From IMG/VR virus record IMGVR_UViG_2698536476_000008: a stretch of DNA of 64,000 nucleotides. One strand, written 5' to 3'. How positions within the stretch are numbered: position 1 is the first letter of the stretch; each line of letters begins with the position of its first letter. This document shows, in pieces, positions 1 to 64,000 of this stretch. Below the pieces are notes generated by a model. It worked only from the letters and a program-made list of their open reading frames with translations. It had not been told where the DNA came from and made no database searches. Both the position numbers and the translations under genes were made by a program. The stretch is from a virus (lineage: Duplodnaviria > Heunggongvirae > Uroviricota > Caudoviricetes).

Positions 1-1358
1 CCCAAACCAAGGTAATCAAGAACGCTCTGAATACTGGTCTTACCAAGAATGGCGCGTCCAACACTTGTCAATGCAGTTAACGCGGCACGATCAACACCTG
101 TGAAATAAGGGAGTTTATCTGCTGCTGTAGCTAGTGCCGCTAGAGCAGTGAGCGTAGCGTCTGCCGCTTGCTTTCCATTAGCCAAATCATATGCAGCCTT
201 GACAGCTTTCGGTGTGGCGGCCAGCACTTCGGACGTGCTATTAGTAGCACTGCTGAGTTGGACTATCCCTTTTTGAGCCGTGGTTGCATCCTGGGCTGTA
301 TACTTCCCATTAGCCAGGTCATATGCTGCCTTGACTGCTTTCGGTGTGGCGGCCAGCACTTCGGACGTACTGTCAGTAGCACTACTGAGCTGAGTGATGC
401 CTTTCGCTGTCAATGAAGCTGTTGGCACACCAGTGATCTGATTCCAGGGATGTGTATGACTGGATGGTGCCTTTCCGGCAGCTAGATCGTATGCAGCTTT
501 AACCGCTTTTGGAGTTGCAGCTAATGTTTCAGAAGTGCTGTTGGTGTCGCTACTGAGCTGAACTATCCCTTTTTGAGCCGTGGTTGCATCCTGGGCTGTA
601 TACTTCCCGTTAGCCAGGTCATATGCTGCCTTGACTGCTTTCGGTGTGGCGGCCAGCACTTCGGACGTACTGTTAGTAGCACTACTGAGCTGAACTAATC
701 CCTTTTGCGTTGTGCTTGCATCCTGCGCCGTATACTTGCTTTTCGCCAGATCGTAGGCTTTTTTAACTGCCAGCGAACTCGCAGCAACATCACTTCTGGT
801 ACTGGTTACAGAGTCTGAAATATCAATGCCGATCGTGCGGTTGATACGCTCGGATGTATCAATCATCTCTTGAGTAATGGTAGATACGCCAGCAGGGATA
901 TTCACCGTACAAACCAGCAGTTCCCCATCACCTAACTGATATGAATCGGTATAGGTTCTGGCAACAAATTCAGCTGCATGAATATGTGACGCGGTATTCA
1001 CCTGATAGGTATCTTCTCCAAGAAGGTATCTTCCCTTCAGCACAATTGCATATTTCTTGCCTGCGTTAAGTGCAAGAGATATATCCTTACGATGCTGAAT
1101 AGTTACCTGGTAGAATTCACCAATATCCACTGACGCCGCGCCAGCGGTTTTATCTCCATCCACTGAGGTGATTAACAGGTTCATCCCACCGCCAGGCTTA
1201 GGCAAGAAACCAGCATAAAATCCCGGGTCAACAATTCCCCTGAATTTTCGGTTTAGAGCGGCTGACAGATATGGTTCGTGGTATTGCACATCAGCCACCA
1301 GAGCCAACGACTCGGGTGATGGGTAAGTAACCGATGTAACAACTGTAACGTCATTCAT
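1..1358 (-). CDS. Tail fibre protein, partial (N-terminus at 1358, C-terminus beyond window start)
   Basis: ATG at 1356-1358 on minus strand with AAGGA upstream; own translation MNDVTVVTSVTYPSPE... then five 44-aa repeats ending ...TPKAVKAAYDLANGK; open to window edge so absent from ORF track. Confidence 0.8.
   Translation of the reverse strand, partial: MNDVTVVTSVTYPSPESLALVADVQYHEPYLSAALNRKFRGIVDPGFYAGFLPKPGGGMNLLITSVDGDKTAGAASVDIGEFYQVTIQHRKDISLALNAGKKYAIVLKGRYLLGEDTYQVNTASHIHAAEFVARTYTDSYQLGDGELLVCTVNIPAGVSTITQEMIDTSERINRTIGIDISDSVTSTRSDVAASSLAVKKAYDLAKSKYTAQDASTTQKGLVQLSSATNSTSEVLAATPKAVKAAYDLANGKYTAQDATTAQKGIVQLSSDTNSTSETLAATPKAVKAAYDLAAGKAPSSHTHPWNQITGVPTASLTAKGITQLSSATDSTSEVLAATPKAVKAAYDLANGKYTAQDATTAQKGIVQLSSATNSTSEVLAATPKAVKAAYDLANGKQAADATLTALAALATAADKLPYFTGVDRAALTALTSVGRAILGKTSIQSVLDYLGL
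170..800. repeat. Five tandem ~132-bp coding repeats inside the tail fibre gene
   Basis: Repeat units start near 181, 313, 481, 613, 743; unit 3 carries an extra insert encoding SHTHPW. Confidence 0.8.
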
Positions 1359-1369
1359 CAAGCATATCC

Positions 1370-1804
1370 TTATGCTGTAGTCGAGTTTATGGCCATAACT
1401 GCGGTATATGTTTTGCCCACATACAGCGAGTCTTCTTGGACACAAATAATGGCGATTGGCTTATTCTCGTTATCCAGAACAACCAGAGTGTTGAATGGGT
1501 AGTTTTTCCCTTCCTGCAACTGACTTTGATCAAGGTCCATTCGGACAGTAATTATCCCGCCTGAGTAGGTTGGGACGAGGTTGATGGTGCAAAATTGACT
1601 GGTCAGTTCTGCCAGATCGAAAGCCTTTGGCAGTTCTCCAATCTCATAAGTGCCATCTCCTTTCTTAGTAACCAGTGAACTGGTACCGAAAACGGCCTTG
1701 CTGATTAAAAATCGAGAGCCTTTGTTAATGGACGATTCAGCGCGCCGCTGATAGTAATAGTCCAACAACTGACTCTTATAGAGGTTTGTTGAGACGTCAG
1801 ACAT
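1370..1804 (-). CDS. Small tail-fibre-associated protein (144 aa), immediately upstream of the fibre gene
   Basis: ORF track; position in operon directly before tail fibre. Confidence 0.5.
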   Translation of the reverse strand: MSDVSTNLYKSQLLDYYYQRRAESSINKGSRFLISKAVFGTSSLVTKKGDGTYEIGELPKAFDLAELTSQFCTINLVPTYSGGIITVRMDLDQSQLQEGKNYPFNTLVVLDNENKPIAIICVQEDSLYVGKTYTAVMAINSTTA

Positions 1805-1882
1805 GATTTTCCCTAATCAATGTTGTGAAGCCTCATTGTAAGATAAGTAACTTGTCACCCCGCCCTGCGGACGGGGTGATTG

Positions 1883-2722
1883 TCACGCATCGCTATCCAA
1901 CAGCAAATCATCTGCGCGGGTGCGATCAAACGTAGGCGTTGCTTTCACAATAGTGCCGCCCGGCGTTGCAGTGATCGGGGCGTTAATCGACGTAACTTCA
2001 GTAAGCGAAGTTGTATCCGAAGTTTCAAACCAGCAGAATGCTTTTTCGGTATCAGAAATCTCATTCAAAGTGATCATGTCGGCCTGTTCATTTACAACAA
2101 CCGACAAATAGAGCGTAAGCCCATCAAACACTATATGCAGTGGCAGTAGAGGCTTTACGAACTGATTAAACTTTCTGAGAATTTCTTCTGTAATTGCGGA
2201 CTGATCTATCGTTCCTGTAATACCCATTGTCCGGGCCAGGTCGTTTATGGGAATACTGATCATTCCTCTGGAAGTCAGAAACATCTCGCCGAATGTGCCG
2301 CCGGTGGTTTCCAGTGTGCTTTCTGGAATCAGGACCGTGCCATAGGGATGACGTTCAAAGTCCACCGGAGCATATATGGGATCCCATAAAACCGATATAC
2401 CGTTAAATTCGCGATAAATTGTCTGGTTTATAGGGCGTTCAGTACCCTTAAAATGGATCTCATCAAACCGCTGTTGTAACAACATCGGAACGGAAGATGA
2501 ATTCGACGTTCTGATAGTAAAAAACTGGCCAAGTTCATTTGTCCTAGTCTCCAGATCCTCCTTGCTCATGGAGAAAATAGACTTCCGGTTGGTAATTCGC
2601 TCCAACCATGGGTCAACAAAGGTGTCCATCATTGACTGAACCAAATCAGCCAATGATTTATAAAGTAATGACTTTTGCTTAGCTGATGTAAGCCGGTTAT
2701 TAAACCAGGAACGCTGCATCAC
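1883..2722 (-). CDS. Baseplate/tail protein (279 aa)
   Basis: ORF track; 4-bp overlap with upstream gene; position in wedge-J-I-fibre type module. Confidence 0.45.
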   Translation of the reverse strand: MMQRSWFNNRLTSAKQKSLLYKSLADLVQSMMDTFVDPWLERITNRKSIFSMSKEDLETRTNELGQFFTIRTSNSSSVPMLLQQRFDEIHFKGTERPINQTIYREFNGISVLWDPIYAPVDFERHPYGTVLIPESTLETTGGTFGEMFLTSRGMISIPINDLARTMGITGTIDQSAITEEILRKFNQFVKPLLPLHIVFDGLTLYLSVVVNEQADMITLNEISDTEKAFCWFETSDTTSLTEVTSINAPITATPGGTIVKATPTFDRTRADDLLLDSDA

Positions 2723-4152
2723 TCCTCCTCATACGAAATATTAAAGGTGGAGTTTTCTGTATCCAGATAAACGAAATCGTAAAAGCCGTTGGACTCATTC
2801 CACTCGACAAATTCCAGATAAAAGTCGCGGAAATAACCCAGCGTTTCGATAAATGCCCAAACGTCTTTTTTCTTGATTAGGATGTACTTGCCGACACGGT
2901 TCGGATCAAAGAAAGTTGAGTCACGCCCAAATTTTGTTTCCAGTGCCGACTTCAGCTCATCAGTCACGTTCTCAATGGTCAGGCTTGCCGATATCCGCCC
3001 AGTGATGGTGATCTTAAAGGGGAGTTTTCTGACCTCTTTATACGAGAATTTCTTGTTCAACTCATTCGGCACCTTCTTAAAGGCAGCCAGGATCATTTCT
3101 TCAAGCTCTGACTGGCTTTTGTTTGGATGCCATCCTGAAATAAATATCTTATTGATATTCCGAACATTATAAGCACCATCTAATTTCTCTTGCTGGCCTT
3201 CGCCCCATGCCTTTACCCAGGACAGTCCCGGGATGTTACGCACCAGAAAATACGTATAGTCCCCGCCCCATACGACCTGATCATCATAGGCAAGGTAATA
3301 TTGTGCACGATTACGTGTGATCTCCGTTGTTTCGGCATCGGTACCTGCGGTTATGGGTGTCGTTGTCTTAACTGAAATCAAATTAGCTAAATTAGCCGCA
3401 GAATCGACAGGAGTCAGGTTTTGGCCAGCAACCAGGGTTATATCTCCGTTGGTGCACCATACCTTAAGTGTAATGGTCGAGCCTTCTGGCGGTATTTGCC
3501 CAATTAGCCCATCACCGAATCGAACCCCCAACTGCTCGGATGGCTTATAAAACTCAACGTAGACCTGGCTTTTACTACCGGCTAACCGGAACATAGTGCT
3601 GGAAGACCACTGCGTGGTCTTACCATCGGTCGTCACGAATACTTCCAGCTTATAGCAGACAGCAGTGAGAGCCTTTGATAACACGACTTCCAGAAATTCT
3701 TTGGCTGCCGTAACGGTATATGTCACCTCCTGGATTTCCAACTGTGCCACTTCTACCGTACCGGTGCCGTCAACCAACCTGCATACATCCATAGTCATGT
3801 AAGGGTACTGGTCGTCAGATATTAAAGGCATATTTTTGGGGATTACCGCTGGGGCATCTTCACTTGTGGCGGTGATCTCAATCATCCCCGATGACGGTGT
3901 TGGCTTGGTACCAACGTAACTATTCGTTTCTGCCGCTGCCAGGATAGAGGAACGCCGCGTCGCGGTCGATATAAAGCCTTCAGCCAGCGCCGCATCGGCA
4001 TACTGAAAGCACCTGTAGACAATCTGGGTAATAAACAATGTCAGCATCGAGACAAATTGAGAGCCGACAAACTTCGACCAGAATGAATCTTTCTCGACAA
4101 GCTCTTCAAACTCTGCACGAATACTGTCTTTAGTCGGTGTTGTTTTACTCAT
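2719..4152 (-). CDS. Baseplate J-like protein (477 aa)
   Basis: ORF track; size and position between wedge-like and fibre genes; overlaps neighbours by 4 bp. Confidence 0.45.
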   Translation of the reverse strand: MSKTTPTKDSIRAEFEELVEKDSFWSKFVGSQFVSMLTLFITQIVYRCFQYADAALAEGFISTATRRSSILAAAETNSYVGTKPTPSSGMIEITATSEDAPAVIPKNMPLISDDQYPYMTMDVCRLVDGTGTVEVAQLEIQEVTYTVTAAKEFLEVVLSKALTAVCYKLEVFVTTDGKTTQWSSSTMFRLAGSKSQVYVEFYKPSEQLGVRFGDGLIGQIPPEGSTITLKVWCTNGDITLVAGQNLTPVDSAANLANLISVKTTTPITAGTDAETTEITRNRAQYYLAYDDQVVWGGDYTYFLVRNIPGLSWVKAWGEGQQEKLDGAYNVRNINKIFISGWHPNKSQSELEEMILAAFKKVPNELNKKFSYKEVRKLPFKITITGRISASLTIENVTDELKSALETKFGRDSTFFDPNRVGKYILIKKKDVWAFIETLGYFRDFYLEFVEWNESNGFYDFVYLDTENSTFNISYEEE

Positions 4153-4508
4153 AGCACCACGTCCTGTGTGATAGTTATATCCCTGATACGAATGGATATT
4201 TTCAACTTATCAAAAGCATCTCCCTCGGCTACTGACAAGCCAGAAATCGGTATGTCAGGTAAATCTACCGTCAGTTTTTGCAACAGCATTGCCTCAACCG
4301 CAATTTGAACATGCGACAAGTTGGTCGGTTCGTGTTTAAACTGCGGTAAAACATTGCCCCATGACGGATCTCCGTATACCTCACCCTGATAAGTGTTTAG
4401 CCACTCATATAAACGAGCGCCCCAGGCCTCCTCCTGGGACTCATACGTTTTTACGCCGGATAACTCCAGCGTCAGTAAAGGATCAATTTCATTATTGTTG
4501 GCCATCAA
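4149..4508 (-). CDS. Baseplate wedge protein, gp25/W-like (119 aa)
   Basis: ORF track; size and position immediately downstream of Sit-like gene. Confidence 0.4.
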   Translation of the reverse strand: MMANNNEIDPLLTLELSGVKTYESQEEAWGARLYEWLNTYQGEVYGDPSWGNVLPQFKHEPTNLSHVQIAVEAMLLQKLTVDLPDIPISGLSVAEGDAFDKLKISIRIRDITITQDVVL

Positions 4509-7500
4509 TCAACTCTCGCGTAGTCATTCATCAACGGATCATCAATTGACAGTGGCACCGTGCGCATAACGCCCGGTTGAGGCGTGCTGACCTTTACGAC
4601 AGTTCCCTGGCCTTTCGCCGAGTCTTTAGTGTGCTCTTCAATCCTGGCAAGCAATGAGGTCATCTGCGCAAACAGCCGCTTCGTTTCACCATCAAGTGAA
4701 ACGGTATTATCAGCCAACTGCATTGTCGGCTTGGCACCGGAGCCGCCAAGGTCACTAATAACCTGTCCGTCTATCTGCATACGACCGGTTGGTTGCTGCA
4801 AATCGTTGGCGGCAGTCGTCACCTGGGACGTGGAGGCTGGTTCAGGCGCATTATTTTTCCGCATCCCCGGCGAGTTGCGGAGTTTATCAAATAGTCCATC
4901 AATCCCCATTTGTGCGCCGAGTTGGTCAAAGTAACTTGAGTTGCTGGCCACCGGACGCGCCTCTTCAACTGGCATCGGAGTATCAACATACACATTGCCA
5001 GCTGCTGTTGCGGTCCCCTTCCCTCGTGCACGTTCTTCGAGCGTTCCCTGAACGACTTCCCGACGCATACCCCGGCCATTCATGAATTTGTTGACCAGAT
5101 CGTTAACGCCAACAGCATTGCCAATTTTGTCTACCAGACCGCCTTTCTCAAACGGGCTATCACCAGGGGTAAACGCCAGGCCAGTAGACTGATCGATAAC
5201 AGCGTTATCAGGCAGTGGTCCCCTCACTCCATATTGCGCCCCACCCTGTGCTCCTGCTCCAGGTGTATAGATTTCACCACCTAAATAGCGAGCACGATGA
5301 GTATTGACCTTGATCGCGTACTCACGGTTTTCTTTCGATAAGTCACCTGTGCCTTTTTTCCACTTATTGATAGTGCCAAACCCAGCATTATATGCAGTGA
5401 TGGCCTCGTTTAAGTCTCCATTGGCTTGCTTCAGATATTTGCTCATGAGAAGAGCCGCAGCTTCTGCCGATTTCACAGGATCAAACGATTCACCTTCAGC
5501 TAAGCCAGTCTCTTCACGAGCAATCCCCGTGAACTGAAACATCCCCAGAGCACCGGTTTGGGATTTTGCATACGGATTACCACCAGATTCAGTTGCAGCA
5601 ATCGCGTAAAGAGTGCCTTCTGGAAGACCGTATTTATTCTCTAGTTCGGCAAAATACGGAGCCAACTTATCGAGATTTGCCTTACCTTCAGCGCCAAGAC
5701 TTCCGACTTTTACATCCAAGTTGCCATTGTTGTAGGTATCCGCAGCTTTCTGAATGTCATTCCTGGTGCCAGTGGTATTAAGCGACGATGATGACGAGCT
5801 ATTTTGACCAATAGCTTTATCAATTTTCTGCAACGCGCTATTGCCCGTTTCTACGGCATTTGCATTGATAATCTGATTGGCAGTTTGTTTAACTGTTTTA
5901 TTGCTATCTTTCGCTGTGTCCAGTGCCGCATTTATCACGCGGGTGGCAATATTACTCTGTTTGGCATCGGATTCAGTTTTAGAATCAGACGTCTCCTGGT
6001 GGCTATTAACCGGAGCTTTTAACTCTGGAGTGATTTCTTTCGCATTAGCCTCGCCGATCGGATTGGGTATTTTTGATACAATCATTGCCGCAGGGGTATT
6101 TTTAACGGCATCAACCGCTGCATCTAATGCTTTACCTGGTAAATTTTTAACCCCATCCCAAATATTACCAGCCGCCTCTTTAATGTGTTTCCCTGGGTTC
6201 TTAATGAAATCAATTGCACTATCAATTGCATCACTGAAAACCTGTTTCAGGTTATCGACAGTAAAGAAGTCTTTGATGGCATCCAGCTTTTCAAGCAGCT
6301 TATTAGATGTATCGCTAAACCATGCTGAAACAGCATCACCAATCTTTGCTGTGTAATCATCGAACTTGGTAGAAATGGTGTCGCCAAGGTTAGAAATATA
6401 TGTTTCTAAGTTGGTAATCCCACTATCAATGGCCTGGGCAATACTTTCCGTCGAAAATGATTGCAACATATTGCCGATATCCTCAAATCCAAGTGATTTG
6501 AGAACCTCACCAATGGCGCTGCTAATACCAGATACCAGTCCCCCCATATCAAGAACATTAGCTAACGTATAAGCGGCTTTTTGCTGGAATGATGGATCTT
6601 GTCCTGATTTAAGCCCAAACGCTCGACGTTGCGCTTCTGTATCATTCCAACCGGTTACCGCATCATAAATACCTCCAGCCACTGTGCCGACTAGGGGAAT
6701 TGCGCGTAACGCCCCTTTACCAACTGCCTTTAATCCAAGTTTACCTGCTGCCCGGGCAGCCAAATCTCCGCCTTCATGGGCGAGAGTCTTCTTGCCACCA
6801 CCGCGTAGCACTCCTACAAGTTTCTTTGCCCCCAGAGCGCCAAAAGCGAGTGCTCCAGCTTTTTTCAGCATGCCACGCCCCATTAACAACGACGCGACGC
6901 CACCGGCCCCCTTCCCTAACAGGCTAAATAGTTTGGACAGCAAGCCGCCCTTCTTTTTCCCGGTGTTTTTGGCTATCTGATCAAGGGCGCGGAGAATCTT
7001 GTCATTGCCCTCTTTAATTTCGCTGGTCTGCTCCTGAAGTTCCTGAACCGTCCGTTTTTGGGTGTTAACCTGAACGACATCGGCACTATTTTGCGATTTA
7101 CGCCTAAAAAAACCTTTTCTACGGCTGTTATCGTCATTGCCACGAATCACATCGGCAATAGACTTTCTGGCACCATTAAGCGATCCACCAACTTCTTTTG
7201 ATATCCCGCCAAGCTCCTTCCCTGCTGCCCACAATGGACCAGCAACGGCATAACCTAACGCATCGACGGCACGAGTCTCTGAAGGGTTACCTATGCCTTC
7301 AGCTACTTTTGACAGTTTTTTTAATAAACCTGATTCAGCATTTAGACGCTCATCATCCTCTTTGCGCCTGGCCTTTTCAGCACGTTCAGCACGGGCATCT
7401 TCCGCTGCGGCCTTACTCCCTGACTTTCCAATAAAACGACCACGCGCATCGCGTTGGTTTTGGCTTTTTTGCGCACCGCCTTTTTGACCGAACATTTCGC

Positions 7501-7897
7501 GAGCGTGTTCGGCTGCTTCGGTCCGTTGCGCCTTTACATCTTCTGTTATAGCCTTCTTGCGTCGTTTTTTACCCTTTCGCGTAGTTGATTTGGCCTGCGG
7601 TTCCTGTAGAGCAACATCCTCCTGAACTACACGAGAAACGTCCCCTAAATTAAGCCGTTTCATTGCCTCAACAATAGGGTCCACTGATGGCGCATTGGCC
7701 ACAAAGTCTGGCCGGGAATTTTCGATTGTGCGATTTAATGCCGACACACTGCGAGAGACAGGATCAACTGTAGCAACTCGCCCACCTTTCAAATCTTCAA
7801 CGGCTTCCCGAATACCTGCAAGCTCTTCCAGCTCTTTTGCGCTGGCGGTTTCAACCGTCCTTATCACATCGTCAATGTTGGCGTTTTTTCTTTCCAT
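4505..7897 (-). CDS. sit: Sit-like 1130-aa virion protein with soluble lytic transglycosylase domain (tape-measure-like position)
   Basis: SLT motif ...AIAATESGGNPYAKSQTGALGMFQF...AYNAGFG in translation; size matches P1 Sit as recalled. Confidence 0.8.
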   Translation of the reverse strand: MERKNANIDDVIRTVETASAKELEELAGIREAVEDLKGGRVATVDPVSRSVSALNRTIENSRPDFVANAPSVDPIVEAMKRLNLGDVSRVVQEDVALQEPQAKSTTRKGKKRRKKAITEDVKAQRTEAAEHAREMFGQKGGAQKSQNQRDARGRFIGKSGSKAAAEDARAERAEKARRKEDDERLNAESGLLKKLSKVAEGIGNPSETRAVDALGYAVAGPLWAAGKELGGISKEVGGSLNGARKSIADVIRGNDDNSRRKGFFRRKSQNSADVVQVNTQKRTVQELQEQTSEIKEGNDKILRALDQIAKNTGKKKGGLLSKLFSLLGKGAGGVASLLMGRGMLKKAGALAFGALGAKKLVGVLRGGGKKTLAHEGGDLAARAAGKLGLKAVGKGALRAIPLVGTVAGGIYDAVTGWNDTEAQRRAFGLKSGQDPSFQQKAAYTLANVLDMGGLVSGISSAIGEVLKSLGFEDIGNMLQSFSTESIAQAIDSGITNLETYISNLGDTISTKFDDYTAKIGDAVSAWFSDTSNKLLEKLDAIKDFFTVDNLKQVFSDAIDSAIDFIKNPGKHIKEAAGNIWDGVKNLPGKALDAAVDAVKNTPAAMIVSKIPNPIGEANAKEITPELKAPVNSHQETSDSKTESDAKQSNIATRVINAALDTAKDSNKTVKQTANQIINANAVETGNSALQKIDKAIGQNSSSSSSLNTTGTRNDIQKAADTYNNGNLDVKVGSLGAEGKANLDKLAPYFAELENKYGLPEGTLYAIAATESGGNPYAKSQTGALGMFQFTGIAREETGLAEGESFDPVKSAEAAALLMSKYLKQANGDLNEAITAYNAGFGTINKWKKGTGDLSKENREYAIKVNTHRARYLGGEIYTPGAGAQGGAQYGVRGPLPDNAVIDQSTGLAFTPGDSPFEKGGLVDKIGNAVGVNDLVNKFMNGRGMRREVVQGTLEERARGKGTATAAGNVYVDTPMPVEEARPVASNSSYFDQLGAQMGIDGLFDKLRNSPGMRKNNAPEPASTSQVTTAANDLQQPTGRMQIDGQVISDLGGSGAKPTMQLADNTVSLDGETKRLFAQMTSLLARIEEHTKDSAKGQGTVVKVSTPQPGVMRTVPLSIDDPLMNDYARVD

Positions 7898-7978
7898 GAT
7901 CTTATCGCCTACCGCTTCGGTTTAAGTTTTTCTTCCAGTTTCTCCAACAGGAAAAACGCATAGGATTCAGTGAGCCTT

Positions 7979-8860
7979 TCAGCGTCCTGAATCGGTATAC
8001 CCCCATACAAAACCAGGTTGGACACTAAGGTCTGATAGCTTTTCAATCCCCACCTGTGGAATGAAGTCGGTAGCCCGAAAGGGCACCCACAGACGGGTAT
8101 ACGCACCCTCTGTGGACTCCTTTGTATCCTGGTTTGGGCATTTGTGCGGCGGGAGACGAAGACGCATTTCGCCTTTATCGATGTAGCACGGTAAACCATG
8201 TTCGAGCTTTTCATGAGCCAGCCGGATGTGTGCCGCCAGCTTCATAAATTCAGTATCAATGGCCATCCGTTTGATCGTTTCATAACGACGCTCAGCCTGC
8301 TCTTCACGAGTACCGCTAACATCGTTATAAAGTTCACACTGATAAGCGAATTCCCAAAAACGCAAATCAACGATCGCTTCTTTGAATTCCGCGTCGTCTT
8401 CAGGTGGCAATGCTGCACGGCGCATCTCCAGCATTTCCATTGCCCAACCATCAAGCGGCACGATACGCCATTGATAAGGCACGCCCTCTACAGACACCTC
8501 AATATCGTCAATGAACGGTTCCACTTCCAGGACCTGGATATCTTCAGCCAGAGCATTCATATCGCAATCGTAATAATGCTCTTTACCGCAATGTTTACAG
8601 GTGTAGGTGAATGTCTCGACCGGTGTTTCACGGGAGCCGGTAAATATCCACCATAACGCGGTAATCCGGTCCTGCGCCGTCCATGTCAGGGGATCATGTT
8701 TCGCGGGTTCAGCCAGCAAGGCTTTTAAATACGCCGTTGTCTGTTGTTCTTGTTCCTCCGGTGTTATCGAGTTGAAACGCATCGCATCAGCAATATTTGG
8801 CTGACGGAACTGGATCAATTCAGTTGGCCGCGATGGTAGCGGGAAAAGGGGTAAAAGCAT
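7979..8860 (-). CDS. Hypothetical tail assembly protein with Cys cluster (293 aa)
   Basis: ORF track; CKHCGKEHYYDCD motif; directly upstream of sit. Confidence 0.5.
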   Translation of the reverse strand: MLLPLFPLPSRPTELIQFRQPNIADAMRFNSITPEEQEQQTTAYLKALLAEPAKHDPLTWTAQDRITALWWIFTGSRETPVETFTYTCKHCGKEHYYDCDMNALAEDIQVLEVEPFIDDIEVSVEGVPYQWRIVPLDGWAMEMLEMRRAALPPEDDAEFKEAIVDLRFWEFAYQCELYNDVSGTREEQAERRYETIKRMAIDTEFMKLAAHIRLAHEKLEHGLPCYIDKGEMRLRLPPHKCPNQDTKESTEGAYTRLWVPFRATDFIPQVGIEKLSDLSVQPGFVWGYTDSGR

Positions 8861-8874
8861 CCTTGCTCCTTAAT

Positions 8875-9486
8875 TCAAAGAGAAAAACTAAAGCCCAGAA
8901 GGGAAGCCAAAGAACTTGAGGATTGGTTAAACGTGCTGTGCAATGCGAAGGTCATTGGGAATGACTTAAATTCCGTAACCTGATCCCGCGCATAGGTGAC
9001 ATCGCCGGTAGTGACAGGGAATACAGTCATCTCATTTTCCAGTTTGGTTAAGCCGGAAGACAGCAACCGATAAATACGCACATTGAGCAAATATTTAGAC
9101 GGTATATTCCCGGTACCGTCTGGATTAATCACCCGACTTTTTGCCGTCTTAAACCAGTCCAAAACGAGGCCATCAACGGTATCCCTGACCATCATTGTTA
9201 TCTGCCCAGGCGAACGCTCCGTTGGTTGAAGGATATTCCCTCCGCCGATTTTAATCGTTTCATATTCGATGCTGTAATCGTGGTAGGTAATGTCTTTGGC
9301 AAAGAAGTCTGCCCCCTCCAGTCCATCAACTTCGACAGAGAACTGCCATCCTTGCGCGAACAACATTTTGTTCATGATGATTGACGTCAGCTTACCAACT
9401 TCCCGCTCACCAACGCCGGAGCCAAATAATGTCGTCGTTAATGCCGAAGATACATAAGACTTTACTGAAGCAACATTAAGCCCCAT
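8875..9486 (-). CDS. Virion protein (203 aa), possibly tail tube
   Basis: ORF track; size about 22 kDa and position only. Confidence 0.35.
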   Translation of the reverse strand: MGLNVASVKSYVSSALTTTLFGSGVGEREVGKLTSIIMNKMLFAQGWQFSVEVDGLEGADFFAKDITYHDYSIEYETIKIGGGNILQPTERSPGQITMMVRDTVDGLVLDWFKTAKSRVINPDGTGNIPSKYLLNVRIYRLLSSGLTKLENEMTVFPVTTGDVTYARDQVTEFKSFPMTFALHSTFNQSSSSLASLLGFSFSL

Positions 9487-9496
9487 ATCAGCTCCC

Positions 9497-10087
<591 letters not shown>

Positions 10088-10121
10088 TTAACCGATTCTA
10101 CGAGTAGTCATTTGTGACAGG

Positions 10122-10598
10122 TCATTTTGCGCGCTTCAGGCAGCCATCTTCAGGTGCCGCGTTGAAAAGCTCTGCGGCCTTACGTAGCGTAAATGTTGCG
10201 ATTTTTTTTCCGTCTACGTATGCATCGAATGTTTTAACTTCCATATCAGGGGTATCTGACCAAAAACCATACCAGTAACTATCACCCACAGAGGAACCGA
10301 TAGAACTGATAGGATATTCATCATCACCAACTTTCAGCGTTATTTGTTCTTTTTTAGCATCAAATGACTCACCGCCAGGTTCTGTTTTCATGAGAGTGAG
10401 TAGTCGTGTTCCTACTTGATTGGGATCCGTATTATTAAATCCAACATCGCACTCAAATGTAAGCGTATAATTATCTTTGCTGGAAACAGCATAAGAACGA
10501 ACACCATGAGTCTCGCCGGTTGACCATTTGCTTACATTTGCCATTGATGAAAATGGAGTAAGCAAAGCAAGAATTAGAAAAAATCGTTTGATGCGCAT
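10122..10598 (-). CDS. Secreted/periplasmic protein (158 aa)
   Basis: N-terminal signal peptide MRIKRFFLILALLTPFSSMA; AT-rich flanks. Confidence 0.55.
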   Translation of the reverse strand: MRIKRFFLILALLTPFSSMANVSKWSTGETHGVRSYAVSSKDNYTLTFECDVGFNNTDPNQVGTRLLTLMKTEPGGESFDAKKEQITLKVGDDEYPISSIGSSVGDSYWYGFWSDTPDMEVKTFDAYVDGKKIATFTLRKAAELFNAAPEDGCLKRAK

Positions 10599-10659
10599 TA
10601 ATTTATCTCCTTTGGATATTAACGATTATCAATATTTTAATTGGTTATCCATAATATAT

Positions 10660-11307
10660 TTACCATTCATAGGGTAAATTAAGCGCTTTTAAACCTTGCT
10701 GGAAGGTATTAAGTGAACCGTTCTTTTGTTGTTCCATTTGTTCGCGTGCCGCTTTCTCATACTGCTCCATCCGTTGGTTATACTCTTGCAATTCCTCTGG
10801 TGAGAGGTTTCCCATTGGGGAGTTTGTACCCGGCCCCCTGGCCCGCTCTTCAAGCGTACCCTGCACGTTTTGATGGCGCATTCCTGGGGCATTTCTGATT
10901 GAGTCAATGCCATTTCTTCCAACGTCTTCTTTATTAACGGCATTGCTCGCCACCAGCACACCCCAGCTAGGAATAGCAAAATCAGGAGCGGTTTCGCATG
11001 CCTTTACCATATAATCGAAAGAGCTTCGATTGATCTCGTTTGCGTCGGGATTTAACAGGCGAGAATATTGATATTTAGCATTTTCGTTGGTTGCGACTTT
11101 ATACAGTTCTTGCTGCACCATCGCTTCAGAAAGTTTAAGGCGTTTCATATCTGACAGTAACTTCTTGCGCATGGATTCGTCTTGACTGACAGCAAAGCCG
11201 TAAACGTGCCCAAGGTATTTCGTATAATCGGTACAAATCTCCTTTACGCTTGATGCTGCATTAACAGTCCCAGCCATAAATAATAACGGTAGTAATAGTT
11301 TTCTCAT
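10660..11307 (-). CDS. Secreted protein carrying a Sit-like motif
   Basis: Probable start at internal Met (MRKLLLPLLFMAGTVNA signal peptide) preceded by AGGTGAGG; C-terminal IRNAPGMRHQNVQGTLEERARGPGT resembles Sit NGRGMRREVVQGTLEERARGKGT. Confidence 0.55.
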   Translation of the reverse strand: MRKLLLPLLFMAGTVNAASSVKEICTDYTKYLGHVYGFAVSQDESMRKKLLSDMKRLKLSEAMVQQELYKVATNENAKYQYSRLLNPDANEINRSSFDYMVKACETAPDFAIPSWGVLVASNAVNKEDVGRNGIDSIRNAPGMRHQNVQGTLEERARGPGTNSPMGNLSPEELQEYNQRMEQYEKAAREQMEQQKNGSLNTFQQGLKALNLPYEW

Positions 11308-11404
11308 TATAACCTCACCTGCCTTATAACTCATTTAGGGTACATATTTTCGCCTTTAAAAAAAAGAGGTTATTAGATCCAATTGTGTATTTATTAAGCA
11401 TGCA

Positions 11405-11420
11405 ATGCTCTAATAAATTT
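11405..11420 (+). promoter_or_regulatory. C1-operator-like site (ATGCTCTAATAAATTT)
   Basis: Match to recalled P1 C1 operator consensus ATTGCTCTAATAAATTT; lies upstream of icd-ant locus. Confidence 0.55.
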
Positions 11421-11589
11421 GTATTTTTAAGTCACGAATGCTATCTTTTCACATCATATTGACCTTTTAATCGTTCAGGCTTATAGTTCCGCCGTCGTAG
11501 CAAATTCTGCGACCGGGTTTAGCAGCCTGAATACTTACGCGGACAACCGCAGATTTCCGATATTGCGGTATTTTTGTGTCCGTAAACCA

Positions 11590-11670
11590 CGTTACGCCCG
11601 AATTATGGTGGGGCGTGATGGGGAGGCTTCGGCCTGCTGGTTTCGTAAGTGCCAGTCTGCTAACCCCGTC
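11590..11670 (+). ncRNA. Candidate c4-like immunity RNA (coordinates approximate)
   Basis: Block TATGGTGGGGCGTGATGGGGAGGCTTCGGCCTGCTGG conserved with 62083-62125, with compensatory changes around a TTCG-loop hairpin; sits between operator and icd as in P1 immI. Confidence 0.35.
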
Positions 11671-11732
11671 ACGTCCTGCCACCTGTTTAGCAGCGGGTCG
11701 CAGGTTGTTTATCAACTTACGAGGCCGTAACT

Positions 11733-11954
11733 ATGGTTAATGCCAATCCTTGCGCACGCCAAGAATTCATCTGGCGGTTCTATTCCTGTAAAAAACACCA
11801 CTATCACTTCGTTATCGCAGCAACAGAAGACGAAGCACGCTCTCAATTGCCTGATGGCCCCTGCATTTTTACTGCCCGTTTTTCAACTAACTCGCGCAAT
11901 TCACTTAGTTACTGGAGCCTCCCCTTCTCTGCCGACGTTCAGGGGGGTTTATGA
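11733..11954 (+). CDS. icd: Icd-like small protein (73 aa), overlaps ant start
   Basis: 73-aa ORF ending in ATGA overlap with ant; paralog at 62222-62443. Confidence 0.55.
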   Translation: MVNANPCARQEFIWRFYSCKKHHYHFVIAATEDEARSQLPDGPCIFTARFSTNSRNSLSYWSLPFSADVQGGL

Positions 11955-12994
11955 AAAAACCTCTCGTCACCCGTAATGACATAGCCGAAGCGATCGCCCT
12001 GCATACTGCCTGTATGCCGACACGGGAGATCCCCGGCGCAATTGCCAACTATTTCATGATAACCAGACGTTTTTATACCCGAACAGATAAGGCTGTGATC
12101 AACAAGCTACTGATAGCCGAGATCAGGGATTATTTGATTGAACAAGGACGTCTACGTTACGCAACAGTGGCAGCAGAAATGAGAAAGGAGGCACATAGAA
12201 TGACCGGTAATAATTTGAATGTTGAAAAAACAGCACCTGTTACGTCAGCTACGCCAGCACCAGCCGTGAATATCATCCCCAACACCGGAGACACAATCGA
12301 CAGCCTGACACTGTTAAAGATGGTCAATGAAGCGCGTAAGTTATGTGGGGAACCAGAGGTTCGGAACAACAAATTCATCGAAAAAATACTCGACGAATTA
12401 GAAGGTGAGGACGGTTACACAAAAAGTGCAACCGTGCCGCCAGGTGGCGGTACGCCTATGGTTGTCATAACCATGACCTACAAACAAGCCCTGCGAGTCG
12501 CCGCACGCGAATCAAAAGCCGTCCGCCGTTCGCTGATCGACAAACTGGAAGAATTGCAGCAGGCAAACTCCCCTGCCCCATCGATCCCCCAAACATTACC
12601 AGAAGCTCTACGCCTGGCTGCCGAGTTGGCAGAACAGAAAATGCAGCTGGAACAACAGCTGGTGGCCGCAGCCCCTAAAGTCGATTTTGCCGACCGGGTA
12701 TCAGTGGCCAATGGAATCCTGATCGGGAACTTTGCAAAGGTCGTTGGACTTAAGCAAAACGCCCTTTTCTCATGGTTGCGCCAGAACGGCATTCTCATGG
12801 CTTTTGGTGCGCGCAAAAACGTACCGCGCCAACAGTACATCAACGCCGGGTATTTCACGGTGAAAGAAGTGGTGCTGGATGATGAAAATGGCTACCAGAT
12901 ACGGCTGACGCCCCAATTAACGGGTAAAGGCCAGCAGTGGTTAACTCGCAAGCTACTTGATGCTGGTTTGTTAAAACCAGTAGCAATAGGTTAA
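11951..12994 (+). CDS. ant: Antirepressor Ant (347 aa) with C-terminal KilAC-type domain
   Basis: C-terminal PKVDFADRVSVANGILIGNFAKVVGLKQNALF...GYFTVKEVVLDDENGYQIRLTPQLTGKGQQWLTRKLLDAG. Confidence 0.75.
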   Translation: MKKPLVTRNDIAEAIALHTACMPTREIPGAIANYFMITRRFYTRTDKAVINKLLIAEIRDYLIEQGRLRYATVAAEMRKEAHRMTGNNLNVEKTAPVTSATPAPAVNIIPNTGDTIDSLTLLKMVNEARKLCGEPEVRNNKFIEKILDELEGEDGYTKSATVPPGGGTPMVVITMTYKQALRVAARESKAVRRSLIDKLEELQQANSPAPSIPQTLPEALRLAAELAEQKMQLEQQLVAAAPKVDFADRVSVANGILIGNFAKVVGLKQNALFSWLRQNGILMAFGARKNVPRQQYINAGYFTVKEVVLDDENGYQIRLTPQLTGKGQQWLTRKLLDAGLLKPVAIG

Positions 12995-13007
12995 CAAAAG
13001 AAAAAAA

Positions 13008-13033
13008 CCTGCCAGCAAACTGGCAGGTTTCTG
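13008..13033 (+). terminator. Rho-independent terminator after ant
   Basis: Stem CCTGCCAG/CTGGCAGG with CAAAC loop followed by TTTCTG. Confidence 0.5.
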
Positions 13034-13071
13034 AGCAGATCGTCCAACCCGATCTGGATCGAATCAGAAAA

Positions 13072-13089
13072 ATTTGCTCTAATAAATTT
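13072..13089 (+). promoter_or_regulatory. C1-operator-like site upstream of kilA-repL
   Basis: TTTGCTCTAATAAATTT. Confidence 0.6.
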
Positions 13090-13158
13090 CGTTTTCTAAG
13101 TGCAAAGAATCACCATTTCGAGCTGGTGATTGAAGGTTGATGCAAATTTGGAGAAAAA

Positions 13159-13959
13159 ATGCAACAAACATTCAATGCGGATATGAATATATCAAACCTT
13201 CATCAAAATGTCGATCCTTCAACCACTCTGCCCGTTATTTGTGGTGTTGAAATTACGACCGACCGCGCTGGCCGTTACAACCTTAATGCTCTACACAGAG
13301 CGAGCGGACTCGGTGCCCATAAAGCGCCAGCTCAATGGCTAAGAACGCTGTCAGCCAAACAGCTCATCGAAGAGCTTGAAAAAGAAACTATGCAGAATTG
13401 CATAGTTTCGTTCGAAGGCCGTGGCGGCGGCACTTTTGCCCATGAATTGCTCGCAGTGGAGTACGCAGGCTGGATTTCTCCCGCGTTTCGGCTGAAGGTA
13501 AACCAGACATTTATCGACTATCGAGCCGGAAGATTACAACCTGCTATTCCGAAGAGCCTCCCAGAAGCTCTCCGTTTGGCTGCTGACCTGGCAGAGCAAA
13601 AGCAACGGCTGGAGCAAAAAATGCTGATGGATGCACCTAAAGTCGAATTCGCCGAACGCGTTGCTACCGCCAGCGGGGTTCTAATCGGCAACTATGCCAA
13701 AGTGCTCGGCCTGGGCCAAAACTATCTCTTCACCTGGTTGCGTGATAACGGAATTCTGATCGCAACCGGTGAACGCAGGAACGTCCCCAAACAAGAATAC
13801 ATATCCCGTGGGTATTTCACCCTTAAAGAAACCGTGATCGATACAAGCAATGGAAGCAGGATTTCTTTCACGACTCGTATAACCGGCAAAGGTCAGCAGT
13901 GGCTGATGAAGCGATTGCTTGATGCTGGTGTGCTGGTACCTGTCGCGGCAACGCGCTAA
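13159..13959 (+). CDS. kilA: KilA (266 aa): KilA-N domain plus KilAC antirepressor-type C-terminus
   Basis: N-terminal ...ITTDRAGRYNLNALHRASGLGAHKAPAQWL...; C-terminal domain shared with Ant; size as recalled for P1 KilA. Confidence 0.7.
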   Translation: MQQTFNADMNISNLHQNVDPSTTLPVICGVEITTDRAGRYNLNALHRASGLGAHKAPAQWLRTLSAKQLIEELEKETMQNCIVSFEGRGGGTFAHELLAVEYAGWISPAFRLKVNQTFIDYRAGRLQPAIPKSLPEALRLAADLAEQKQRLEQKMLMDAPKVEFAERVATASGVLIGNYAKVLGLGQNYLFTWLRDNGILIATGERRNVPKQEYISRGYFTLKETVIDTSNGSRISFTTRITGKGQQWLMKRLLDAGVLVPVAATR

Positions 13960-13988
13960 CAGACGTAGTAAGAACCACCAGCATTGTA

Positions 13989-14834
13989 ATGCTGGCTAAA
14001 GTCACTTTCCTGAGCTGTATAACGATGAGCGATTTTACTTTTTCTGGCTATGAATTGGCCTGCTTTGTAACACACTCCGGTCTATCCCGTAGCGCCGGGC
14101 ATATCCTGTCGCAATGTGCAAATCTAGCGGCAACAACCAGTGAATACTTCATTCACAAGCCTCACCGCCTGATCGCGGCAGAAACTGGTTATAGCCAATC
14201 AACCGTCGTTCGTGCATTCCGTGAAGCTGTAAACAAAGGAATTCTGTCTGTAGAGATTGTTATCGGCGATCACCGTGAACGTCGCGCTAACCTGTACCGG
14301 TTTACACCATCCTTTTTGGCCTTCGCACAACAAGCCAAAAATGCGCTGATTGAAAGCAAATTAAAGATCTCTTCAGCGGCAACCAAGGTTAAAGCTGTTC
14401 TCGCTAAGACATTGGCTTTATTTAATTTTTTATCCACACCCCCATGTCAAAATGATACCCCCTCCCCCTGTCAGGATGACGTGGCAATAAAGAATAAGAA
14501 GTCACAAGTTAAAAAAACAAAAAGATCAGTTTCCGGCGGTGCCGGAACGACCAGACTCAAAAAATTGACTTCATGGATCGCTGAGGCAAAAACAAAGGCT
14601 GACAATCTGCGGTTATCCAAAAAACGCGCTCAAAAACATGAGTTCAAGCAGAAAGTAGAGGCGGCAGCGCGGAAATATGCTTACCTGAAGAACAAGCGTT
14701 CTCCTGATATTGGCGGGGTATCAAACTTCGATAATCTGCCGCATTGCATGACGGTAAACGAAGCTCTTAATGCGGTTTTAGCCAAAAATAAAGATAACGA
14801 ACAATGGGGTATACCGGCAGGATTCAGAGGGTGA
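13989..14834 (+). CDS. repL: RepL lytic replication protein (281 aa)
   Basis: HTH ETGYSQSTVVRAFREAVNKGIL; size and position after kilA as in P1. Confidence 0.7.
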   Translation: MLAKVTFLSCITMSDFTFSGYELACFVTHSGLSRSAGHILSQCANLAATTSEYFIHKPHRLIAAETGYSQSTVVRAFREAVNKGILSVEIVIGDHRERRANLYRFTPSFLAFAQQAKNALIESKLKISSAATKVKAVLAKTLALFNFLSTPPCQNDTPSPCQDDVAIKNKKSQVKKTKRSVSGGAGTTRLKKLTSWIAEAKTKADNLRLSKKRAQKHEFKQKVEAAARKYAYLKNKRSPDIGGVSNFDNLPHCMTVNEALNAVLAKNKDNEQWGIPAGFRG

Positions 14835-15130
14835 TAGATTGCTCTAATCTGGAGTCACCTGGCGTTTTCAGTTTGAGGTCGGAGATGCAATCTGATTTTT
14901 TACAGTTAGCGATCGCTTTTGCAGGATATGTTTGTATTGGCTTCTGTGTATACATGATCAGCCGAAAAATGCTTGTCGATATCGACCGCAAAGAACAAGC
15001 AGAGGAGATCTTAGTATGGATTTTCTTTGGCGCGGTCTGGCCATTAGGGATCATGTTTGCTGCAACATTTCTTCTGATGTGGATATTCACCCTTCCTGGT
15101 GATTTCTATAGAAAAAAAGCCAGACATTGA
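14804..15130 (+). CDS. Small membrane protein (start likely at internal Met near 14885)
   Basis: Two hydrophobic segments in translation; overlaps repL end if started at 14804. Confidence 0.4.
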   Translation: MGYTGRIQRVIDCSNLESPGVFSLRSEMQSDFLQLAIAFAGYVCIGFCVYMISRKMLVDIDRKEQAEEILVWIFFGAVWPLGIMFAATFLLMWIFTLPGDFYRKKARH

Positions 15131-15253
15131 TACAATCGTTGCGGGTGCTTGAGGCTATCTGCTTCAGGCATTACCCGAAAAGCAGATAGAAGAAAGCCCC
15201 AGATAACATCACGCGTCCTGCAAGACGCTTAACATTAATCTGAGGCCATATCT

Positions 15254-15460
15254 ATGCTTAGCATACGTAGATTAGCCTCTTACCGACCAAAAGGTCAAGG
15301 AGAAGTAGGCTATGAAGCAGCAAAAAGCGATGTTAATCGCTCTGATCGTCATCTGTTTAACCGTCATTGTGACGGCACTGGTAACGAGGAAAGACCTCTG
15401 CGAGGTACGAATCCGAACCGGCCAGACGGAGGTCACTGTCTTCACAGCCTACGAATCTGA
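15254..15460 (+). CDS. mok-like overlapping reading frame upstream of and overlapping hok
   Basis: 68-aa ORF in a different frame overlapping the hok-like gene, as in hok/mok/sok loci. Confidence 0.35.
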   Translation: MLSIRRLASYRPKGQGEVGYEAAKSDVNRSDRHLFNRHCDGTGNEERPLRGTNPNRPDGGHCLHSLRI

Positions 15461-15467
15461 AAGGTAA
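15312..15467 (+). CDS. hok: Hok/Gef-family type I toxin (51 aa)
   Basis: Verified codon by codon: MKQQKAMLIALIVICLTVIVTALVTRKDLCEVRIRTGQTEVTVFTAYESER; AGGAG 7 nt upstream; Hok family signature TRK.LCE.R....EV..F.AYES. Confidence 0.85.
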   Translation: MKQQKAMLIALIVICLTVIVTALVTRKDLCEVRIRTGQTEVTVFTAYESER

Positions 15468-15540
15468 GAGACCTGGCGGGGAGAGATCTCCGCCACTCTT
15501 CGTGTGTCAGGTATCCTCAATGCACCCTTTCCTCTCCAAA

Positions 15541-15567
15541 TAAAAAAGCTCCCGAAGGAGCTTTAAA
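15541..15567. terminator. Bidirectional Rho-independent terminator
   Basis: AAAAAAGCTCC-CGAA-GGAGCTTTAAAA between convergent hok and the 169-aa gene. Confidence 0.6.
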
Positions 15568-15583
15568 ATACAAGGGATGACTC

Positions 15584-16093
15584 TTAATCCCACTCAATCC
15601 AGTTGTAGACGATACGAAGTGACGGGCGCACAGCGGCAGTCACATCTTCGGTACTAAAGTCGATTGCATCACTGTAGATTTTGCAGTCCAACATTTCAAT
15701 TGTTGTAGCAGCTTTTGTCACAGCGTTAACCCCGGAAGATTTGGATTCAGGGGTCGCAGCCATCGTGATATCAACATAGTCCTTCGCCGCAATGCGATCC
15801 TTGATGAACTGAAGAATATCGCCTTCGATAGTCTCCACGCACTGGACCTGGATTTCCCCAGAGTTTCGAATTGGTCCGTGCTGGTTGAACTTCACACCAT
15901 TCGGACCATAGTCCTCCACATCCTCGCGGGTCATTTCAGGAATTTGCGACGTGCGAACCAGTACGCTGATATCTTCATGGCCTGCAAAAGTGAGCTGGAA
16001 TTCAGAAGATACCAGTCGTTCGCCTTTGGCCGCGTTGGCAGTATAGCGGCCCTTAATAAATTTACGGTTTCCCTTAGTGTTATTGTGCCCCAT
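15584..16093 (-). CDS. Virion/baseplate-associated protein (169 aa)
   Basis: ORF track; late-operon position. Confidence 0.45.
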   Translation of the reverse strand: MGHNNTKGNRKFIKGRYTANAAKGERLVSSEFQLTFAGHEDISVLVRTSQIPEMTREDVEDYGPNGVKFNQHGPIRNSGEIQVQCVETIEGDILQFIKDRIAAKDYVDITMAATPESKSSGVNAVTKAATTIEMLDCKIYSDAIDFSTEDVTAAVRPSLRIVYNWIEWD

Positions 16094-16104
16094 ATAAAAT
16101 CCTT

Positions 16105-16686
16105 TTACTGGAACGCCCGAACAATATCGGAGCTGTTATATATCGAAGAACCGGTCAACTGGAGGTTGACGGTGTTTTTCAGGAAATGCCCATTGCTGTC
16201 CCTGGGCGCATCGAGATCGAAACTTATGTCCTGGATAGCGACATCAATGATGTTGATCCGGCGACCAATGTTTAGCGTCACACGCTCCGGGATTCGACCA
16301 CCAATACTGGCATCTTTAAGTTCCGGGCTAATCATCGCTGACAATGCGGCGATAGCTCCTGAAACCTCCGTGAATGGGTCAAACAAAGCGATGAAAGTTA
16401 CTGGCAGCGTGAAAGTCGGCGGTGTTCCCCCCTCCCAAACCATTAAGCTGTTCCAACGGGCCACCGACGTTGTTTCAGTACCAACCTGCGCAAAACCACT
16501 GAAAGCACCAGCAACAGATCCCATGGACATACCGGTAAACGGCGCTTCCCAATTCTGGGCCATGTTCATTGCCGCCCCCTGGCTGATATATCCGGTAACC
16601 TGGTACTGAGAGTTCGTTAAAGTAACTTTCAGAAATGGCGATACACCGTCAGCCTGGCTGTAAACCCCATAAGGTATAGGTGCCAT
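16105..16686 (-). CDS. Virion-associated protein (193 aa)
   Basis: ORF track. Confidence 0.45.
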   Translation of the reverse strand: MAPIPYGVYSQADGVSPFLKVTLTNSQYQVTGYISQGAAMNMAQNWEAPFTGMSMGSVAGAFSGFAQVGTETTSVARWNSLMVWEGGTPPTFTLPVTFIALFDPFTEVSGAIAALSAMISPELKDASIGGRIPERVTLNIGRRINIIDVAIQDISFDLDAPRDSNGHFLKNTVNLQLTGSSIYNSSDIVRAFQ

Positions 16687-16721
16687 TCAAGTTAAAGGCC
16701 GGAGTTCTCCGGCCTCCTCCT

Positions 16722-17537
16722 TTAGCCAAGGCGCTTACGGCGCAGTTTCATTGACTTTTTGCGGGCAAGTTTTGCCGCGCCGGTCTGGGCTTTTCGACGC
16801 GCTTTTTTCAGCGCCGATTTTTGAGCCGCAGTCAGACGTTTTTTACGCAGGCGTTTACGGATGAGTTTGATCTCACCGTTACGAACAACCTTCTTAAATG
16901 CTTCAGTCAGCATTTCATCAGAAGTGCCAGCAACAACAAACGCTGCTTCCAGTTCGTCACGGTCGTCGCTATCTAAACCAGCGATAGAGGCACCAACATC
17001 AGCAGCTGCGTCGTCGTCTTCATCATCAGCCAGTGCTTCGATCAGGTCATCATCTACACCGCATGCTGCGAGGAAGTCAGCAACATTTGCCCATGCTTCG
17101 TTATAGGCATCGTCCTGTTCTTCTGTAACTTCGGAGTCGTCGTCATCAGAGATACCAGCGATAGCCTGAACGAAACCATCAAGGGAGTCGAAAGTCAGAT
17201 CACCGCTATCAGCCCAGGCGAAAACGGCGTCGGCCGCATCACTCAACGCATTCTGCATAGCACTTCGATTTGCAGCTTCCAGAATCATCTGGTGCGCCTG
17301 TTCGACGGTCCATTCTTTACCGTCTTTCCCTTCCAGGATTTGCTCAGGAGCCGTGGCAGATGGAACGTTATCGTTAGTCTGTGCCGCCGGTTTCGGATTA
17401 TTATTAATAACCGGATCTGTTGTCGGTTCGGCGCTTGCTCGGGCAGACTCCATCAACTGCACAGGATCAGAGTTCAAAGCGAAACGAGACAGTCCATTCC
17501 CCAAAAATGCCCCGGATTGAAAAAAGTTTTTGCTCAT
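16722..17537 (-). CDS. Acidic protein with strongly basic C-terminal tail (271 aa)
   Basis: D/E-rich centre; C-terminus KRLRKKRLTAAQKSALKKARRKAQTGAAKLARKKSMKLRRKRLG. Confidence 0.5.
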   Translation of the reverse strand: MSKNFFQSGAFLGNGLSRFALNSDPVQLMESARASAEPTTDPVINNNPKPAAQTNDNVPSATAPEQILEGKDGKEWTVEQAHQMILEAANRSAMQNALSDAADAVFAWADSGDLTFDSLDGFVQAIAGISDDDDSEVTEEQDDAYNEAWANVADFLAACGVDDDLIEALADDEDDDAAADVGASIAGLDSDDRDELEAAFVVAGTSDEMLTEAFKKVVRNGEIKLIRKRLRKKRLTAAQKSALKKARRKAQTGAAKLARKKSMKLRRKRLG

Positions 17538-17546
17538 TGTATTTCC

Positions 17547-19136
17547 TTACTTAATAAGCAGCGGTACGCCCTGGATACGACGGGCTACGCCAGTCGGGCA
17601 GCAGGCCCAGACTACTTCCCATTTATCGAATTCCGCCTGCGTAACTTTCAGCACATACGGTTCTGTACCGTCAGCATCAGGATCACGAGGAGCCACCAGA
17701 GCGCCGGAGGCGACAAAGCGATCCAAAAGTTTGGTCATCCCTTTAGTCAGGCCAGACTCAGTAATGCCGTCCGGGTTATGCTTCATCTGTCGGGCTAACT
17801 GGACAAAGAAACGGCTGATTGCGTTCATCAGGGATGGGACGTGCTGGAAATGCAGATAGTTGTCCTGCGTGCAGCAAGTTAAAGCATCATCGATGATCAT
17901 CTGGCCCGAAGTACCTACAGATACTTTATTGAGTCGGCCCTTGACCATAGCTTCTTCGTCCGGGGTGTCTTCAGGATACAGCGGCTGAAGTGATGCACGA
18001 GCTATGACGGCACGTTCTTCACCAGCCGGTGAGTAATGCCAACCGCCGACATCGGAGTTTTTCTTGACGCCACGAGCTTTCGCCGCATACGCCGCGCCAG
18101 ACAGACCGAAGACCACGCGGGATTGGGTCCATTTGTCTTTGCAGGAGAACGGGAAATGATAGACAGCACAGCTTACATAATCGGTACCAAGTAAACCGGT
18201 ATCTTCAACAGCAGAGATCGCTTCCGTGTACGTCAATGTCGGTTTGACATCAAAGAAGCCATCAATCAGGCGATCAGAACAGATATTACCTAACGCAGTG
18301 ATCGCCGCATTGTCATAGCACCCCAGGCCGAGAACAGCGGTGTACATGTACGGCGCATTGTTCAGCACTTTCACCGCACGCAGGTACGCAGCGGTTGAGA
18401 TTTTCGACTGATCGCCGTTGGTACCGCCAGTGAACGCCAACGATTTTTTGTTTGTTACTTTCGCTGTCGAAATCAGCTCTTCATTAACAACCGCGCGCAG
18501 ATATTTAGAACGGGCTTCCAGAGCCGTAGGCAGATAACACAAGCGGCCCATGTCATCTTTCGCTTCTTCCGCCAAAGACACAGTGTGTGTCTCCAGGGTC
18601 GTTACCACGCCGAGCGAAGTCGTCTGGGTCAGTTTTAAGAGGAAGCGTTCATTACCCGCGCTGTCCGCTGTTGCCGTTTCGATGGTTAACTCACGGGTAG
18701 GTGAAATACACGGATCACCATCATCAACGTAGATAGCAAAGGCTTCGCCACTATCAAGTTCAATTTCAGAACCGTATGGCAACGCACTGTAAGCCGGTTC
18801 GCCTGATTCATCGAACATAATAATCGGGAACTTCGCATCATCCGGAACAGCGCGAACAACATAACCAGATGTTTGCTGAATAGCTTCGTATACATGGCGA
18901 ATTGGTTCGAACTGTGAGCCGGAAGACGGCTTCAGCGGTTCGCCGAGAACATCTTCGTAATTGGACTCAGTAACCGCAAGAACAGTAAACGGCTTGCCAC
19001 GCGCAAATACGCCAATACCAGCCCACAAGCTGCTATTTAATGCAACACCGGTAGATAACGTCGCATCGGCATTGATCGGGCTAACCGCGACGCCGGATGC
19101 ATTACCTAATGACTGTTGAATTGAATATTGAGACAT
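17547..19136 (-). CDS. Putative tail sheath protein (529 aa)
   Basis: Size about 58 kDa and position next to head gene; no motif-level confirmation. Confidence 0.4.
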   Translation of the reverse strand: MSQYSIQQSLGNASGVAVSPINADATLSTGVALNSSLWAGIGVFARGKPFTVLAVTESNYEDVLGEPLKPSSGSQFEPIRHVYEAIQQTSGYVVRAVPDDAKFPIIMFDESGEPAYSALPYGSEIELDSGEAFAIYVDDGDPCISPTRELTIETATADSAGNERFLLKLTQTTSLGVVTTLETHTVSLAEEAKDDMGRLCYLPTALEARSKYLRAVVNEELISTAKVTNKKSLAFTGGTNGDQSKISTAAYLRAVKVLNNAPYMYTAVLGLGCYDNAAITALGNICSDRLIDGFFDVKPTLTYTEAISAVEDTGLLGTDYVSCAVYHFPFSCKDKWTQSRVVFGLSGAAYAAKARGVKKNSDVGGWHYSPAGEERAVIARASLQPLYPEDTPDEEAMVKGRLNKVSVGTSGQMIIDDALTCCTQDNYLHFQHVPSLMNAISRFFVQLARQMKHNPDGITESGLTKGMTKLLDRFVASGALVAPRDPDADGTEPYVLKVTQAEFDKWEVVWACCPTGVARRIQGVPLLIK

Positions 19137-19196
19137 AACTTTCCCTGTTATGCGCCCCGCACGGGGGCGCTATGTTAAACGGAGAACTTCCCCTGA

Positions 19197-28400: not shown

Positions 28401-29298
28401 GCACTGGAAAAACATTACTATTTATAAACTTTCTCGTGAGGCGGATCTGACCGACTTAGAAGATAAAAAGAAAATGATCCTTTTCACGCCATGCGGTAGT
28501 CAGGATATGGCCAAGTTCGGTTTTGTATCTCCATTTGGTGATAATTCCGAAGTTATCGCTATGCATGGAAATGGTTTTATCCTTGTTGAAGCAAAGCGCG
28601 AAACAAAAATTCTTCCCCCGCCGGTTATCCAGCGAGCTATTCAAGAAAAAATTGAAAAACTTGAGCAAGAACAAGCGCGTAAACTGAAGAAAACAGAGAA
28701 GGACTCCCTGAAAGACGAAGTTCTGCATTCTCTTCTGCCACGGGCTTTTTCAAAGTTTTCTGTTATCCAGGCGATCTACGACGGTTCAACTAAACGTATC
28801 TATATCAATGCCAGCGCGCGGCAGGCAGAGGATATGCTCGCGCTTATGCGTAAGTCTCTGGGTTCTCTTCCTGTTGTTCCCCTGAGTGTTGAAAATCCCA
28901 TTGAATTAACGCTGACCGACTGGGTACGTGATGGTAGTGCTCCACAGGGATTTCAAATGGGGGATGCGGCAGAACTTAAGGCAGTGCTTGAGGATGGCGG
29001 TATTGCCCGAGTGAAAAAGCAGGATTTGGGAAGCGATGAAATTTCCACACACCTGGAAGCTGGCAAGCTCGTTACTAAGTTGGCACTCGACTGGCAGAAC
29101 CGCATTAAATTTACACTGGACCATAACTTCAGCCTTACCAGCGTCAAATTTGCGGATGAATTGCTTGAGCAGAACTCTGATATTGATAGTGAAGATGTTG
29201 CGCAGCGACTGGACGCAGATTTCTTCCTGTTGACCAGTGAAATTTCGTGCCTGGTTGATGCTCTGGTAAATGCCCTTGGTGGAGAGGCTAAGCAGTGA
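28393..29298 (+). CDS. hrdC: RdgC-like recombination-associated protein
   Basis: RdgC-like length and pattern from ATG 28393; directly upstream of dmt as in P1. Confidence 0.7.
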
Positions 29299-31313
29299 AA
29301 GAGCTGTGCTATGGATCTGTTTGCAGTGGAATTGAAGCCGCGAGTATTGCCTGGGAACCGTTGGGTATGCGTCCGGCGTGGTTTGCTGAAATCGAGCCTT
29401 TTCCATCTGCCGTTCTTGCGCACCGCTGGCCCCATGTCGCCAACCTTGGCGACATGACAAAACTTGCCAAAAAAGTCCTGGCTGGGGAAATCGAATCCCC
29501 TGATGTGCTCGTCGGGGGTACGCCTTGTCAGGCATTCAGTATCGCGGGCTTACGTGGTGGGCTTGATGATGAACGCGGCGCGCTAACTTTGAAGTATGTG
29601 GAGCTTGCAAATGCAATTGACGACAAACGGTCTGAGTCCTTCCTCAAACCGACAGTTATCGTCTGGGAAAATGTCCCAGGAGTCCTGTCATCGGCAGATA
29701 ACGCCTTCGGATGTTTCCTTGCCGGATTGGCTGGAGAAGATGCGCCATTTGAACCAGGTGATCGACCTGAATCAGGAAAAAGTAACGCGTTCTGGCGGTG
29801 GGATGGCAAAACCGGTTGCCATGCTCCAAAGTGGCCGCAGTGTGGTTGTATTTATGGACCGCAGCGAAAGGTGGCCTGGAGAATCCTTGATGCCCAATAC
29901 TTCGGAGTGGCACAACGACGCCGACGCGTGTTTGTTGTCGCAAGTGCTCGAACAGACCTCGATCCCGCAACGGTACTTTTTGAGTTCGAAGGCGTGCGCC
30001 GGAATATTGCGCCGAGCAGAGGCGAGGGGAAGGAAACTACCAGATATACTTCAAACATCGCTATCAGATCTTGCGATGATACAAACATAGTTGCCATGGC
30101 ACATGGGCAAGGAGGGGCTGAGATAAAAACCGATAATTCGGCACCAACTTTGACATGTAACCATGAAGCACCAATTGTATTGCTCGTCGACGGTAGAATG
30201 CGCCGTCTTATCCCTGTCGAATGTGAAAGGCTGCAAGGTTTTCCTGATGGACATACATTGATCCCTACGGAAAAGCGTAAAAAAGTTTCTTCAGATGAAC
30301 TGGCATACCTTCGCAAAAACTATCCTGATTTGAGCGAAGAAGAGGCCGCGATGCTTGCAGCTGACGGACCGCGTTACAAAGCGATCGGCAATAGTATGGC
30401 GATACCAGTAATGCGCTGGATTGGCGATCGGATTGCCAAGGCTGCATGTCGGCAGAAGGAAGGGAGTGAAACAAAAGAGCGAAAAGTTAAACCAGCGGCA
30501 GAATTCGAACGGTCCATATTCAAATGGGCTGGTGGAAAATTTGGTGTTCTGGAACAAATCTTTCGCTATTTGCCAGAAGGGAAGCGCCTGATTGAGCCTT
30601 TCGTTGGTGGCGGAGCTGTCTTCATGAATGCCGGATACCAGGAAAATCTGCTAAATGATGTGAATGCTGACCTGATTAACTTTTACAAGACTCTGCAACG
30701 CGAGGCGCATTCACTTATCACTCTGGCACATCGTTTCTTCCAGGACTACAACACGCAGGAAGGATACCTGGCAGTACGGAATGCGTTTAACAAACAAGTC
30801 TATGATGATTTACATCGCGCAGCGGCGTTTTTGTTCCTGAACCGACATTGTTTTAACGGATTGACGCGTTACAACCAAGCCGGTGAGTTCAATGTCGGTT
30901 ATGGGAAGTATAAAACTCCGTATTTCCCATTGCAGGAGATGGAAGCCTTCCTTGGTGCGGAAGGGCGTTCTGAGTTTGTATGTGGTGATTTTGCTGCGGT
31001 GATTGAAGCTGCCGGAGAAGGAGATGTCATCTTTTGTGATCCGCCGTATGAACCGCTCCCAAATACAGAGGGATTCACGAACTATTCCGGTCATGACTTT
31101 AAGTTTGAAGAGCAAAAACGCCTGGCGTCTCTGTTGACGGATGCTCATCGCCGAGGTGCAAAGGTTCTCATTACTAACAGTGGCGCGCCAAACATCAGAG
31201 AACTTTATCAGGACAGTGGCTTCAGAGTGGAACCTCTTTTTGCCAGACGTTCTGTGTCTTGTAAGGGGGACACTCGAGGTGTTGCTCATGACGTTATAGC
31301 AATATTGCTCTAA
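29295..31313 (+). CDS. dmt: Bifunctional DNA methyltransferase (C5-cytosine domain fused to Dam-like N6-adenine domain)
   Basis: GTG start overlapping hrdC stop; [12 protein letters not shown] and ENVPG (C5-MTase) in N-half; FKWAGGK and DPPY (N6-adenine MTase) in C-half. Confidence 0.85.
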
Positions 31314-31331
31314 TAAATTTATTAGTGTAAT
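31304..31331. promoter_or_regulatory. Bipartite (inverted, overlapping) C1-operator-like site
   Basis: ATTGCTCTAATAAATTT followed by inverted half AAATTTATTAGTGTAAT; overlaps dmt stop. Confidence 0.65.
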
Positions 31332-31497
31332 ATCGCATCAATGAATCGTGATTTATAGAGCGATTTAGCTGTTAGCCGCGACAGGCGCGGCGGCAAGTAT
31401 GGCGGGGTAGTGACTCCTTCCCCCTCATGACGCCGAGTTGCCAGGTTGACCATACGCCTAAGTGGCAACACCGAAGTGCGTTACGAGCTTCCAGTTT
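31321..31497 (+). ncRNA. Candidate small RNA between operator and terminator (speculative)
   Basis: About 175-nt non-coding segment bounded by C1-operator-like site and a terminator; contains TATGGCGGGG resembling the c4-like block. Confidence 0.25.
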
Positions 31498-31523
31498 GCC
31501 CATCTTCGGGTGGGCGTTTTTTT
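31498..31523 (+). terminator. Rho-independent terminator
   Basis: GCCCA-TCTTCGGG-TGGGC followed by T7. Confidence 0.6.
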
Positions 31524-31704
31524 CAGGGTTTTCGTCATGGTTAGCGACTTTGCGGCGGTTTAGAAACTGACCATTAAAGTAAATGCAAACGATGATCTGA
31601 TGATGGTAGCGGCATAAGAAGCCAGACGCCACGGGGTATGAGTCGTCCCCCGTCAAAAAATCGACCGCAGAGTGTCCCCGTCTGTGTATTAGGGAACGGG
31701 GAGG

Positions 31705-31785
31705 CACAACAGGTAAGGGCGCTGGTGTGATTAACCAGATGAACGAGAAGGGGCCATCTGTTGGTCAGCGTCCTTTCCTGTTGCG
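31705..31785 (+). repeat. Long-stem hairpin element E
   Basis: Arms CACAACAGGTAAGGGCGCTG / CAGCGTCCTTTCCTGTTGCG with about 41-nt loop, followed by TCTTCTTTTC. Confidence 0.55.
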
Positions 31786-31988
31786 TCTTCTTTTCAGCGT
31801 AACAGCGGTGCTTAACAGCACTTTGGGTACAGTTCCACGAATTTACGGGTATATCCCGTCATGCTGAAAGCGCTAATCACGCTGGAAGCCAGGGTTATGC
31901 ATCCCCTGTTACCGAATTGCAGCCAGGGCGCGGTGCGCCGAAAAGCATACGGAGGTGGAAGCCCTCGCCGGAGACGTACCCGGCAAGT

Positions 31989-32064
31989 GATGGTGTAGCT
32001 CAGCGGTTAGAGCGGTTGACTGTTAATCAACGGGTCGATGGTTCAAATCCATCCACCATCGCCA
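31989..32064 (+). tRNA. tRNA-Asn (anticodon GTT)
   Basis: Cloverleaf by eye: acceptor GATGGTG/CACCATC, anticodon loop CTGTTAA, T-arm GGTTCAAATCC, encoded CCA. Confidence 0.9.
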
Positions 32065-32066
32065 AT

Positions 32067-32142
32067 GCCGGTTTAGCTCAGTTGGTAGAGCGCCTGCCTT
32101 GTAAGCAGGATGTCAGCGGTTCGATTCCGTTAATCGGCACCA
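32067..32142 (+). tRNA. tRNA-Thr (anticodon TGT)
   Basis: Acceptor GCCGGTT/AATCGGC, anticodon loop CTTGTAA, T-arm GGTTCGATTCC, encoded CCA. Confidence 0.9.
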
Positions 32143-32143
32143 G

Positions 32144-32230
32144 CACAACAGGTAAGGGTATTTTGCGACGTCGGAGATCGCCGAGCTTGGCAGAGGGTTC
32201 GAATCCCTACGAAGTACCCTTACCGTTGTG
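32144..32230 (+). repeat. Long-stem hairpin element A enclosing a T-arm-like motif
   Basis: 16-bp stem CACAAC(A)GGTAAGGGTA / TACCCTTACCGTTGTG enclosing 54 nt that include GGGTTCGAATCCC; starts 2 nt after tRNA-Thr. Confidence 0.55.
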
Positions 32231-32350
32231 ATGAATGCGCAGGCTGATGCGCGAAAGACATTGCAGCTATTGCGGAAAAGAGCTGTTCGGCGGGGCAATT
32301 AAACGCCCGTGAGAGTCTGAAATAACCGCAAGCCGGAGATCAGCACCGGT

Positions 32351-32429
32351 CATCACAACACAACAGGTAAGGGCATTCTCCCTTATGGGGCTTGGCTTAA
32401 ATGCATCGAGTGCTCTTACCGTTGTGATG
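32351..32429 (+). repeat. Long-stem hairpin element B
   Basis: Arms CATCACAACACAACAGGTAAGGGC / GCTCTTACCGTTGTGATG. Confidence 0.55.
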
Positions 32430-32567
32430 AAGTGCAGCTCTTTGAAGCAACCAGAAGATAAGCATCTGGCTTCACAACATAAACCGCAGGAACGACCAAT
32501 AAACGGTAGTCCGTATGGAGAACACCCCGTTGAGGAAGAGGCCTGGCCGGAACCGTAACCGGCACTA

Positions 32568-32657
32568 CAACGTTGAGAACACTGGCGTAACGGGGTCATA
32601 TCCCAATCTACGAATAAATGTTGCGTTGCAGCGTGACAACCAGTGTTCTCAACATTG
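32568..32657 (+). repeat. Long-stem hairpin element C
   Basis: Perfect 14-bp stem GTTGAGAACACTGG / CCAGTGTTCTCAAC enclosing about 54 nt with GGGGTCATATCCC; tail ATTGTGGTGAATGCACAGGCTGATG. Confidence 0.55.
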
Positions 32658-32840
32658 TGGTGAATGCACAGGCTGATGTGCCGCAACTACAGTAGTGCGC
32701 GCTTTGCGGGGCTTGCTACAACCCTGTGTCGGAGTTCAGCACCGACCATCACAGTTTGATTCTCTGGCATGAGCATAACGCTGAAATAAGTCCAGCCTGG
32801 TGCGGCCCGATCACCCGCCGTTAGCTCCACGAAACGGAGC

Positions 32841-32923
32841 ACGTAACAGGTAAGAGCATTCTCCTGTAACGGGTTCATATCCCAATCTACAGGTCCACCA
32901 AGAATGCTCTTTCCGTTGCGGTG
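32841..32923 (+). repeat. Long-stem hairpin element D
   Basis: Arms ACGTAACAGGTAAGAGCATTCT / AGAATGCTCTTTCCGTTGCGGTG enclosing GGGTTCATATCCC. Confidence 0.55.
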
Positions 32924-33070
32924 AATGCGGCTAAGCGCACGCGGGGAAATGGTTATATCAGTCCATTCATTTCTCCTTGTTTCCCCGTCCACGGTGGATA
33001 ACCAGCCAAAGGACACCGGGAGGCACCCGGCACCGCAGCTTTTTTATTCGTTAAATAATGGAGTGAGAGG

Positions 33071-33307
33071 ATGCAGAACAATTCGAACAAATGTCGAACG
33101 CTATGGGTGCGGTTATATATTTATGCCGTCCTCTGTTTGATTGTGTCACTGGTTCTGTATGTTTGGCTTTTGCCAAATATGATCTCATCTAACAGCACAA
33201 TACTTGTATTGTTGGGAGTCCTTCTCGCGCTCATTTACCCGGCTTTCGCAGTAGTCTTTTTTCGTGAAAAAACCAGGAAATTAATTAATGAAAAAAACGT
33301 TGATTAG
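33071..33307 (+). CDS. Small two-TM membrane protein (78 aa)
   Basis: Hydrophobic segments; overlaps start of SPFH gene. Confidence 0.5.
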   Translation: MQNNSNKCRTLWVRLYIYAVLCLIVSLVLYVWLLPNMISSNSTILVLLGVLLALIYPAFAVVFFREKTRKLINEKNVD

Positions 33308-34115
33308 TGCAGCGATTATTTTGGGTTCTTTATGTCTGACCGGATGCGATCGGGTAGAGCCAGGTAACGTAGGGATCAAAGTAAATAAGCTGGGGGATGA
33401 TAAAGGTATCGGTGAAGTAGTTGGCGTTGGTCGCTACTGGACAGGCTTGAATACTGAAGTTTATATCTTCCCGACCTTTAAGCAAATGAAGACATACGAT
33501 GAGCCGTTCAGCTTCCAGATGAGCGACGGAACAACCATTGGTTACCACATCGGCGTAGCCTACAAGGTTGATCCAGCAAAAGTCACAACGGTATTTCAGA
33601 CCTATCGCAAAGGTGTAGATGATATTACTGATACCGATCTACGCCAGAAGGTTGCAGATGCTCTGAACCGGTTAGCCAGCAAAATGACCACCGACAAATT
33701 TATCGACGGTGGCAAATCTGAATTGCTTGATGCAGCCCTTAAAGACATTCAGGAAGAAATGACGCCAATCGGCATTCAGGTGATGAGCCTCTCTTATGTA
33801 GGTAAGCCAGAATACCCGCCAACAGTTATTGACAGTATTAACGCCAAAGTCACGGCAAACCAAAAAACCCTGCAACGCGAGCAAGAGGTCAAACAACGTG
33901 AAGCAGAGGCCAACATGCTGCGCGCGGAAGCTGCCGGACAGGCTGATGCTATTCGCACAAAAGCCCAGGCCGAAGCTGATGCCATTCGTTTACGTGGTGA
34001 AGCTCTGCGCCAGAACCCCGGTGTTATGGAGTTGGAAGCGATCAACAAATGGAACGGTACATTACCGCAGTATATGACCAGTAATACCGCTGTTCCGTTT
34101 GTTCCGGTGAAATAA
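33288..34115 (+). CDS. SPFH/band-7-like lipoprotein (275 aa)
   Basis: Signal peptide with lipobox LTGC; C-terminal Ala/Glu/Arg/Gln-rich coiled coil; family assignment by pattern only. Confidence 0.55.
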   Translation: MKKTLISAAIILGSLCLTGCDRVEPGNVGIKVNKLGDDKGIGEVVGVGRYWTGLNTEVYIFPTFKQMKTYDEPFSFQMSDGTTIGYHIGVAYKVDPAKVTTVFQTYRKGVDDITDTDLRQKVADALNRLASKMTTDKFIDGGKSELLDAALKDIQEEMTPIGIQVMSLSYVGKPEYPPTVIDSINAKVTANQKTLQREQEVKQREAEANMLRAEAAGQADAIRTKAQAEADAIRLRGEALRQNPGVMELEAINKWNGTLPQYMTSNTAVPFVPVK

Positions 34116-34142
34116 AAGCGTAAGCAAAATTGGCAGTAATCC

Positions 34143-34218
34143 GGCCCTTTAGCTCAGTGGTTAGAGCTGGCGACTCATAATCGCACGGTCACCGGTTCAA
34201 GTCCGGTAGGGGCCACCA
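34143..34218 (+). tRNA. tRNA-Ile2 type (anticodon CAT, lysidine-type by resemblance to E. coli ileX)
   Basis: GGCCCTTTAGCTCAGTGGTTAGAGC...CTCATAA...GGTTCAAGTCC...GGGGCCACCA. Confidence 0.85.
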
Positions 34219-34498
34219 TATTTGGTTGTAACACGGCGTCTGGCACATGCGTCGTTAGCGGTCTGGTGACGTTAAAAGGGGGGAACCTTGCCCCTAGCTC
34301 AGGCAACGAACCAGGTAGCCGGAATGTGCAAGCCACCGTTTGTTGTTTCTCGGGTAAAGGGATTCACCATCCTGGCGATTCGGTGTGACAGCCGGGAAGA
34401 GTCCGGCGCATTAATCCTGATTTTCTGGTGATGACTCATATCGTTAGGAGTGATTTGAGTATGCCGATTATATCTGACATTCAGCACGCCTGGGTGGA

Positions 34499-35869
34499 GT
34501 GCTAATGTCTGCATCCCCTCTTGAATCCATGCCAAATTCCCTTAGTGCAGAACAAGCTGTACTTGGTGGCTTAATGCTTGATAACTGCCGCTGGGATGAA
34601 GTTGCAGATCGTATAGTTGCTGATGATTTTTATACCAGTGCTCATCGTGAAATTTTCAGTGAGATGGAGAGGTTATTAAGTCATGGCAAACCGATTGATT
34701 TGATAACACTTGCTGAAGCACTTGAACAGAACGGTAAATTAGAACGCGCCGGTGGTTTTGCGTACCTTGCGGAGATGTCAAAGAACACGCCCAGCGCGGC
34801 AAATATTTGTGCTTATGCGGATATCGTTCGTGAACGCGCGGTTGTTCGTGAAATGATTTCCGTCGCAAATGAAATAGCCGAAGCTGGATATGCGCAGGAT
34901 GGCAGGGGCAGCAATGAATTGCTGGATATGGCCGAGCGCCGCGTTTTTGAAATAGCTGAAAAACGACAAAAGAGCGGTAGTGGTCCAAAAGATATCGCCA
35001 GCATTCTCGATGCAACGGTATCTCGCATAGAAGAGTTGTTTCAGCGACCACATGATGGTGTAACGGGGCTTGATACGGGATTTACCGATATCAATAAGAA
35101 GACGGCAGGGCTTCAGCCGTCCGATCTCATCATTGTCGCCGCCCGCCCATCTATGGGGAAGACCACGTTTGCGATGAATCTCGTCGAAAATGCCGCAGTT
35201 CGTAACGATAAGCCCGTATTGGTTTTTAGCCTTGAGATGCCGAGCCACCAGCTGATGATGCGCTCACTGGCTTCTCTTGCACGCGTTGATCAGACTCGTA
35301 TTCGGACAGGGCAACTTAACGACGAGGATTGGGCGCGGGTTTCTGGCGCAATGGGTATTCTGTTGGACAAGCAGAATATTTTTATTGATGACTCAAGCGC
35401 CCTGACACCTACAGAGCTTCGTTCCCGCGCTCGTCGTGTTTATAAAGAAAATGGTGGTTTGAGCATGATTATGATCGACTACCTGCAACTTATGCGCGTC
35501 CCCGAGCTGCAAGATAACCGAACGCTGGAAATTGCCGAGATTTCTCGCTCACTGAAGGCGTTGGCGAAGGAATTACAAGTACCGGTGGTGGCATTGTCAC
35601 AACTTAATCGATCGCTTGAACAGCGTGCGGACAAACGACCGGTAAATTCAGATTTACGTGAATCAGGAGCAATTGAGCAGGACGCAGACCTGATCATGTT
35701 TCTGTATCGCGACGAAGTTTATCACCCGGATAGCGAAATGAAGGGCATTGCCGAGGTAATTATCGGAAAGCAACGAAATGGCCCAATTGGCACGGTGAGA
35801 TTGGCTTTTAACGGCCAATACTCACGGTTTGATAACTATGCTGGTGCTGACTGGCAAGAGGATTATTAA
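34499..35869 (+). CDS. ban: DnaB-family replicative helicase (Ban-like)
   Basis: Walker A AARPSMGKTTFAMN; DnaB C-terminal motifs LIMFLYRDEVY, GKQRNGPIG. Confidence 0.85.
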   Translation: MLMSASPLESMPNSLSAEQAVLGGLMLDNCRWDEVADRIVADDFYTSAHREIFSEMERLLSHGKPIDLITLAEALEQNGKLERAGGFAYLAEMSKNTPSAANICAYADIVRERAVVREMISVANEIAEAGYAQDGRGSNELLDMAERRVFEIAEKRQKSGSGPKDIASILDATVSRIEELFQRPHDGVTGLDTGFTDINKKTAGLQPSDLIIVAARPSMGKTTFAMNLVENAAVRNDKPVLVFSLEMPSHQLMMRSLASLARVDQTRIRTGQLNDEDWARVSGAMGILLDKQNIFIDDSSALTPTELRSRARRVYKENGGLSMIMIDYLQLMRVPELQDNRTLEIAEISRSLKALAKELQVPVVALSQLNRSLEQRADKRPVNSDLRESGAIEQDADLIMFLYRDEVYHPDSEMKGIAEVIIGKQRNGPIGTVRLAFNGQYSRFDNYAGADWQEDY

Positions 35870-36867
35870 TGCAATGGAATGAGGAAAAGCCGATGAACAT
35901 CCTGATCATTGGGCGAAAATTTGAAGCTATCAGTGATGTGAAAACATATACGGAAATGTGGGCTTATAACCTGGCCTGCGCCTTTAGTGAGGCAGGGGTA
36001 ACATTGCAATACCATCGTCCATATTCCCCTGGCGTCGAAAGCCCGGAGGATTATGTTGAAGCTGTGTTGACTGCTGCGACCGCATGTTCTGCGAAGGCCA
36101 TTTTGGCACCAGGATTGAGGTATTTTACTACGGTACCCAGGGAAATAGGCATGCAACTGTGTCGCCGATTCTCTGGATGGGTAGCCCAGGTATATGACGG
36201 TTCTATGCTGGATTCGGCACCAGTCGATATTACTTTTACTGTCCGCGATGATACCTGGCGGTACCTGGATAATCCCGGCAGGTTAGAGCGTCATAATCGT
36301 TTTAACAAACATGTTGGATGGGCAGCGAATCAGGAGCTGTTCCATCTGGAAACCAAAACGGACGATGTTCTGCGTATTTTTGTAGACCACGCTGCATTTG
36401 ATGTTAGTGGTTTTGATCACTCCTTAAGTATCCTTATGAACCTTCAGCGTCTGACCGTTCCGTATGAGGCCAGAACGTTGACTGATGACGGATTGGTTAC
36501 CATTGATCCGGGGAATATTTCGGTAACTCCATACAGGCGGACGCCGGTGCCAGCAACCGAATTTGCAGCTGAATTGCGTAAGAGTGACGTGTTTATCGTT
36601 ACGCATCCCGAAAGCCTTGGATTAACTGTACTTGAGGCGGCAATGTGCGGGGCGTTGGTATTAACGCCTCCCGATTGCCTTCCGCCAGATCGCTTGGCTT
36701 TGGTGAACCATATGGTTATCAAGTCGCGGATTGATTGGGATGAGGTTATTGCTCGCGTTGATCGCGTGAAAAATGCTGAAAAGGTCCAGTGTCACACCTG
36801 GTCGGCAATTGCGGAAAAGATGCTTGAGACGTTTATCACGCAGAAACCGTCGTGCGGTAACGGATAA
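35869..36867 (+). CDS. Hypothetical protein with GT1-like C-terminal motif (start possibly Met at 35893)
   Basis: ESLGLTVLEAAMCGALVL motif; ATGA-type overlap with ban stop. Confidence 0.5.
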   Translation: MQWNEEKPMNILIIGRKFEAISDVKTYTEMWAYNLACAFSEAGVTLQYHRPYSPGVESPEDYVEAVLTAATACSAKAILAPGLRYFTTVPREIGMQLCRRFSGWVAQVYDGSMLDSAPVDITFTVRDDTWRYLDNPGRLERHNRFNKHVGWAANQELFHLETKTDDVLRIFVDHAAFDVSGFDHSLSILMNLQRLTVPYEARTLTDDGLVTIDPGNISVTPYRRTPVPATEFAAELRKSDVFIVTHPESLGLTVLEAAMCGALVLTPPDCLPPDRLALVNHMVIKSRIDWDEVIARVDRVKNAEKVQCHTWSAIAEKMLETFITQKPSCGNG

Positions 36868-36890
36868 AAAATTGAACCCGTCATAACAGA

Positions 36891-36912
36891 AAAGCCCGAA
36901 CGCCGGGCTTTT
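36891..36912. terminator. Bidirectional Rho-independent terminator
   Basis: AAAGCCCG-AACGC-CGGGCTTTT between convergent genes. Confidence 0.55.
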
Positions 36913-36913
36913 C

Positions 36914-40060
<3,147 letters not shown>

Positions 40061-41278
40061 TTATCCTTTCCGTTTACGGGCTTCGTTAATTTGTGTCTCA
40101 AGAATGCTTCGCGCCTGCGCGGTGGCAGCGGCCTTGTCCATTCCCTGACTCATGAAAAACTTTATGAGGTTGTTCGCCTGCGTTTGCAGGGCTTTTTTGA
40201 GAGCGTCGGCTTCAGCGCGAGCCTGGGCTTCCCTCACCCGCGAGGCTTTTAGTTCGGCATTCTTCCTGTTTGCCGTGGTGCGAGCTTTTTTTAACAACCG
40301 GCGAACGTTGTCCGTGGCGCTATCTTTGGCGCGTAGTTTTTTGCCTAATGCATCCTGAGATTTCAGATATAACTCATACTCACGCGCCGCTTTAGCCTGA
40401 TCCGTCGTTGTTGTCCGGTTGCGCGCGAGCGATTTAGCCAGTTCGCCTTTGAAATAGGTTGTTGTCTTCCGCTTGTCATCGCCGAAGGCTACCTGTTCAG
40501 CTGCTTTTTCCAGGGCAATAATGATGGCCTTGTGCCATGTGGGAGACTGAAAACGCGTCATAGCGTGCAAAACATGTTTGCAAGCCACACCAGTCAGATC
40601 AGGGTTGCGGATTTTGGGGAATGCATACTCTTTTGGCGGCGCGACAGCATAGTTACCAGCCGTGGCCATATAACGATACCAGTATTGATGGCGTCCACAA
40701 TCACAGTCGAAAGATACCCGGCCCTTGCAGAGATCGGCAGCGATTCGGGCTTTTTTCGCACCGTCTTCAGCAATTTCCTCAACGGCTTTATCCCATTCCT
40801 CAAATCGAATTCTGACACGGTGATGCTGGTGGACCGACTCATCCGAGGCATTAACAGATATCAATGCAAGGTTGTGTTTTAGCCCGAGGAATGTCGCGGC
40901 TTTGATCCCTGTGCCATCAGAAACCTTGTTGTTAGCGCGTTTTATATCAATGCTGGTGGACTGCGCCACCAGCTGAGCATAGGTAATGCCGGGTACCGTG
41001 CTCTTGAATTTGGTTTTATGAGACTGCCTTGAGGTGTTGAAACTGCGTATATCTTCGGGCGTAAAGTAGGTGCCATCTTTCTTTTTCCCAAGGCTGAGGA
41101 ATGCCTCAAGTTCGCGGTTACGCATCCCCATAATCCTTGGGGTGAGTGTACGTCGCGCGTTTCGCCGATTCTGACGCTGCTGTTTACGGATAAGATCGAA
41201 GACCTTGTTAAAGTCTTTTGCACTTAATCCATCAGTCTGATAGCGACCAAGGTTGTCGCGAGCATATTCAGTTGGCAT
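40061..41278 (-). CDS. SWIM-type zinc-finger protein with basic coiled-coil C-terminus (405 aa)
   Basis: CDCGRHQYWYRYMATAGNYAVAPPKEYAFPKIRNPDLTGVACKHVLH. Confidence 0.5.
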   Translation of the reverse strand: MPTEYARDNLGRYQTDGLSAKDFNKVFDLIRKQQRQNRRNARRTLTPRIMGMRNRELEAFLSLGKKKDGTYFTPEDIRSFNTSRQSHKTKFKSTVPGITYAQLVAQSTSIDIKRANNKVSDGTGIKAATFLGLKHNLALISVNASDESVHQHHRVRIRFEEWDKAVEEIAEDGAKKARIAADLCKGRVSFDCDCGRHQYWYRYMATAGNYAVAPPKEYAFPKIRNPDLTGVACKHVLHAMTRFQSPTWHKAIIIALEKAAEQVAFGDDKRKTTTYFKGELAKSLARNRTTTTDQAKAAREYELYLKSQDALGKKLRAKDSATDNVRRLLKKARTTANRKNAELKASRVREAQARAEADALKKALQTQANNLIKFFMSQGMDKAAATAQARSILETQINEARKRKG

Positions 41279-41287
41279 TCATTTCCC

Positions 41288-51383: not shown

Positions 51384-51899
51384 ATGGCGTTAACACACCG
51401 CGAACTCTGTCAAATTGCGTACAAGTTCCTTAAGCGCAACGGGTTCAAGGTTTGTTTTCATGACCGCTTTATAGCTGTAACCAGTACCGGAGAACAGCCA
51501 GATGCTATGGGGTTCAGAAATTCAGCATCATGCCTGATAGAGGCGAAGTGTTCTCGTGCTGACTTGTTGGCAGATAGAAAAAAGCGTTTCCGTAAAAATC
51601 CCTCACTTGGCATGGGCGACTGGCGATTCTTTATTAGTGAGCCGGGAATTATTTCAATTGAGGATTTACCACCTGGCTGGGGATTACTTCACGTTGTTAA
51701 CGGAAGAGTACGGAAAGTACATGGGTGGCCCAAGGGTAATTGCTGTTGGGGTAATCCTGACGATAAGCCATTTACTGGAAATAAGCAGGTTGAATGCGAT
51801 TACATGTTATCTGCATTAAGGCGCATGGAGTTGAGAGGGCACCTTAATGAAATATATGACGGTGTAATTGTTAATAAGAAAGAAGGAAACGCGGCATGA
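51384..51899 (+). CDS. PD-(D/E)xK-type nuclease-like protein (171 aa)
   Basis: ATG 51384 with AAAGGAGAG upstream; EQPD...IEAKCS motif. Confidence 0.45.
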   Translation: MALTHRELCQIAYKFLKRNGFKVCFHDRFIAVTSTGEQPDAMGFRNSASCLIEAKCSRADLLADRKKRFRKNPSLGMGDWRFFISEPGIISIEDLPPGWGLLHVVNGRVRKVHGWPKGNCCWGNPDDKPFTGNKQVECDYMLSALRRMELRGHLNEIYDGVIVNKKEGNAA

Positions 51900-53200
51900 T
51901 CACTATTACCAAAGAGCGACTGCTGACAATCAAGCAGTGGCGCGAAACATACGGACCTGGTAGCAACGTTGTACTGCCAGCAGAAGAAGCGGAAGAGCTG
52001 GCACGGATTGCTCTGGCATCGCTGGAAGCAGAACCGGTGGCATGGACTGATGAAGAGGAACTGCGCGATGTCAGGAAGTATGGTTTCGGTGAGATATTTC
52101 AGTGTCCGCCAGATAAATATGCGGACCCGCGTCGTGTAATCTCGCTGTATCGCGAGCTGCCAGCACCGGTAGTGCCAGATGATTGGCAACTCGTACCTAA
52201 GAAAATAACACTGGAAATGGAATGTGCTCTATCAAAAGCTGATAGCTATGAAATTGGTTGGCTATGGGCATTGGCAGCCGCACCTAAATACGAAGTACAG
52301 AACGCTAAACGCGTGCAAAACGCGCTTAACGCCTGCCGCGCCGCCATGCTTCAGTCCGGAAACTTTCGGGAAAACAAGAATTCGTCAACCAATAATTTTC
52401 GGGAAATCGCGGAAACGTCAACCAACTATCCGGCAATTCCTAGTGAGGTGTTGTCCGCAATCCTGAAGGTTGCCAGGATTCGTGCCGATTTCGATGATTT
52501 TGACGGTGACAGGCGAGGTATCGGTGATTGTCTGGATGAGGCTGAGCAAGAGCTTATCGTTACCATTAACAAATATGCCAGTCAGTTGGCAGCAGAACCG
52601 ATAGCGACTAATGACGTTCGAGAGCAGCAGACAGCCGTTCCGCCAGTTCCGGAAATACAGGATGATGTCGCGCAAGCAATTGAAAATCTCAAGCAGAAGT
52701 TAGTGGAATGCAATCGCTATAACTACTGCGCAGATGCAGTTAAAGGCGTAGAGGATGCCTGCCACGCTGCCATGCTTCAGGGTAGCCAACCTGTAAGCCA
52801 AACTTACAAGTTGCCAGTTAATACACCTTGCCAAGATGCGCCAGCCCATATCTGGCTGCAAACGGCTGGAGTATGGCCAGAAGATGGCGAGTTAAGCGAA
52901 TTAACGTGGTGCAGCCACAATCAGCACCATGATGACACGCTATATGTTCGAGCTGACCTTGTGAATGGCAACTATCCGGTAACTCCGGATAGTTGGATAA
53001 GCTGTAGTGAGCGAATGCCGGATACCAAAACAGCCGTTCTTGTTGCCGTGGAGTTTGACAGGAAAGGTGACTGGCGAATGAAATGGGCGACTTACATCCC
53101 GGGTCATCCTGACGCTAATGATGGGTGGATAATTCCTGGTGCGTCGTGGAAACCGTCACACTGGATGCCGCTACCAGAACCGCCGCAGGAGGCGAAATGA
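51896..53200 (+). CDS. Protein with DUF551-like C-terminus (434 aa)
   Basis: C-terminal ...DGWIIPGASWKPSHWMPLPEPP. Confidence 0.5.
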   Translation: MITITKERLLTIKQWRETYGPGSNVVLPAEEAEELARIALASLEAEPVAWTDEEELRDVRKYGFGEIFQCPPDKYADPRRVISLYRELPAPVVPDDWQLVPKKITLEMECALSKADSYEIGWLWALAAAPKYEVQNAKRVQNALNACRAAMLQSGNFRENKNSSTNNFREIAETSTNYPAIPSEVLSAILKVARIRADFDDFDGDRRGIGDCLDEAEQELIVTINKYASQLAAEPIATNDVREQQTAVPPVPEIQDDVAQAIENLKQKLVECNRYNYCADAVKGVEDACHAAMLQGSQPVSQTYKLPVNTPCQDAPAHIWLQTAGVWPEDGELSELTWCSHNQHHDDTLYVRADLVNGNYPVTPDSWISCSERMPDTKTAVLVAVEFDRKGDWRMKWATYIPGHPDANDGWIIPGASWKPSHWMPLPEPPQEAK

Positions 53201-53457
53201 TGGATGTAAAAGAGAAGGTTTTGCAGGTGATGCGTTCCCGGGCTGCCCTGCAAGATAAAGCTCTCGGCGGGGAATATCCATTCAGGATGGCAACCTGGAA
53301 TCTGCGGTTGGCAATGGAGAAGGAATTTCCTGATGAAGAATGGCGTTCGGCAGATTTGCGCAAAATTCTTATGGAGCTGGCTAAAGATGGAACAGTATCC
53401 AAAGATACCCATGCCAGCCGGATTGGTCAGGCGGTATGGAGACTGGAGGTGAGGTAA
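53197..53457 (+). CDS. Small hypothetical protein (start at internal Met)
   Basis: ATGA overlap with upstream stop. Confidence 0.4.
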   Translation: MMDVKEKVLQVMRSRAALQDKALGGEYPFRMATWNLRLAMEKEFPDEEWRSADLRKILMELAKDGTVSKDTHASRIGQAVWRLEVR

Positions 53458-53533
53458 TAAGCTGGCCTGAAGCATTTGCGATTGTAGGCGTAGCTATGGC
53501 GATTGCCGCTATTTTTATCTTCTGGGGGTAGCG

Positions 53534-53767
53534 ATGGGAAAATTAACTTTTGTAGTCGAATTTGAGGATGGCAAAGAGCCACCTGTTAGCGCCAATCTTG
53601 ATGTTGCTGGTGGCAGGCTGGTTTCGGTTCTATTTGGTGATTACCGCGACGACTTCTTTCAGCCTGAAGAAGTTGATGTAGTGCGAGAAGCATTAAACGA
53701 GCTAAGTGTTGATAACGATGATGCTCATGCGGAAATCATCAAAAAAATGGAACTGCTAACTCACTAA
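53534..53767 (+). CDS. Small acidic protein (77 aa)
   Basis: ORF track. Confidence 0.4.
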   Translation: MGKLTFVVEFEDGKEPPVSANLDVAGGRLVSVLFGDYRDDFFQPEEVDVVREALNELSVDNDDAHAEIIKKMELLTH

Positions 53768-53815
53768 ATTATCAATTATGGTGCTATCACCTACGACACC
53801 GAGAGAAAATTTATA

Positions 53816-53938
53816 ATGTCAAAAGTAAATGTTTTGATTTTTTCAGCAATTGTTGGCTTTGGTTTTACTGCCGGAGTGCAGATTTATATTACGTGGGAAA
53901 AAATCATCAACTACGCATGGAGTTGTTTTATTAAGTGA
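53816..53938 (+). CDS. Small hydrophobic peptide (40 aa)
   Basis: Verified translation MSKVNVLIFSAIVGFGFTAGVQIYITWEKIINYAWSCFIK. Confidence 0.3.
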   Translation: MSKVNVLIFSAIVGFGFTAGVQIYITWEKIINYAWSCFIK

Positions 53939-53945
53939 GGTAAGT

Positions 53946-54239
53946 ATGTGGAGAGGTAATAATCATGGCAAAAGCCAGATGATACTTACCGAATATAAGC
54001 TAGACCACAAAACCAATAAATCACGCTCAGTATATTTGCTCCGGCACAATAGCCGCGTAAGAAATACCGTGCTGGAACAAAATCTGACAGTTGAAATGGA
54101 TAATTGCGGGGGATTCAAGCCAACAATTTCGCTTGATGATTTTCCTCGTGGTTTAAGCGAAAGAGAAGCAATGCTGAAATTAGCAGAATGGCTACAAAGA
54201 TTAAGCATTGCTATTGAAGATAACTGGTCTGAACCTTAA
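53946..54239 (+). CDS. Hypothetical protein (97 aa from internal Met)
   Basis: ORF track frame; TGAGGT before ATG. Confidence 0.4.
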   Translation: MWRGNNHGKSQMILTEYKLDHKTNKSRSVYLLRHNSRVRNTVLEQNLTVEMDNCGGFKPTISLDDFPRGLSEREAMLKLAEWLQRLSIAIEDNWSEP

Positions 54240-54245
54240 ATTTAT

Positions 54246-54620
54246 ATGATGACACTAAAACATTTTCTTGACCGCCCATTATGGGCGGCAGCCGCAGGCT
54301 ATGACTTTAATTATATGGATTGCATGTCTTATACTGCCAATGCATACGACCATTCGTTCATCCTGCTGTTTAATTCTTTAAGAATATTGCCGGAAACAGA
54401 AGTTGGAGAGCTTCATTTATGGCTATTGGGCTTTATCGCGGCTGTCGTTGGTATTGCTGTATGGCCTTTTATTTTCTGGCTGGTGGCTGTTGTAGTGTGG
54501 TTTAAGTGCAAGACATACCGGAAAAAGTATTTCTTAGGTGATGGAATGACTGATATTGCCAAAATGAACATTGAAGAATGGACTAAGGAATGTGAAAAGA
54601 AATGGCGCAAAAAGAAATGA
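54246..54620 (+). CDS. Membrane protein (124 aa)
   Basis: Hydrophobic segment LWLLGFIAAVVGIAVWPFIFWLVAVVVWF. Confidence 0.45.
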   Translation: MMTLKHFLDRPLWAAAAGYDFNYMDCMSYTANAYDHSFILLFNSLRILPETEVGELHLWLLGFIAAVVGIAVWPFIFWLVAVVVWFKCKTYRKKYFLGDGMTDIAKMNIEEWTKECEKKWRKKK

Positions 54621-55252
54621 CCAGAATCACTGAAGAGCGCATATCAGAGATTATTTCCCGTATCGAAATGTATGGTCACGGTGCTGGATATACGGCAGAT
54701 GAAGTATTGGAAATAGCCCAGCAGATGCTGGCCTTGAGACAAAAAGAGCAACATGAAAGTAATACGTGTAGATTGAATTTTGAGCATTGGCTGGAACAGC
54801 AACGCGGAAAAATCGATGTGGACTGTGGTTGTGTGTCCACTGAAACATTCATGCACTGGCTGCGGGTAGCTTACGAGGCTGGCAACTATCCGGATATTCC
54901 GGATAGTTCGGTGCCAGCGCCAGGAAAGGGCGTCACCGGTGAACGTATCCGCATTAAGCCGCATGTTTATCGCGAACTGGTTAACCGTCTCCACGATACA
55001 GCGATCAAGTGTGCTGGCACCCAGCAATTACGAGAAAGAATTAGCCGTGTTTTGGGCGACGTTATTACACCAGATCATCATAAACAAGCCGAGAAAAGTG
55101 ACCTGGAAAGGTGTCACCTTGAGGCGGCATTAAACATTAAGCCGGGGCATACGCTTGGCATTATTGATGCACTATTGGTTCATAAGATGGCCAGGGCTTT
55201 ATTGCCGCTGGTGGCTGAAAAGCATGAGGTGGACCATGCCAACGAAAGCTGA
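54602..55252 (+). CDS. Hypothetical protein (216 aa)
   Basis: ORF track. Confidence 0.45.
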   Translation: MAQKEMTRITEERISEIISRIEMYGHGAGYTADEVLEIAQQMLALRQKEQHESNTCRLNFEHWLEQQRGKIDVDCGCVSTETFMHWLRVAYEAGNYPDIPDSSVPAPGKGVTGERIRIKPHVYRELVNRLHDTAIKCAGTQQLRERISRVLGDVITPDHHKQAEKSDLERCHLEAALNIKPGHTLGIIDALLVHKMARALLPLVAEKHEVDHANES

Positions 55253-55525
55253 ATTACAGGTGCGCGTAGATGAGCTGAAAAAGAGAACGCGAGCCTCAAA
55301 AAAATGCTGTCGCGGGCGGAAAGGGAATTATCAGGCAAATTATTGCCAGAAGAACTGCCACCAGCAGATATACTAGATCGAGTGTCCCAGTGGATGAAGT
55401 CTTTTGGTTTACCGTGGGAGGCTTTTGGTGCTACGACCATCGCAGATGGTGTGATGAACTTGATAGCAATTTTCCCTACTTTGCGGAAGGGAACACCTGC
55501 CCTCAATGCAGGGGATAGCATTTGA
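55236..55525 (+). pseudogene. Small coiled-coil gene interrupted by a frameshift at an A7 tract
   Basis: ATG 55236 (GAGGTGG upstream) reads MPTKAELQVRVDELKKRTRASKK then A7 at 55298-55304; the +1 frame continues MLSRAERELSGKLLPEEL... to 55525. Confidence 0.35.
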
Positions 55526-55853
55526 CGAAATCGATCACCCTATCCTGAACTTCAGAAAGAAGGTCTTTTTCACGCGCCAGGACGTCAGGATATTGACGTT
55601 CTGGCCTTACCAGATGCCGGAACTTCCCATTAAGCAGAATGGCCTCAGAAAACACTTTTACGCTGTGCTTTATCCCCTCTGTTTCACTTTTCAGCGTCAA
55701 AATAAAGCGCAATTGCTTATTAGCCTGATTCGGATTCAATACACGAATTTGCAGTTCGTCTATGCTGTTTCGCAATGGGATTGATGCCACCACACTGGTG
55801 CAGTCTCTGATTGTCTGAATTGAACGGCTAACATTGAGAACGTTATTGTGCAT
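55503..55853 (-). CDS. Hypothetical protein (116 aa), lone minus-strand gene
   Basis: ORF track. Confidence 0.4.
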   Translation of the reverse strand: MHNNVLNVSRSIQTIRDCTSVVASIPLRNSIDELQIRVLNPNQANKQLRFILTLKSETEGIKHSVKVFSEAILLNGKFRHLVRPERQYPDVLAREKDLLSEVQDRVIDFVKCYPLH

Positions 55854-55885
55854 GTGCCTGATCCACTAACTCCTGGAGGTTTCTT

Positions 55886-56137
55886 GTGTCAGATCGAAAT
55901 ATAGCAGCTAAAAGCCAGGAAGAGCGAGACAAGGTGAACGTAGACCTTGCCGCCAGCGGCGTTGCTTACAAAGAACGGCTGAATATACCTGTGATTGCAG
56001 AGCAGGTGGCCCGTGAGCAACCGGAAAACCTGCGCGCCTATTTCATGGAACGGCTACGGCACTACCGGCAGTTAAGCCTCCAGTTGCCAAAAGGGAGCGA
56101 TCCGGTGTATCAGAACGAGGATGCACCAAAAAAATAA
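55886..56137 (+). CDS. hot: DNA polymerase III theta-subunit homolog
   Basis: [46 protein letters not shown] resembles E. coli HolE as recalled. Confidence 0.7.
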
Positions 56138-56224
56138 CGGCAAGATGGGGGAGAAATGTGATTAGCCCCCAGCGTGGCGCGCCTACAAACCCCGCTTTCA
56201 CAAACTATGCCTTTTCAATGTATA

Positions 56225-56240
56225 CTGTATGAATAAACAG
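56225..56240 (+). promoter_or_regulatory. LexA box upstream of humD
   Basis: CTGTATGAATAAACAG matches CTGT-N8-ACAG. Confidence 0.7.
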
Positions 56241-56260
56241 TATCATTGAGGTAAAACGCT

Positions 56261-56650
56261 ATGGGCTTCCCTTCTCCTGCGGCGGATTATGTTGAAAGCC
56301 GAATTTCTCTTGATCAGCAGATAATTAGACATCCATCAGCAACCTACTTCATGCGGGCAGCTGATAGCCATCACCGTGAGGGAATATTGCAGGGTGCTTT
56401 GCTGGTGGTTGATTCTTCGCTTACTCCAGTTGATGGTTCGCTGCTTGTGTGCGCTATGGAGGGTGAATATCGCATAAAGAGATACAGGAAGTATCCGCGC
56501 CAGCACCTGGAGGATTTAAGCACCGGGAAGAAAGAGGCGTTACCAGTAGATGACGATGGATGCACGGGCAGTAATGCTGTTTTTGGTGTGATCACTCATG
56601 TCATCAATGATGCCCGAAGTGGGGAGTTTGATGATTGTCCGGTTATTTAA
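56261..56650 (+). CDS. humD: UmuD'-like S24 peptidase-fold protein
   Basis: UmuD-like pattern; LexA box upstream; position before phd-doc. Confidence 0.7.
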   Translation: MGFPSPAADYVESRISLDQQIIRHPSATYFMRAADSHHREGILQGALLVVDSSLTPVDGSLLVCAMEGEYRIKRYRKYPRQHLEDLSTGKKEALPVDDDGCTGSNAVFGVITHVINDARSGEFDDCPVI

Positions 56651-56691
56651 GCTGCAAAGGGCTGGTGCTTTATGCCTGTGAGGTTTATAAT

Positions 56692-56713
56692 TGTGTACAC
56701 ATAACGAGTACAC
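56692..56713 (+). promoter_or_regulatory. phd-doc operator palindromes
   Basis: Perfect palindrome TGTGTACACA and adjacent GAGTACAC just downstream of TTTATAAT. Confidence 0.6.
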
Positions 56714-56722
56714 GAGGTGTTT

Positions 56723-56944
56723 ATGCAATCCATTAACTTCCGTACCGCGCGCGGCAACCTTTCTGAAGTGCTCAACAATGTTGAAGCCGGGGAAGAGGTT
56801 GAAATCACCCGCAGAGGCCGTGAGCCAGCAGTAATTGTCAGCAAGGCTACTTTCGAAGCCTACAAAAAAGCGGCGCTGGATGCTGAATTTGCATCCCTGT
56901 TTGACACCCTGGACTCCACCAACAAGGAACTGGTTAACCGATAA
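56723..56944 (+). CDS. phd: Phd antitoxin (73 aa)
   Basis: [73 protein letters not shown]; matches P1 Phd as recalled. Confidence 0.9.
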
Positions 56945-57324
56945 TGAGGCATATATCACCGGAAGAACTTATTGCGCTTCATGATGCGAATATAAGCCGC
57001 TACGGCGGCCTGCCGGGAATGTCTGATCCGGGTAGGGCAGAGGCCATTATCGGGAGAGTTCAGGCCAGAGTTGCCTACGAAGAGATCACCGACCTTTTCG
57101 AAGTCTCCGCCACCTACCTGGTGGCTACAGCGAGAGGGCATATATTCAATGATGCCAATAAGCGTACCGCGCTAAACAGTGCGCTGCTATTTCTACGCCG
57201 TAACGGGGTGCAGGTATTTGATTCACCTGAACTGGCAGACCTTACTGTAGGCGCTGCGACTGGCGAGATATCTGTATCTTCTGTCGCCGACACGTTACGT
57301 AGATTGTATGGTTCTGCGGAGTAG
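56944..57324 (+). CDS. doc: Doc toxin, Fic-fold (126 aa)
   Basis: [11 protein letters not shown] motif; 1-nt overlap with phd stop. Confidence 0.9.
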
Positions 57325-57508
57325 ATTAATGGCACGCAAATACAACAAATTGTCCCGTGAAGCGTTAAAGATGCTTCTTGATGGCGTGAGTCGCCGCAAG
57401 GTAAAGCAATACCTGGTTGGTAAGCAAATTGGAGTCAGGACCGCTATTGCTGTGTTATGCCGTCAGGAAATGGTTGTGCTTAAACAGAGAATGCCGGGCA
57501 GCATATAA
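57308..57508 (+). CDS. Small basic protein (66 aa)
   Basis: ORF track. Confidence 0.35.
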
Positions 57509-57535
57509 AGCCCAATCAGTGATTAAAGGTGTGAT

Positions 57536-58579
57536 GTGAAAGCCGTAATTACTCCCTTTGTACAGAAAGAACTTGGCCTCGCCACGTTCAAAGTGGATCA
57601 GGAGGTCAGAAAGCTGGTGGAGGCTGGCCGTAAATTTATTATGGAGCCGGTGCCGCGTGAGTTAATCGAGCACATGGACGACGGCCTCGTTGCTTCCGAG
57701 CAAACTATAGCAACAAATGAGGCGTTGCAGCCGTTTTTTAACAGCGATGAACTGTTTCGCCGTATTGGTGGAATTGACGCGCTGGTGGCGTGGTTGCGCA
57801 GGAAAGAGGGGCAATGCCAGGCCGCAGATCGTAGCTGGTGTGACAACCATATTGTCCACGCTGAACGAGACAATAGCGCGGTGTTGTTGTGCTGGCATCA
57901 CGATAACCATTACCGGATGCGTGGTTTTAATGAGCTGAAAGAAACGCTGCACAATAATCGCGTTAACTGGATACTGGATGTCGCCCGTCAGGAAATGGGC
58001 CTTTCAGATAGCCATGATTTAAGTATTCAGGAGCTGTGCTGGTGGGCTTTCATGCGTAACATGATGCACCTGATGCCGGAAGAAGTCTGCCGCATATCAA
58101 TAAATAAGATGAAGGCTGCTCCGCAGGATAGCGGACCTCTGAAAGAGGCGGATATTCGCCCGTATGACGATCGCGCTACAGCATATGTTCAGATGATGGA
58201 AGAACGCGCCGCGCCGATGCGTGCAAAAGTATGCCCTGTGGATGTTGACTCCGACCCAGGTATGGCGCATTTCAAAATACCAAAACTTCAATCGCTAAAA
58301 TTGCCCGAGTACATGGACTTTGTGGCTTCCCGTCCATGCTGTGGCTGTGGAGCTGCGGGAGCTGGCGCTCACATTACGCCTTATATCGTTCGTCATAGTC
58401 GATTATGCGCGCATGACATTTACGCAATTCCTCTGTGCCAGTCATGCCAGCGTGATATTGAGCGTGACCGCGATAATTGGGAGAAGACGCACGGTAGGCT
58501 GGCGATGCATCAACGATTGTTCTTTGATTACGCGCTTGGAGTCGGCGCTATCACAAGTTACTCGTCGAGCGTTAGATAA
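57536..58579 (+). CDS. Cys/His-rich protein with possible HNH-like C-terminal motif (347 aa)
   Basis: [38 protein letters not shown]. Confidence 0.45.
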
Positions 58580-58580
58580 A

Positions 58581-58597
58581 ATTGCTCTAATGTATTG
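58581..58597 (+). promoter_or_regulatory. C1-operator-like site upstream of lpa
   Basis: ATTGCTCTAATGTATTG. Confidence 0.55.
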
Positions 58598-58667
58598 CTA
58601 TTTCTTTAATCGATGGTATTATATTCCACGTTGATTAGTTGACATGGGCTAATCAGTAGGTGACAGG

Positions 58668-59120
58668 ATGTTACTTAACTGGCAGGGACGCCACTTCATG
58701 GAAATAAATCACTCACGAATAACATCGTACGAGATTGCGAATTACATGATCCGCACTAAATCTCTTCTATCAGCGAAAGAACTCGCAGCAATTCTTGAAA
58801 AGGAATACCCGCATCTGGATGTCGATAAGCGCGACGTTTATCTGCGCTTAAAGGCTATCGCTGTGTCTAAGTATTCGTCTGTTTTGATTGATGACAGTAC
58901 ACGCCCACGTAGATTTCAGATCCACTCTCTGAATCCTGAATTCTTTCGCCGCAGCCGCGCGCCGCGCCGGTTTGATGAAAAACTCCAGAACGAACTCTAT
59001 ATGACGCAGGACGAAAAGGAACGCCGGGAACACCAGCCTTGGGTAATGGCGCGTCAACTTTTCAATAAGGTAGCCCGTCAGCACCGTCATTACGGTAATG
59101 CCACATCCGCACGTATCTGA
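58668..59120 (+). CDS. lpa: Late promoter activator Lpa-like protein (150 aa)
   Basis: Position immediately upstream of pacA and behind a C1-operator-like site, as recalled for P1. Confidence 0.55.
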   Translation: MLLNWQGRHFMEINHSRITSYEIANYMIRTKSLLSAKELAAILEKEYPHLDVDKRDVYLRLKAIAVSKYSSVLIDDSTRPRRFQIHSLNPEFFRRSRAPRRFDEKLQNELYMTQDEKERREHQPWVMARQLFNKVARQHRHYGNATSARI

Positions 59121-59205
59121 TTGATTGCTTGCCCGTTCCGGGCCTTTTGACATGTGACTTTCGTTACCCTCGCGTCAAAAAGAGTTTTTACGAAAGGAAG
59201 CATAA

Positions 59206-60399
59206 GTGACCTGGGACGATCACAAGAAGAATTTTGCTCGCCTGGCGCGAGATGGTGGTTACACCATCGCACAGTATGCCGCCGAGTTTAATCTTAACCC
59301 TAATACCGCACGTCGTTATCTCCGTGCCTTCAAAGAAGACACCAGGACAGCGGACAGCCGCAAGCCAAATAAGCCAGTCAGGAAGCCACTAAAAAGCATG
59401 ATCATTGATCACTCTAATGATCAACATGCAGGTGATCACATTGCGGCTGAAACAGCGGAAAAACAAAGAGTTAATGCCGTTGTCAGTGCCGCAGTCGAGA
59501 ATGCGAAGCGCCAAAATAAGCGCATAAATGATCGTTCAGATGATCATGACGTGATCACCCGCGCCCACCGGACCTTACGTGATCGCCTGGAACGCGACAC
59601 CCTGGATGATGATGGTGAACGCTTTGAATTCGAAGCTGGCGATTACCTGATAGATAACGTTGAAGCGCGGAAGGCCGCGCGCGCTATGTTGCGTCGGTCC
59701 GGGGCCGATGTTCTGGAAACCACTCTTCTGGAAAAGTCTCTTTCTCATCTCCTTATGCTGGAGAACGCCAGGGATACGTGTATTCGCCTGGTGCAGGAAA
59801 TGCGCGATCAGCAAAAAGACGATGATGAAGGTACTCCGCCTGAATACCGTATCGCGAGCATGCTAAACAGCTGTTCCGCGCAGATAAGCAGTCTGATCAA
59901 CACCATTTACAGCATCCGGAATAACTATCGAAAAGAAAGCCGGGAGGCGGAAAAGCACGCTTTGTCTATGGGGCAAGCTGGCATTGTTAAGCTGGCATAT
60001 GAACGAAAGCGTGAAAATAACTGGTCAGTGCTGGAAGCAGCTGAATTCATCGAGGCGCATGGTGGGAAAGTTCCGCCCCTGATGCTGGAGCAAATCAAAG
60101 CCGATCTGCGTGCTCCTAAGACCAATACCGATGATGAGGAAAGGCAAACAGCCGTCGGTGGCCCTTCTCTTGACGATCTGGACAAAGTTGCGCGAGAACG
60201 GGCCGCCAACCGCCGCGCCGATGCCGCATTGTGGATTGAGCAGCGTAGGGAAGAAATCGCCGATATCGTTGATACAGGCGGTTATGGAGATGTTGATACT
60301 GAAGGTGTATCAAACGACCCATGGCTGGAACAAGACCTGGACGAAGACGAGGAGGAAGACGAAGAAGTTACCCGCAAGCTATACGGGGATGATGATTAA
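59206..60399 (+). CDS. pacA: Terminase small subunit PacA (397 aa), GTG start
   Basis: AAAGGAAG upstream of GTG; contains pac hexamer clusters; acidic C-terminus; size as recalled for P1 PacA. Confidence 0.85.
59399..59585. other. pac: pac packaging site: two clusters of TGATCA/G hexamers
   Basis: TGATCA at 59399, 59406, 59418, 59433; TGATCG/TGATCA at 59529, 59541, 59552, 59580. Confidence 0.8.
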
Positions 60400-61883
60400 T
60401 GGCCAGAAGTTGCGTAACGGATCCTCGTTGGCGCGAGCTGGTGGCGCTATATCGTTATGACTGGATTGCTGCCGCTGATGTTTTGTTCGGCAAAACACCT
60501 ACCTGGCAGCAGGATCTGATTATTGAGTCTGTGCAGGAACAGGGTAGCAAGACATCTGTTTCGTCTGGTCACGGTACCGGGAAATCAGACATGACTTCTA
60601 TCATGATCATGTTGTTCATAATCATGTATCCCGGTGCCCGCGCCATTATCGTTGCGAACAAAATTCAGCAGGTAATGACCGGTATATTCAAGTACATCAA
60701 GATAAACTGGGCTACTGCCACCAGCCGTTTTCCATGGCTTGCTGATTATTTTGTTCTGACAGAAACCGCTTTCTATGAGGTTACTGGTAAAGGTGTATGG
60801 ACTGTAGTACCGAAGGGCTTTCGTCTGGGAAGTGAAGAAGCTCTCGCCGGTGAACACGCAGATCATCTTCTGTATATTATCGATGAAGCCTCCGGTGTCA
60901 GTGATAGAGCTTTCGGTATCATCACCGGTGCTCTTACCGGACAGGATAACCGCATCTTATTACTGTCACAGCCTACACGCCCAAGCGGCTATTTCTACGA
61001 TACTCACCATAAACTGGCCAAGCGTCCTGGTAACCCAGATGGCGTTTATACGGCGATCACGCTTAACAGTGAGGAATCACCGCTGGTAACGCCAGAATTT
61101 ATCAAAATGAAGCTGGCGGAGTACGGCGGGCGTGATAACCCTATGTACATGATTAAGGTGCGCGGCCTATTCCCTAAATCACAGGACGGCTTCCTTCTTG
61201 GACGTGATGAGGTTGAACGTGCAACGCGGCGGAAAGTTAAGATTGCCAAAGGATGGGGCTGGCTTGCATGTGTGGACGTTGCTGGTGGTACGGGACGGGA
61301 TAAGTCAGTTATCAATATCATGATGGTGTCCGGCCAGCGAAATAAACGCCGTGTAATCAACTATCGAATGCTGGAATACACAGACGTTACAGAAACGCAG
61401 CTTGCCGCCAAAATTTTCGCAGAATGTAATCCTGAGCGATTCCCCAATATCACCATAGCGATAGATGGCGATGGCCTGGGTAAAGCAACAGCGGATCTGA
61501 TGTACGAGTATTATGGTATTACCGTACAGCGTATACGCTGGGGTAAAAAGATGCATAGCCGTGAAGATAAGAGCCTGTACTTTGATAAACGTGCTTATGC
61601 CAACGTTCAAGCCGCAGAGGCCGTAAAATCTGGTCGTATGAGACTGGATAAGGGTAATGAAACTATTGAGGAAGCGTCGAAAATCCCTGTAGGGATTAAC
61701 TCCGCAGGTCAATGGAAGGTGATGAGTAAGGAGGATATGAAGAAAAAACTCAACCTGCACTCACCAGACCATTGGGATACATATTGTTTCGCTATGCTGG
61801 CGGATTATGTTCCCCAGGATGAAGTGCTTAGCGTCGAAGACGAAGCGCAGGTTGATGAAGCTCTGGCATGGCTTAATGAATGA
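60399..61883 (+). CDS. pacB: Terminase large subunit PacB (494 aa)
   Basis: Walker [10 protein letters not shown]; size as recalled for P1 PacB. Confidence 0.85.
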
Positions 61884-61886
61884 ATA

Positions 61887-61903
61887 TTTGCTCTAATAAA
61901 TTG
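61887..61903 (+). promoter_or_regulatory. C1-operator-like site upstream of second icd-ant locus
   Basis: TTTGCTCTAATAAATTG. Confidence 0.6.
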
Positions 61904-62069
61904 TGTTTTTTAGCTACCGATGTTACATTGAACCTGACCTCTTGCGCCTTGAGGCATTTTCGGTTTATGCTTATCAGGCACCTCATTAAAACGGGTGCCG
62001 GGATTGGCCTCCCGCTTAAGTCTAAGGCGATACAGACGCCGCTCGCGTCTTTTTTTGTATCGGCGTACA

Positions 62070-62150
62070 CGCACACCTCTACAATGGTGGGCTGTATGGG
62101 GCTACCTTCGGGTAGGCTGGTTACCTTGGACGCCAGTAAGGCCAACTCCG
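62070..62150 (+). ncRNA. Candidate c4-like immunity RNA, second copy (coordinates approximate)
   Basis: AATGGTGGGCTGTATGGGGCTACCTTCGGGTAGGCTGG conserved with 11604-11645. Confidence 0.35.
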
Positions 62151-62221
62151 TACAGTCCACCGCCAGCAAGATTGGTCTCTTCTGCGGTGGTTACATACCA
62201 ACGTCTAAGGAGGCTGCCAAT

Positions 62222-62443
62222 ATGGCTACTATCCCTACCCCAACTCATCCTGAATTTATCTGGCGCTTTTACTCCTGCCAAAAACGTCACTATCACTTCG
62301 TTATTGCACCAACAGAAGATGAGGCCCGCTCTCAGCTGCCTGACGCCCCATGTATTTTCTCTGCCCGTTTTTCCACTGATTCACGCAATTCTCTCAGTTA
62401 CTGGTACCTCCCTGTTAACGCTTCTGTTCAGGAGGGGCTATGA
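62222..62443 (+). CDS. icd: Icd-like small protein (73 aa), second copy
   Basis: AAGGAGG before ATG 62222; MATIPTPTHPEFIWRFYSCQKRHYHFVIAPTEDEARSQLPD... Confidence 0.55.
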   Translation: MATIPTPTHPEFIWRFYSCQKRHYHFVIAPTEDEARSQLPDAPCIFSARFSTDSRNSLSYWYLPVNASVQEGL

Positions 62444-63558
62444 GAACGTCATTAGTCACCCGTGAAGAGATGATCGAGGCAATTGAACAGCACACTGCCT
62501 GTATCAGCACCAGGGATATTCCCAGTGTTATAGCCAACTACTTCATGATCACTAAACAACTTTACCGGAGAAAGGACAAGAACGCGGTTCACCGTATCCT
62601 GCTGTCTGATATTCGCGAATACCTGCTCGAACAGGGTCATCTGAATTACGCAACCGTCGCAGCCGAAGCACGCAAGGAGGCACACAGAATGAAAGCAACT
62701 AACGTTAAATCAGAAAAAATTCATGCACCTTCAGTTCAGGAATCGGAGCTGGTGGTTGTTCAGAATCAGTCTGATGAAATTCCCGTTCTGGAATGGCAGG
62801 GAGTGCGTGTAGTGACAACCGAGACTCTTGCTAGAGGGTATGGGACAGAAACAATCCGTATTCGCCAAAATCATCATGAGAACAAAGTACGCTTTGTTGA
62901 AGGGAAGCACTTTTTCAAAGTTGAAGGAGAATCATTGCGCGAGTTGAAGCACAGAGTAGCTTTAAACTACTCTGTAAAAATTGCTCGCAATGTTCGCTCA
63001 CTCACCCTCTGGACAGAACGCGGCGCAGCCCGCCACGCTAAAATGCTCGAAACCGATCAGGCATGGGCATTCTTTGAAAAACTGGAAGACAGCTACTTCC
63101 GACAAAAAGAACAGCAACCGATCGCAATCCCCCAGACGCTTCCTGAAGCCCTACGCCTGGCTGCCGAACTGGCTGAACAAAAGCAACTTCTGGAACAGAA
63201 AGCCCACCAGCTAAATCAGCAGCTGGTGGCCGCCGCTCCTAAAGTCGATTTTGCCGACCGGGTATCAGTAGCTAAAGGGATCCTGATTGGGAATTTTGCA
63301 AAGGTTGTTGGACTTAAGCAAAACGCGCTGTTTGTCTGGTTACGGGAGAACGGCATCCTGATAGCGTCCGGTGGACGTAAAAATGTGCCGTTCCAGCAGT
63401 ACATCAACGCGGGGTATTTCACGGTGAAAGAAGTGGTGCTGGATGATGAAGATGGCTACCAGATACGGTTGACGCCTCAATTAACGGGTAAAGGCCAGCA
63501 GTGGTTGACGCGTAAACTGCTCGATGCTGGCTTGTTAAAACCGGTGGCAGCTGAATAA
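62440..63558 (+). CDS. ant: Antirepressor paralog (372 aa) with extra middle domain
   Basis: N- and C-terminal thirds paralogous to Ant at 11951-12994. Confidence 0.75.
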   Translation: MRTSLVTREEMIEAIEQHTACISTRDIPSVIANYFMITKQLYRRKDKNAVHRILLSDIREYLLEQGHLNYATVAAEARKEAHRMKATNVKSEKIHAPSVQESELVVVQNQSDEIPVLEWQGVRVVTTETLARGYGTETIRIRQNHHENKVRFVEGKHFFKVEGESLRELKHRVALNYSVKIARNVRSLTLWTERGAARHAKMLETDQAWAFFEKLEDSYFRQKEQQPIAIPQTLPEALRLAAELAEQKQLLEQKAHQLNQQLVAAAPKVDFADRVSVAKGILIGNFAKVVGLKQNALFVWLRENGILIASGGRKNVPFQQYINAGYFTVKEVVLDDEDGYQIRLTPQLTGKGQQWLTRKLLDAGLLKPVAAE

Positions 63559-63590
63559 TGGAAGAATGCCCGGTTGATGCCGGGCATAAT

Positions 63591-64000
63591 TTATTGCGCG
63601 CTTTCGGGGTTGTCGTTTACTGGCTGCCCCTTCTTGGTTTTACGACTGCGCGTAACTGATGCGGCTGACTTAACCTTTTTCTCTTCGCGAGTGATGGCAA
63701 TTTGTTTTTTTACATTTTCAATATCTGCCAGGCGATATATTTTTGCTTGCGGCCAGCGGTCGCAGATGATCGGTTCTATGGAGTCATAAAGGCTAAATTT
63801 TGCTTTTTCGAATTCACCGTTGATGATAATTCCATCACGGAGAGTTTCATCGCAGATAAACACGCCACACAGTGGCACATGGTAACTAACTGATTTACCA
63901 TCATTGTAGTTAGGGCTACTGGAAATGTAGTGGACGCGCAGCATTGTTTCGCTAAAGCCGTGTACGCGCATACGGAATTTTTCATCCTCCGGGTACTGCC
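63591..64000 (-). CDS. Hypothetical protein, probably truncated at window end
   Basis: Reading frame stays open upstream of the first Met to the window edge; basic C-terminus. Confidence 0.35.
   Translation of the reverse strand, partial: QYPEDEKFRMRVHGFSETMLRVHYISSSPNYNDGKSVSYHVPLCGVFICDETLRDGIIINGEFEKAKFSLYDSIEPIICDRWPQAKIYRLADIENVKKQIAITREEKKVKSAASVTRSRKTKKGQPVNDNPESAQ

What the first reader, a model, noticed from the sequence alone, without database searches (positions are those of the whole stretch)
10660..11307. Secreted protein shares a ~25-aa motif with the Sit C-terminal region
The signal-peptide protein carries IRNAPGMRHQNVQGTLEERARGPGT, matching Sit NGRGMRREVVQGTLEERARGKGT (encoded around 5040-5100); Sit also repeats NSPGMRKNN. 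A periplasmic protein mimicking part of the injected protein could act in superinfection exclusion; it lies next to the immunity locus.
Basis: partly seen in the sequence, partly recalled or inferred. Interest (0 to 1): 0.65.

Follow-up and report, generated by a model that had tools for sequence, protein, structure and literature searches.

The report
Secreted sim-locus protein copies Sit motif
A P1-like phage carries, at the site where P1 keeps its superinfection-exclusion genes, a secreted protein whose flexible linker holds a 36-residue motif otherwise found only in the phage's injected tape-measure protein Sit, which makes it a testable candidate for exclusion by self-mimicry.

Summary
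The 215-aa ORF (10660-11307, minus strand) has a Sec-type signal peptide and shares a collinear 36-47-aa block with Sit residues 927-969. Support: BLASTP E=7e-9, hhalign 95% probability (E=2e-8), and reciprocal PHROG profile hits. Thirteen of the 19 identical residues use different codons, so the peptide is conserved, not a recent DNA copy. A profile scan of 1.84 billion representative proteins found the motif only in this ORF family and in P1-type Sit proteins.

The window is a P1-like phage-plasmid. The ORF sits in the exact slot of P1 simA-simB-simC, between pmgC and the C1 operator/c4-icd-ant. It is not related to SimC. P1's 52-aa "simA" is the truncated 5' stub of this gene. The AlphaFold model shows a confident helical domain with no recognisable structural relative (residues 20-120), a disordered linker holding the motif, and a C-terminal helix. 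A YfjT-family secreted protein always follows the ORF.

Best reading (about 0.4): a prophage periplasmic exclusion factor that presents the Sit motif as a competitor. No phenotype, binding partner or significant Sit/ORF covariation was obtained. I found no description of this motif sharing in the searchable literature. Interest is moderate.

The parts
10660..11307 (-). Target CDS, 215 aa, stop codon included. Full-length 'simA'-type gene, PHROG family phrog_3933.
   Evidence: ORF list. Shine-Dalgarno GGTGAGG sits 5 nt before the ATG at 11307. phrog_3933 hit E=5e-137. The first 36 aa are identical to P1 SimA.
11257..11307 (-). Predicted Sec signal peptide, aa 1-17: MRKLLLPLLFMAGTVNA, cleavage before ASS.
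   Evidence: Read from the sequence: basic n-region, hydrophobic core, V-N-A cleavage site, no lipobox Cys. pLDDT is below 50 for aa 1-15. Inference only; no signal-peptide predictor was available.
10918..11256 (-). Conserved N-terminal all-helical domain, aa 18-130, with invariant Cys25 and Cys104.
10804..10911 (-). Shared motif in the ORF, aa 133-168: GIDSIRNAPGMRHQNVQGTLEERARGPGTNSPMGNL.
   Evidence: BLASTP E=7e-9. hhalign E=2.1e-8. PHROG cross-hits. pLDDT 42-53, so predicted disordered. N139, G142, M143, R144 and Q146 are invariant or nearly invariant across the family.
10663..10803 (-). Variable C-terminal tail, aa 169-215: a long helix ending in LNLPYEW.
   Evidence: Helices at 170-196 and 199-208, pLDDT 57-76. 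Other lineages replace this tail with Cys-containing tails or delete it.
4505..7897 (-). sit: tape-measure / structural injection transglycosylase, 1130 aa.
   Evidence: phrog_2533 full-length hit. Pfam SLT at aa 748-857, E=9e-27. P1 annotation. Sit is treated as the tape-measure protein in PMC12810830 and PMC10695390.
5327..5656 (-). SLT lytic transglycosylase domain of Sit, aa 748-857.
   Evidence: Pfam PF01464, 93 bits. pLDDT 79-95 in the model of Sit 731-1130.
4991..5098 (-). Shared motif in Sit, aa 934-969: LVNKFMNGRGMRREVVQGTLEERARGKGTATAAGNV.
   Evidence: Conserved in the E. coli, Salmonella, Klebsiella and Cronobacter Sit lineages while the flanking sequence varies. Low pLDDT in the model.
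4850..4906 (-). Second, partial copy in Sit, aa 998-1016: GIDGLFDKLRNSPGMRKNN. Only the N-terminal half of the motif is present.
   Evidence: Present literally. Match to the ORF is weak, 8/15 identical, E=0.2. It lies in a 43-aa insertion specific to the E. coli lineage.
10122..10598 (-). Downstream partner gene, 158 aa, secreted, YfjT/YkfB family (phrog_3429).
   Evidence: phrog_3429 hit E=1e-80. Homologous to the genes that follow the ORF in L073 and L026, E=4e-32 and 1e-25; the L073-type genes carry PF27224 YfjT. RefSeq names it 'YfjT/YkfB family phage-associated protein'.
11404..11420 (+). C1 repressor operator (Oc4/Op51), AATGCTCTAATAAATTT, between the ORF and c4-icd-ant.
   Evidence: 17/17 identical to the annotated P1 operator at L001 3128-3144. 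It adjoins the position of the P1 annotators' predicted PsimA promoter. That promoter is a prediction only, and the consensus scan did not recover it.

Best explanation
The gene is the intact form of the 'simA' gene of the P1 superimmunity (sim) locus.

The protein is exported to the periplasm. It has a folded helical domain with no recognisable structural relative, probably disulphide-bonded, followed by a flexible linker. The linker displays a ~36-aa linear motif (helix-NxxGMRxx-VQGTLEERARGxGT...GN). The only other place this motif occurs is just after the lytic-transglycosylase domain of the P1-type tape-measure/injection protein Sit.

The most likely function is superinfection exclusion by the prophage against P1-like phages, probably together with the YfjT-like protein encoded downstream. 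In the periplasm the displayed Sit motif would compete with, or co-assemble with, the same segment of an incoming Sit for its partner. That partner could be a host envelope component or Sit itself. The result would be a stalled post-adsorption, Sit-dependent step of DNA delivery.

Shown: the motif sharing, its specificity, the locus, the predicted domain layout and the conservation. Inferred: export, expression in the lysogen, exclusion and the competition mechanism.
For: - Motif significance.
- Selection acts on the peptide, not on a recent DNA copy: 13 of 19 identical residues use different codons and nucleotide identity is 55/90. dS is saturated between ORF lineages while NxxGMRxQ stays nearly invariant.
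- The motif is exclusive to the two families in a scan of 1.84e9 representative proteins: 9 hits, all from the ORF family, Sit or fragments of them.
- The ORF motif is predicted disordered between folded parts, and the same region is low-confidence in Sit.
- The Sit motif is conserved across diverged Sit lineages and across two SLT alleles.
- P1 and P7 Sit are 100% identical to this window's Sit over the 59-aa query containing the motif.
- The ORF occupies the exact slot of P1 simABC. sim causes superinfection exclusion, possibly by preventing DNA injection into the cytoplasm (citations).
- Every other cassette examined at this slot also encodes proteins with signal-peptide-like N-termini, apart from a 357-aa protein in L026 and a TM-like 119-aa protein in L073.
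- The slot is a known hypervariable region (PMC9603915).
- The family is confined to P1-like phage-plasmids of Escherichia, Salmonella, Klebsiella and Cronobacter.
- A 163-aa allele class ends right after the motif. This suggests that the N-domain plus motif is the retained core.
- There is precedent for exclusion proteins that act on tape-measure proteins: T4 Imm binds the T4 tape-measure protein (bioRxiv 10.64898/2026.03.06.709160).
Against: - No phenotype, expression or interaction data exist.
- The ORF is not homologous to SimC, the gene annotated with the P1 sim function. P1 itself keeps only a 43-52-aa stub of this gene.
- Many P1-like elements have lost the gene (25 stubs among 72 loci), so it is dispensable.
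- Several lineages (Klebsiella, Cronobacter and some Salmonella) retain only NAPGMR[HQ]Q and replace the QGTLEERARG half with unrelated Cys-containing tails.
- Cognate ORF/Sit motifs are not significantly more alike than non-cognate pairs: p=0.07 for 5 lineages and p=0.11 for 8.
- The promoter is only a weak prediction, and the consensus scan did not recover it.
- No match to known defence-system models (PADLOC).
Confidence: 0.4

Rival explanations
1. Spackle-like inhibitor. The periplasmic protein binds and inhibits the lytic-transglycosylase domain of incoming Sit. In Sit the shared peptide would be a cis element that contacts the SLT domain; the ORF would supply it in trans. The outcome is exclusion or protection from lysis-from-without, by enzyme inhibition and not by competition for a third partner.
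Confidence: 0.15
2. Historical fragment capture without mimicry. The sim slot is a recombination hotspot. A piece of sit was once fused behind a secreted helical domain, and the protein now has another periplasmic or lysogenic-conversion role in which the motif is a linker with only residual conservation.
For: The locus is mosaic, with breakpoints at aa 36/37 (the P1 stub), after GMRHQ, and after ERARGPG. Half of the motif is dispensable in several lineages. dN in the motif region is equal to or higher than in the N-domain. There is no significant covariation with the cognate Sit.
Against: The disordered linker retains NxxGMRxQ nearly invariantly although dS is saturated. 19 of 30 residues remain identical to Sit although synonymous sites are randomised. 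The 163-aa alleles keep the full motif and drop everything after it. The family is never found outside phages that carry Sit.
Confidence: 0.25
3. Shared docking or processing motif. Both proteins use the same host periplasmic factor (a chaperone, protease or peptidoglycan-associated protein) for their own folding, processing or localisation. The ORF would not antagonise Sit.
For: The motif behaves like a short linear motif in both proteins: low pLDDT, with short helices flanking NxxGMR. The N-terminal half recurs as short repeats in Sit. That other tape-measure proteins depend on periplasmic chaperones (HK97 and FkpA) is from my own knowledge.
Against: The profile scan of 1.84e9 proteins found no host protein or other phage family with the motif. 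That is unexpected for a general host docking signal. The location in the exclusion locus is unexplained under this reading.
Confidence: 0.15
4. Chance or low-complexity similarity with no common origin.
For: The block is short (36-47 aa) and rich in G, R and E.
Against: E=7e-9 pairwise with composition adjustment. Profile-profile E=2e-8. Reciprocal HMM hits. These two families are the only ones hit in 1.84e9 proteins.
Confidence: 0.02

Closest known systems
P1 sim (superimmunity) locus: simA-simB-simC
   Same: Same genomic slot, between pmgC with the late promoter LPsit and the C1 operator Oc4/c4-icd-ant. Same orientation and the same upstream DNA, 93% identical. The products carry signal peptides. 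The first 36 aa of the ORF equal P1 SimA. sim is reported to cause post-adsorption superinfection exclusion.
   Different: There is no sequence similarity to SimC, the gene annotated with superimmunity. SimB and SimC share no motif with Sit. P1 SimA is only a truncated stub. No exclusion has been shown for the full-length gene.
T4 Imm, a superinfection-exclusion protein that binds the tape-measure protein (bioRxiv 10.64898/2026.03.06.709160)
   Same: [quoted passage not shown]
   Different: That Imm is a membrane protein is from my own knowledge. The ORF has a cleavable signal peptide, no TM segment and a different fold. No report says Imm shares a motif with its target. Homology between the ORF and Imm was not tested directly.
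T4 Spackle (Sp), a periplasmic inhibitor of the tail lysozyme gp5 (from my own knowledge)
   Same: A small, secreted, all-helical, phage-encoded periplasmic protein. Its target would be the peptidoglycan-degrading tail protein of an incoming virion.
Ltp (phage TP-J34) and HK97 gp15: exclusion proteins whose target or escape route involves the tape-measure protein (PMC3952083 for Ltp; HK97 from my own knowledge)
   Same: Prophage-expressed envelope proteins that block DNA entry after adsorption, with specificity determined by the tape-measure protein.
   Different: Ltp is a Gram-positive lipoprotein and gp15 is an inner-membrane protein. Neither is known to mimic the tape-measure protein. No homology was tested here.
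P1-type Sit tape-measure / structural injection transglycosylase (phrog_2533)
   Same: Shares the 36-aa post-SLT motif.
   Different: The ORF lacks the SLT domain, the Gly-rich hydrophobic region and everything else in Sit. Only 36-47 of its 215 residues align with Sit.

Membership tests
P1 SimA (gp043) / 'simA domain protein' | Sequence identity to the 52-aa P1 SimA product, at the same position upstream of the sim cassette | tested here: met
   P1 SimA is MSYKAGEVIMRKLLLPLLFMAGTVNAASSVKEICTDYTKYLGHVY|AFAINDY. The part before the bar is identical to the window ORF read from its upstream ATG. The upstream DNA is 93% identical. Some homologues are named 'simA domain protein' by their sources. 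The window gene is therefore the full-length form and P1 simA is a stub.
P1 SimC (the annotated superimmunity protein) | Sequence homology to SimC | tested here: not met
   BLASTP best hit E=28.
P1 SimC (the annotated superimmunity protein) | Confers post-adsorption exclusion of P1 when expressed | not testable with these tools
   Requires plating, transduction and DNA-entry assays.
Sim-locus envelope cassette (positional class) | Encoded between pmgC and Oc4/c4, transcribed divergently from c4-icd-ant, product carries an N-terminal signal peptide | tested here: met
   The signal peptide is read from the sequence. The P7 cassette proteins carry annotated signal peptides. SimB and SimC have signal-like N-termini.
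Sit / P1-type tape-measure protein (phrog_2533) | SLT domain plus a long tape-measure architecture | tested here: not met
   Only ORF aa 129-171 match phrog_2533 (positions 929-972). Pfam finds no SLT domain in the ORF.
PTP-like phytase (Pfam PF14566) | Score above the gathering threshold and a catalytic CX5R P-loop | tested here: not met
   26.7 bits against a cut-off of 27, with a partial match to profile positions 46-132 of 158. The only two Cys residues (C25 in CTDYTKY, C104 in CETAPDF) have no Arg at position +6 (sequence).
Known anti-phage defence systems (PADLOC-DB v2) | Match to any model of a known or candidate defence protein | tested here: not met
   No hits at E<=0.1 for the ORF, its partner, SimB, SimC, Upf50.0 or Upf50.5.
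T4 Spackle-like periplasmic tail-lysozyme inhibitors | Structural similarity to Spackle, or binding and inhibition of the tail muramidase | tested here: inconclusive
YfjT/YkfB family (PF27224), for the downstream partner 10122-10598 | Homology to PF27224-annotated proteins | tested here: met
   BLASTP E=4e-32 to the L073 gene that carries PF27224. RefSeq names a 99.5%-identical locus 'YfjT/YkfB family phage-associated protein'. The local Pfam copy gave no hit for the window protein itself.

The most novel reading that the evidence does not exclude
P1-like phages practise exclusion by self-mimicry. The prophage exports a decoy that displays a linear motif copied from its own tape-measure/injection protein. 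The motif marks an unknown, essential periplasmic interaction in P1 DNA delivery, with a host factor or with Sit itself. The P1 laboratory strain's 'simA' would be the fossil of this system after simB/simC replaced it. The divergence of the E. coli Sit motif (NGRGMRRE plus an added second NxxGMR copy) from the ORF-like ancestral form (NAPGMRHQ) could then be an escape signature.
Probability: 0.3. Interest if true: 0.65.

Novelty: new variant of a known kind. Interest (0 to 1): 0.5.

Why it matters
How P1 moves its DNA across the periplasm and inner membrane is unknown. Sit is unresolved in the P1 cryo-EM structure (PMC12810830), and the mechanism of the sim exclusion locus has not been worked out.

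A 36-residue motif conserved in all P1-type Sit proteins and copied into a secreted prophage protein at the exclusion locus gives two handles. It is a defined peptide for fishing out the interaction partner. It is also a candidate exclusion gene whose specificity can be tested by motif swaps.

If mimicry is confirmed, it would add a mechanism to the known tape-measure-directed exclusion proteins. It would also matter for P1 transduction and for the ecology of P1-like phage-plasmids, which spread resistance genes. About 1.5% of complete E. coli genomes carry the full two-gene module (79 of 5426) and 4.7% carry some remnant.

It also corrects an annotation: P1 simA is a gene fragment, not an 'accessory superimmunity' gene.

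Tried and rejected
- A word-indexed protein search with the motif alignment returned only five fragments and was uninformative. The full HMMER scan replaced it.
- A PDB sequence search with the family profile found nothing below E=0.03.
- PADLOC, NCBIfam and Pfam gave no family above threshold. The near-threshold PTP-like phytase hit was rejected because there is no CX5R motif.
- The covariation test, cognate against non-cognate Sit/ORF motif identity by exhaustive permutation, was not significant: p=0.07 and p=0.11. Too few independent lineages were available.
- A distant pair (ORF P0039, Sit P0038) could not be placed in one genome. The contigs are too short, or the locus is absent next to that sit. 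P0039's motif is not uniquely closest to P0038's.
- dN/dS could not be computed because dS is saturated.
- The model of Sit 731-1130 did not place the motif against the SLT domain. This gives no support for a cis SLT-binding role.
- SimB, SimC, Upf50.0, Upf50.5 and the YfjT-like partner were checked for Sit-like segments or matches elsewhere in the window. None was found.
- The P1 genome paper (Lobocka et al. 2004) is not held, so I could not check whether the motif was noted there.
- The scan of GTDB species genomes added only four loci and no new lineage.

Full report
WHAT THE WINDOW IS

The region is a P1-like phage-plasmid (Punavirus). On the minus strand it carries sit (4505-7897), pmgB, tub and pmgC (9497-10063), then two short secreted ORFs (10122-10598 and 10660-11307). 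On the plus strand follow c4, icd (11733-11954), ant1 (11951-12994), kilA and repL. This matches the P1, P7 and vB_EcoM-Ro157c2YLVW records. The closest deposited phage (Ro157c2YLVW, 96% identity) annotates both short ORFs as hypothetical.

CHECKING THE OBSERVATION

The target CDS most plausibly starts at the ATG at 11307, which has GGTGAGG five nt upstream. It encodes 215 aa. The N-terminus MRKLLLPLLFMAGTVNA|ASS is a typical Sec signal with no lipobox. This is read from the sequence; no predictor was available.

The shared block is significant by four tests:
- BLASTP ORF vs Sit: 23/47 identical, E=7e-9.
- Six-frame search of the whole window: Sit is the only other match, E=1.9e-7.
- Reciprocal PHROG hits: the ORF family phrog_3933 matches Sit 929-970 (3.7e-6) and the Sit family phrog_2533 matches ORF 129-171 (8e-8).
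- hhalign between an ORF-family alignment and a Sit C-terminal alignment: 95.3% probability, E=2.1e-8 over 36 columns, ORF 133-168 against Sit 934-969.

Of 19 identical residues in the 30-aa core, 13 use different codons, and nucleotide identity is 55/90. The similarity is therefore maintained at the protein level and is not a recent DNA duplication.

The second Sit copy, NSPGMRKNN (aa 1008-1016), exists but is weak on its own: 8/15 identical to the ORF, E=0.2. It lies in a 43-aa insertion present only in the E. coli Sit lineage.

HOW SPECIFIC THE MOTIF IS

I built a 50-position profile from ORF-family and Sit motif segments (A2). It was scored by HMMER against 1.84 billion representative proteins. 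Nine proteins reached E<=0.001. All are ORF-family members (P0020, P0005, the distant 176-aa P0039), P1-type Sit proteins of about 1100 aa (P0034, P0035, P0038), or fragments of these. No host protein and no other phage family carries the motif.

In the phage collection the post-SLT part of Sit is confined to P1-like phages, including Cronobacter phage JK004. Other SLT-bearing tail proteins align only over the SLT domain.

THE LOCUS

In P1 the same slot holds simA-simB-simC. In P7 it holds a lipoprotein and a DUF5384 secreted protein. The flanks (pmgC/LPsit on one side, the C1 operator Oc4 and c4 on the other) are conserved. The window has a 17/17 copy of Oc4 at 11404-11420, and the upstream DNA is 93% identical to P1.

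The sim region is one of eight known hypervariable regions of P1-like phage-plasmids (PMC9603915). simABC are non-essential (PMC10695390). sim is cited as causing superinfection exclusion, possibly by preventing DNA injection.

The ORF has no similarity to SimC. However, P1 SimA (52 aa) is identical to the start of the window ORF up to ...GHVY and then diverges into a stop. P1 simA is therefore a truncated remnant of this gene. Stubs of 41-43 aa are common in other P1-like elements: 25 among the 72 loci examined.

Except for a 357-aa protein in L026 and a 119-aa TM-like protein in L073, the cassette proteins at this slot begin with signal-peptide-like sequences. Of all of them, only the ORF family shares anything with Sit.

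FAMILY ANATOMY

Homologues occur only on non-mobilizable plasmids or contigs of about 90-100 kb from Escherichia, Salmonella, Klebsiella, Shigella and Cronobacter. Among 5426 complete E. coli genomes, 255 have some match and 79 have the full two-gene module. 253 of the 257 matching places are on plasmids.

The N-terminal domain (aa 18-130) is conserved, including invariant Cys25 and Cys104. N139, G142, M143, R144 and Q146 of the motif are invariant or nearly so.

After GMR[HQ]Q the family is modular:
- Some lineages have the full VQGTLEERARGxGT...GN half (window; Salmonella L073 and L077; K. aerogenes L075; P0028).
- Others switch to unrelated Cys-containing tails (Klebsiella L041, Cronobacter JK004, Salmonella L045 and L047).
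- A frequent E. coli allele of 163 aa stops just after ...ERARGPG.

dS between lineages is saturated, so these are old alleles under purifying selection. dN is 0.1-0.3 in the N-domain and 0.2-0.76 in the motif region.

In every lineage that carries a full-length or near-full-length ORF, a YfjT/YkfB-family secreted protein follows it. This holds even in JK004, where no immI genes are called beside the module.

STRUCTURE

The model of Sit 731-1130 shows a confident SLT domain and low confidence for everything after it. The motif there has the same helix / NxxGMR loop / short helix pattern. Sit is the tape-measure protein and is unresolved in the P1 cryo-EM maps (PMC12810830).

Both copies therefore look like displayed linear motifs, and the model gives no sign that the motif docks onto the SLT domain.

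CONSERVATION AND COVARIATION

In Sit the block TGLAFTPG.SPF.KGGLVDK.G...G...L..KF.N..GMR..VVQGTL..RA.G.GT.T..GN is conserved across the E. coli, Salmonella, Klebsiella and Cronobacter lineages and across two different SLT alleles. The surrounding sequence varies.

I tested whether cognate ORF and Sit motifs are more alike than non-cognate ones, which would indicate co-adaptation or gene conversion. Exhaustive permutation gave p=0.07 (five lineages, 30 aa) and p=0.11 (eight lineages, first 8 aa). This is not significant with the few lineages available.

The N-terminal half of the ORF motif (NAPGMRHQ) is nearly constant. It equals the Sit form in the K. aerogenes lineage (L075) and differs from it only at the first residue in two of the four Salmonella lineages examined (L045, L047). 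The E. coli Sit reads NGRGMRRE.

INTERPRETATION

The facts fit a prophage-encoded periplasmic protein that presents a copy of a conserved Sit segment. That supports a role at the Sit-dependent, post-adsorption step of P1-like infection, which is the step the sim locus is reported to block. I rate motif-mediated exclusion (competition or co-assembly) at about 0.4.

The rivals are:
- A Spackle-like direct inhibitor of the Sit transglycosylase (0.15).
- A captured fragment with no mimic function, in a protein with some other envelope role (0.25).
- A shared host docking or processing signal without antagonism (0.15).
- Chance similarity, which is effectively excluded.

Against the favoured reading: there is no phenotype or expression evidence. 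The gene is often lost. Half of the motif is dispensable in several lineages. No covariation was detected.

COMPARISON WITH KNOWN SYSTEMS AND NOVELTY

Exclusion proteins that act on tape-measure or ejection proteins are known. T4 Imm binds the T4 tape-measure protein. Ltp of TP-J34 is another example. HK97 gp15 and T4 Spackle are from my own knowledge. None is described as carrying a copy of its target's sequence.

Full-text searches found no paper describing this ORF family or the motif sharing. The 2004 P1 genome paper is not held, so it could not be checked.

If functional, this is a new variant of a known kind. The bioinformatic finding itself, including that P1 simA is a stub, appears undescribed. 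Interest is moderate: it is a well-supported and directly testable lead into an unsolved step of P1 infection, but the function is not demonstrated.

Noticed in passing
window 11199-11334 (- strand); L001 2900-3058 (P1 simA): P1's annotated 52-aa 'simA' ('putative superimmunity accessory function') is the 5' stub of the full-length 215/224-aa gene in this window. It is identical up to ...GHVY and then diverges to a stop. Stubs of 41-43 aa are widespread in P1/P7/SJ46-type elements (25 of the 72 loci examined).
   Followed up: yes
L026-L038 (e.g. L026 9974-12147): A frequent E. coli allele of the ORF (163 aa) ends right after the shared motif (...ERARGPGVAP*). It is followed by a different cassette: a 168-aa YfjT-like secreted protein and a 357-aa protein. 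This marks a second recombination breakpoint at the motif boundary.
   Followed up: partly
window 10122-10598 (- strand): A YfjT/YkfB-family secreted protein (158 aa, two conserved Cys) follows the ORF in every lineage examined (E. coli, Salmonella, Klebsiella, Cronobacter), at only 28-34% identity between lineages. This suggests a fast-evolving two-gene module. Its function is unknown, and it shares no segment with any other protein encoded in the window.
   Followed up: partly
window 11404-11420: A perfect copy of the P1 C1 operator Oc4/Op51 (AATGCTCTAATAAATTT) lies about 100 nt upstream of the ORF start. It adjoins the position of P1's predicted PsimA promoter. Whether C1 influences the ORF's expression is open.
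   Followed up: partly
window 4850-4990 (Sit aa 970-1016) and loci L041, L045, L047, L073-L077: E. coli-lineage Sit proteins carry a 43-aa insertion after the motif that contains the second NxxGMR copy, in two alleles: RNSPGMRKNN and INARGMRSNN. The Salmonella, Klebsiella and Cronobacter Sit proteins lack the insertion.
   Followed up: partly
window 5018-5020 (Sit Lys960): Among otherwise nearly identical E. coli Sit proteins, the residue inside the motif at ERARG-K-GT is polymorphic (K, R or N), and the preceding Gly959 is replaced by Glu in one allele (REKGT). The ORF family has P, L or N at the 960-equivalent position. This could be drift or a specificity or escape position.
   Followed up: no
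window 5327-5707 vs P0057/P0058, L026, L031: Two clearly different alleles of the Sit SLT domain and its immediate C-terminal flank circulate in E. coli P1-like elements (...EYAIKVNTHRARYLGGEIYTPGAGAQ... vs ...GEYVTRVRGYQQMLNNGAVYGSKVDHS...). Both are joined to the same conserved post-SLT block that contains the motif.
   Followed up: partly
window 10981-11238 (ORF aa 24-109): The helical domain gives a just-sub-threshold Pfam hit to PTPlike_phytase (26.7 bits against a cut-off of 27). No CX5R catalytic motif is present, so it is probably a spurious helical match.
   Followed up: yes
L082 (Cronobacter phage JK004) 9119-10168; L081 (metagenome): In JK004 the ORF + YfjT-like module sits next to pmgC, and the genes called beyond it show no sign of c4-icd-ant (they were not identified by homology). 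A more distant P1-like metagenomic contig (L081) has sit with the motif but no module called before pmgC. The module's linkage appears to be to the tail operon and not to immI.
   Followed up: partly
window 10663-10683 (ORF C-terminus LNLPYEW) and L003 1645-2184 (P7 Upf50.0, ...ASSWW): Two unrelated secreted proteins that occupy this slot end in aromatic C-termini (YEW and SWW). This may be coincidence and was not analysed.
   Followed up: no

Follow-up and report, generated by a model that had tools for sequence, protein, structure and literature searches.

The closest described relatives of the loci analyzed here are the immI regions of phages P1 and P7, for which the c4-icd-ant mechanism is established and annotated in the records of both phages. 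For Gifsy-1 only, the short IsrK RNA has been shown to act in trans to switch on translation of the ORF downstream (PMC4825925); the same study draws a comparison with the CI RNA immunity of the satellite phage P4 (seqA, seqB, seqC). An 'ant' insertion between pacB and c1 has been mentioned for RCS47, pTZ20_1P and other P1-like plasmids (Venturini et al., 2019; PMC6906374), so that the pacB-c1 module as such is already known; in the literature that we found, this insertion is described as two short hypothetical ORFs and an antirepressor gene, and no more than that (PMC6906374; RCS47 annotation FO818745). The presence of two such loci in one element is a common feature among the relatives of P1 that has likewise been noted earlier.

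The window, that is, the entire 64,000-nucleotide stretch of DNA analyzed here, contains two modules of the composition operator-c4 RNA-icd-ant, at 11404-12994 (locus 1) and 61887-63558 (locus 2), in direct orientation and about 50.5 kb apart (Table 1). According to the original prediction, an operator-like site, a c4-like block, a 73-aa icd-like gene and ant recur in the second of these regions as parts of a direct repeat at a distance of about 50 kb; all four elements are found there, and self-BLAST together with the ORFs bears out both the orientation and the spacing. The replicon, predicted to lie between the copies, is indeed located in this interval, with parB, parA and repA at 21129-25498 and repL. 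The window further contains 11 matches to the C1 operator consensus ATTGCTCTAATAAATTT, against 0.32 expected by chance. The source of this DNA is quite likely a P1-like phage-plasmid with a pair of paralogous antirepressor modules, both of which have an antisense RNA of their own as a lock. The two-locus arrangement is real and probably functional, and the view of the two loci as orthogonal regulatory modules is more informative than that of repeats for recombination.

Table 1. Coordinates of the two antirepressor modules, their flanking genes and the intervening replicon genes in the window
Feature	Coordinates	Strand	Basis and remarks
Locus 1 C1 operator (Op51 equivalent)	11404-11420	+	AATGCTCTAATAAATTT; 1 mismatch to consensus; aligned to P1 Op51
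Locus 1 promoters, equivalents of P51a (C1-controlled) and P51b	11418-11487	+	Mapped from P1 annotation
Locus 1 leader with upstream c4 targets	11481-11540	+	Rfam c4-a1b1 at 11481-11533, 56.2 bits
Locus 1 a1	11519-11525	+	TTAGCAG; mapped from P1; complementary to c4 single strand
Locus 1 b1	11533-11540	+	ACTTACGC; mapped from P1; complementary to c4 loop
Locus 1 c4 antisense RNA	11607-11683	+	77-nt equivalent of P1 c4; Rfam C4 at 11601-11686, 70.8 bits
Locus 1 a2	11687-11693	+	7-bp complementarity, to own c4 only
Locus 1 b2	11715-11725	+	Overlaps icd Shine-Dalgarno; 10-11-bp complementarity, to own c4 only
Locus 1 icd, cell-division inhibitor, 73 aa	11733-11954	+	ORF; within P1 match (94.8%) annotated icd
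Locus 1 ant1, 347 aa	11951-12994	+	ORF; ATGA overlap with icd; P1 annotation of ant1 and ant2
Locus 1 nested ant2 start	12200	+	P1 annotation
Copy A of shared ant 3' segment (KilAC domain)	12584-12985	+	Self-BLAST to copy B
repL, lytic replicon	13989-14834		Between the two loci
parB	21129-22130	-	ORF and Pfam ParB; between the two loci
parA	22147-23343	-	ORF and Pfam ParA HTH/AAA; between the two loci
repA	24614-25498	-	ORF and Pfam Rep3; between the two loci
pacB, terminase large subunit, left flank of locus 2 insertion	60399-61883	+	ORF; pacB in RCS47 and P1 annotation
Locus 2 C1 operator	61887-61903	+	TTTGCTCTAATAAATTG; 2 mismatches to consensus (15/17 match)
Locus 2 putative promoters	61901-61977	+	TTGTGT-17-TACATT overlaps operator; TTGAGG-17-TATCAG aligns with P51b; read from sequence and alignment to locus 1
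Locus 2 IsrK-type leader	61978-62055	+	Rfam isrK, 60.8 bits (gathering score 50)
Locus 2 a1	62004-62010	+	TTGGCCT; complementarity
Locus 2 b1	62020-62027	+	GTCTAAGG; complementarity
Locus 2 leader intrinsic terminator	62034-62050 plus T7 run	+	Terminator scan
Locus 2 c4-type antisense RNA (predicted)	62086-62164	+	Rfam C4 at 62080-62167, 75.9 bits
Locus 2 a2	62172-62178	+	TTGGTCT; complementary to own c4 only
Locus 2 b2	62202-62210	+	CGTCTAAGG; overlaps Shine-Dalgarno AAGGAGG; complementary to own c4 only
Locus 2 icd-like gene, 73 aa	62222-62443	+	ORF; 83% aa identity to locus 1 Icd
Locus 2 ant, 372 aa	62440-63558	+	ORF; ATGA overlap with icd at 62440-62443
Locus 2 Ant2-like start, in frame	62689	+	ATG after AAGGAGG
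Copy B of shared ant 3' segment	63127-63549	+	Self-BLAST to copy A
Hairpin between convergent ant (locus 2) and c1	63566-63587	+	Terminator-like; part of inserted module, absent from P1 junction
c1 repressor gene, 3' part, right flank of insertion	63594-64000	-	Runs past window end; tblastn 100% to C1 residues 149-283

Self-BLAST, a comparison of the window with itself, recovers two matches between the loci in direct orientation, namely the shared 3' segment of ant, which is 81.4% identical over 424 columns including a 21-nt indel, and the pair 11763-12203 and 62252-62692, which is 70.5% identical over 441 nt. The C-terminal ~400 bp of ant had been judged by eye to be 85-90% identical; the lower edge of this range is reached by the last ~340 nt only (85.7% over the last 342 nt, ungapped), whereas the segment as a whole falls below it. 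The two icd genes are 73% identical, with 83% amino acid identity over 63 residues of Icd, and the Ant proteins are 55% identical overall; the longest runs of exact identity are 39, 32 and 29 bp. The synonymous divergence (dS) between the loci amounts to 0.69 where they are most similar and to 1.6-2.8 outside this segment; they are old paralogues rather than a recent duplication or an assembly artefact, and show no sign of recent gene conversion. The duplication or collapse of a single locus during assembly, an objection raised along with the original prediction, is rejected: the copies differ in 15-35% of their bases, have leaders of distinct families and are jointly present in phages and plasmids that were sequenced independently. 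Self-BLAST also detects dispersed repeats at the start of the window, where Tandem Repeats Finder found no tandem repeat.

Locus 1 matches P1 immI with 94.8% identity over 1,751 nt, and every annotated feature of P1 immI maps onto it in the alignment. It is found at the sim-kilA position, with simC upstream and kilA and repL downstream and, judging by these alignments, is the canonical P1 immI. One of the promoters, TTGACC-17-TATAGT at 11459-11487, is also picked up by a promoter scan. The predicted fold of the c4 RNA (-45.7 kcal/mol) places b' in the loop of hairpin 2 and leaves a' single-stranded, and the ant1 product contains a Pfam KilAC/ANT domain at residues 234-336. The locus 1 key, b' CGUAAGU and a' CUGCUAA, differs from that of P1 (CACUAAC and CUGUCAA) in both elements and from that of P7 in b' (CACAAUC), with a' being the same; all three keys are distinct. 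The locus 1 region is 100% identical to the E. coli plasmid NZ_CP063155.1 which itself lacks locus 2.

Between pacB and c1, where P1 has a 25-bp spacer, this DNA carries locus 2 instead, an inserted add-on module of 1.7 kb. Its operator is identical in the allelic modules of RCS47 and of contigs L034 and L045 and, like Op51 in P1, overlaps a candidate -35 element. Both putative promoters appear to be weak or uncertain because neither passed the consensus promoter scan; the candidate for the constitutive promoter, TTGAGG-17-TATCAG, is a poor one and counts against the reading of locus 2 that we prefer, as the c4 of this locus might accordingly not be produced in a lysogen. Among the Rfam families, the leader matches isrK and not c4-a1b1. 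The predicted c4-type RNA scores above the Rfam C4 gathering score of 45, as does the one in locus 1, and its minimum free energy fold (-41.8 kcal/mol) has the same architecture, being built from one long stem and two hairpins with a' left single-stranded; the key is b' CCUUGGAC(G) and a' AGGCCAA. The translated icd-like gene contains all of the residues R15, Y24, E32, R49, S57 and W61 of Icd that are predicted (AlphaFold 3) to contact FtsZ (PMC11897509). The Ant protein contains a Pfam ORF6N domain (residues 116-202) and a KilAC/ANT domain (260-361), and both the ATGA overlap and the Shine-Dalgarno/ATG combination for the Ant2-like product are conserved. By these domain and RNA family matches, locus 2 is chimeric: the IsrK-type leader and the C4 RNA resemble those of Stx/Gifsy-type lambdoid phages, icd and the N- and C-terminal parts of Ant are of the P1 type, and the middle part of Ant is ORF6N. 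The locus 2 region is 100% identical to the E. marmotae plasmid NZ_CP099352.1 which itself lacks locus 1.

In both modules, the loop and the single strand of c4 pair over 7-11 bp with the a1, b1, a2 and b2 sequences of the same module, and for locus 2, matches of 7-9 bp are found at all four sites. In comparisons restricted to the unpaired c4 segments, the targets of the other locus yield either no run of at least 6 bp or only 6-7-bp runs with 1-4 G-U pairs away from the a and b sites. Whole-RNA duplex energies (RNAduplex) do not separate cognate from non-cognate pairs because this method ignores the fold of c4 itself. Neither key thus has usable complementarity to the targets of the other locus, and silencing by each c4 should be confined to the ant of the same module. 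Among seven allelic keys of family II, the a':a2 and b':b2 interactions are 94.6% paired, with compensatory changes in 9 of the 16 pairs, and the a1:a' and b1:b' interactions are 100% paired (9 of 15 pairs compensatory); the covariation score is reached by none of 500 shuffles, and slid controls collapse. For the four target sites to have covaried in this compensatory way with the key of c4 in seven alleles, selection must have acted on pairing. In a set of 85 modules from IMG/VR and reference phages, collected by Rfam scans and anchored pattern searches, matching targets are found for every key, and the diversity of keys amounts to 5-6 b' and 2 a' variants in family I and to 3 b' and 3 a' variants in family II within P1-like elements. 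In one contig, two family II modules in tandem have identical keys, so the rule that keys differ is not absolute. Between alleles of locus 2, dN/dS is 0.05-0.19 for icd and 0.14-0.45 for ant; by this measure, both genes are under purifying selection.

With respect to the question of whether relatives carry one or two loci, both co-occur in the phages RCS47, vB_EcoM-673R5 and JL22, as well as in at least 11 of the 14 IMG/VR contigs of at least 85 kb that carry family II. PLSDB, in which P1-like plasmids number ~800, contains the full pacB-module-c1 region in 268 plasmids, and among 5,426 complete E. coli genomes, 248 (~4.6%) carry it. Neither P1 nor P7 has locus 2, and about two thirds of the P1-like plasmids lack it; it is truncated by IS1 in phi456 and partly deleted in pFG92-1, and is hence dispensable. 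Combined with the weak promoter signals, this pattern could be taken to indicate that locus 2, left over from a recombination event with a lambdoid phage, is now a functionless passenger in decay. Such decay is very unlikely considering that the ORFs are intact and evolve at the low dN/dS values given above (0.05-0.45 for both genes together), that all four target sites have changed in a compensatory manner with the c4 key, and that the operator, the Shine-Dalgarno sequence, the ATGA coupling and the internal start are all conserved.

The ORF6N and P1-type middle domains of Ant, as well as both c4 families, occur at either site, and recombination between such modules over evolutionary time, in the form of cassette shuffling, seems to have taken place. 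The original prediction went further, in that recombination between the two copies would excise most of the window, and the loci could accordingly be viewed mainly as direct repeats for homologous recombination, with deletion or two-circle resolution removing the ~50-kb replicon segment. A crossover would indeed split off a replicon-bearing circle. In favor of such a role, the loci are in the same orientation, the mosaic modules can be read as traces of past exchanges between sites, and the exact runs exceed the ~25 bp usually cited as the minimum for RecA-dependent exchange. Moreover, two contigs from one draft genome (2548876964), L051 and L090, show the pair of reciprocal junctions that a crossover between a module at site 3 and a pacB-c1 module would produce; these modules, however, are far more alike (~450 bp at 94-98% identity), and in this short-read draft misassembly explains the junctions as well as real recombination does. 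The idea of repeats poised for recombination is not supported for the window, with 81-86% identity in the shared segment, exact runs of at most 39 bp and dS no lower than 0.69 (up to 2.8). One product of the crossover would keep repL, repA-parAB, kilA and ant but lose c1, whereas the other would have c1 and no replicon; both circles would presumably be non-viable, lost or not stably maintained. No deletion product was identified for the locus 1/locus 2 pair, and the two-locus arrangement is stable in hundreds of complete plasmids. Deletion between the copies is geometrically possible but appears unlikely and self-defeating, and a main role of the loci as recombination repeats is highly improbable; the repeat poses no assembly problem and is considered an unlikely source of instability.

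The reading that we prefer, namely two orthogonal modules, implies a mechanism that builds on the anatomy, RNA folds, cognate-only complementarity, allele covariation, purifying selection and prevalence described above. In each module, a promoter region with a C1 operator would drive a single transcript that includes the leader (a1, b1), the c4 RNA, a2, b2 with the icd ribosome-binding site, icd and ant. The c4 RNA, once processed by RNase P, would pair, through its loop (b') and the adjacent single strand (a'), with b2 and a2 and block the translation of icd, as in P1 and P7. Ant would not be made either because ant is translationally coupled to icd through the ATGA overlap and its transcription would be subject to Rho-dependent polarity. 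The upstream a1/b1 copies could sequester c4; in locus 2, they would be part of an IsrK-like short RNA that ends at the intrinsic terminator. Entry of the element into a cell whose resident prophage does not have the corresponding key is one way in which either lock could fail; C1 would then be bound and inactivated by Ant, and cell division blocked by Icd. The prophage is predicted to be immune to relatives carrying either key, and the phage to overcome immunity in lysogens without one or the other key. The inactivation of C1 by the locus 2 Ant, the processing of c4, the operation of polarity and the ecological role are all inferred. The target of the locus 2 Ant could be another repressor, considering that the ORF6N middle domain is unlike that of P1 Ant. 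The repressor of a co-resident lambdoid prophage, for instance, might be targeted, which would amount to cross-talk between unrelated prophages instead of P1-type anti-immunity; the leader/c4 cassette is ~79% identical over 276 nt to Stx2a phage cassettes that are annotated as isrK and C4 and lie upstream of Rha/ORF6N-type antirepressors, and also resembles those of SfV and Gifsy-1. Such a target is nevertheless unlikely: locus 2 carries a P1 C1 operator, its Ant has the N-terminal 83 residues and the KilAC domain in common with locus 1 (60 and 88% identity, respectively), and ORF6N and P1-type middle domains swap freely at both P1 sites. In addition, cross-regulation would be implied by a key in common with Stx2 or SfV phages, but a search for one in two phages was negative, the examined Stx and SfV c4 keys being different.

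P1-like phage-plasmids occur widely in E. coli and Salmonella; many of them, and increasingly so, carry resistance genes, and coexistence, exclusion or induction among them probably depends on c4/ant specificity, as in classical P1/P7 heteroimmunity. Tentatively, with confidence somewhat short of even, we propose that such elements carry one to three antirepressor modules at no fewer than four insertion sites, each locked by c4 through a two-element combinatorial address (at least 11 combinations of the P1 type and 5 of the IsrK type), with the addresses within one element being almost always different. Whether co-circulating P1-like elements can induce or exclude one another would then depend on the set of keys, with the second locus serving as both weapon and shield. 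If the add-on does prove to be a complete and orthogonal unit of lock and key that selection maintains, sequence could reveal immunity relationships, and the short a'/b' keys could be used for typing P1-like plasmids.

Compared to immI of P1 and P7, locus 2 shows the same order of parts, c4 fold, two-site recognition logic, ATGA coupling of icd and ant and nested Ant2 start, but differs in its location between pacB and c1, the IsrK-type leader with an intrinsic terminator, the unrelated key and the ORF6N domain in the middle of Ant. The pacB-c1 insertions of the relatives occupy the same site and contain the same module, with locus 2 being 93% identical to RCS47, 98.8% to vB_EcoM-673R5 and 89% to JL22; the RCS47 c4 key (b' CCUUUGAC, a' GUCUCAA) differs from that of locus 2. 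The isrK-STnc1160-orf45-anrP region of Gifsy-1 in Salmonella and the Stx2a and SfV cassettes similarly combine an IsrK-type leader and intrinsic terminator with a C4-type RNA, the start of a short ORF and an antirepressor, whereas in locus 2, the cassette is fused to a P1-type icd and Ant scaffold, is under a P1 C1 operator and has other recognition sequences. The CI RNA of P4 is likewise processed from the leader of the operon under its control and pairs with two sequences, located upstream and downstream of it, but it acts by transcription termination on the P4 replication genes, and there is no icd or ant. Finally, D6-like plasmid prophages (phage D6; pYU39_89, PMC6799933) likewise have two regions with an antisense RNA, icd and an antirepressor, and the second copy in D6 carries a family II key; the phage backbone and the insertion site are, however, different, and the module adjoins ref rather than pacB and c1.

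The window comes from a P1-like (IncY-type) phage-plasmid and, as originally predicted, contains two icd-ant loci, at 11404-12994 (locus 1) and 61887-63558 (locus 2), each comprising a C1 operator, a C4 RNA, a 73-aa icd ORF and an ant ORF (347 aa in locus 1, 372 aa in locus 2) that overlaps icd by ATGA. Comparison of the window with itself recovers the similarity between the loci in two paired segments, 11763-12203 versus 62252-62692 (70.5% over 441 nt) and the 3' segments of ant, 12584-12985 versus 63127-63549 (81.4% over 424 columns with a 21-nt indel); kilA shows weaker similarity to both pairs in its 3' part. The 85-90% identity predicted for the C-terminal ~400 bp of ant holds, at its lower edge, for the last 342 nt (85.7%, ungapped) but not for the longer alignment. 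Ungapped identity is 73.4% for icd and 65.1% for the first 252 nt of ant, and the longest exact runs between the loci are 39, 32 and 29 bp. The whole window contains 11 C1-operator matches against 0.3 expected.

Coordinates of RNA, operator, gene and repeat features in the window
Feature	Position	Basis or remark
C1-operator match, locus 1	11404-11420	
c4-a1b1 leader, locus 1	11481-11533	Rfam
C4 antisense RNA, locus 1	11601-11686	Rfam
C1-operator match, locus 2	61887-61903	
isrK-type leader, locus 2	61978-62055	Rfam
Intrinsic terminator, locus-2 leader	62034-62050	
C4 antisense RNA, locus 2	62080-62167	Rfam
hok/sok-type toxin-antitoxin	15143-15467	directly downstream of repL
sok	15143-15317	Rfam, 112 bits
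Hok-like ORF, 51 aa	15312-15467	hokD in annotation of related plasmids
Three tRNA genes	31989-32061, 32067-32139, 34143-34215	Rfam tRNA, 65-75 bits
Three dispersed copies of a ~170-240-bp segment	171-407, 471-708, 603-770	self-BLAST, 81-85% identical
59-bp direct repeat	48916-48974, 50124-50182	83% identical, 1.2 kb apart

Locus 1 is 94.8% identical to P1 immI over 1,751 nt and up to 99.2% identical to other P1-type phages. All annotated P1 features (Op51, P51a, P51b, a1, b1, c4, a2, b2, icd, ant1 and ant2) map to it and, as in P1, it is flanked by the sim region and kilA-repL. The middle domain of its Ant has no Pfam match.

Locus 2, a 1.7-kb block where P1 has a 25-bp spacer separating its convergent pacB and c1 genes, is, by its sequence, a chimera. 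Its leader and c4 part are of the IsrK/C4 type, ~79% identical to a cassette upstream of Rha/ORF6N antirepressors in Stx2a phages (annotated 'isrK' plus 'C4' in one of these) and similar to a cassette of SfV; beyond roughly codon 10 of icd, the locus is P1-type. The two Icd proteins are 83% identical; the Ant proteins share 60% identity over the N-terminal 83 residues and 88% in the KilAC domain, and the middle domain of the locus-2 Ant is ORF6N. The ant2 start of P1 is mirrored by AAGGAGG and an in-frame ATG at 62689. Among the loci extracted for comparison (L numbers), the lambdoid phages Stx2 F039 (L264, 1500-1745) and SfV (L265, 1200-1450) contain the same cassette with their own two-site keys, CCUUGAUUG / GUCCUAA and CCUUGAUCA / ACGCCAA, respectively. 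MATIP/MATVP, the first residues of the ORF downstream, are shared with the locus-2 icd, which places the cassette boundary a few codons inside the first ORF.

Both c4 RNAs adopt the same fold, in which the loop of hairpin 2 presents b' and a' follows that hairpin unpaired; the pairing test was limited to these unpaired segments, which make up the key. Each c4 pairs with its own a1, b1, a2 and b2, over 7-11 bp in locus 1 and 7-9 bp in locus 2, and b2 overlaps the icd Shine-Dalgarno sequence in both. Between loci, there is either no run of at least 6 bp or only runs of 6-7 bp with one to four G-U pairs, located away from the a and b sites. The locus-1 key (b' CGUAAGU, a' CUGCUAA) differs from that of P1 (CACUAAC, CUGUCAA) and, taken as a whole, is not that of P7 (CACAAUC, CUGCUAA).

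The c4 loop, single strand and best targets were extracted from 79 IMG/VR loci encoding relatives of the locus-2 Ant and from reference phages. By leader, these modules fall into family I (P1-type), with b' CACTAAC, CATGTAC, CGTAAGT, CATTCGT, CACAATC or CACAAGT and a' CTGTCAA or CTGCTAA, and family II (IsrK-type), with b' CCTTGGAC, CCTTTTGC or CCTTTGAC and a' AGGCCAA, GTCTCAA or GTTCCAA; 49 of the 58 scorable family-II modules are located between pacB and c1. The targets change along with the key in all alleles scored. In an alignment of seven family-II keys, including those of Stx2 F039 and SfV, a':a2 and b':b2 are 94.6% paired, with changes on both sides in 9 of 16 pairs, and a1:a' and b1:b' are 100% paired (9 of 15 compensatory). 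Sliding the partners by 1-3 columns reduces pairing to 20-54%; this control and the compensatory-pair count are stronger evidence of covariation than the shuffles, 0 of 500 of which reached the observed score, a count that is not a probability given just seven related sequences. Between alleles, dN/dS is 0.05-0.19 for the locus-2 icd and 0.14-0.45 for ant. The compensatory pairing and low dN/dS therefore indicate that selection on RNA pairing as well as on protein sequence maintains the locus-2 module.

By analogy with P1/P7 and Gifsy-1, in both loci the operator-linked promoter would be kept off by C1, and any residual transcription would yield c4, which would pair with a2/b2 and block icd translation and, via coupling and polarity, Ant synthesis. 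The a1/b1 leader would titrate c4; in locus 2 it is probably freed as a short RNA resembling IsrK. IsrK of Gifsy-1, itself a short RNA, acts in trans to activate translation of both the ORF downstream and the antirepressor (PMC4825925). Icd would bind FtsZ and block division; the locus-2 protein has all the residues predicted to contact FtsZ (AlphaFold 3; PMC11897509). Given orthogonal keys, a two-locus element would silence incoming relatives with either key and escape the immunity of residents that lack one or the other. The weak point of this scheme is that locus 2 has a poor candidate for a constitutive promoter.

The original prediction that recombination between the loci would excise most of the window, including the replicon, is borne out in its geometry: ParB, ParA, RepA and repL are encoded between the loci and c1 outside. 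The products of a crossover would be a circle that keeps both replicons, kilA and ant but lacks c1, and a second that has c1 and no replicon; we infer that neither would persist. Synonymous divergence of the most similar segment (0.69) argues against recent homogenization. Locus 2 is not an artefact and is unlikely to be a hazard; it is a real, well-formed and probably functional second immunity module.

Over evolutionary time, exchange between modules clearly seems to have occurred: ORF6N and P1-type Ant middle domains, and both c4 families, each occur at both sites, and the breakpoints lie near icd codon 10 and at the starts of Ant2 and of the KilAC domain. Two contigs of one draft genome, IMGVR_UViG_2548876964_000015 (L051) and IMGVR_UViG_2548876964_000006 (L090), contain reciprocal hybrid junctions such as would be expected for a crossover of a third-site module with a pacB-c1 module. 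One hybrid combines the site-3 left flank, c4 family I, an ORF6N Ant and c1; the other, pacB, c4 family II, a P1-type Ant and the site-3 right flank. Contig IMGVR_UViG_2548876964_000006, at 25.8 kb, is close in length to the excised circle that a crossover would yield (~26.7 kb). Genuine recombination into two circles and misassembly across a near-identical repeat are equally possible, because the two modules share ~450 bp at 94-98% identity. The third site corresponds to window position 36860/36918, where other P1-like contigs have a family-I module exactly inserted (L087 and L088, 1950-3610 of each); in the window it is empty and holds just a terminator-like hairpin (AAAAGCCCGAACGCCGGGCTTTTC). 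Yet another insertion site, with flanks absent from the window, is found in L020 and L022.

Elsewhere in the window, the tRNA region resembles that of P1. The repeated segment at 171-770, over which Tandem Repeats Finder reported nothing, is probably an internal repeat of coding sequence. The 59-bp repeat lies in a variable region (47.7-56 kb) that differs from plasmid NZ_CP063155.1.

Some relatives carry two loci: phages RCS47 (copy annotated 'ant'), vB_EcoM-673R5 and JL22 have the locus-2 module at the same site along with locus 1, and family I accompanies family II in at least 11 of the 14 family-II IMG/VR contigs that are at least 85 kb long, some of which carry three modules. Coverage of a pacB-module-c1 query reaches at least 80% in 268 of the 816 PLSDB plasmids that match it and in 248 of 5,426 complete E. 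coli genomes. In elements with two family-I modules, b' differs in 5 of 5. In contig IMGVR_UViG_2698536372_000019 (L071/L109), a pair of family-II modules sharing one key lie in tandem downstream of pacB, separated by ~1.5 kb; ant is truncated in the first, and the contig also has two family-I modules. Locus 2 is decayed in phage phi456 (L005, 2748-3863), where IS1 removed everything upstream of the last ~110 ant codons, and in pFG92-1-109kb (L010, 2762-3016), where a deletion of lpa, pacA, pacB and c4 joins a DUF968 gene to icd. The c4 RNA lacks annotation in most records; a RefSeq 'ash family protein' CDS over its gene region in many modules (e.g., L011, 2878-2997) may be a protein-coding misreading of it.

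In the literature searched, which did not cover the D6 genome paper, no account was found that treats the module as a full c4 unit having a specificity of its own; what may be new is that the c4 keys are explicitly shown to be orthogonal, co-varying and combinatorial. The pacB-c1 antirepressor module, including that of RCS47, is mentioned by Venturini et al. 2019 (PMC6906374), and a second antisense-RNA/icd region has been noted in D6-like plasmids (PMC6799933) and is visible in the D6 sequence. The two-locus arrangement thus has precedents in databases and has been mentioned in print, and the window is a further member of this group.

Follow-up and report, generated by a model that had tools for sequence, protein, structure and literature searches.

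In phage P1, the C1 repressor binds 17-bp asymmetric sites that occur singly or in overlapping inverted pairs at or beside a sigma-70 promoter, and in the lysogen this binding turns off the early and lytic operons. The operons silenced by C1 are c4-icd-ant, kilA-repL, dmt, ban, 26/pmgL, ppp, pmgR, pmgT, and lpa, and the Op51/P51a pair is a functional C1-controlled promoter. The immI module of P1 and P7 is composed of Op51, promoters P51a and P51b, C4, icd, and ant1/ant2. A comparable cassette is found in the isrK-orf45-anrP locus of the Salmonella prophage Gifsy-1, the output of which is the antiterminator AntQ (PMC4825925). In pTZ20_1P and RCS47, ant is inserted between pacB and c1, and the published account of this insert mentions ant and two short hypothetical ORFs but gives no operator, RNA genes, or specificity (PMC6906374). 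The insert has thus been noted in the literature, but we found no analysis there of its operator or RNAs.

The window, i.e., the whole stretch of 64,000 nucleotides analysed here, is a P1-like phage-plasmid with 93-99% identity to P1 across most of its length, and its alignment is collinear with P1 (NC_005856), and likewise with P1-like phages; the non-P1 gaps are bounded by 18 homology ends. It shares with the P1/P7 C1 network (Op1-Op99; renamed Oref ... Oc1e in NC_005856) the operator consensus, the monovalent and bivalent arrangements, the positions relative to genes, and a nearly identical repressor, and differs from it in retaining only half of Op55 and in carrying one additional operator at 61887. 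We consider it very probable that the repeated motif represents the C1 operator set of this element, including control of what appears to be a second immI-type module.

C1 operators shared with P1

A position weight matrix (PWM) was trained on the 20 C1 operators that the P1 record NC_005856 annotates. Scanning of the window with it yielded 12 sites scoring 19 bits or more (range 19.2-27.4), the next best match reaching 12.9 bits. The chance level at this threshold was a mean of 0.07 and a maximum of 1 in 300 first-order Markov simulations, confirming that the 17-base repeat proposed by the first-pass annotation is real. Likewise, the consensus ATTGCTCTAATAAATTT gave 11 matches with up to three mismatches, compared with 0.32 expected and a maximum of 2 in 100 shuffles. 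This word is exactly the 17-bp asymmetric consensus given, with 22 operators, in the passage of PMC8546580 that quotes the P1 genome paper. The PWM was also specific in P1, with just 3 unannotated matches of at least 13 bits across 94.8 kb. Eleven of the 12 strong sites correspond in sequence and position to catalogued P1 operators annotated as 'phage repressor C1', which bears out the proposal of a C1 regulon. These operators, the broken Op55 site, and the repressor gene are as follows:

11404-11420, plus strand: P1 Oc4/Op51 orthologue (AATGCTCTAATAAATTT), 25.6 bits, P1 48140-48156
13073-13089, plus strand: P1 OrepL/Op53 orthologue, 23.9 bits, P1 49810-49826
14838-14854, plus strand: P1 Orlf/Op55 remnant (ATTGCTCTAAT followed by CTGGAG), 5.5 bits
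28028-28044, plus strand: P1 Odmt/Op68 orthologue, 25.9 bits, P1 65145-65161
31304-31331, both strands: bivalent P1 Obanab/Op72ab orthologue, P1 68667-68694
31304-31320, plus strand: Op72 half a, 27.4 bits
31315-31331, minus strand: Op72 half b, 23.2 bits, 6-bp overlap with half a
41738-41754, minus strand: P1 O26/Op82 orthologue, 24.8 bits, P1 78528-78544
42645-42661, minus strand: P1 Oppp/Op83 orthologue (CATGCACTAATTAATTT), 20.1 bits, P1 79435-79451
45362-45378, plus strand: P1 OpmgRa/Op86a orthologue, 22.2 bits, P1 82152-82168
45411-45427, minus strand: P1 OpmgRb/Op86b orthologue, 21.1 bits, P1 82201-82217
47503-47519, plus strand: P1 OpmgT/Op88 orthologue, 26.0 bits, P1 84293-84309
58581-58597, plus strand: P1 Olpa/Op94 orthologue, 19.2 bits, P1 89904-89920
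63591-64000, minus strand: 3' part of the c1 repressor gene, cut by the window end

Because P1 operators served to train the PWM, its 11 matches to orthologues reflect inherited sequence rather than independent evidence, and the 61887 site is the only independent match. Judged by sequence and position, the 11-site C1 regulon is textbook biology already catalogued for P1. The first-pass annotation had been made unaware of this catalogue and of 61887 being the only site without a P1 counterpart. Four of its coordinates were off by 1-3 bases, the remainder being exact; for instance, the site it had called degenerate at 42642 lies at 42645-42661 and is the Op83 orthologue. The overlap with stop codons of upstream genes that it described was found at 31304, where the stop codon of a dmt-like ORF (31311-31313) falls inside Op72 half a, and, by P1 coordinates, at 47503, but not at 45362, 58581, 61887, or the 14838 remnant, which start 1-4 bases after a stop. 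Regarding the inverted pair said to surround a terminator, the Op86a and Op86b sites do enclose an 11-bp hairpin (45387-45414; -13.4 kcal/mol, z = -6.4) bordered by a run of A at one end and a run of T at the other, but it went unreported in a simple terminator scan.

The half-operator at 14838-14854, absent from the first-pass list, retains its left 11 bases, and its right part is replaced where the P1 alignment halts inside Op55 at 14848 (P1 51585). A hok/sok module follows beyond this end of homology and replaces rlfAB, which accounts for the reduction of Op55 to a half-site; the operator function of Op55 has probably been lost. The element itself also encodes the cognate repressor: the last 126 amino acids of C1 in the window differ from P1 C1.100 by one residue, and plasmid NZ_CP099352.1, identical to window positions 61700-63800, encodes a full-length C1 of 284 amino acids with 3 differences from C1.100. 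The window does not extend to lxc, the co-repressor gene.

According to the P1 annotation, the 11 orthologous operators overlap or adjoin sigma-70 promoters of early or lytic operons. Presumably, the sites at 11404 (Op51), 13073 (Op53), 31304-31331 (Op72ab), and 58581 (Op94) control the upstream promoter of c4-icd-ant, kilA-repL (lytic replication), the ban operon, and lpa, the late-promoter activator, respectively. With lpa itself repressed, the late operons would be indirectly held off. These operons have Lpa-dependent late promoters in place of operators, in agreement with the earlier expectation that operons without a recognizable site are under different control. Six P1 late promoters (LPs, LPsit, LP23, LP26, LPpmgL, LPpac), searched for with the coordinates annotated in NC_005856, are present in the window with 0 mismatches:

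59152-59170, plus strand: LPpac
1835-1853 (minus), 10095-10113 (minus), 20955-20973 (minus), 41695-41713 (minus), and 41705-41723 (plus): the other five of these late promoters

The predicted second tier of control, for operons without an operator, is formed by these Lpa-dependent promoters.

A probable additional operator between pacB and c1

Neither P1 nor P7 has a counterpart of the 61887 site, pacB and c1 being separated there by a 24-bp spacer. The site is followed by two putative promoters:

61887-61903, plus strand: C1 operator-like site TTTGCTCTAATAAATTG, 21.5 bits, starting 4 bases past the stop codon of pacB
61901-06 and 61924-29, plus strand: putative promoter Pa, -35 TTGTGT, 17-nt spacer, TGt-TACATT with its -10 at 61924-29; the operator overlaps it, as in P51a
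61942-47 and 61966-71, plus strand: putative promoter Pb, -35 TTGCGC, 18-nt spacer, TATGCT

The two departures of this site from the consensus both occur in accepted operators, namely T at position 1 (Op53) and G at position 17 (Oref, Olpa), and the site can be aligned to Op51 and the extended -10 of P51a in immI base for base. Pa likewise aligns with the P51a region, and Pb aligns with the -10 TATATT that immediately precedes isrK in D6 and in an Stx phage; transcription from Pb would start near 61978, like that from P51b. A generic promoter scan found neither of them, both being weak matches placed by homology only, and for this reason Pa and Pb are treated as putative. Among 121 cassettes sampled from viral contigs, the operator was present at a fixed offset in 43 of 43 in P1 context and in 0 of 73 readable non-P1 cassettes, although part of this conservation reflects recent common ancestry because most P1-context leaders are 95-100% identical. 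Variation over the 43 copies was confined to positions 1 and 12, and to position 4 in a single copy. No matching operator site was present in D6, which is distantly related and has the same cassette, indicating that the motif is specific to the P1/P7 type of C1 rather than to the wider group. We infer that 61887 is a working paralogue of Op51, bound by C1 and associated with promoter activity.

Alternatively, the site could be a passenger copied with the cassette from the canonical immI locus and devoid of a regulatory role, in which case the downstream IsrK promoter alone would drive the module and its own RNAs alone would control it. Duplication is a conceivable origin of the operator, since in other P1-like plasmids the same cassette type occupies the canonical immI locus together with an Op51-type site of its own; in addition, most cassette copies are very similar, the cassette of non-P1 phages operates with no site of this kind, and Pa matches the promoter consensus weakly. 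We regard this reading as unlikely, given that the operator core TTGCTCTAAT and the extended -10, together with Pa, persist in a copy with a leader just 75% identical and an unrelated upstream flank, that only the least constrained operator positions vary among the 43 copies, and that the homologous Op51/P51a is a working C1-controlled promoter in P1.

Still less probable is the proposal that the main role of the motif copies, or an extra one, is that of conserved short linkers for module exchange by recombination. Homology to P1 does break inside Op55, at 61881 (6 bases ahead of the 61887 site), and at 10115, 2 bases past late promoter LPsit; against this, operators occur at just 2 of the 18 homology ends, ten lie within uninterrupted P1 homology, an identity of 11-17 bp is short for homologous recombination, and operator function is established for P1. 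Chance occurrence of an AT-rich word, the right half of the motif being AT-rich and partly self-complementary so that weak partner matches such as 42634 (11.0 bits) arise automatically, was rejected as practically negligible in view of the motif excess (12 sites against 0.07 expected, and 11 against 0.32 in shuffles) and the wide gap between the strong sites (at least 19.2 bits) and the next best match.

A second immI-type module

The insert between pacB and c1 (61884-63590, 1.7 kb) is headed by the 61887 site and forms a complete immI paralogue, with the operator, the two putative promoters, an IsrK-like leader, C4, an icd-like gene, and an ant-like gene. The features downstream of the promoters are listed here, followed by those of the canonical module:

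61978-62055, plus strand: IsrK-like leader RNA, Rfam isrK (RF01394), 60.8 bits (gathering score 50)
62004-10 and 62020-27, plus strand: leader targets a1 TTGGCCT and b1 GTCTAAGG
62034-62056, plus strand: intrinsic terminator ending the leader
62080-62167, plus strand: second C4 antisense RNA, Rfam RF01695, 75.9 bits (gathering score 45)
62124-31 and 62139-45, plus strand: C4 loops b' CCTTGGAC and a' AGGCCAA
62172-62213, plus strand: C4 targets by complementarity, a2 TTGGTCT (62172-78) and b2 GTCTAAGG (62203-10)
62222-62443, plus strand: icd-like gene, 73 aa, 83% identical to Icd of the canonical module
62440-63558, plus strand: ant-like antirepressor gene, 372 aa, Pfam ANT 4e-31, ORF6N 2e-19
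11481-12994, plus strand: canonical immI module (Rfam and ORFs)
11481-11533, plus strand: canonical a1/b1 leader, Rfam c4-a1b1, 56.2 bits
11601-11686, plus strand: canonical C4 RNA, Rfam RF01695, 70.8 bits (gathering score 45)
11733-11954, plus strand: canonical icd
11951-12994, plus strand: canonical ant1/ant2

The internal terminator would allow short and read-through isoforms of the IsrK-like RNA. Both a2 and b2 pair with the loops of their own C4, with one G-U pair apiece, and b2 overlaps AAGGAGG, the ribosome-binding site of the icd-like gene; the spacing of targets and loops resembles that of P1. Across five alleles, a1/a'/a2 and b1/b'/b2 showed three-way covariation, the loops and both target sets changing together. 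Relatives of the gene at 62222-62443 are annotated as 'Icd-like', and its stop overlaps the ant-like start (ATGA, 62440-62443). The ant-like product has ORF6N and ANT/KilAC domains, conserves the internal Met84 (the Ant2 start in P1), and shares 55% identity with Ant1 of the window overall and approximately 93% over the last 135 amino acids. Going by this identity to Ant1, the product is a putative second antirepressor that may inactivate C1.

When compared to P1/P7 immI, the insert repeats the full layout, including a2/b2 over the icd ribosome-binding site, the icd-ant coupling, the Ant2 start, and the Ant C-terminus, whereas it differs in being an extra copy at a different locus and in having an IsrK-type leader with an internal terminator, other loop sequences, and an Ant middle replaced by an ORF6N domain. 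The cassettes of Gifsy-1, Stx, and other lambdoid phages likewise combine isrK and C4, a leader terminator, and an antirepressor-type gene preceded by a small ORF, with about 79% nucleotide identity across isrK-C4 in the Stx phages; unlike the insert, they have no C1 operator and a proximal promoter only. The P1 context suggests that the target of the module is C1 rather than an AntQ-type output. The insert of pTZ20_1P and RCS47 is the same one at the same locus, and in RCS47 the operator and promoter are identical but are followed by another C4 allele.

In the proposed scheme, expression would be restrained in three layers. C1 would occupy the 61887 operator over the -35 of the upstream promoter, the intrinsic terminator within the IsrK-like leader would act next, and the module's own C4 antisense RNA would mask the ribosome-binding site for the icd-like and ant-like genes. 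In the canonical C4, loop a' reads CTGCTAA and loop b' reads (T)CGTAAGT; the targets that match them are found at 11519/11533 and 11687/11715. The loops and targets of the insert do not match those of this module of the same window. Because of this difference, we predict that the antirepressor modules are keyed independently of each other.

Distribution and biological meaning

The module was found in 293 PLSDB plasmid records from Escherichia, Salmonella, Klebsiella, Shigella, and Cronobacter, and the P1-like plasmids with the module include carriers of resistance genes. Automatic annotation describes it merely as 'Icd-like', 'Ant', or 'ash family protein'. We tentatively propose, as a reading slightly less likely than not, a two-lock immunity with several C4 alleles at each of the two loci, in which a second C1-controlled, C4-orthogonal immI-type module and the combinations of alleles would set superinfection, induction, and exclusion among P1-like elements; such a system would explain the retention of the module in roughly 270-290 PLSDB plasmids. 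The C1 regulon scan re-derives the known P1 catalogue in a relative and is of use mainly for annotation, the added value lying in the extra operator at 61887 and the module behind it. If this module works as proposed, it would provide P1-like elements with a second antirepressor for the lysis-lysogeny switch and a second axis of heteroimmunity among them.

C1 operators in the window and their P1 counterparts

The first-pass annotation had proposed that at least eleven C1-operator-like sites define a repressor regulon, on the basis of a motif that is exactly the published C1 operator consensus (PMC8546580), from which our consensus was taken. With up to three mismatches allowed, this consensus occurred 11 times in the window, against 0.32 occurrences expected. 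A position weight matrix was built from the 20 sites annotated as "phage repressor C1" in the feature table of the P1 record NC_005856, which also served as the operator catalogue; the sites were oriented beforehand, and Omat, whose annotated strand is the reverse complement, was re-oriented. The matrix identified 12 window sites scoring 19.2–27.4 bits, with the next best match at 12.9 bits (weak matches of 9–13 bits exist, e.g., at 35859 and 54249), whereas simulated sequences of the same dinucleotide content gave 0.07 such matches per window, confirming that the repeated motif is real. When run on P1, the matrix recovered the annotated sites and returned just three other matches of at least 13 bits. 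Eleven of the 12 sites correspond to catalogued P1 operators in both sequence and gene-order place.

Catalogued P1 operators in the window (position, names, controlled genes)
11404, Oc4/Op51, c4-icd-ant
13073, OrepL/Op53, kilA-repL
28028, Odmt/Op68, dmt operon
31304 and 31315, Obanab/Op72ab, ban operon
41738, O26/Op82, 26/pmgL
42645, Oppp/Op83, ppp operon
45362 and 45411, OpmgRa,b/Op86a,b, pmgR
47503, OpmgT/Op88, pmgT
58581, Olpa/Op94, lpa

This correspondence, together with the identity of the proposed motif and the published consensus, supports the interpretation as a C1 regulon, which is the catalogued and already known regulon of P1. The end of the window carries the 3′ part of c1, with one residue in the last 126 amino acids different from P1 C1.100, and the full-length C1 in NZ_CP099352.1 shows three differences from P1 in 284 residues. 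The latter record is 100% identical to window 61700–63800; an ungapped comparison over 6.5 kb gave 1416 mismatches, probably through an indel.

All the sites proposed initially were located, some of them with coordinates off by 1–3 bases. The site described as bipartite is the pair 31304 (+)/31315 (−), with a 6-bp overlap, while the one considered degenerate is present at 42645–42661 (−) but is a good site at 20.1 bits. The inverted pair at 45362 and 45411, said to surround a terminator, encloses an 11-bp hairpin with A and T runs at its flanks. The suggested overlap with stop codons holds in part: a stop codon at 31311–31313 lies inside a site and, in P1 coordinates, the pap stop codon reaches base 1 of the site at 47503, but the sites at 45362, 58581, and 61887 and an Op55 remnant at 14838 begin 1–4 bases past a stop codon. 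Operons lacking a recognizable site had been regarded as candidates for different control; six Lpa-dependent late promoters of P1 are present with 0 mismatches and lpa is situated behind Op94, so these operons belong to the known second control tier.

Additional features were observed around the operators. Op83 (42645–42661, −) has a weak partner half-site, CTTAAAATAATAAATTA, at 42634–42650 (+) (11.0 bits, to which the palindromic AAATTT overlap necessarily contributes), with the 11-bp offset of the bivalent Op72ab and Oc1ab and a resemblance to the weak half Oc1b. P1 has the identical sequence, and its Op83 carries a monovalent annotation. A T-rich tract, roughly GTnTTTTTAA, is located 1–12 bases 3′ of most operators (e.g., 11421–11432, 28045–28056, 47520–47531, and 61904–61914), and the conserved element may therefore exceed 17 bp or include a shared promoter spacer. 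Outside the window, an operator-like site lies between cre and c8 in NZ_CP099352.1 (ATTGCTCTAATTCTTTG, 10729–10745, 18.6 bits) and in P1 (ATTGCTATAATTATTTG, 1485–1501, 18.1 bits), where the record NC_005856 gives it no C1 operator label.

Segments that differ from P1

In a megablast comparison with P1 (NC_005856), the whole window gave a single collinear series of blocks with 93–99% identity (P1 37153–93639) plus two short blocks at 85–86%, and the 5-kb region of the first sites was 97–99% identical to P1-like phages. The main gaps contained non-P1 sequence.

Non-P1 segments in the window (megablast against P1)
10115–11168
14849–15541
23442–25705
33037–34134
48392–54871
55214–56213
61882–63591

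The matrix scan found no strong operators within segments 10115–11168, 14849–15541, 23442–25705, 33037–34134, and 48392–54871. Three ends of P1 homology fall on regulatory sites or a few bases away from them, namely just after LPsit (10113–10115), inside Op55 (14848), and just before the new candidate operator (61881). Op55 is broken at this point, with its first 11 bases, ATTGCTCTAAT, kept at 14838 and the whole site scoring just 5.5 bits. A hok/sok toxin-antitoxin module substitutes for P1 rlfA/rlfB within 14838–15542:

15143–15317, sok RNA (112 bits)
15312–15467, Hok/Gef ORF

The P1 sim genes are replaced by a 224-aa ORF at 10660–11334 (−), with a weak match to a phytase-like phosphatase family just under the Pfam cut-off, and a 158-aa ORF without a family. 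The replication region (23442–25705) showed no megablast similarity to P1 incA/repA and carries a divergent Rep3-type initiator (24614–25498, −) and a T5orf172-domain gene (23512–24321, −). In the pmgT operon, the 6.5-kb insert 48392–54871, downstream of Op88, contains two Ead/Ea22-like genes, one DUF551 gene, and several ORFs without a Pfam family; the insert itself lacks an operator, so Op88 may govern its expression.

A second immI-type module between pacB and c1

The twelfth site, at 61887, is the sole new item: an uncatalogued candidate C1 operator that would bring under C1 control a second immI-type antirepressor module, predicted to be orthogonal to the first. The spacing between pacB and c1 is 24 bp in P1 and P7 compared with 1.7 kb in the window. 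Its sequence, TTTGCTCTAATAAATTG, scores 21.5 bits, begins 4 bases past the pacB stop codon and deviates from the consensus twice. Each deviation is also known from accepted operators, since Op53 has T as its first base and both Oref and Olpa have G at position 17. Together with the 40 bases that follow, the candidate operator can be aligned to Op51 and P51a in the canonical immI, for which Rfam gives c4-a1b1 and C4 (11481–11686).

Features downstream of the candidate operator (module 2)
61978–62055, isrK-type RNA (Rfam, 60.8 bits, above the gathering score)
62080–62167, C4 antisense RNA (Rfam, 75.9 bits, above the gathering score)
62222–62443, Icd-like ORF, 73 aa, 83% identical to the window Icd
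62440–63558, ORF with ORF6N and ANT domains, 372 aa

The stop codon of the Icd-like ORF overlaps the start of the 372-aa ORF, whose product is 55% identical to the window Ant1 (about 93% over the last 135 residues), with the Ant2 start codon conserved. In the C4 RNA of this module, loop a′ (AGGCCAA) is complementary to a1 (TTGGCCT) in the IsrK-like leader and a2 (TTGGTCT) before the icd-like gene, and loop b′ (CCTTGGAC) to b1 (GTCTAAGG) and b2 (GTCTAAGG) at the same two places; b2 overlaps the ribosome-binding site of the icd-like gene, and the spacing of loops and targets resembles that of P1. Five alleles were distinguished among the cassettes of RCS47, JL22, D6, an Stx phage, and four plasmids, and in each of them the two loops vary in concert with the two sets of targets, which supports the pairings. 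In the canonical immI, the loops read CTGCTAA (a′) and TCGTAAGT (b′), and their targets are TTAGCAG and ACTTACG(A). No cross-matches were found between the loops of one window module and the targets of the other, and the two antirepressor modules are thus predicted to be independently keyed. In Gifsy-1, IsrK acts as a short, terminated RNA to switch on translation of the read-through transcript (PMC4825925), a mechanism that fits the anatomy of module 2.

A generic promoter scan reported no promoter at 61887, neither the putative Pa nor Pb; both were positioned through alignments in which P51a and the D6 and Stx-phage IsrK promoters served as references. In putative Pa, the 3′ end of the operator would overlie the −35 (TTGTGT), and an extended −10 (TGt-TACATT) would lie at 61924–61929; both elements are kept in a copy with a leader just 75% identical and unrelated upstream sequence. 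In D6 and an Stx phage, a −10 TATATT immediately precedes isrK. The corresponding place in the window holds a weaker candidate, Pb (TTGCGC, 18-nt spacer, TATGCT), whose transcripts would begin at the 5′ end of the isrK match (Rfam), like those from P51b in P1; once the alignment revealed this weak homologue, the idea that module 2 lacks a P51b-type constitutive promoter was dropped.

In the region 11601–11721, the C4 RNA of the canonical immI has a P7-like a′ loop (CTGCTAA), and its b′ loop TCGTAAGT is unlike TCACTAAC of P1 and TCACAATC of P7, with both b targets changed to match; it looks like a third immI specificity. Translated, the isrK-C4 region (61984–62260) gives a match to the Pfam "Ash protein family", and in two of the sequences compared (L009, 618–737; L008, 2713–2832) ORFs named "ash family protein" by RefSeq occupy the place of the C4 RNA gene; these protein annotations probably sit on an RNA gene.

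Distribution of the cassette and its operator

The pacB-c1 insert is also present in phages RCS47, JL22, and 673R5; an ant gene at this locus has been noted for pTZ20_1P and RCS47 (PMC6906374). For its operator, RNAs, and specificity, no description was found in the literature searched, the coverage of which was incomplete, so that an earlier description is possible. In PLSDB, 293 plasmid records contain the leader; for the entire 2.1 kb from pacB to c1, coverage reaches 80% or more in 268 records. With a conserved 19-mer of the leader as anchor, at least 121 occurrences of the cassette were found in at least 120 viral contig stretches. One of these contigs (IMGVR_UViG_2698536372_000019, 1115–2699) carries two operator-leader copies ~1.6 kb apart with pacB-like sequence before each; either a tandem duplication or an assembly artefact could account for this arrangement.

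Among the matches listed, the operator was present in all 43 occurrences flanked by P1-like sequence (pacB or pmgC side of immI), at 16.3 bits or more and 96–103 bases upstream of the anchor, and varied only at positions 1 and 12, except for one copy at position 4. It was found in none of the 73 listed occurrences in other contexts; two further non-P1 occurrences had upstream sequence too short to judge, and three apparent exceptions showed P1 similarity just in ~760-bp stretches (IS1 in the one located). As many copies belong to close relatives, this association supports a function for the operator rather than proving it. The cassette is widely common to temperate phages, and the contrast between contexts among the listed matches suggests that the operator is the cassette part specific to P1-like elements.

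Follow-up and report, generated by a model that had tools for sequence, protein, structure and literature searches.

The stretch of DNA that we analysed, hereafter called the window, comprises 64,000 nucleotides of a viral genome (IMG/VR record IMGVR_UViG_2698536476_000008), and the locus discussed here is hosted by a P1-like plasmid of low copy number that also carries phd-doc. Between its genes repL and bplB stands a short reading frame that looks like a Hok/Gef toxin. The question that it raises is whether it belongs to a complete type I module, how such a module came to occupy a place where reference P1 carries other genes, and what it may do for the element. Our analysis identifies it as an ordinary and complete hok/mok/sok cassette in a known variable slot, which is already known and not unusual.

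Composition and limits of the hok/mok/sok locus

The features of the locus and its surroundings are listed below by window coordinates and strand, with the basis of each assignment in brackets.

14838-14848, plus strand: ATTGCTCTAAT, the conserved core of operator Orlf/Op55 for C1, just downstream of repL (P1 annotation, sequence comparison)
14849-15541: segment substituted relative to P1, 693 bp (blastn against NC_005856)
14885-15130, plus strand: small membrane protein with two helices, phrog_3772, 81 aa from its likely start
15109-15136, plus strand: hok/mok promoter, -35 TAGAAA, 16-nt spacer, TG-extended -10 TACAAT (promoter scan)
15143-15527, plus strand: hok/mok mRNA core from tac through fbi, 385 nt (RF01794 match, fold, conservation)
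15143-15154, plus strand: tac element GGGTGCTTGAGG, 5' end of the mRNA (identical in all 65 relatives)
15192-15262, minus strand: Sok RNA, with single-stranded 5' tail, long hairpin and U-rich 3' tail (exact map onto 933W sokW)
15242-15245, plus strand: mok Shine-Dalgarno GAGG, 5' of the mok frame
15254-15460, plus strand: mok frame, 68 codons, overlapping hok (aligns with annotated Rac mok and 933W mokW)
15269-15298, minus strand: Sok promoter, -35 TTGACC (15298-15293), 18-nt spacer, -10 TAATCT (15274-15269) (motif search)
15297-15302, plus strand: hok Shine-Dalgarno AAGGAG, 9 nt 5' of the ATG
15312-15467, plus strand: hok toxin gene of HokD type, 51 aa (Pfam, phrog_251, K-12 HokD identity)
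15449-15455, plus strand: CUACGAA at the Tyr47 codon, TAC 15450-15452 (motif position; invariant in relatives)
15474-15495, plus strand: GC-rich 3' stem-loop of 9 pairs, uninterrupted in the window copy (fold)
15515-15527, plus strand: fbi element CCTCAATGCACCC, which pairs with tac (homology common to all other hok loci stops here)
15545-15564, minus strand: P1-backbone hairpin, intrinsic terminator after bplB (terminator scan, minus strand only)

The 51-aa product matches Pfam HOK_GEF (PF01848; E=2.4e-22, 78.7 bits against a cut-off of 22) and phrog_251 (E=4.9e-32), and it shares 94% of its residues (48/51) with E. coli K-12 HokD, which has been reported to be toxic when expressed (bioRxiv 10.1101/2025.08.07.668861). 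Since NCBIfam Hok models match the product below their curated cut-offs (49.5 vs 73), the family assignment of the toxin was based on the Pfam and PHROGs matches and on its direct identity with HokD. Among 65 distinct relatives, the 51-codon hok is uninterrupted in every one and the mok frame (68 or 70 codons) in 64. The Hok/Gef frame with its ribosome-binding site, the overlapping mok-like frame and the 3' hairpin had all been claimed in a preliminary description of this DNA, and all are present. The TACG motif is the site of Tyr to Cys editing by TadA in K-12 hokC, hokD and hokE (PMC5630033), and we infer from its presence that the Tyr47 codon of the window hok would be edited as well.

The RNA architecture of the locus is complete and conserved. 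Rfam model RF01794, which represents the hok mRNA in sense orientation up to the hok ATG, matches 15143-15317 over its full length (1-157) with 112.3 bits (gathering score 59; E=5.5e-26). The minimum-energy fold of the 385-nt transcript has a z-score of -8.98 against shuffled sequences and brings the 5' and 3' ends together, with tac and fbi forming a 12-bp helix (15143-15154 with 15515-15527). The hok ORF, the leader match and the fold are all far beyond chance. In the 65 relatives, all 12 pairs of the tac-fbi helix are retained in every sequence, GC to GU being the sole change, and the bulged base varies freely. Overall 92.2% of cells are paired, vs 37-42% in slid controls, and nine pairs of the fold show compensatory changes; the 3' stem-loop (helix 17) is 92% paired, with compensatory GC/AU changes. 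The hok gene is much better conserved than its flanks, and the stretch targeted by Sok is the most variable part. The intact hok and mok frames, the invariant tac, the restriction of fbi changes to GC to GU and the compensatory changes in the helices indicate that the toxin and the RNA switch are both under purifying selection. When fbi is removed, the predicted 5' fold shifts to a local tac hairpin, which resembles the metastable form and not the tac-ucb pairing of R1; the mok Shine-Dalgarno is paired with GCCCC at about 15195-15199 in both predicted folds, full-length and fbi-less.

A sok gene with a predicted promoter was found opposite the mok start, in the region where the preliminary description had proposed to look for one. 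The Sok RNA is predicted to fold at -33 kcal/mol (z=-4.4). Its putative promoter, whose -35 box overlaps the hok Shine-Dalgarno on the opposite strand, was placed by motif search and homology to the annotated sokW, and implies a start at 15262, which fits the position of sokW. It did not come up in the scan for consensus promoters, because its -10 box matches the consensus at 3 of 6 positions only. The stretch comprising the Sok 5' tail and the mok start falls into 19 target types among the 65 sequences, and some relatives are only 0-2 bases away from the window in the 5'-tail target.

The limits of the module differ from those first proposed (15200-15570). The module starts about 70-90 nt further upstream, with its promoter at 15109-15136 and the 5' end of the mRNA at 15143, and it ends with fbi at 15527. 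Homology with other hok loci begins at the -10 box at 15131 (the starts range over 15131-15141). A hairpin does exist at the place claimed for the hok terminator, but it belongs to the P1 backbone, is oriented for the opposite strand and lies outside the cassette. P1 homology resumes already at 15542, reference P1 has this hairpin between bplB and pmgF, and the T-run belongs to the minus strand, which rules it out as a hok terminator in its own right. In the fold it forms a structure separate from the hok mRNA. On the hok strand, a GC hairpin with a T-run is absent just past fbi, where 14 nt lead directly to the backbone hairpin. As the cassette has no counterpart of the terminator found past fbi in the hok copies of Rac and Qin (CCCGCTTCGGCGGGTTTTT), the 3' end of the hok transcript is uncertain. 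The backbone hairpin, being the first on the plus strand past fbi, may end hok transcripts, though only UUUAAAAU follows it.

The slot between repL and bplB in P1-like elements

Comparison of the window (13900-16700) with reference P1 (NC_005856) by blastn aligned only 13900-14848 and 15542-16700, with flanks that are 95.6-98.4% identical. The 693 bp in between stand for 1,826 bp of P1 carrying rlfA, rlfB and pmgF, and the left breakpoint lies inside the 17-bp C1 operator (P1 coordinates 51575-51591). The gene order of P1 and P7 (repL-rlfA-rlfB-pmgF-bplB) is not found here, and 14849-15541 is devoid of P1 homology. Conversely, reference P1 has rlfA-rlfB-pmgF in the slot and no hok module, in agreement with the absence from P1 that the preliminary description had supposed. 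The location between the lytic replicon and the virion genes was also correctly described, with repL on one side and bplB and pmgG on the other.

The substituted segment also carries the phrog_3772 ORF, which is part of that segment and not of the hok unit. In its longest form this ORF starts at 14804 (108 aa), but the family profile covers residues 28-108, and its start is therefore likely 14885. No Pfam, NCBIfam or PADLOC match was obtained for the 108-aa ORF. Its homologues occur only in P1-like phages and elements, and some plasmids with hok have lost part of it. Import of this ORF and hok as a single unit can be rejected, because the ORF is confined to P1-like elements whereas hok homology elsewhere starts at 15131-15141, and because either can occur alone: one element (L005) has lost the ORF, and another (673R5) is without the hok ORF. 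A weak terminator-like hairpin at 15087-15102 is the only one between repL and hok.

The cargo of this slot differs among P1-like elements. The P1 occupants match the PADLOC candidate defence system PDC-M04 (RlfA with PDC-M04A, E=1e-95; RlfB with PDC-M04B, E=1.3e-51). PADLOC-DB 2.0 gave no match for Hok or the 108-aa ORF, and neither Pfam nor PADLOC matched the long PmgF homologues of 673R5, SJ46 and RCS47 or a 356-aa ORF downstream of hok in another element (L014). In P1-like plasmids phd and doc count as extremely conserved genes, and the hok slot as one of the variable regions (PMC9603915).

The cassette is widespread. In PLSDB, which has roughly 680 P1-like plasmids, about 454 plasmids have the hok cassette vs 99 with the reference P1 arrangement, and in 227 plasmids the hok 3' region (15410-15570) is unbroken and joined to the P1 backbone as in the window. 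At least 80% of the repL-bplB stretch (14780-15620) is carried by 235 of 5,426 complete E. coli genomes, and a related hok match is present in 4,747 of them. The diverged relatives SJ46, RCS47 and 673R5 retain leader remnants of hok alone, an allele that goes with a long pmgF. As the commonest allele, and one that has left remnants in diverged relatives, hok has been resident in the slot for long and is no recent one-off gain. The earlier suggestion that the module was acquired as cargo overstates how unusual it is, since no other allele is as common in this region, which is known to vary among P1-like plasmids. Public records already label the locus hokD (PGAP) or MokW, and it is already in print that rlfA-rlfB-pmgF give way to "two orfs including an antibacterial toxin" (Venturini et al. 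2019; PMC6906374). Apart from that remark, we found no dedicated description of hok/sok in P1-like plasmids in the literature.

About half of the hok copies in P1-like plasmids are split by IS186/IS421 in the 3' stem-loop, with a 10-bp target duplication within 15479-15489, while the window copy is uninterrupted. The split detaches the 3' stem-loop and fbi. Insertions were found in both orientations, which rules out a single ancestral event and implies at least two independent ones. The frequency of split copies suggests that the module is dispensable and perhaps costly.

Proposed function and competing readings

We consider it probable that this intact hokD-type locus (15109-15527) acts by canonical, Sok-controlled post-segregational killing, as a second stabiliser of the element beside phd-doc. 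We infer the expression, mRNA processing, toxicity and plasmid-stabilising effect of the locus from the R1 paradigm (PMC9841398), which finds support here at the level of sequence and structure. In this mechanism, a weak promoter would yield a stable mok-hok mRNA, in which pairing of the 5' tac with the 3' fbi would keep the message untranslatable and closed to Sok. Slow 3' trimming to the GC-rich stem-loop would strip fbi, upon which the 5' region would refold and make the ribosome-binding site of mok and the target of Sok accessible. As long as the cell retains the plasmid, Sok, a short-lived RNA transcribed from the other strand, would pair with the exposed region and the duplex would be destroyed. 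Once the plasmid is lost or transcription is halted, Sok would decay first, mok would be translated and hok with it by coupling, and the 51-aa Hok peptide would damage the inner membrane. The circuit would also kill, as a side effect, when an infecting phage shuts off transcription. As most E. coli have hok relatives and some Sok targets are nearly identical to that of the window, a host-encoded Sok could blunt the killing. Also weighing against this reading are the affiliation of the locus with the chromosomal and prophage hokD clade, the split copies, the variable slot as opposed to the highly conserved phd and doc, the missing terminator past fbi, the weak -10 box of the Sok promoter and the local 5' hairpin predicted in place of tac-ucb.

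Killing upon a phage-induced shut-off could instead be the main role. The repL-bplB slot would then be an exchangeable hotspot for defence or competition, with hok/sok, RlfAB and other cassettes as its alleles, and intact hok/sok would be kept mainly as an abortive-infection device triggered by shut-off, or as a device in competition between plasmids and other elements. An infecting phage would stop host transcription, Sok would decay, and Hok would kill the cell before the phage cycle is completed. The match of the reference occupants rlfA-rlfB to PDC-M04 and the varied cargo of the slot across P1-like elements both point this way, but PDC-M04 is a candidate system and neither Hok nor the neighbouring small membrane protein has a PADLOC match. 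Prophages are enriched in hok, and hok/sok has given protection against T4, but the latter was reported from a high-copy plasmid only, and the same survey saw no enrichment of hok near defence systems (bioRxiv 10.1101/2025.08.07.668861). The universally conserved phd-doc (PMC9603915), which already supplies addiction, speaks for such a role, while frequent IS disruption argues against strong selection of any kind. On balance we hold this reading to be unlikely. If it were true, the cost of hok would explain the recurrent IS186 inactivation at the 3' stem-loop, and the natural alleles (intact, IS-split in either orientation, leader remnant and rlfAB) would be a ready-made test of the role of prophage hok.

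The IS insertions bear also on the view that hok is a selfish or neutral passenger, intact here but silent or neutralised in most hosts, decaying as it has in relatives and of no benefit to the phage-plasmid. Splitting of about half of the copies, with the IS in both orientations, an insertion at the same site in K-12 hokC and the reduction of the locus to leader remnants in 673R5, SJ46 and RCS47 support this view. Moreover, the chromosomal hok loci that were tested gave no post-segregational killing (bioRxiv 10.1101/2025.08.07.668861), and most E. coli hosts have related hok loci. Against this stand the purifying selection described above, with hok intact in 65/65 relatives, mok in 64/65, tac invariant and fbi changed by GC to GU only, and the maintenance of the helices by compensatory changes. 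We regard a mere passenger as rather improbable. That Hok assists the P1 lytic cycle, with induction of the C1-controlled kilA-repL operon leading to read-through into hok and so helping to depolarise or lyse the host, would suit its position directly 3' of repL in the same orientation, behind one weak terminator-like hairpin (15087-15102) and with the C1 operator core kept at the left junction, but it is most implausible, since reference P1, P7 and many relatives are lytic without the module, a 5'-extended transcript retains tac and fbi and should stay closed, and P1 has dedicated lysis genes (lydA, lydB and lyz).

As a discovery the locus matters little, since it is a textbook system already annotated in hundreds of records of P1-like plasmids. 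Its wider meaning is that laboratory P1 is unrepresentative at this slot: most natural P1-like plasmids have the hok cassette, and the reference occupant RlfAB matches a candidate defence system. With the allelic series one could ask whether a locus of the hokD type carried by a prophage stabilises its element or excludes other phages, a question that the recent Hok survey poses as well.

Comparison with known systems

The phd-doc module of P1, which lies at 56717-57324 in the window as the preliminary description had stated, is a classical addiction module of type II, based on protein-protein interaction, whereas hok/sok is of type I. The hok/sok (parB) of R1, flm and srnB of F and pnd of R483 are systems of the same kind with the same proposed mechanism, and the window leader fits RF01794. 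A blastn search ("distant") of the hok unit against plasmids gave no R1-type match and reached only hokD-type copies or fragments, the sequences being too diverged for blastn, and R1 was therefore compared by way of the Rfam model and published work. Post-segregational killing has been demonstrated for R1, whereas for the hokD-type locus it is the predicted role. The window locus falls in the chromosomal and prophage hokD clade.

Its nearest counterparts are hokW/mokW/sokW of the Stx phage 933W and the Rac-type hok/mok, which are 87-90% identical in nucleotide sequence over exactly 15131-15527 and have the same order of elements. These copies reside in integrated lambdoid prophages, whereas the window locus lies in a plasmid prophage. 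Their mok has 70 codons vs 68 in the window, and they differ from it in the sequence past fbi and in the stretch of the Sok 5' tail and mok start.

With hokD (relF) of the cryptic Qin prophage of K-12, DNA homology spans the hok Shine-Dalgarno, the ORF, the 3' stem-loop and fbi, and both share the TACG Tyr codon, which is edited by TadA in K-12 (PMC5630033). Qin hokD is without promoter, tac, mok start and sok, its upstream part being replaced by the relBE operon; the window locus is the complete form. Qin hokD keeps its own terminator past fbi, unlike the window copy. K-12 hokC (gef) is chromosomal and belongs to another Hok subgroup, but its IS186A sits at the homologous 3' stem-loop, with a 10-bp duplication of GGAGTGATCC vs GGAGAGATCC in the plasmids. 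The hokC insertion is believed to interfere with fbi and with processing of the mRNA (PMC3562002), and the window copy is the uninterrupted allele.

The hok, mok and sok genes and their transcript

A 51-codon ORF, encoding MKQQKAMLIALIVICLTVIVTALVTRKDLCEVRIRTGQTEVTVFTAYESER, is flanked by repL (13989-14834, +) on one side and by the late genes bplB (15584-16093, -) and pmgG (16105-16686, -) on the other. It gives a full-model match to Pfam HOK_GEF (E=2.4e-22, 78.7 bits, cut-off 22), its product matches PHROG 251 'MokW-like host killing' (E=4.9e-32), and 48 of the 51 residues are identical to those of HokD (RelF) of E. coli K-12. Its ATG is preceded by AAGGAG, 9 nt upstream, and a 68-codon frame overlaps it as mok overlaps hok in known systems. 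Additionally, the whole length of the Rfam model RF01794 aligns to 15143-15317 with 112.3 bits (gathering score 59); the model is named 'sok', yet it represents the hok leader on the sense strand and stops at the hok ATG. The toxin ORF with its ribosome binding site and mok-like frame, as proposed in the preliminary description, is thus real and not a chance ORF. The parts of the locus were placed by motif positions and by aligning it with hokW/mokW/sokW as annotated in phage 933W and with a Rac-type hok/mok, both 87-90% identical to it.

Parts of the hok locus (placed by alignment and motifs)
15109-15136, +, hok promoter (TAGAAA, 16 nt, TG-extended TACAAT)
15143-15154, +, mRNA start and tac, the 5' end element (GGGTGCTTGAGG)
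15262 to 15192, -, Sok RNA, the antisense antitoxin
15298-15269, -, Sok promoter (TTGACC, 18 nt, TAATCT)
15254-15460, +, mok, 68-codon frame with its own GAGG
15312-15467, +, hok, 51-codon ORF
15474-15495, +, GC-rich 3' stem-loop
15515-15527, +, fbi, the 3' element pairing with tac (CCTCAATGCACCC)

A sok-like antisense promoter, which had been suggested as a check, is among the parts placed, and the 3' hairpin noted earlier corresponds to the GC-rich stem-loop. The promoter (15109) and mRNA start (15143) place the beginning of the module about 70-90 nt upstream of the coordinate given earlier. For the predicted 385-nt transcript the fold has an energy of -156.7 kcal/mol (z=-9.0), and the first 12 nt of the transcript pair with fbi; once the last 29 nt are removed, the 5' end is predicted to fold differently. 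In the predicted Sok RNA, a long hairpin is flanked by a free 5' tail and a U-rich tail (z=-4.4). The Tyr47 codon of Hok lies within CUACGAA (15449-15455), which contains the TACG motif. TadA recodes Tyr to Cys at this motif in K-12 hokC, hokD and hokE (PMC5630033), and such recoding of the window codon may add one further layer.

The hairpin at 15545-15564, earlier described as the terminator of the module, belongs instead to the P1 backbone. Within 13900-16700 of the window, alignment with reference P1 (NC_005856) is restricted to 13900-14848 and 15542-16700, the hairpin falls within the second block, and it is also found in P1 between bplB and pmgF. The T-run of the hairpin lies on the minus strand, for which alone the scan calls a terminator; together with the P1 homology this rules the hairpin out as part of the hok module. 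In the predicted fold it forms apart from the hok mRNA and leaves the tac-fbi pairing undisturbed. The Rac and K-12 Qin copies of hok have their own terminator directly after fbi, whereas the window copy has none.

The repL-bplB slot in P1-like elements

As the preliminary description supposed, hok/sok is absent from this position in reference P1, where the slot holds, in order, the C1 operator Orlf, rlfA and rlfB, and pmgF. In the window the slot is 693 bp long (14849-15541) and contains the hok unit together with a gene for a small membrane protein. On the left, the breakpoint lies within the C1 operator Orlf/Op55 (14838-14854), which retains its core ATTGCTCTAAT and differs from P1 in the last 6 bases; on the right, it immediately precedes the bplB terminator. 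The phd-doc module reported earlier is also present.

Further genes of the window
14804-15130, small membrane-protein gene (phrog_3772), likely start 14885, two predicted membrane helices, no assigned function
56717-56944, phd (PF02604)
56944-57324, doc (Fic/DOC)

The longest ORF of the phrog_3772 gene overlaps the repL stop, and a search for a separate promoter of this gene detected none. The gene is restricted to P1-like elements and is partly deleted in some hok-bearing plasmids; it and the neighbouring hok are independent of each other.

Phages 673R5, RCS47 and SJ46 retain the small membrane-protein gene and the hok promoter and leader, including the Sok gene, to 15274-15277 (aligned 15013-15277), this leader stretch being only 80% identical to the window in SJ46. 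All sequence from the Sok -10 box onward is lost, and in place of hok the minus strand encodes a long homologue of PmgF (phrog_7522, 171-210 aa). These leader remnants show hok/sok to be a long-standing occupant of the slot, which has been overwritten in part in some lineages, rather than a single recent acquisition. The 98-aa PmgF of P1 matches the N-terminal part of the phrog_7522 family. Another slot variant is seen in two P1-like IMG/VR contigs (L014:2011-3081 and L015), whose homology to the window stops at 15539; in both, hok is followed not by bplB but by a minus-strand ORF of 356 aa, for which Pfam and PADLOC gave no match.

In PLSDB, the hok 3' region runs into the P1 backbone without a break, like that of the window, in 227 plasmids and is split in a further ~227, while the reference rlfA-rlfB-pmgF arrangement is found in only 99 of ~680 P1-like records. 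At least 80% of the sequence from repL to bplB (14780-15620) is carried by 235 of 5,426 complete E. coli genomes. NZ_CP035313.1 shows 100% identity across the 841-nt query.

Elsewhere in the window, a second immI-like module is located between pacB and c1 (61880-63558), with an isrK RNA (61978-62055), a second C4 antisense RNA (62080-62167), an Ash-family protein and an ORF6N/KilAC antirepressor; the regular c4 region is separate, at 11481-11686. The 8.1 kb between pmgT and humD/phd (48346-56499), encoding two Ead/Ea22-like proteins, a DUF551 protein and several ORFs without a Pfam match, had no megablast match to the P1 isolate compared. The same was true of 1-669, 10116-11167, 21074-25781 and 33038-34133, which lie in the tail-fibre end, sim, par/rep and tciABC regions and match variable regions previously listed for P1-like plasmids.

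Conservation and interruption of the predicted RNA switch

A scan of IMG/VR with the protein seed returned 80 loci. In the ~60 that are not P1-like, homology to the window begins at 15131-15141 and ends at 15527; judged by homology, the conserved hok unit is exactly '-10 box to fbi'. When 65 distinct sequences were aligned and pairs counted on the window's own minimum-energy structure, 92.2% of cells were paired versus 37-42% with partners slid. Taking the structure from one of the aligned sequences biases this count in its favour, yet the P1-type group makes up only 11 of the 65. Changes on both sides occurred at nine pairs (86 cells versus 2-14 in slid controls). The tac-fbi helix is paired in all 65 sequences and changes only from GC to GU, apart from a bulged base that varies. 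The 51-codon hok is likewise kept in 65/65 and mok in 64/65. Variability is lowest in tac (0 bits), the stretch from the hok SD to the ATG (0.025) and hok (0.06), and highest in the stretch pairing with the Sok 5' tail (15240-15262, mok SD and start region; 0.59 bits, 19 variants among the 65), a pattern that suggests diversification of Sok specificity.

The split copies are broken at 15479-15489, inside the 3' stem-loop, with a 10-bp duplication; the window copy is an allele without interruption. IS186/IS421 interrupts the hok stem-loop in about half of the 454 PLSDB plasmids with the hok cassette (e.g., locus L005:1850-3198), and the insert in NZ_CP081721.1 is a 1.35-kb element of this family. 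Three IMG/VR loci (L018, L021 and L027) have the same element at the same site in opposite orientation, and thus at least two independent insertions took place. In the K-12 hokC locus, IS186A occupies the homologous position of that gene's own stem-loop, where the insertion is presumed to disrupt fbi and the usual processing of the mRNA (PMC3562002).

Possible role and relation to known systems

The window almost certainly contains an intact hok/mok/sok locus, with the sequence and structure elements described above present and conserved. Under the R1 paradigm, as summarised in PMC9841398, a stable hok mRNA would be kept closed by tac-fbi pairing until slow 3' trimming to the stem-loop opens it, whereupon the unstable Sok RNA would pair with it and the duplex be degraded. 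Upon plasmid loss or transcription arrest Sok would disappear first, so that mok would be translated, and hok by coupling, leading to cell death. By analogy, we infer hok expression, processing, toxicity and any stabilising effect for the window locus.

The simplest reading that includes a role is that the locus gives the low-copy plasmid prophage a second addiction module, and we favour it with moderate confidence. Against it, the chromosomal hok loci that have been tested did not cause post-segregational killing (bioRxiv 10.1101/2025.08.07.668861), an IS disrupts half of the hok copies, 4,747 of 5,426 E. coli genomes have related hok loci, and the Sok targets are near-identical in some relatives. 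The main alternative is that hok/sok serves as an abortive-infection or competition device. P1 RlfA (DUF3800) and RlfB (L001:1604-2772, in reference P1) match components A (E=1e-95) and B (E=1.3e-51) of the PADLOC candidate system PDC-M04, which makes the slot a possible defence hotspot; but protection against T4 by hok/sok was reported from a high-copy plasmid only, and hok is not enriched near defence systems. Apart from the role of hok, the 'replication-linked' rlfA/rlfB of laboratory P1 may form a cassette for defence, and the repL-bplB slot may be a hotspot of defence or accessory genes.

Our literature search found no paper analysing this P1-like hok/sok locus as such. The substitution of rlfA-rlfB-pmgF was already noted by Venturini et al. 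2019 (PMC6906374), and Zhang et al. 2022 listed rlfA-rlfB-pmgF among eight variable regions and phd and doc among extremely conserved genes (PMC9603915). The gene is hokD in RefSeq and MokW in some phage records. What is added here is incremental: where exactly the cassette begins and ends, that the terminator derives from the backbone, that other lineages keep remnants of the leader, that IS186 has targeted the site recurrently and that RlfAB matches a candidate defence system. Overall, the finding is correct in substance and ordinary, being a known system in a known variable region and already annotated.

Follow-up and report, generated by a model that had tools for sequence, protein, structure and literature searches.

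A close described counterpart of the locus examined here is the ydfABC-dicF-dicB operon of the Qin prophage, in which an intrinsic terminator ends transcription to yield DicF, a functional small RNA of 53 nt that is bound by Hfq and whose 5′ end is cut by RNase E (PMC5069750). DicF can be grouped with SroC and StxS as an Hfq-associated small RNA that arises from a 3′ UTR or leader and ends at a terminator within an operon, the parent transcript going on by read-through (PMC9438474; PMC7547250). Two further phage RNAs are relevant. C4 RNA (RF01695) is a small structured antisense RNA of immunity that is expressed in the lysogen. The put RNA of phage HK022, which acts in cis as a processive antiterminator, is composed of two stem-loops over ~70 nt and has no pseudoknot (PMC9378689). 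The present analysis concerns a 64,000-nt stretch of DNA from a virus of the Caudoviricetes (IMG/VR record IMGVR_UViG_2698536476_000008), hereafter the window, in which an earlier note, made from the sequence, had proposed a stand-alone small RNA with c4-like features lying between a C1-operator-like site and a terminator.

The segment is the operator-promoter (Op72/Pban) of the P1/P7 ban operon together with the first 184 nt of its transcript. The locus shares 97% identity with P1, P7, RCS47, and JL22, the window being P1/P7-like, and the gene order agrees, with Op72/Oban at the dmt stop and tRNA-Asn, tRNA-Thr, tciABC, and ban downstream. The P1 record AF234172 annotates Obanab/Op72ab, P1ban, P2ban, and a “dicF-like region” here, and the P7 record is annotated likewise. 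Scanning with the 17-nt C1 operator consensus ATTGCTCTAATAAATTT returned 11 sites across the window where 0.32 were expected by chance, and the palindrome that had been reported over the dmt stop proved to be a perfect C1 site overlapped by an inverted copy, which together form a divalent operator (Table 1); the stop codon itself (TAA, 31311-31313) falls within Oban-a. The coordinates of P1ban were carried over from AF234172 by alignment, and we infer a transcription start near 31340. A generic promoter scan passed over P1ban because its -35 element matches the consensus at just three of six positions, and the same scan flagged nothing else resembling a sigma-70 promoter in 31000-32400. Both the repression of Pban by C1 and the start in or just after the operator are taken from the GenBank annotation of AF234172. 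Since a perfect operator covers both promoters, the leader RNA should be off in lysogens, unlike c4.

Table 1. Features of the ban operon leader and its surroundings, in positions of the window
Feature	Position	Strand	Basis or remark
C1 operator Oban-a (former Op72a)	31304-31320	+	0 mismatches to the 17-nt consensus; homologous to a protein_bind feature in AF234172 and P7
Sigma-70 promoter P1ban	31305-31333	+	-35 TTGCTC 31305-31310; spacer 17 nt; -10 TAATAT 31328-31333
C1 operator Oban-b (former Op72b)	31315-31331	-	2 mismatches; inverted, overlapping Oban-a
Leader 5′ hairpin (AAUCGUGA...GCGAUU)	31342-31367	+	Predicted fold, -7 kcal/mol; specific to the P1 type
R1 structured RNA domain	31375-31472	+	Homology to Qin (L003, 3001-3097); covariation; covariance model
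R1 hairpin P1	31375-31391	+	
R1 pseudoknot	31397-31402 with 31450-31455	+	GUAUGG pairs with CCAUAC
R1 hairpin P2	31404-31423	+	Hypervariable; C/U-rich loop
R1 hairpin P3	31437-31469	+	Near-invariant 19-nt loop
P1-type cargo hairpin (GAAGU-GCGUUACGA-GCUUC), then linker CAGUUU	31473-31491	+	Predicted fold; kept in P1, P7, and the window
Intrinsic terminator GCCCAUC-UUCG-GGUGGGC, then U7	31497-31523	+	Terminator scan and fold
RNA resembling a tmRNA coding piece	31527-31800	+	Reached only by read-through
tRNA-Asn	31989-32064	+	Same transcription unit
tRNA-Thr	32067-32142	+	Same transcription unit

The terminator downstream of the operator is strong, as had been claimed: its 7-bp stem (31498-31515) encloses a UUCG loop and is followed by U7 at 31517-31523, and the fold energy of the hairpin (-12.8 kcal/mol, z = -3.7) was equalled by 0 of 200 shuffled sequences. 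With the A/U-rich, single-stranded linker CAGUUU ahead of this GC-rich hairpin and its U7 tail, the leader is built at its 3′ end like an Hfq-type small RNA; the folding z-scores of the whole leader and of the structured domain within it were unremarkable (-1.2 to -1.9). Similarity to phage D6 has its left end at the terminator. The segment contains frames of 47, 32, and 33 aa on the plus strand and of 49 and 111 aa on the minus strand, and hypothetical CDSs are annotated over the homologous stretch in JL22, Ayreon, and other records, so the existence of the longer frames (47 and 111 aa) and these annotations would be the case for a small protein encoded here on either strand. A Pfam search of the frames returned nothing significant, the sole match (DUF1614, E = 0.32) falling below the cut-off; indels of 1 and 3 nt break them between the near-identical sequences of P1, P7, and the window, with 1-nt indels in the U-run and in hairpin P2; and variation tracks base-pairing and not codon positions. 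A protein product is therefore scarcely credible, and the observation that the interval holds no credible ORF stands. With a C1-controlled promoter 184 nt before a strong terminator and no ORF between them, a discrete RNA of ~150-200 nt is plausible, as the earlier note had it. The description of that RNA as stand-alone does not hold: the promoter belongs to the ban operon and the terminator sits within it, which would make the RNA not an independent gene but a leader cut short by termination, or else the 3′ UTR of dmt. We found no description of a P1 leader RNA in the literature searched.

The leader contains a domain of ~100 nt, which we call R1, whose predicted architecture of three hairpins and a loop pseudoknot is supported by covariation. 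A covariance model of R1 detected a single copy in the window (101 bits, E = 1.8e-32), and no Rfam family matches the domain. In the alignment of R1 copies, 93-95% of cells at the proposed pairs hold standard pairs, a share that falls to 33-56% once the partners are shifted along; changes affect both partners in 12 pairs, and none of 500 shuffles attained the observed values. Many of the aligned sequences are closely related, so that independent events are fewer than these counts suggest. Covariation is seen at six of the nine pairs of P3, and P2 is represented by at least nine different stems among the copies, whereas hairpin P1 is conserved and shows no compensatory changes. The pseudoknot rests on one covarying pair, 31398/31454, which is U-A in 54 sequences, C-G in three, and U-G in three. 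Unconstrained folding of the Qin copy again gave P0 to P3, P0 being a closing helix that the lambdoid copies possess and the P1-type copy does not. The loop sequence of R1 is far better conserved than its flanks or the stretch between R1 and the terminator, here termed the cargo. By eye, the P2 loop (UCCUU) could also pair with a downstream GAGGA as a second pseudoknot in Qin-type and a few other copies; this pairing was not adopted because it is absent from the copies in Erwinia, Izhakiella, Trabulsiella, and Serratia. The four-way-junction look of the domain, also a judgement by eye, raised 5S rRNA and tRNA/tmRNA as candidates, which neither Rfam nor ARAGORN supported. The literature searched assigns no function to R1.

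Positions 31376-31473 of the window match the spacer between ydfC and dicB in Qin with ~82% identity over 97 nt, a match that recurs in 4411 of 5426 complete E. coli genomes and that stops, in Qin, 25 nt upstream of DicF as Rfam places it. At the level of sequence, then, it is the domain immediately preceding DicF in lambdoid prophages of the Qin type, and not DicF, to which the “dicF-like region” of P1 is homologous. The DicF model (RF00039; threshold 48 bits, Qin control 76.7 bits) gave no match in 31250-32000 at E <= 10, and the DicF 5′ seed UUUCUGGUGAC, which pairs with ftsZ and other targets, is missing from 31468-31523. The P1 segment nevertheless occupies the place of DicF: it follows R1, and an intrinsic terminator within an early operon marks its end. 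Both loci present R1, a short variable stretch, and an intrinsic terminator in the same order within a repressor-controlled early operon whose downstream genes require read-through. They differ in that P1 has an unrelated 50-nt hairpin and terminator where DicF, with its seed and terminator hairpin, stands; in that R1 begins 35 nt from the promoter in P1 and lies in a 3′ UTR after three ORFs in Qin; and in that the P1 copy is missing P0.

Carriers of R1 include Escherichia, Citrobacter, Serratia, Erwinia, Trabulsiella, Izhakiella, and P1-like plasmids, with one copy per phage. A hairpin followed by a U-run lies 45-127 nt past R1 in 28 of 29 cargo classes, and the cargo itself varies, comprising DicF, the P1 type, and at least ten others; the Rfam DicF threshold was reached by one (L030) of the 14 cargo loci tested. 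In phage Ayreon, R1 is located ~290 nt downstream of a pL-like promoter adjoining cI, which, together with its position in P1, places R1 in a repressor-controlled early transcript in both phage types.

A resemblance to the start of c4 had also been pointed out in this segment. The 10-mer TATGGCGGGG is present at 31398-31407, one base off the C4 RNA start TATGGTGGGG at 11604, but the likeness does not rise above chance: the window contains six matches with at most one mismatch where 3.2 were expected, nine of 100 shuffles equal that number, and the folded RNA splits the 10-mer between a strand of the pseudoknot and the stem of P2. The proposed kinship with P1 c4 and with the two c4-like candidates of the window failed against the Rfam C4 and c4-a1b1 models, neither of which has a match in 31250-32000 even at E <= 10, whereas the two true C4 genes of the window score 70.8 and 75.9 bits (RF01695, clan CL00128, threshold 45 bits). 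Nor did complementary targets appear, in icd/ant leaders or elsewhere in the 64-kb window, above chance: a duplex scan of both strands gave self-antisense matches only, and exact k-mers complementary to the leader outside the locus were no more frequent than chance predicts (a single 12-mer, a single 11-mer, and a single 10-mer). The leader and C4 RNA do have in common that each is small, structured, encoded by the same phage, and preceded by a site like a C1 operator, and an isrK-C4 module occurs ~300 nt downstream of the R1 module in certain lambdoid prophages. The architecture of R1 differs from the C4 fold, however, the leader is without the a1/b1 and a2/b2 target repeats, and its promoter is repressed by C1, which does not suit an RNA of immunity, since this has to work in the lysogen, where C4 is expressed. 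An antisense immunity RNA akin to the two C4 loci and acting on icd/ant leaders is thus very improbable, and, on the evidence that sequence can give, the c4-like reading is refuted.

A duplex screen of 35 host translation-initiation regions from the dcw region, ftsZ among them, also yielded no target, but the DicF control placed ftsZ 16th to 20th, so that this screen is powerless and does not bear on the P1 RNA. In an hfq mutant infected by P1vir, at 20 min, ban, trnA, and dbn are over-induced and most replication genes are under-induced (bioRxiv 10.64898/2025.12.28.696737). The three over-induced genes all lie downstream of the leader terminator, a circumstantial hint of a link between Hfq and the leader. 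With SroC, StxS, and DicF the leader shares an end at an intra-operon terminator, a U7 tail, and an A/U-rich linker, whereas Hfq binding, processing, and targets are properties of those RNAs, to which the P1 leader is likened by its sequence features. Immediately beyond the terminator, the tmRNA-like RNA has a startless tag frame (ANDDLMMVAA, then stop) at 31585-31617, followed by a hairpin/pseudoknot and a long hairpin; an acceptor piece or long-range acceptor helix was sought, and none was consistent across phages.

The explanation that we favor, with moderate confidence, is that the segment gives rise to a C1-repressed, terminated leader RNA of the ban operon, ~184 nt long and analogous to DicF, which would plausibly serve as a lytic-phase small RNA or as an attenuator. 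In the lysogen, C1 on the two overlapping operators would hold the leader RNA off. Upon infection or induction, RNA polymerase would begin near 31340, and late dmt transcripts could likewise extend into this stretch as their 3′ UTR. The majority of polymerases would halt at 31523 and release the leader RNA with its Hfq-type 3′ end, which RNase E may trim as it does DicF, and those that read through would go on to the tmRNA-like RNA, the tRNAs, tciABC, and ban; because these downstream genes are reached only by read-through, the terminator would also set their dose. R1 would act as a shared cis module that either guides the folding and processing of the terminator-proximal RNA or tunes how much polymerase passes the terminator, and phage-specific regulatory sequence would reside in the variable cargo that separates the two. 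A consideration against this explanation is that the terminator could be simply that of dmt. We tentatively put forward, as a possibility held with less than even confidence, the wider proposal that R1 represents an uncurated class of phage cis-RNA that invariably stands, within a repressor-controlled early transcript, directly ahead of an intrinsic terminator, decides the fate of the polymerase or transcript there (read-through or antitermination as opposed to small RNA release), and is a launch pad for exchangeable small RNA cargos; lambdoid and P1-like plasmid prophages share R1, and ~80% of E. coli genomes contain it.

Two further readings bear on the role of R1. One, which we regard as rather unlikely, makes R1 a processive antiterminator in cis, like the put RNA of HK022 or boxA-based rrn antitermination: by modifying the polymerase, the nascent domain would let it pass the terminator 45 nt on and resist Rho along the extended untranslated stretch toward ban (~800 nt of tmRNA-like RNA and tRNAs), and the 184-nt RNA would be a by-product. 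The location of R1 speaks for this, just past the repressor-controlled early promoters of P1 and of lambdoid phages, where nutL and putL lie, as does the terminator right after R1, which must be passed for ban or dicB to be expressed, with no further sigma-70-like promoter in the interval scanned. The conservation of the R1 loop, far exceeding that of flanks and cargo, would suit contact with a conserved host machine, and directly 5′ of R1 the lambdoid copies carry GUGCUCU(C)UU, which resembles boxA. Like put, R1 is part of a nascent early transcript, after a repressor-controlled promoter and before terminators, and both have a compact, highly conserved fold. Yet R1 is related to put neither in sequence nor in structure, its three hairpins and loop pseudoknot (~100-125 nt) standing against the two stem-loops of put, and the R1 model found no match in the HK022 immunity region (24000-32500); R1 was rejected as a member of the put family on both grounds. 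An alternative antiterminator pairing between R1 and the terminator showed nothing conserved by eye. Furthermore, the Qin terminator past R1 does terminate, giving DicF (PMC5069750), each phage has a single R1 copy, and R1 is tightly linked to a terminator no more than ~130 nt away, a linkage that put and nut sites do not have.

The other reading, in our view doubtful, reduces the segment to a leader or 3′ UTR: the hairpin would terminate dmt and simply attenuate Pban, R1 would be a spacer (structural, mobile, or conserved selfishly), and the RNA would not act in trans. In keeping with it, the terminator is the first after the dmt stop, the searches for phage and host targets came back empty, and phage D6 retains the terminator and everything downstream with unrelated sequence in place of R1, from which it follows that R1 is dispensable for a P1-like phage. 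It does not account for the purifying selection with compensatory changes that R1 shows across genera and P1-like plasmids, for the persistence of the coupling between R1 and a terminator despite turnover of the cargo, or for the homologous Qin module, which makes a functional small RNA.

If the segment does produce a terminated leader RNA of the DicF kind, this would explain how Pban, at a distance of over 2 kb from ban and with a strong terminator at once after it, yields a lytic regulatory RNA, and would likewise explain a metered supply of the downstream RNA genes and helicase from this promoter. The term “dicF-like” would then be redefined, the conserved unit being the upstream pseudoknotted domain and its terminator and the small RNA being exchangeable cargo. 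R1, which is present in most E. coli genomes yet is without an Rfam family, would also offer a compact, testable system in which P3 and the pseudoknot allow clear compensatory mutations.

Window positions 30800-32300 are about 97% identical to phages P1, P7, RCS47 and JL22, and the window is that of a P1/P7-like punavirus. The C1-operator-like palindrome that the earlier note had seen over the dmt stop codon was borne out by a consensus scan, in which an operator free of mismatches overlaps a second copy with two, the dmt reading frame stopping at 31311-31313 within the first; operator-like sites number 11 in the window against 0.32 expected by chance. According to the P1 record (AF234172), the same place holds the divalent C1 operator Obanab (formerly Op72ab), the sigma-70 promoter P1ban, a second, predicted promoter P2ban, and a misc_feature 'dicF-like region' (68791-68892, window ~31428-31529), and the P7 record annotates the operators as in P1. 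The segment is therefore the head of the ban operon and no independent gene, which overturns the proposal of a stand-alone small RNA; this identity as the ban-operon operator-promoter is close to certain, and the operator, promoter and 'dicF-like region' label are already known from the P1 record. The promoter elements, transferred by a three-way alignment of P1, P7 and the window, put the predicted transcription start near 31340, from which termination would give a product of about 184 nt; 3' of it lie 465 nt without an ORF, tRNA-Asn, tRNA-Thr, tciABC, a third tRNA and ban. No experimental work on the ban-operon leader RNA was found in the literature searched, beyond the reach of which lay key older papers.

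Features of the ban-operon leader, of other RNA loci in the window and of related cargo regions
Feature	Position	Strand	Basis or remark
C1 operator, 17-nt consensus, 0 mismatches	31304-31320	+	consensus scan
Second C1 operator copy, 2 mismatches, overlapping the first	31315-31331	-	consensus scan
P1ban -35, TTGCTC	31305-31310		transferred from AF234172
P1ban -10, TAATAT	31328-31333		transferred from AF234172
Hairpin P1 of R1	31375-31391
Single strand with GUAUGG	31397-31402
Hairpin P2, hypervariable	31404-31423
Hairpin P3	31437-31469		near-invariant 19-nt loop GGUUGACCAUACGCCUAAG
CCAUAC in P3 loop	31450-31455		predicted pseudoknot partner of GUAUGG
Terminator stem, 7 bp, G+C-rich, UUCG loop	31498-31515	+
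U7 after terminator stem	31517-31523	+
C4	11601-11686		c4-a1b1 targets 11481-11533; C1 operator-like site upstream at 11404
Second C4	62080-62167		isrK ahead, 61978-62055; C1 operator-like site upstream at 61887
sok antitoxin RNA (hok/sok-type plasmid addiction module)	15143-15317		112 bits
Shine-Dalgarno and start codon in terminator hairpin	L185 ~4660-4760; L156, L180, L052 (cargo region)

Sensitive blastn against 5426 complete E. coli genomes returned 477 P1-like copies, mostly plasmid-borne, and matched window 31376-31473 at about 82% identity in 4411 of the genomes. The K-12 match lies in the ydfC-dicB interval of the Qin prophage (L003 3001-3097) and stops 25 nt 5' of DicF (Rfam placement L003 3122-3173); P1 and Qin have in common the stretch from CCGCGA through GUG(G/A)CAAC and are unrelated from there up to the U-run. 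Since the similarity ends before DicF, the conserved part is the domain upstream of it, here termed R1 (31375-31472). Judged from sequence comparison, the 'dicF-like' homology is thus to an uncurated, covariation-supported pseudoknotted domain and not to DicF, which is new. Copies of R1 were gathered from viral contigs and from a scan in which each species was represented by a single genome, the latter adding Escherichia albertii, E. ruysiae, Shigella, Citrobacter, Serratia symbiotica, Trabulsiella, Erwinia tracheiphila and Izhakiella. The covariance model derived from their alignment finds a single copy in the window (101 bits), and neither P1-type nor Qin-type queries retrieved an Rfam family for R1. 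Membership in C4 (RF01695) and in DicF (RF00039) was tried and rejected, neither family matching within 31250-32000 even at E <= 10.

The fold comprises hairpins P1 to P3, which an 8-bp helix, P0, closes in the lambdoid copies and not in the P1-type. Standard pairs fill 93.3% of cells in the 41-sequence alignment and 94.9% in 61 model-aligned sequences, sets that include many close relatives, against 33-56% in both when partners are slid by 1-3 columns; 12 pairs changed on both sides in each set, and 0/500 shuffles of either equalled the observed values. In P3, six of nine pairs covary (GUUGCCA/UGGCAAC in P1, GUUGUCA/UGACAAC in Qin, GUAACCA/UGGUUAC in Izhakiella). P2 takes at least nine different stems (among them GGGG/CCCC, CUGGG/CCCAG, CAGGUG/CACCUG and CCCGGG/CCCGGG) around a loop that is C/U-rich in all copies (UCCUU, CCUCC), and the differences between phage P1 and P7 (and the window) are almost confined to it. 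One pair of the predicted pseudoknot covaries (U-A in 54 sequences, C-G in 3, U-G in 3), and hairpin P1 is conserved, with no compensatory change in the aligned copies. An unaided free-energy fold of the Qin copy yields P0-P3. Thermodynamic z-scores of the whole leader and of R1 are ordinary (-1.2 to -1.9). A P7-type R1 in a viral contig (L014 4662-4828, minus strand) carries a 29-nt insertion, made up of a G-run and a duplication of a GACUCC segment, which lengthens P2 to -27.7 kcal/mol, so P2 tolerates large insertions.

A hairpin and U-run follow R1 by 45-127 nt in 28 of 29 sequence classes, the exception being a decayed Shigella copy. The sequence between, or cargo, is DicF in some loci; in others DicF seeds are joined to a different terminator, and in the class of phage Ayreon there is a long GGCGGUACCAG stem. 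The Rfam DicF threshold is reached by one of 14 R1-cargo loci. The P1-type cargo is a small hairpin (31473-31491) with the linker CAGUUU, and has the shortest R1-terminator distance and the longest U-run of all classes. The coupling of R1 to a terminator with exchangeable cargo is new, as is the finding that P1 has a cargo variant of its own. In some classes a Shine-Dalgarno sequence and start codon (AGGAG...AUG UUC UAC CG..) lie within the terminator hairpin (Erwinia, Serratia, Trabulsiella and one viral copy), and a small ORF beginning inside the stem suggests translation-coupled termination control. R1 lies about 290 nt 3' of a pL-like promoter adjoining cI in the functional lambdoid phage Ayreon, behind ydfABC within the DicA-repressed operon in Qin, and 35 nt from the C1-repressed start in P1. 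Phage D6 (L197 2400-2520 vs window 31495) is collinear at 94% identity from the terminator hairpin onward; 5' of it, D6 lacks both dmt and R1 and carries an unrelated sequence that has a hairpin of its own. The terminator thus coincides exactly with a recombination joint, and a phage of this type can do without R1.

The terminator postulated earlier is indeed strong (-12.8 kcal/mol, z = -3.7; 0/200 shuffles fold as well), and the earlier note was likewise right that no credible ORF precedes it: the short frames between operator and terminator have no significant Pfam match and are broken by 1-nt and 3-nt indels among near-identical phages. A protein-coding reading is essentially excluded, with next to no probability left to it. 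Much the same holds for a c4-like RNA, which is highly improbable and essentially excluded: the proposed block TATGGCGGGG is present at 31398-31407, but its likeness to the C4 start at 11604 is chance (6 matches at <=1 mismatch vs 3.2 expected). Nor did a search within the window for complementary targets, also proposed, find any for the P2 loop, P3 loop, cargo or 5' hairpin above chance level; a duplex-energy screen of 35 E. coli initiation regions did not rank ftsZ even for the DicF positive control.

The main rival holds that R1 is a cis-acting antiterminator. R1 sits downstream of early promoters with extreme loop conservation, the terminator after it has to be passed, no further promoter-like site precedes the tRNAs, and 800 nt are untranslated and exposed to Rho. 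Just 5' of the lambdoid copies, moreover, GUGCUCU(C)UU / GUGCGCUUCC is conserved (alignment A4 columns 1-14; L003 2977-2990, L196 3988-4001), which we take to resemble boxA (UGCUCUUUA); the P1-type copy has only CGUG in common there. R1 is, however, unrelated to HK022 put in both sequence and architecture, and the Qin terminator demonstrably terminates, and we consider this rival unlikely. A plain attenuator or dmt terminator, devoid of any function in trans, is equally improbable.

Beyond the terminator, window ~31527-31720 recurs, 70-84% identical, in 259 phage records from families that are not related (Ackermannviridae Det7 and phiMAM1, Schitoviridae PD205, Drexlerviridae CS01, Skatevirus KFS-SE2, and lambdoid HK633, behind PR'), usually adjoining tRNA genes and with no RNA-feature annotation in any record inspected. 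An invariant UAAAUGCAAACGA precedes a startless ten-codon frame (31585-31617) that varies at the codon level and always keeps an SsrA-tag-like reading: ANDDLMMVAA* in the window, ANDDLMLMAA* in CS01, ANDDVVLMAA* in PD205 and KFS-SE2, ANDNAYLMVA* in phiMAM1, ANDNTFLAVA* in Det7 and ANEEMYLAVA* in HK633. A hairpin and a pseudoknot with compensatory changes follow the stop. In the window and three other phages, Rfam tmRNA_permuted scores 22-33 bits, short of its cut-off of 47. ARAGORN calls related viral contigs with 10-residue tags permuted two-piece tmRNAs, their acceptor piece 175-291 nt upstream; it found none within 500 nt for the P1-type group, and no long-range acceptor helix was consistent across phages. 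Because the element lies directly 3' of the terminator, Pban read-through first encodes an orphan RNA (31527-31800) similar to the coding piece of a tmRNA. AGGGUUUUC (31528-31536, just past the terminator) is complementary to GGAAGCCCU (31957-31965, just before tRNA-Asn), in D6 as well and in no other phage found, a possible long-range helix closing the whole 430-nt ORF-less RNA.

After tRNA-Thr, 32146-32232 forms a tRNA-like structure (no ARAGORN or Rfam call) with a 15-bp stem CACAACAGGUAAGGGU / ACCCUUACCGUUGUG around a T-arm-like GAGGGUUCGAAUCCCUA; its motif ACAACAGGUAAGGG also begins a long hairpin (31712-31795) and is kept where other phages have the tmRNA-like element. Positions 32219-32300 are 99-100% identical to lambdoid/Stx2 phages (IME207, mEp460, Stx2a phages), a short mosaic patch common to P1-like and lambdoid phages 3' of the tRNAs. 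The window also holds two immI-like RNA loci. In two lambdoid prophage contigs (L099 742-1359; L060 4732-5353, minus strand) isrK-C4 follows the R1-cargo-terminator module on the same strand after about 300 nt, and so the RNA modules are neighbours there though non-homologous; in Ayreon (L196 1540-1728, minus; 3988-4124, plus) isrK-C4 is about 2.3 kb off on the opposite strand.

We lean, by a modest degree, towards a composite reading in which a C1-repressed, terminated leader RNA of about 184 nt is combined with read-through to ban. In the lysogen, C1 would hold the leader off; once repression is lifted, or where late dmt transcripts include the stretch as their 3' UTR, polymerase would halt at 31523 and free the RNA, which RNase E may trim by analogy with the DicF precursor (PMC5069750; PMC9438474). 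In a P1vir RNA-seq preprint (bioRxiv 10.64898/2025.12.28.696737), an hfq mutant over-induces ban, trnA and dbn while most replication genes fall, a pattern compatible with, and no proof of, an Hfq-dependent event at the leader. A role for the leader RNA in trans is conceivable and put forward tentatively, and polymerases reading through the terminator would continue into the RNA genes and ban.

What the first reader, a model, noticed from the sequence alone, without database searches (positions are those of the whole stretch)
31705..32923. Family of five long-stem hairpin elements interleaved with the tRNA genes
Five elements (31705-31785, 32144-32230, 32351-32429, 32568-32657, 32841-32923) share arms close to CACAACAGGTAAGGG / CCCTTACCGTTGTG with 14-20 bp stems around 37-54 nt cores. 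Four are followed by a tail close to GTTGYGRTGAAKGC, three of these with a downstream GGCT; spacers between units also repeat (CGGAGNTCAGCACCG..CATCACA). The stretch from 31321 to 33070 has no convincing protein-coding gene. They could be a processed structured-RNA family, decayed tRNA duplications, or palindromic mobile units.
Basis: seen in the sequence. Interest (0 to 1): 0.8.

Follow-up and report, generated by a model that had tools for sequence, protein, structure and literature searches.

The report
Conserved stalk-loop RNA modules in phages
The five hairpins are real copies of a widespread, uncatalogued structured-RNA module that temperate enterobacterial phages (P1, lambda and many prophages) place in their non-coding operon leaders, most likely as RNase III cutting sites, and some carry tRNA-like caps whose function is unknown.

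Summary
Five + strand hairpins (31700-31790, 32144-32230, 32350-32430, 32563-32662, 32839-32922) fold far better than shuffles (z -4.8 to -8.0). They share a 19-23 bp stalk.

They lie in the non-coding leader of the C1-repressed P1 ban operon. There they alternate with tRNA-Asn, tRNA-Thr and sRNA-like modules resembling the DicF upstream region and STnc100/PasD.

They belong to a large family. A covariance model built only from lambdoid prophage copies ranks the five as its top five hits in the 64 kb window.
- Elements 4 and 5 have homologues in more than 120 viral contigs and in 2,810 of 5,426 complete E. coli genomes, including K-12 e14.
- Element 2 and 3 caps recur in other phages under different, compensating stalks.
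- Phage lambda carries a copy 5 nt after tR' in its late leader. RNase III processing sites were reported for the lambda late transcript in 1988, but I could not read that paper.

Covariation is strong (92-94% paired against 32-59% when slid). Rfam has no matching family.

Best reading: RNase III processing stalks that cut flanking tRNAs and sRNAs out of read-through transcripts (inferred). Some caps resemble tRNA parts (initiator anticodon arm; D/T elbow). A decoy role is possible but untested.

The parts
31288..31333 (+). P2ban/P1ban promoters and the bivalent C1 operator Op72ab. This is the start of the ban-operon transcript that carries the array.
   Evidence: Mapped from the P1 annotation AF234172 (locus coordinate + 29801 = window coordinate). 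The palindrome 31299-31336 is repeat I3.
31428..31529 (+). 'dicF-like region' of P1, homologous to the sequence upstream of dicF in the Qin prophage. It ends in an intrinsic terminator at 31497-31516 followed by a T run.
   Evidence: P1 misc_feature. Qin sequence L130:6680-6780 read. Terminator scan.
31700..31790 (+). Element 1: stalk of about 22 bp (6+7+9) plus an upper 12-bp helix. This cap type was seen only in P1/D6-like phages.
   Evidence: Fold -46.1 kcal/mol, z -5.9. Model R1 scores 25.0 bits, E 5e-5, stalk only. The cap pattern occurs in 111 viral contigs, and the D6 copy differs on both arms at facing positions, which I judged compensatory by eye, not by a formal count.
31989..32064 (+). 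tRNA-Asn (GTT)
   Evidence: ARAGORN; Rfam tRNA 74.5 bits.
32067..32142 (+). tRNA-Thr (TGT). Its CCA end lies 1 nt before the stalk of element 2.
   Evidence: ARAGORN; Rfam 73.4 bits; sequence.
32144..32230 (+). Element 2: 21-bp stalk (6+15). The cap has a D-arm-like hairpin GCGA-CGUCGGAGA-UCGC (32165-32181) and a canonical T-arm-like hairpin GGG-UUCGAAU-CCC (32194-32208).
   Evidence: Fold -42.7 kcal/mol, z -5.3. Alignment A3 of 12 homologues: 12 of 20 stalk pairs change on both sides, 92.4% of cells paired against 32-59% when slid. R1 scores 20.7 bits.
32224..32360 (+). Spacer module A (GTTGTGATGAATGCGCAGGCTGATGCGC ... CCGGAGATCAGCACCGGTCATCACAAC). It is 98% identical to a segment of lambdoid early-leader RNAs, and its ends can pair with each other.
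   Evidence: Matches to mEp460 and Stx phages. Repeat I2 in L005.
32350..32430 (+). Element 3: 23-bp stalk (10+13, with a 6-nt bulge). The cap is UCCCUUAUGGGGCUUGGCUUAAAUGCA.
   Evidence: Fold -37.8 kcal/mol, z -5.7. The cap stays invariant under three different stalks in other phages (fold). R1 scores 19.8 bits.
32547..32562 (+). Small hairpin CCGG-AACCGUAA-CCGG that abuts element 4.
   Evidence: Sequence. It is the recurrent upstream context of element-4 homologues.
32563..32662 (+). Element 4: 22-bp stalk (8+14). P2 hairpin at 32587-32611 with GGG-GUCAUAU-CCC, and P3 hairpin at about 32619-32638.
   Evidence: Fold -49.2 kcal/mol, z -8.0. R1, built without any P1 sequence, scores 34.8 bits, E 4.8e-8 on the + strand against 21.8 bits on the - strand. 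Alignment A2 covariation.
32650..32755 (+). Spacer module B, which has the same ends as module A (GGTGAATGCACAGGCTGATGTGC ... CGGAGTTCAGCACCGACCATCACAG).
   Evidence: Direct-repeat families D1 and D2.
32824..32840 (+). Small hairpin GCUCC-ACGAAAC-GGAGC that abuts element 5.
   Evidence: Sequence. Recurrent context.
32839..32922 (+). Element 5: stalk of 19-21 bp. P2 hairpin at 32866-32890 with GGG-UUCAUAU-CCC. There is no P3.
   Evidence: Fold -35.4 kcal/mol, z -4.8. R1 scores 38.3 bits, E 3.8e-9 on the + strand against 9.4 bits on the - strand.
32917..33047 (+). STnc100/PasD-like module closed by UGCGGUG/CACCGCA, followed by a U tract. It overlaps the last bases of the 3' arm of element 5.
   Evidence: Rfam RF02076, 37.8 bits against a gathering score of 47, E 3.4e-6. 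Homologous modules lie before dicB in Qin and in e14.

Best explanation
Each element is a 'stalk-and-cap' RNA module transcribed on the + strand as part of the long non-coding leader of the C1-repressed ban operon. A 19-23 bp double-stranded stalk carries a small conserved multi-helix cap.

The modules sit directly after other stable RNAs: a tRNA, an intrinsic terminator or a small hairpin. Proposed mechanism: when RNA polymerase reads through the leader, RNase III cuts both strands of each stalk. This separates the tRNAs and the DicF-/STnc100-like sRNA modules from one another and from the downstream mRNA. It also sets their 3' and 5' ends and releases the capped hairpins as RNAs of roughly 45-80 nt.

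Shown here: the structures, the family, the covariation, the strand and the positional rule. Inferred: the RNase III cleavage and its consequences. Unknown: what the conserved caps do once released.
For: 1. Structure. All five fold far better than shuffles, and better on the + strand than the - strand.

2. Family. Model R1, built from 16 lambdoid prophage copies only, ranks the five elements as its top five loci in 64 kb (38.3, 34.8, 25.0, 20.7 and 19.8 bits; the next locus scores 15.2). R1 also hits lambda, e14, Qin and D6.

3. Covariation.
- Alignment A2 (28 sequences): 93.8% of cells paired against 40-56% when slid. 14 of 22 pairs change on both sides. Covariation score 0.407 against 0.174 shuffled, 0 of 500 shuffles as high.
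- Alignment A3 (12 sequences): 92.4% against 32-59%. 12 of 20 stalk pairs change on both sides.
- The element-3 cap is invariant under three different stalks.

4. Spread. 2,810 of 5,426 complete E. coli genomes. 1,022 plasmid records carry all or part of the P1 array.

5. Context. Every copy examined lies in a transcribed operon leader and in the sense orientation: the P1 ban leader, the leader downstream of cI-type repressors, and the lambda late leader 5 nt after tR'.

6. Positional rule.
- 84 of 139 distinct element-4/5-type contexts follow a T run, and 6 follow a tRNA end.
- 30 of 44 element-3-type contexts follow a T run, and 6 a tRNA end.
- 25 of 48 element-2-type contexts follow a tRNA end.

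7. RNase III fit.
- The stalks are 19-23 bp. RNase III accommodates about 22 bp of dsRNA (PMC6212723).
[quoted passage not shown] 1988, cited in PMC7547250).
Against: - No cleavage data were available for any of the five elements.
- I could not read Daniels et al. 1988, so placing their RNase III sites in the lambda family hairpin is inference.
Processing therefore cannot be the whole function.
- The stalk sequence CACAACAGGTAAGRGC is more conserved than pairing alone requires.
- A strong terminator at 31497-31516 lies between Pban and the array, so expression depends on read-through or on an unseen promoter. The scan found none in 31200-33200.
Confidence: 0.55

Rival explanations
1. The main function lies in the caps. 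They would be tRNA-part mimics, an initiator-tRNA anticodon arm in elements 4 and 5 and a D-loop/T-loop elbow in element 2. Made early in lytic growth, they would bind or titrate a tRNA-recognising factor such as an anticodon nuclease of the VapC type, MetRS, the 30S P site/IF3, RNase P or TruB/TrmA. That would make them RNA decoys or regulators, with the stalk serving only as scaffold or release device. This can coexist with RNase III processing.
For: - Most lambdoid copies carry CGGGCUCAUAACCC. This matches 14 consecutive nt of the anticodon stem-loop of the E. coli tRNA gene CGCGGGG...TCGGGCTCATAACCCGA... That gene is present at 100% identity in all 5,426 genomes. That it is the initiator tRNA is from my own knowledge.
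- GGG/CCC and CAU are invariant in alignment A2.
- The element-2 cap is a 4-bp stem with a 9-nt loop containing GG, plus GGG-UUCGAAU-CCC. It is invariant under 12 diverged stalks, and its T-arm abuts the 3' stalk strand as in a tRNA acceptor/T minihelix.
- Further family members carry two T-loop hairpins.
- Real tRNAs occupy neighbouring slots: Asn and Thr here, Tyr in Ro157c2, Ser in D6.
- Expression is early lytic, from a repressor-controlled promoter.
Against: - In a census that did not fix the loop sequence, positions 37/38 vary: AA in 48 of 65 contexts, UC in 12, and a few others. The P1 copies have AU. A pyrimidine at position 37 is not tRNA-like, and the VapC cut site between positions 38 and 39 is not conserved.
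- The e14 copy has UUAAUAA instead.
- The caps of elements 1 and 3 and of lambda show no tRNA resemblance.
- The Rfam tRNA and YrlA models and ARAGORN do not score any element.
- No binding or phenotype data exist.
Confidence: 0.2
2. The elements are cis-acting leader structures that work without cleavage. They would stabilise or insulate neighbouring RNAs against exonucleases or RNase E, tune translation of the first downstream gene, or modify elongation in the way HK022 put RNA does.
For: - They sit immediately before the ribosome-binding region of the first gene in lambdoid early leaders.
- They lie in leaders that contain terminators which must be read through.
- The loop CUCAUAA could pair with a UUAUG start region. 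This is weak 5-nt complementarity that I noted by eye in two loci.
Against: - P1 carries five copies, most of them far from any start codon.
- The lambda copy lies after tR' and about 320 nt before S.
- The put sites of HK022 are V-shaped two-hairpin RNAs of about 70 nt at transcript starts (PMC9378689). Model R1 finds nothing at E<0.01 in HK022 24-31 kb.
- The family hairpins form only after the upstream terminator has been transcribed, so they cannot prevent termination there.
Confidence: 0.1
3. The elements are DNA-level features, namely palindromic mobile or recombination modules (MITE/REP/ERIC-like, or attC-like folded sites) that shuffle cassettes. Any RNA structure would be incidental.
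For: - Different caps share the same arms, and the same cap occurs with different arms.
- Recombinant arrays exist. There is an element-4/5 chimera in L078. Classical P1 lacks spacer A and element 3. tRNA-Tyr and tRNA-Ser are inserted in relatives.
- The arm ends ..AAC / GTT.. recall integron attC core sites (from my own knowledge).
Against: - All copies have one orientation relative to transcription.
- G-U pairs make the + strand RNA fold consistently stronger (U-G in 17 of 28 sequences at one A2 pair).
- Model R1 scores elements 4 and 5 far higher on the + strand.
- There are no copies elsewhere in the window, and the median is one place per E. coli genome.
- The caps are under strong purifying selection.
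- The shuffling is explained by ordinary homologous recombination between repeats.
Confidence: 0.05
4. The region encodes the - strand proteins annotated in P1 as Plp and Upl, and the repeats are coding repeats.
For: P1 and RCS47 records annotate plp and upl here. ORFs of 139 and 109 aa exist at 32267-32686 and 32687-33016 on the - strand.
Against: - Neither ORF has a Pfam match.
- The ORF boundaries differ between P1 and RCS47 (378 against 420 nt).
- The region carries large indels and rearrangements among relatives.
- Substitutions are compensatory across RNA stems.
- Most RefSeq plasmid records list no gene here, though that gene table is incomplete.
Confidence: 0.03
5. The elements are decaying pseudogene remnants of duplicated tRNA genes with no present function.
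For: T-arm-like and anticodon-arm-like pieces occur. A truncated tRNA-fMet-like gene that shares the sequence CCCAATCC exists in one genome (L242).
Against: - The caps are identical or nearly so across phages whose stalks have diverged with compensating changes.
- Copies are found in more than half of complete E. coli genomes.
- Neutral decay would not preserve 20-bp stalks.
Confidence: 0.04

Closest known systems
Phage lambda late-leader hairpin just after tR' (J02459 44,786-44,864), and the RNase III processing sites of the lambda late transcript (Daniels et al. 1988, Virology 167:568)
   Same: It has the same stalk sequence as the P1 elements (GCACAACAGGTAAGAGCA ... TGCTCTTTCCGTTGTGC). Model R1 hits it at 20.5 bits. 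It has the same position rule, directly after a terminator in a read-through leader. It is followed by a module that D6 carries inside one of its own elements.
   Different: The cap sequence is different. Lambda has a single copy in the late (pR') leader, whereas P1 has five copies in an early repressor-controlled leader interleaved with tRNAs. That the published RNase III sites lie in this hairpin is unverified here.
RNase III processing stalks that release stable RNAs: the rrn operon 16S/23S stalks, the metY-nusA leader and T7 R1.1-type sites (from established knowledge)
   Same: Helices of about 20 bp or more flank or follow tRNA/rRNA-type RNAs in polycistronic precursors. Cleavage separates the neighbours.
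   Different: In those sites the loop is the product itself (rRNA) or is unconserved. Here a small, strongly conserved cap sits on the stalk, and the element is a portable module reused with different caps.
The dicB operon with DicF (RF00039)
   Same: Lambdoid copies of the element-4/5 type start in the U tract of a DicF-like terminator hairpin (28.5 bits in e14). The P1 leader contains the region found upstream of dicF. DicF maturation is reported to involve RNase III (reference cited).
   Different: The hairpins are not DicF. In Qin itself DicF is followed by an STnc100-like module, and the family hairpin lies upstream at L130:6578-6665.
STnc100 / PasD prophage sRNAs (RF02076; bioRxiv 10.64898/2026.05.13.724894)
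   Same: They begin GGUGAAUGCG and are closed by a terminal helix made from sequence adjoining two stalks.
   Different: This is a neighbouring module, not the hairpins. The scores fall below Rfam's gathering threshold (37.8 and 29.2 against 47).
Bacterial Y RNA YrlA (RF02553): a long stem plus a tRNA-like domain
   Same: Element 2 pairs a long closing stem with D-arm-like and T-arm-like hairpins, which is a tRNA-elbow look-alike.
   Different: The arm order is native (D then T), not permuted. There is no Ro-binding motif, no rsr gene nearby and no YrlA model hit on any element.
tRNA anticodon-arm mimics in mRNA operators, for example the thrS operator (from established knowledge)
   Same: A leader RNA displays an anticodon-stem-loop look-alike, here the initiator-type GGG/CCC stem with CAU.
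   Different: No cognate synthetase gene lies downstream. Loop positions 37/38 are not conserved. The element is repeated and portable.

Membership tests
Stalk-and-cap leader hairpin family (defined here; lambdoid, lambda, e14 and P1 copies) | Significant score against a structure-plus-sequence model built without the candidate sequences | tested here: met
   Model R1, built from 16 lambdoid copies: element 5 scores 38.3 bits (E 3.8e-9), element 4 34.8 (4.8e-8), element 1 25.0 (5e-5), element 2 20.7 (1e-3) and element 3 19.8 (2e-3). The best unrelated locus scores 15.2 bits. E-values are rough because calibration was shortened.
Stalk-and-cap leader hairpin family | Stalk base pairs maintained by compensatory change across homologues | tested here: met
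   A2: 14 of 22 pairs change on both sides, 93.8% paired against 40-56% when slid. A3: 12 of 20 stalk pairs change on both sides, 92.4% against 32-59%.
Stalk-and-cap leader hairpin family | Sense orientation inside a non-coding operon leader, directly after a terminator, tRNA or small hairpin | tested here: met
   P1 ban leader. Element 2 starts 1 nt after the tRNA-Thr CCA end, and elements 4 and 5 abut small hairpins.
RNase III substrate | Roughly two helical turns (about 20-22 bp) of near-continuous dsRNA | tested here: met
   Predicted stalks of 22, 21, 23, 22 and 19-21 bp. The 22-bp figure comes from PMC6212723.
RNase III substrate | rnc-dependent cleavage with staggered 2-nt 3' overhangs, in vivo or in vitro | not testable with these tools
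   No RNA-end data were available. The lambda precedent is known to me only by the title of the paper.
tRNA (RF00005 / ARAGORN) | Cloverleaf recognised by tRNA models | tested here: not met
   Only the Asn, Thr and Met(CAT) genes are found. No tRNA hit on any element even at E<=10, and none on the double-T-loop relative.
Initiator-tRNA anticodon-arm mimic | Three G-C pairs closing a 7-nt loop with U33, a CAU anticodon and a purine at position 37 | tested here: inconclusive
   GGG/CCC and UCAU are invariant, and there is a 14-nt identity to the E. coli tRNA gene. But positions 37/38 are AA in 48 of 65 contexts and UC in 12, and AU in the P1 copies.
STnc100 (RF02076) | Score at or above Rfam's gathering threshold (47 bits) | tested here: not met
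   37.8 bits at 32917-33037. This concerns the module after element 5, not the hairpins.
YrlA Y RNA (RF02553) | Model match, Ro-binding stem and rsr neighbourhood | tested here: not met
   The only YrlA hit (27 bits against a gathering score of 69) spans the two real tRNAs. There is none on the elements.
HK022 put antiterminator RNA | Two-hairpin V-shaped RNA of about 70 nt near the transcript start, homologous to putL/putR | tested here: not met
   The architecture differs (PMC9378689). Model R1 finds no hit at E<0.01 in HK022 24,000-31,000.
REP/ERIC/MITE-type dispersed palindromes | Many dispersed copies in both orientations in intergenic DNA | tested here: not met
   The arm pattern occurs only inside the array. 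The median is 1 place and the maximum 5 per E. coli genome. The contexts examined were prophage or phage leaders.
Integron attC site | R''/L''-L'/R' core sites with extrahelical bases, used by a nearby IntI integrase | not tested
   Only a loose AAC...GTT resemblance was noted. No integrase search was done. The RNA-strand asymmetry argues against it.

The most novel reading that the evidence does not exclude
The conserved caps are tRNA-part mimics: the initiator anticodon arm in elements 4/5 and their lambdoid homologues, and a D/T-loop elbow in element 2 and its homologues. RNase III would release them from early phage transcripts, and they would act as RNA decoys or inhibitors of host tRNA-recognising factors, for example tRNA-cleaving abortive-infection nucleases. 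That would make them a widespread RNA-based counter-defence or host-takeover device. It would be present in more than half of E. coli genomes and in phage lambda, yet has gone unnoticed.
Probability: 0.15. Interest if true: 0.85.

Novelty: new variant of a known kind. Interest (0 to 1): 0.62.

Why it matters
1. It re-annotates a stretch of P1 long listed as the genes plp and upl, and similarly ymfH in K-12 e14, as an array of structured RNA modules.

2. It links the P1 ban leader, lambdoid early leaders, the dicBF region and the lambda late leader into one construction kit. The parts are tRNAs, DicF-like and STnc100/PasD-like sRNAs, and stalk-and-cap hairpins. This gives a concrete model for how sRNAs and tRNAs are freed from antiterminated or read-through transcripts.

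3. The family is common but absent from Rfam, so genome annotation pipelines miss it.

4. The caps are more conserved than a processing site needs, and two cap types resemble tRNA parts. That makes a specific, testable question about phage RNA mimicry of tRNA.

Tried and rejected
- **Rfam.** Searched at gathering and relaxed thresholds on the window, mEp460, e14, the lambda late leader and L011. No family covers the hairpins. The microRNA hits only reflect long hairpins.
- **Relaxed tRNA search.** ARAGORN on the window and on five related loci finds only real tRNAs.
- **BLAST of single elements.** Finds almost only P1-likes. The wider family appeared only through cap-motif scans.
- **Genome-contig scan with the 18-mer.** Mostly chance or coding hits outside Enterobacterales. 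It is usable only as a list of enterobacterial genera.
- **HK022 put idea.** Rejected.
- **svsR/C0293 and the Pas sRNA papers.** They concern neighbouring sRNAs, not the hairpins.
- **RNase III target papers.** No supplementary tables are held as text, and the main texts do not mention e14.
- **P1 genome paper and Daniels 1988.** Neither is readable here.
- **Crude inverted-repeat count.** Not discriminating.
- **MAFFT alignment of all cap types together.** Unusable.
- **Cap loop pairing with the downstream start codon.** Only 5-nt matches seen by eye, so dropped.
Full report
**1.

The window is a P1-type phage-plasmid, about 98.5% identical to RCS47 and vB_EcoM-813R1 across this stretch. RNAfold gives outer pairs at 31700-31790, 32144-32230, 32350-32430, 32563-32662 and 32839-32922. 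The energies are -35 to -49 kcal/mol, the z-scores are -4.8 to -8.0, and no shuffle of 200 folds as well.

Every element folds 3-12 kcal/mol better as + strand RNA than as its complement. This is the signature of G-U pairs. The shared 5' arm occurs five times in the window, all in the array, against 0.74 expected. The repeated tail and spacer sequences are also real. Plain inverted repeats of this size are common in shuffled sequence. The case therefore rests on energy, shared arms and comparative data.

**2. Setting**

The classical P1 record was mapped onto the window. The stretch begins at the C1-controlled promoters P1ban/P2ban and operator Op72 (31288-31333). It runs through a 'dicF-like region' that ends in a strong terminator (31497-31516). 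Then come element 1, tRNA-Asn and tRNA-Thr, elements 2-5 and two repeated spacer modules. It finishes with an STnc100-like module (37.8 bits, below Rfam's threshold of 47), just before the first + strand genes. Those genes are a 78-aa membrane ORF and an SPFH lipoprotein.

The array is therefore the leader of the repressor-controlled ban operon. P1 records place two - strand ORFs here, plp and upl. They have no Pfam match, their extent differs between records, and they overlap covarying RNA stems. I regard them as mis-annotations.

**3. The elements belong to a large family**

*Elements 4 and 5.* Their cap (CGGGNUCAUAWCCCAAUC) has more than 120 viral-contig matches, and the scan stopped at its cap. 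A lambdoid copy is found in 2,810 of 5,426 complete E. coli genomes, including the e14 prophage of K-12 under 'ymfH'. These copies share three parts:
- a long stalk;
- a P2 helix ending in GGG-YUCAUNN-CCC;
- a variable P3 hairpin.

In a 28-sequence alignment, 93.8% of cells pair, against 40-56% when the partner column is slid. 14 of 22 pairs change on both sides, and no shuffle of 500 reaches the covariation score. Some copies have entirely different stalk sequences, for example ACATTCGACTGGGCA/TGCTCAGCCGAATGT.

*Element 2.* Its cap recurs in a Uetakevirus (BUCT554) and in many prophages, again under compensating stalks. 12 of 20 stalk pairs change on both sides, and 92.4% pair against 32-59% when slid.

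*Element 3.* Its 30-nt cap is invariant under three different stalks.

*Element 1.* This cap was seen only in P1/D6-like phages. The D6 copy differs on both arms at facing positions, which I judged compensatory by eye.

*Independent test.* A covariance model built from 16 lambdoid copies alone ranks the five P1 elements as the five best loci in the whole 64-kb window. It strongly prefers the + strand for elements 4 and 5. Rfam 15 has no family for any of them.

**4. Lambda has one too**

Element-3-type copies in contigs of about 40 kb led to the lambda late region. In lambda itself (J02459), 5 nt after the tR' terminator of the 6S RNA, lies GCACAACAGGTAAGAGCA-[40-nt cap]-AGTGCTCTTTCCGTTGTGC at 44,786-44,864. 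It has the P1 stalk sequence, folds at -33.2 kcal/mol, and is hit by the model at 20.5 bits.

**5. A modular kit with a positional rule**

In lambdoid early leaders downstream of cI-type repressors the order is:
1. a family hairpin;
2. an STnc100/PasD-like module beginning GGUGAAUGCG and closed by GUUGUGGUG/CACCACAAC;
3. a DicF-like hairpin-terminator (28.5 bits in e14);
4. the element-4/5-type hairpin, whose 5' arm starts in the terminator's U tract;
5. the first gene.

Qin carries the same parts around dicF.

Across distinct contexts the hairpins follow other stable RNAs:

| Cap type | Distinct contexts | After a T run | After a tRNA end |
|---|---|---|---|
| Element 4/5 | 139 | 84 | 6 |
| Element 3 | 44 | 30 | 6 |
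| Element 2 | 48 | 6 | 25 |

The P1 copies of elements 4 and 5 abut small hairpins instead.

The same stalk carries different caps, and the same cap sits on different stalks. Recombinant arrays are common. Classical P1 lacks spacer A and element 3. L078 is an element-4/5 chimera. Relatives have tRNA-Tyr or tRNA-Ser inserted.

**6. Most likely mechanism**

The stalks are 19-23 bp, the length RNase III accommodates (about 22 bp; PMC6212723). They sit exactly where a read-through or antiterminated transcript would need cutting to free an upstream tRNA or terminator-ended sRNA.

Two literature anchors exist, though I could confirm only their titles. RNase III processing sites were mapped in vivo in the lambda late transcript (Daniels et al. 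1988, cited). [quoted passage not shown] 1990, cited).

I therefore propose that each stalk is an RNase III site. Cleavage would release the tRNAs, the sRNA-like spacers and the capped hairpins. The leftover half-stalks of the spacers can pair to form the terminal helix modelled in STnc100. The structure, family, strand and position are shown. The cleavage is inferred.

**7. The caps**

The caps are more conserved than the stalks, which a mere processing site does not require.

*Elements 4/5 type.* Most lambdoid copies read CGGGCUCAUAACCC. This matches 14 consecutive nt of the anticodon arm of an E. coli tRNA gene present in all 5,426 genomes. That this gene is the initiator tRNA is from my own knowledge. 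A census that did not fix the loop shows that CUCAU and the three G-C pairs are conserved. Positions 37/38 are not: AA in 48 of 65 contexts and UC in 12, and AU in the P1 copies. The mimicry is therefore suggestive, not strict.

*Element 2 type.* The cap is a 4-bp stem with a 9-nt GG-containing loop plus a canonical GGG-UUCGAAU-CCC hairpin that abuts the 3' stalk strand. This is the layout of a tRNA elbow without an anticodon arm. It is invariant, so covariation cannot test it.

*Others.* Some family members carry two T-loop hairpins. No tRNA or Y-RNA model scores any element.

A decoy or regulator role for the released caps is the most interesting reading that remains open. I give it about 15%.

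**8. Rivals**

I rate each of the following well below the RNase III reading, and the reasons are set out under the rival explanations:
- cis-acting structures that work without cleavage;
- DNA-level mobile or recombination palindromes;
- coding sequence (plp/upl);
- neutral tRNA remnants.

**9. Verdict**

The finding is real. The five hairpins are new members of a common but uncatalogued phage leader-RNA family, one member of which sits in lambda's late leader. The kind of element, an RNase III processing hairpin next to stable RNAs, is known. Three features are not known for such sites: the portable stalk-and-cap design, the array with tRNAs and sRNA modules, and the tRNA-like caps. I therefore class it as a new variant of a known kind, with interest 0.62.

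**10. Limits**

- No transcript or cleavage data were available.
- Two key papers were not readable.
- The cap-motif scans are biased toward the motifs used.
- The model's E-values are rough.

Noticed in passing
window 15143-15317; 11481-11533; 11601-11686; 61978-62055; 62080-62167: Rfam gathering-level hits to the sok antitoxin RNA, two C4 antisense RNAs, the a1/b1 C4 targets and an isrK-like RNA. These are the expected P1 immunity and addiction RNAs.
   Followed up: no
window 33071-34115: Classical P1 has tciA/tciB/tciC here. This phage instead has a 78-aa membrane ORF and an SPFH/Band-7 lipoprotein (Pfam E 9.7e-31), as in RCS47.
   Followed up: partly
window 32267-33016 (- strand); L128:2321-2632 (K-12 e14 ymfH): Annotated or annotatable ORFs (P1 plp/upl, e14 ymfH) lie on top of conserved, covarying RNA modules. 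Those in the window have no Pfam match. They are probably not genes.
   Followed up: partly
L242:3655-3725 and L250:~1530-1725: L242 has a tRNA-fMet-like gene that lacks the variable loop and T arm (...GTCGGGCTCATAACCCAATCCTGCTCCCGCAACCA). It shares CCCAATCC with the phage cap. L250 has a partial tRNA-fMet copy beside an intact one, as at a prophage attachment site. Both may bear on the origin of the cap.
   Followed up: partly
window 31530-31557; many loci, e.g. L252, L257, L365: A further conserved leader module, UUUUCGUCANRGUURGCGACUUUGCGG, recurs shortly after terminators or after family hairpins in P1 and in lambdoid contigs. Its function is unknown.
   Followed up: no
L011:2810-2940; L017:7939-8069: Larger family members (131 nt) have caps that hold two T-loop-type hairpins (UUCGAUU / UUCAAUY). 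They occupy the first hairpin slot of lambdoid early leaders. No tRNA model hit.
   Followed up: partly
L078:~3755-3870; L001 (classical P1) 2337-2440; L113, L400; L003:1765-1851; L004:2607-2693: The array is recombinationally plastic. L078 fuses the 5' half of element 4 to the 3' half of element 5. Classical P1 lacks spacer A and element 3. L113 and L400 place element 3 directly after tRNA-Thr. Ro157c2 has gained tRNA-Tyr and D6 has gained tRNA-Ser(UGA).
   Followed up: partly
L130:6578-6665 (K-12 Qin) and L004:1401-1488 (D6): The covariance model detects extra family hairpins (18.8 and about 19 bits). One lies upstream of the dicF-upstream module in Qin, and the other upstream of the first terminator in D6.
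   Followed up: no
window 32225-32234 / 32349-32358 / 32421-32430: GUUGUGAUGA at the 3' foot of a stalk is complementary both to its own 5' arm and to UCAUCACAAC in front of the next element. Neighbouring stalks and the spacer's terminal helix are therefore mutually exclusive pairings. This may matter for folding order or for the released sRNA.
   Followed up: partly
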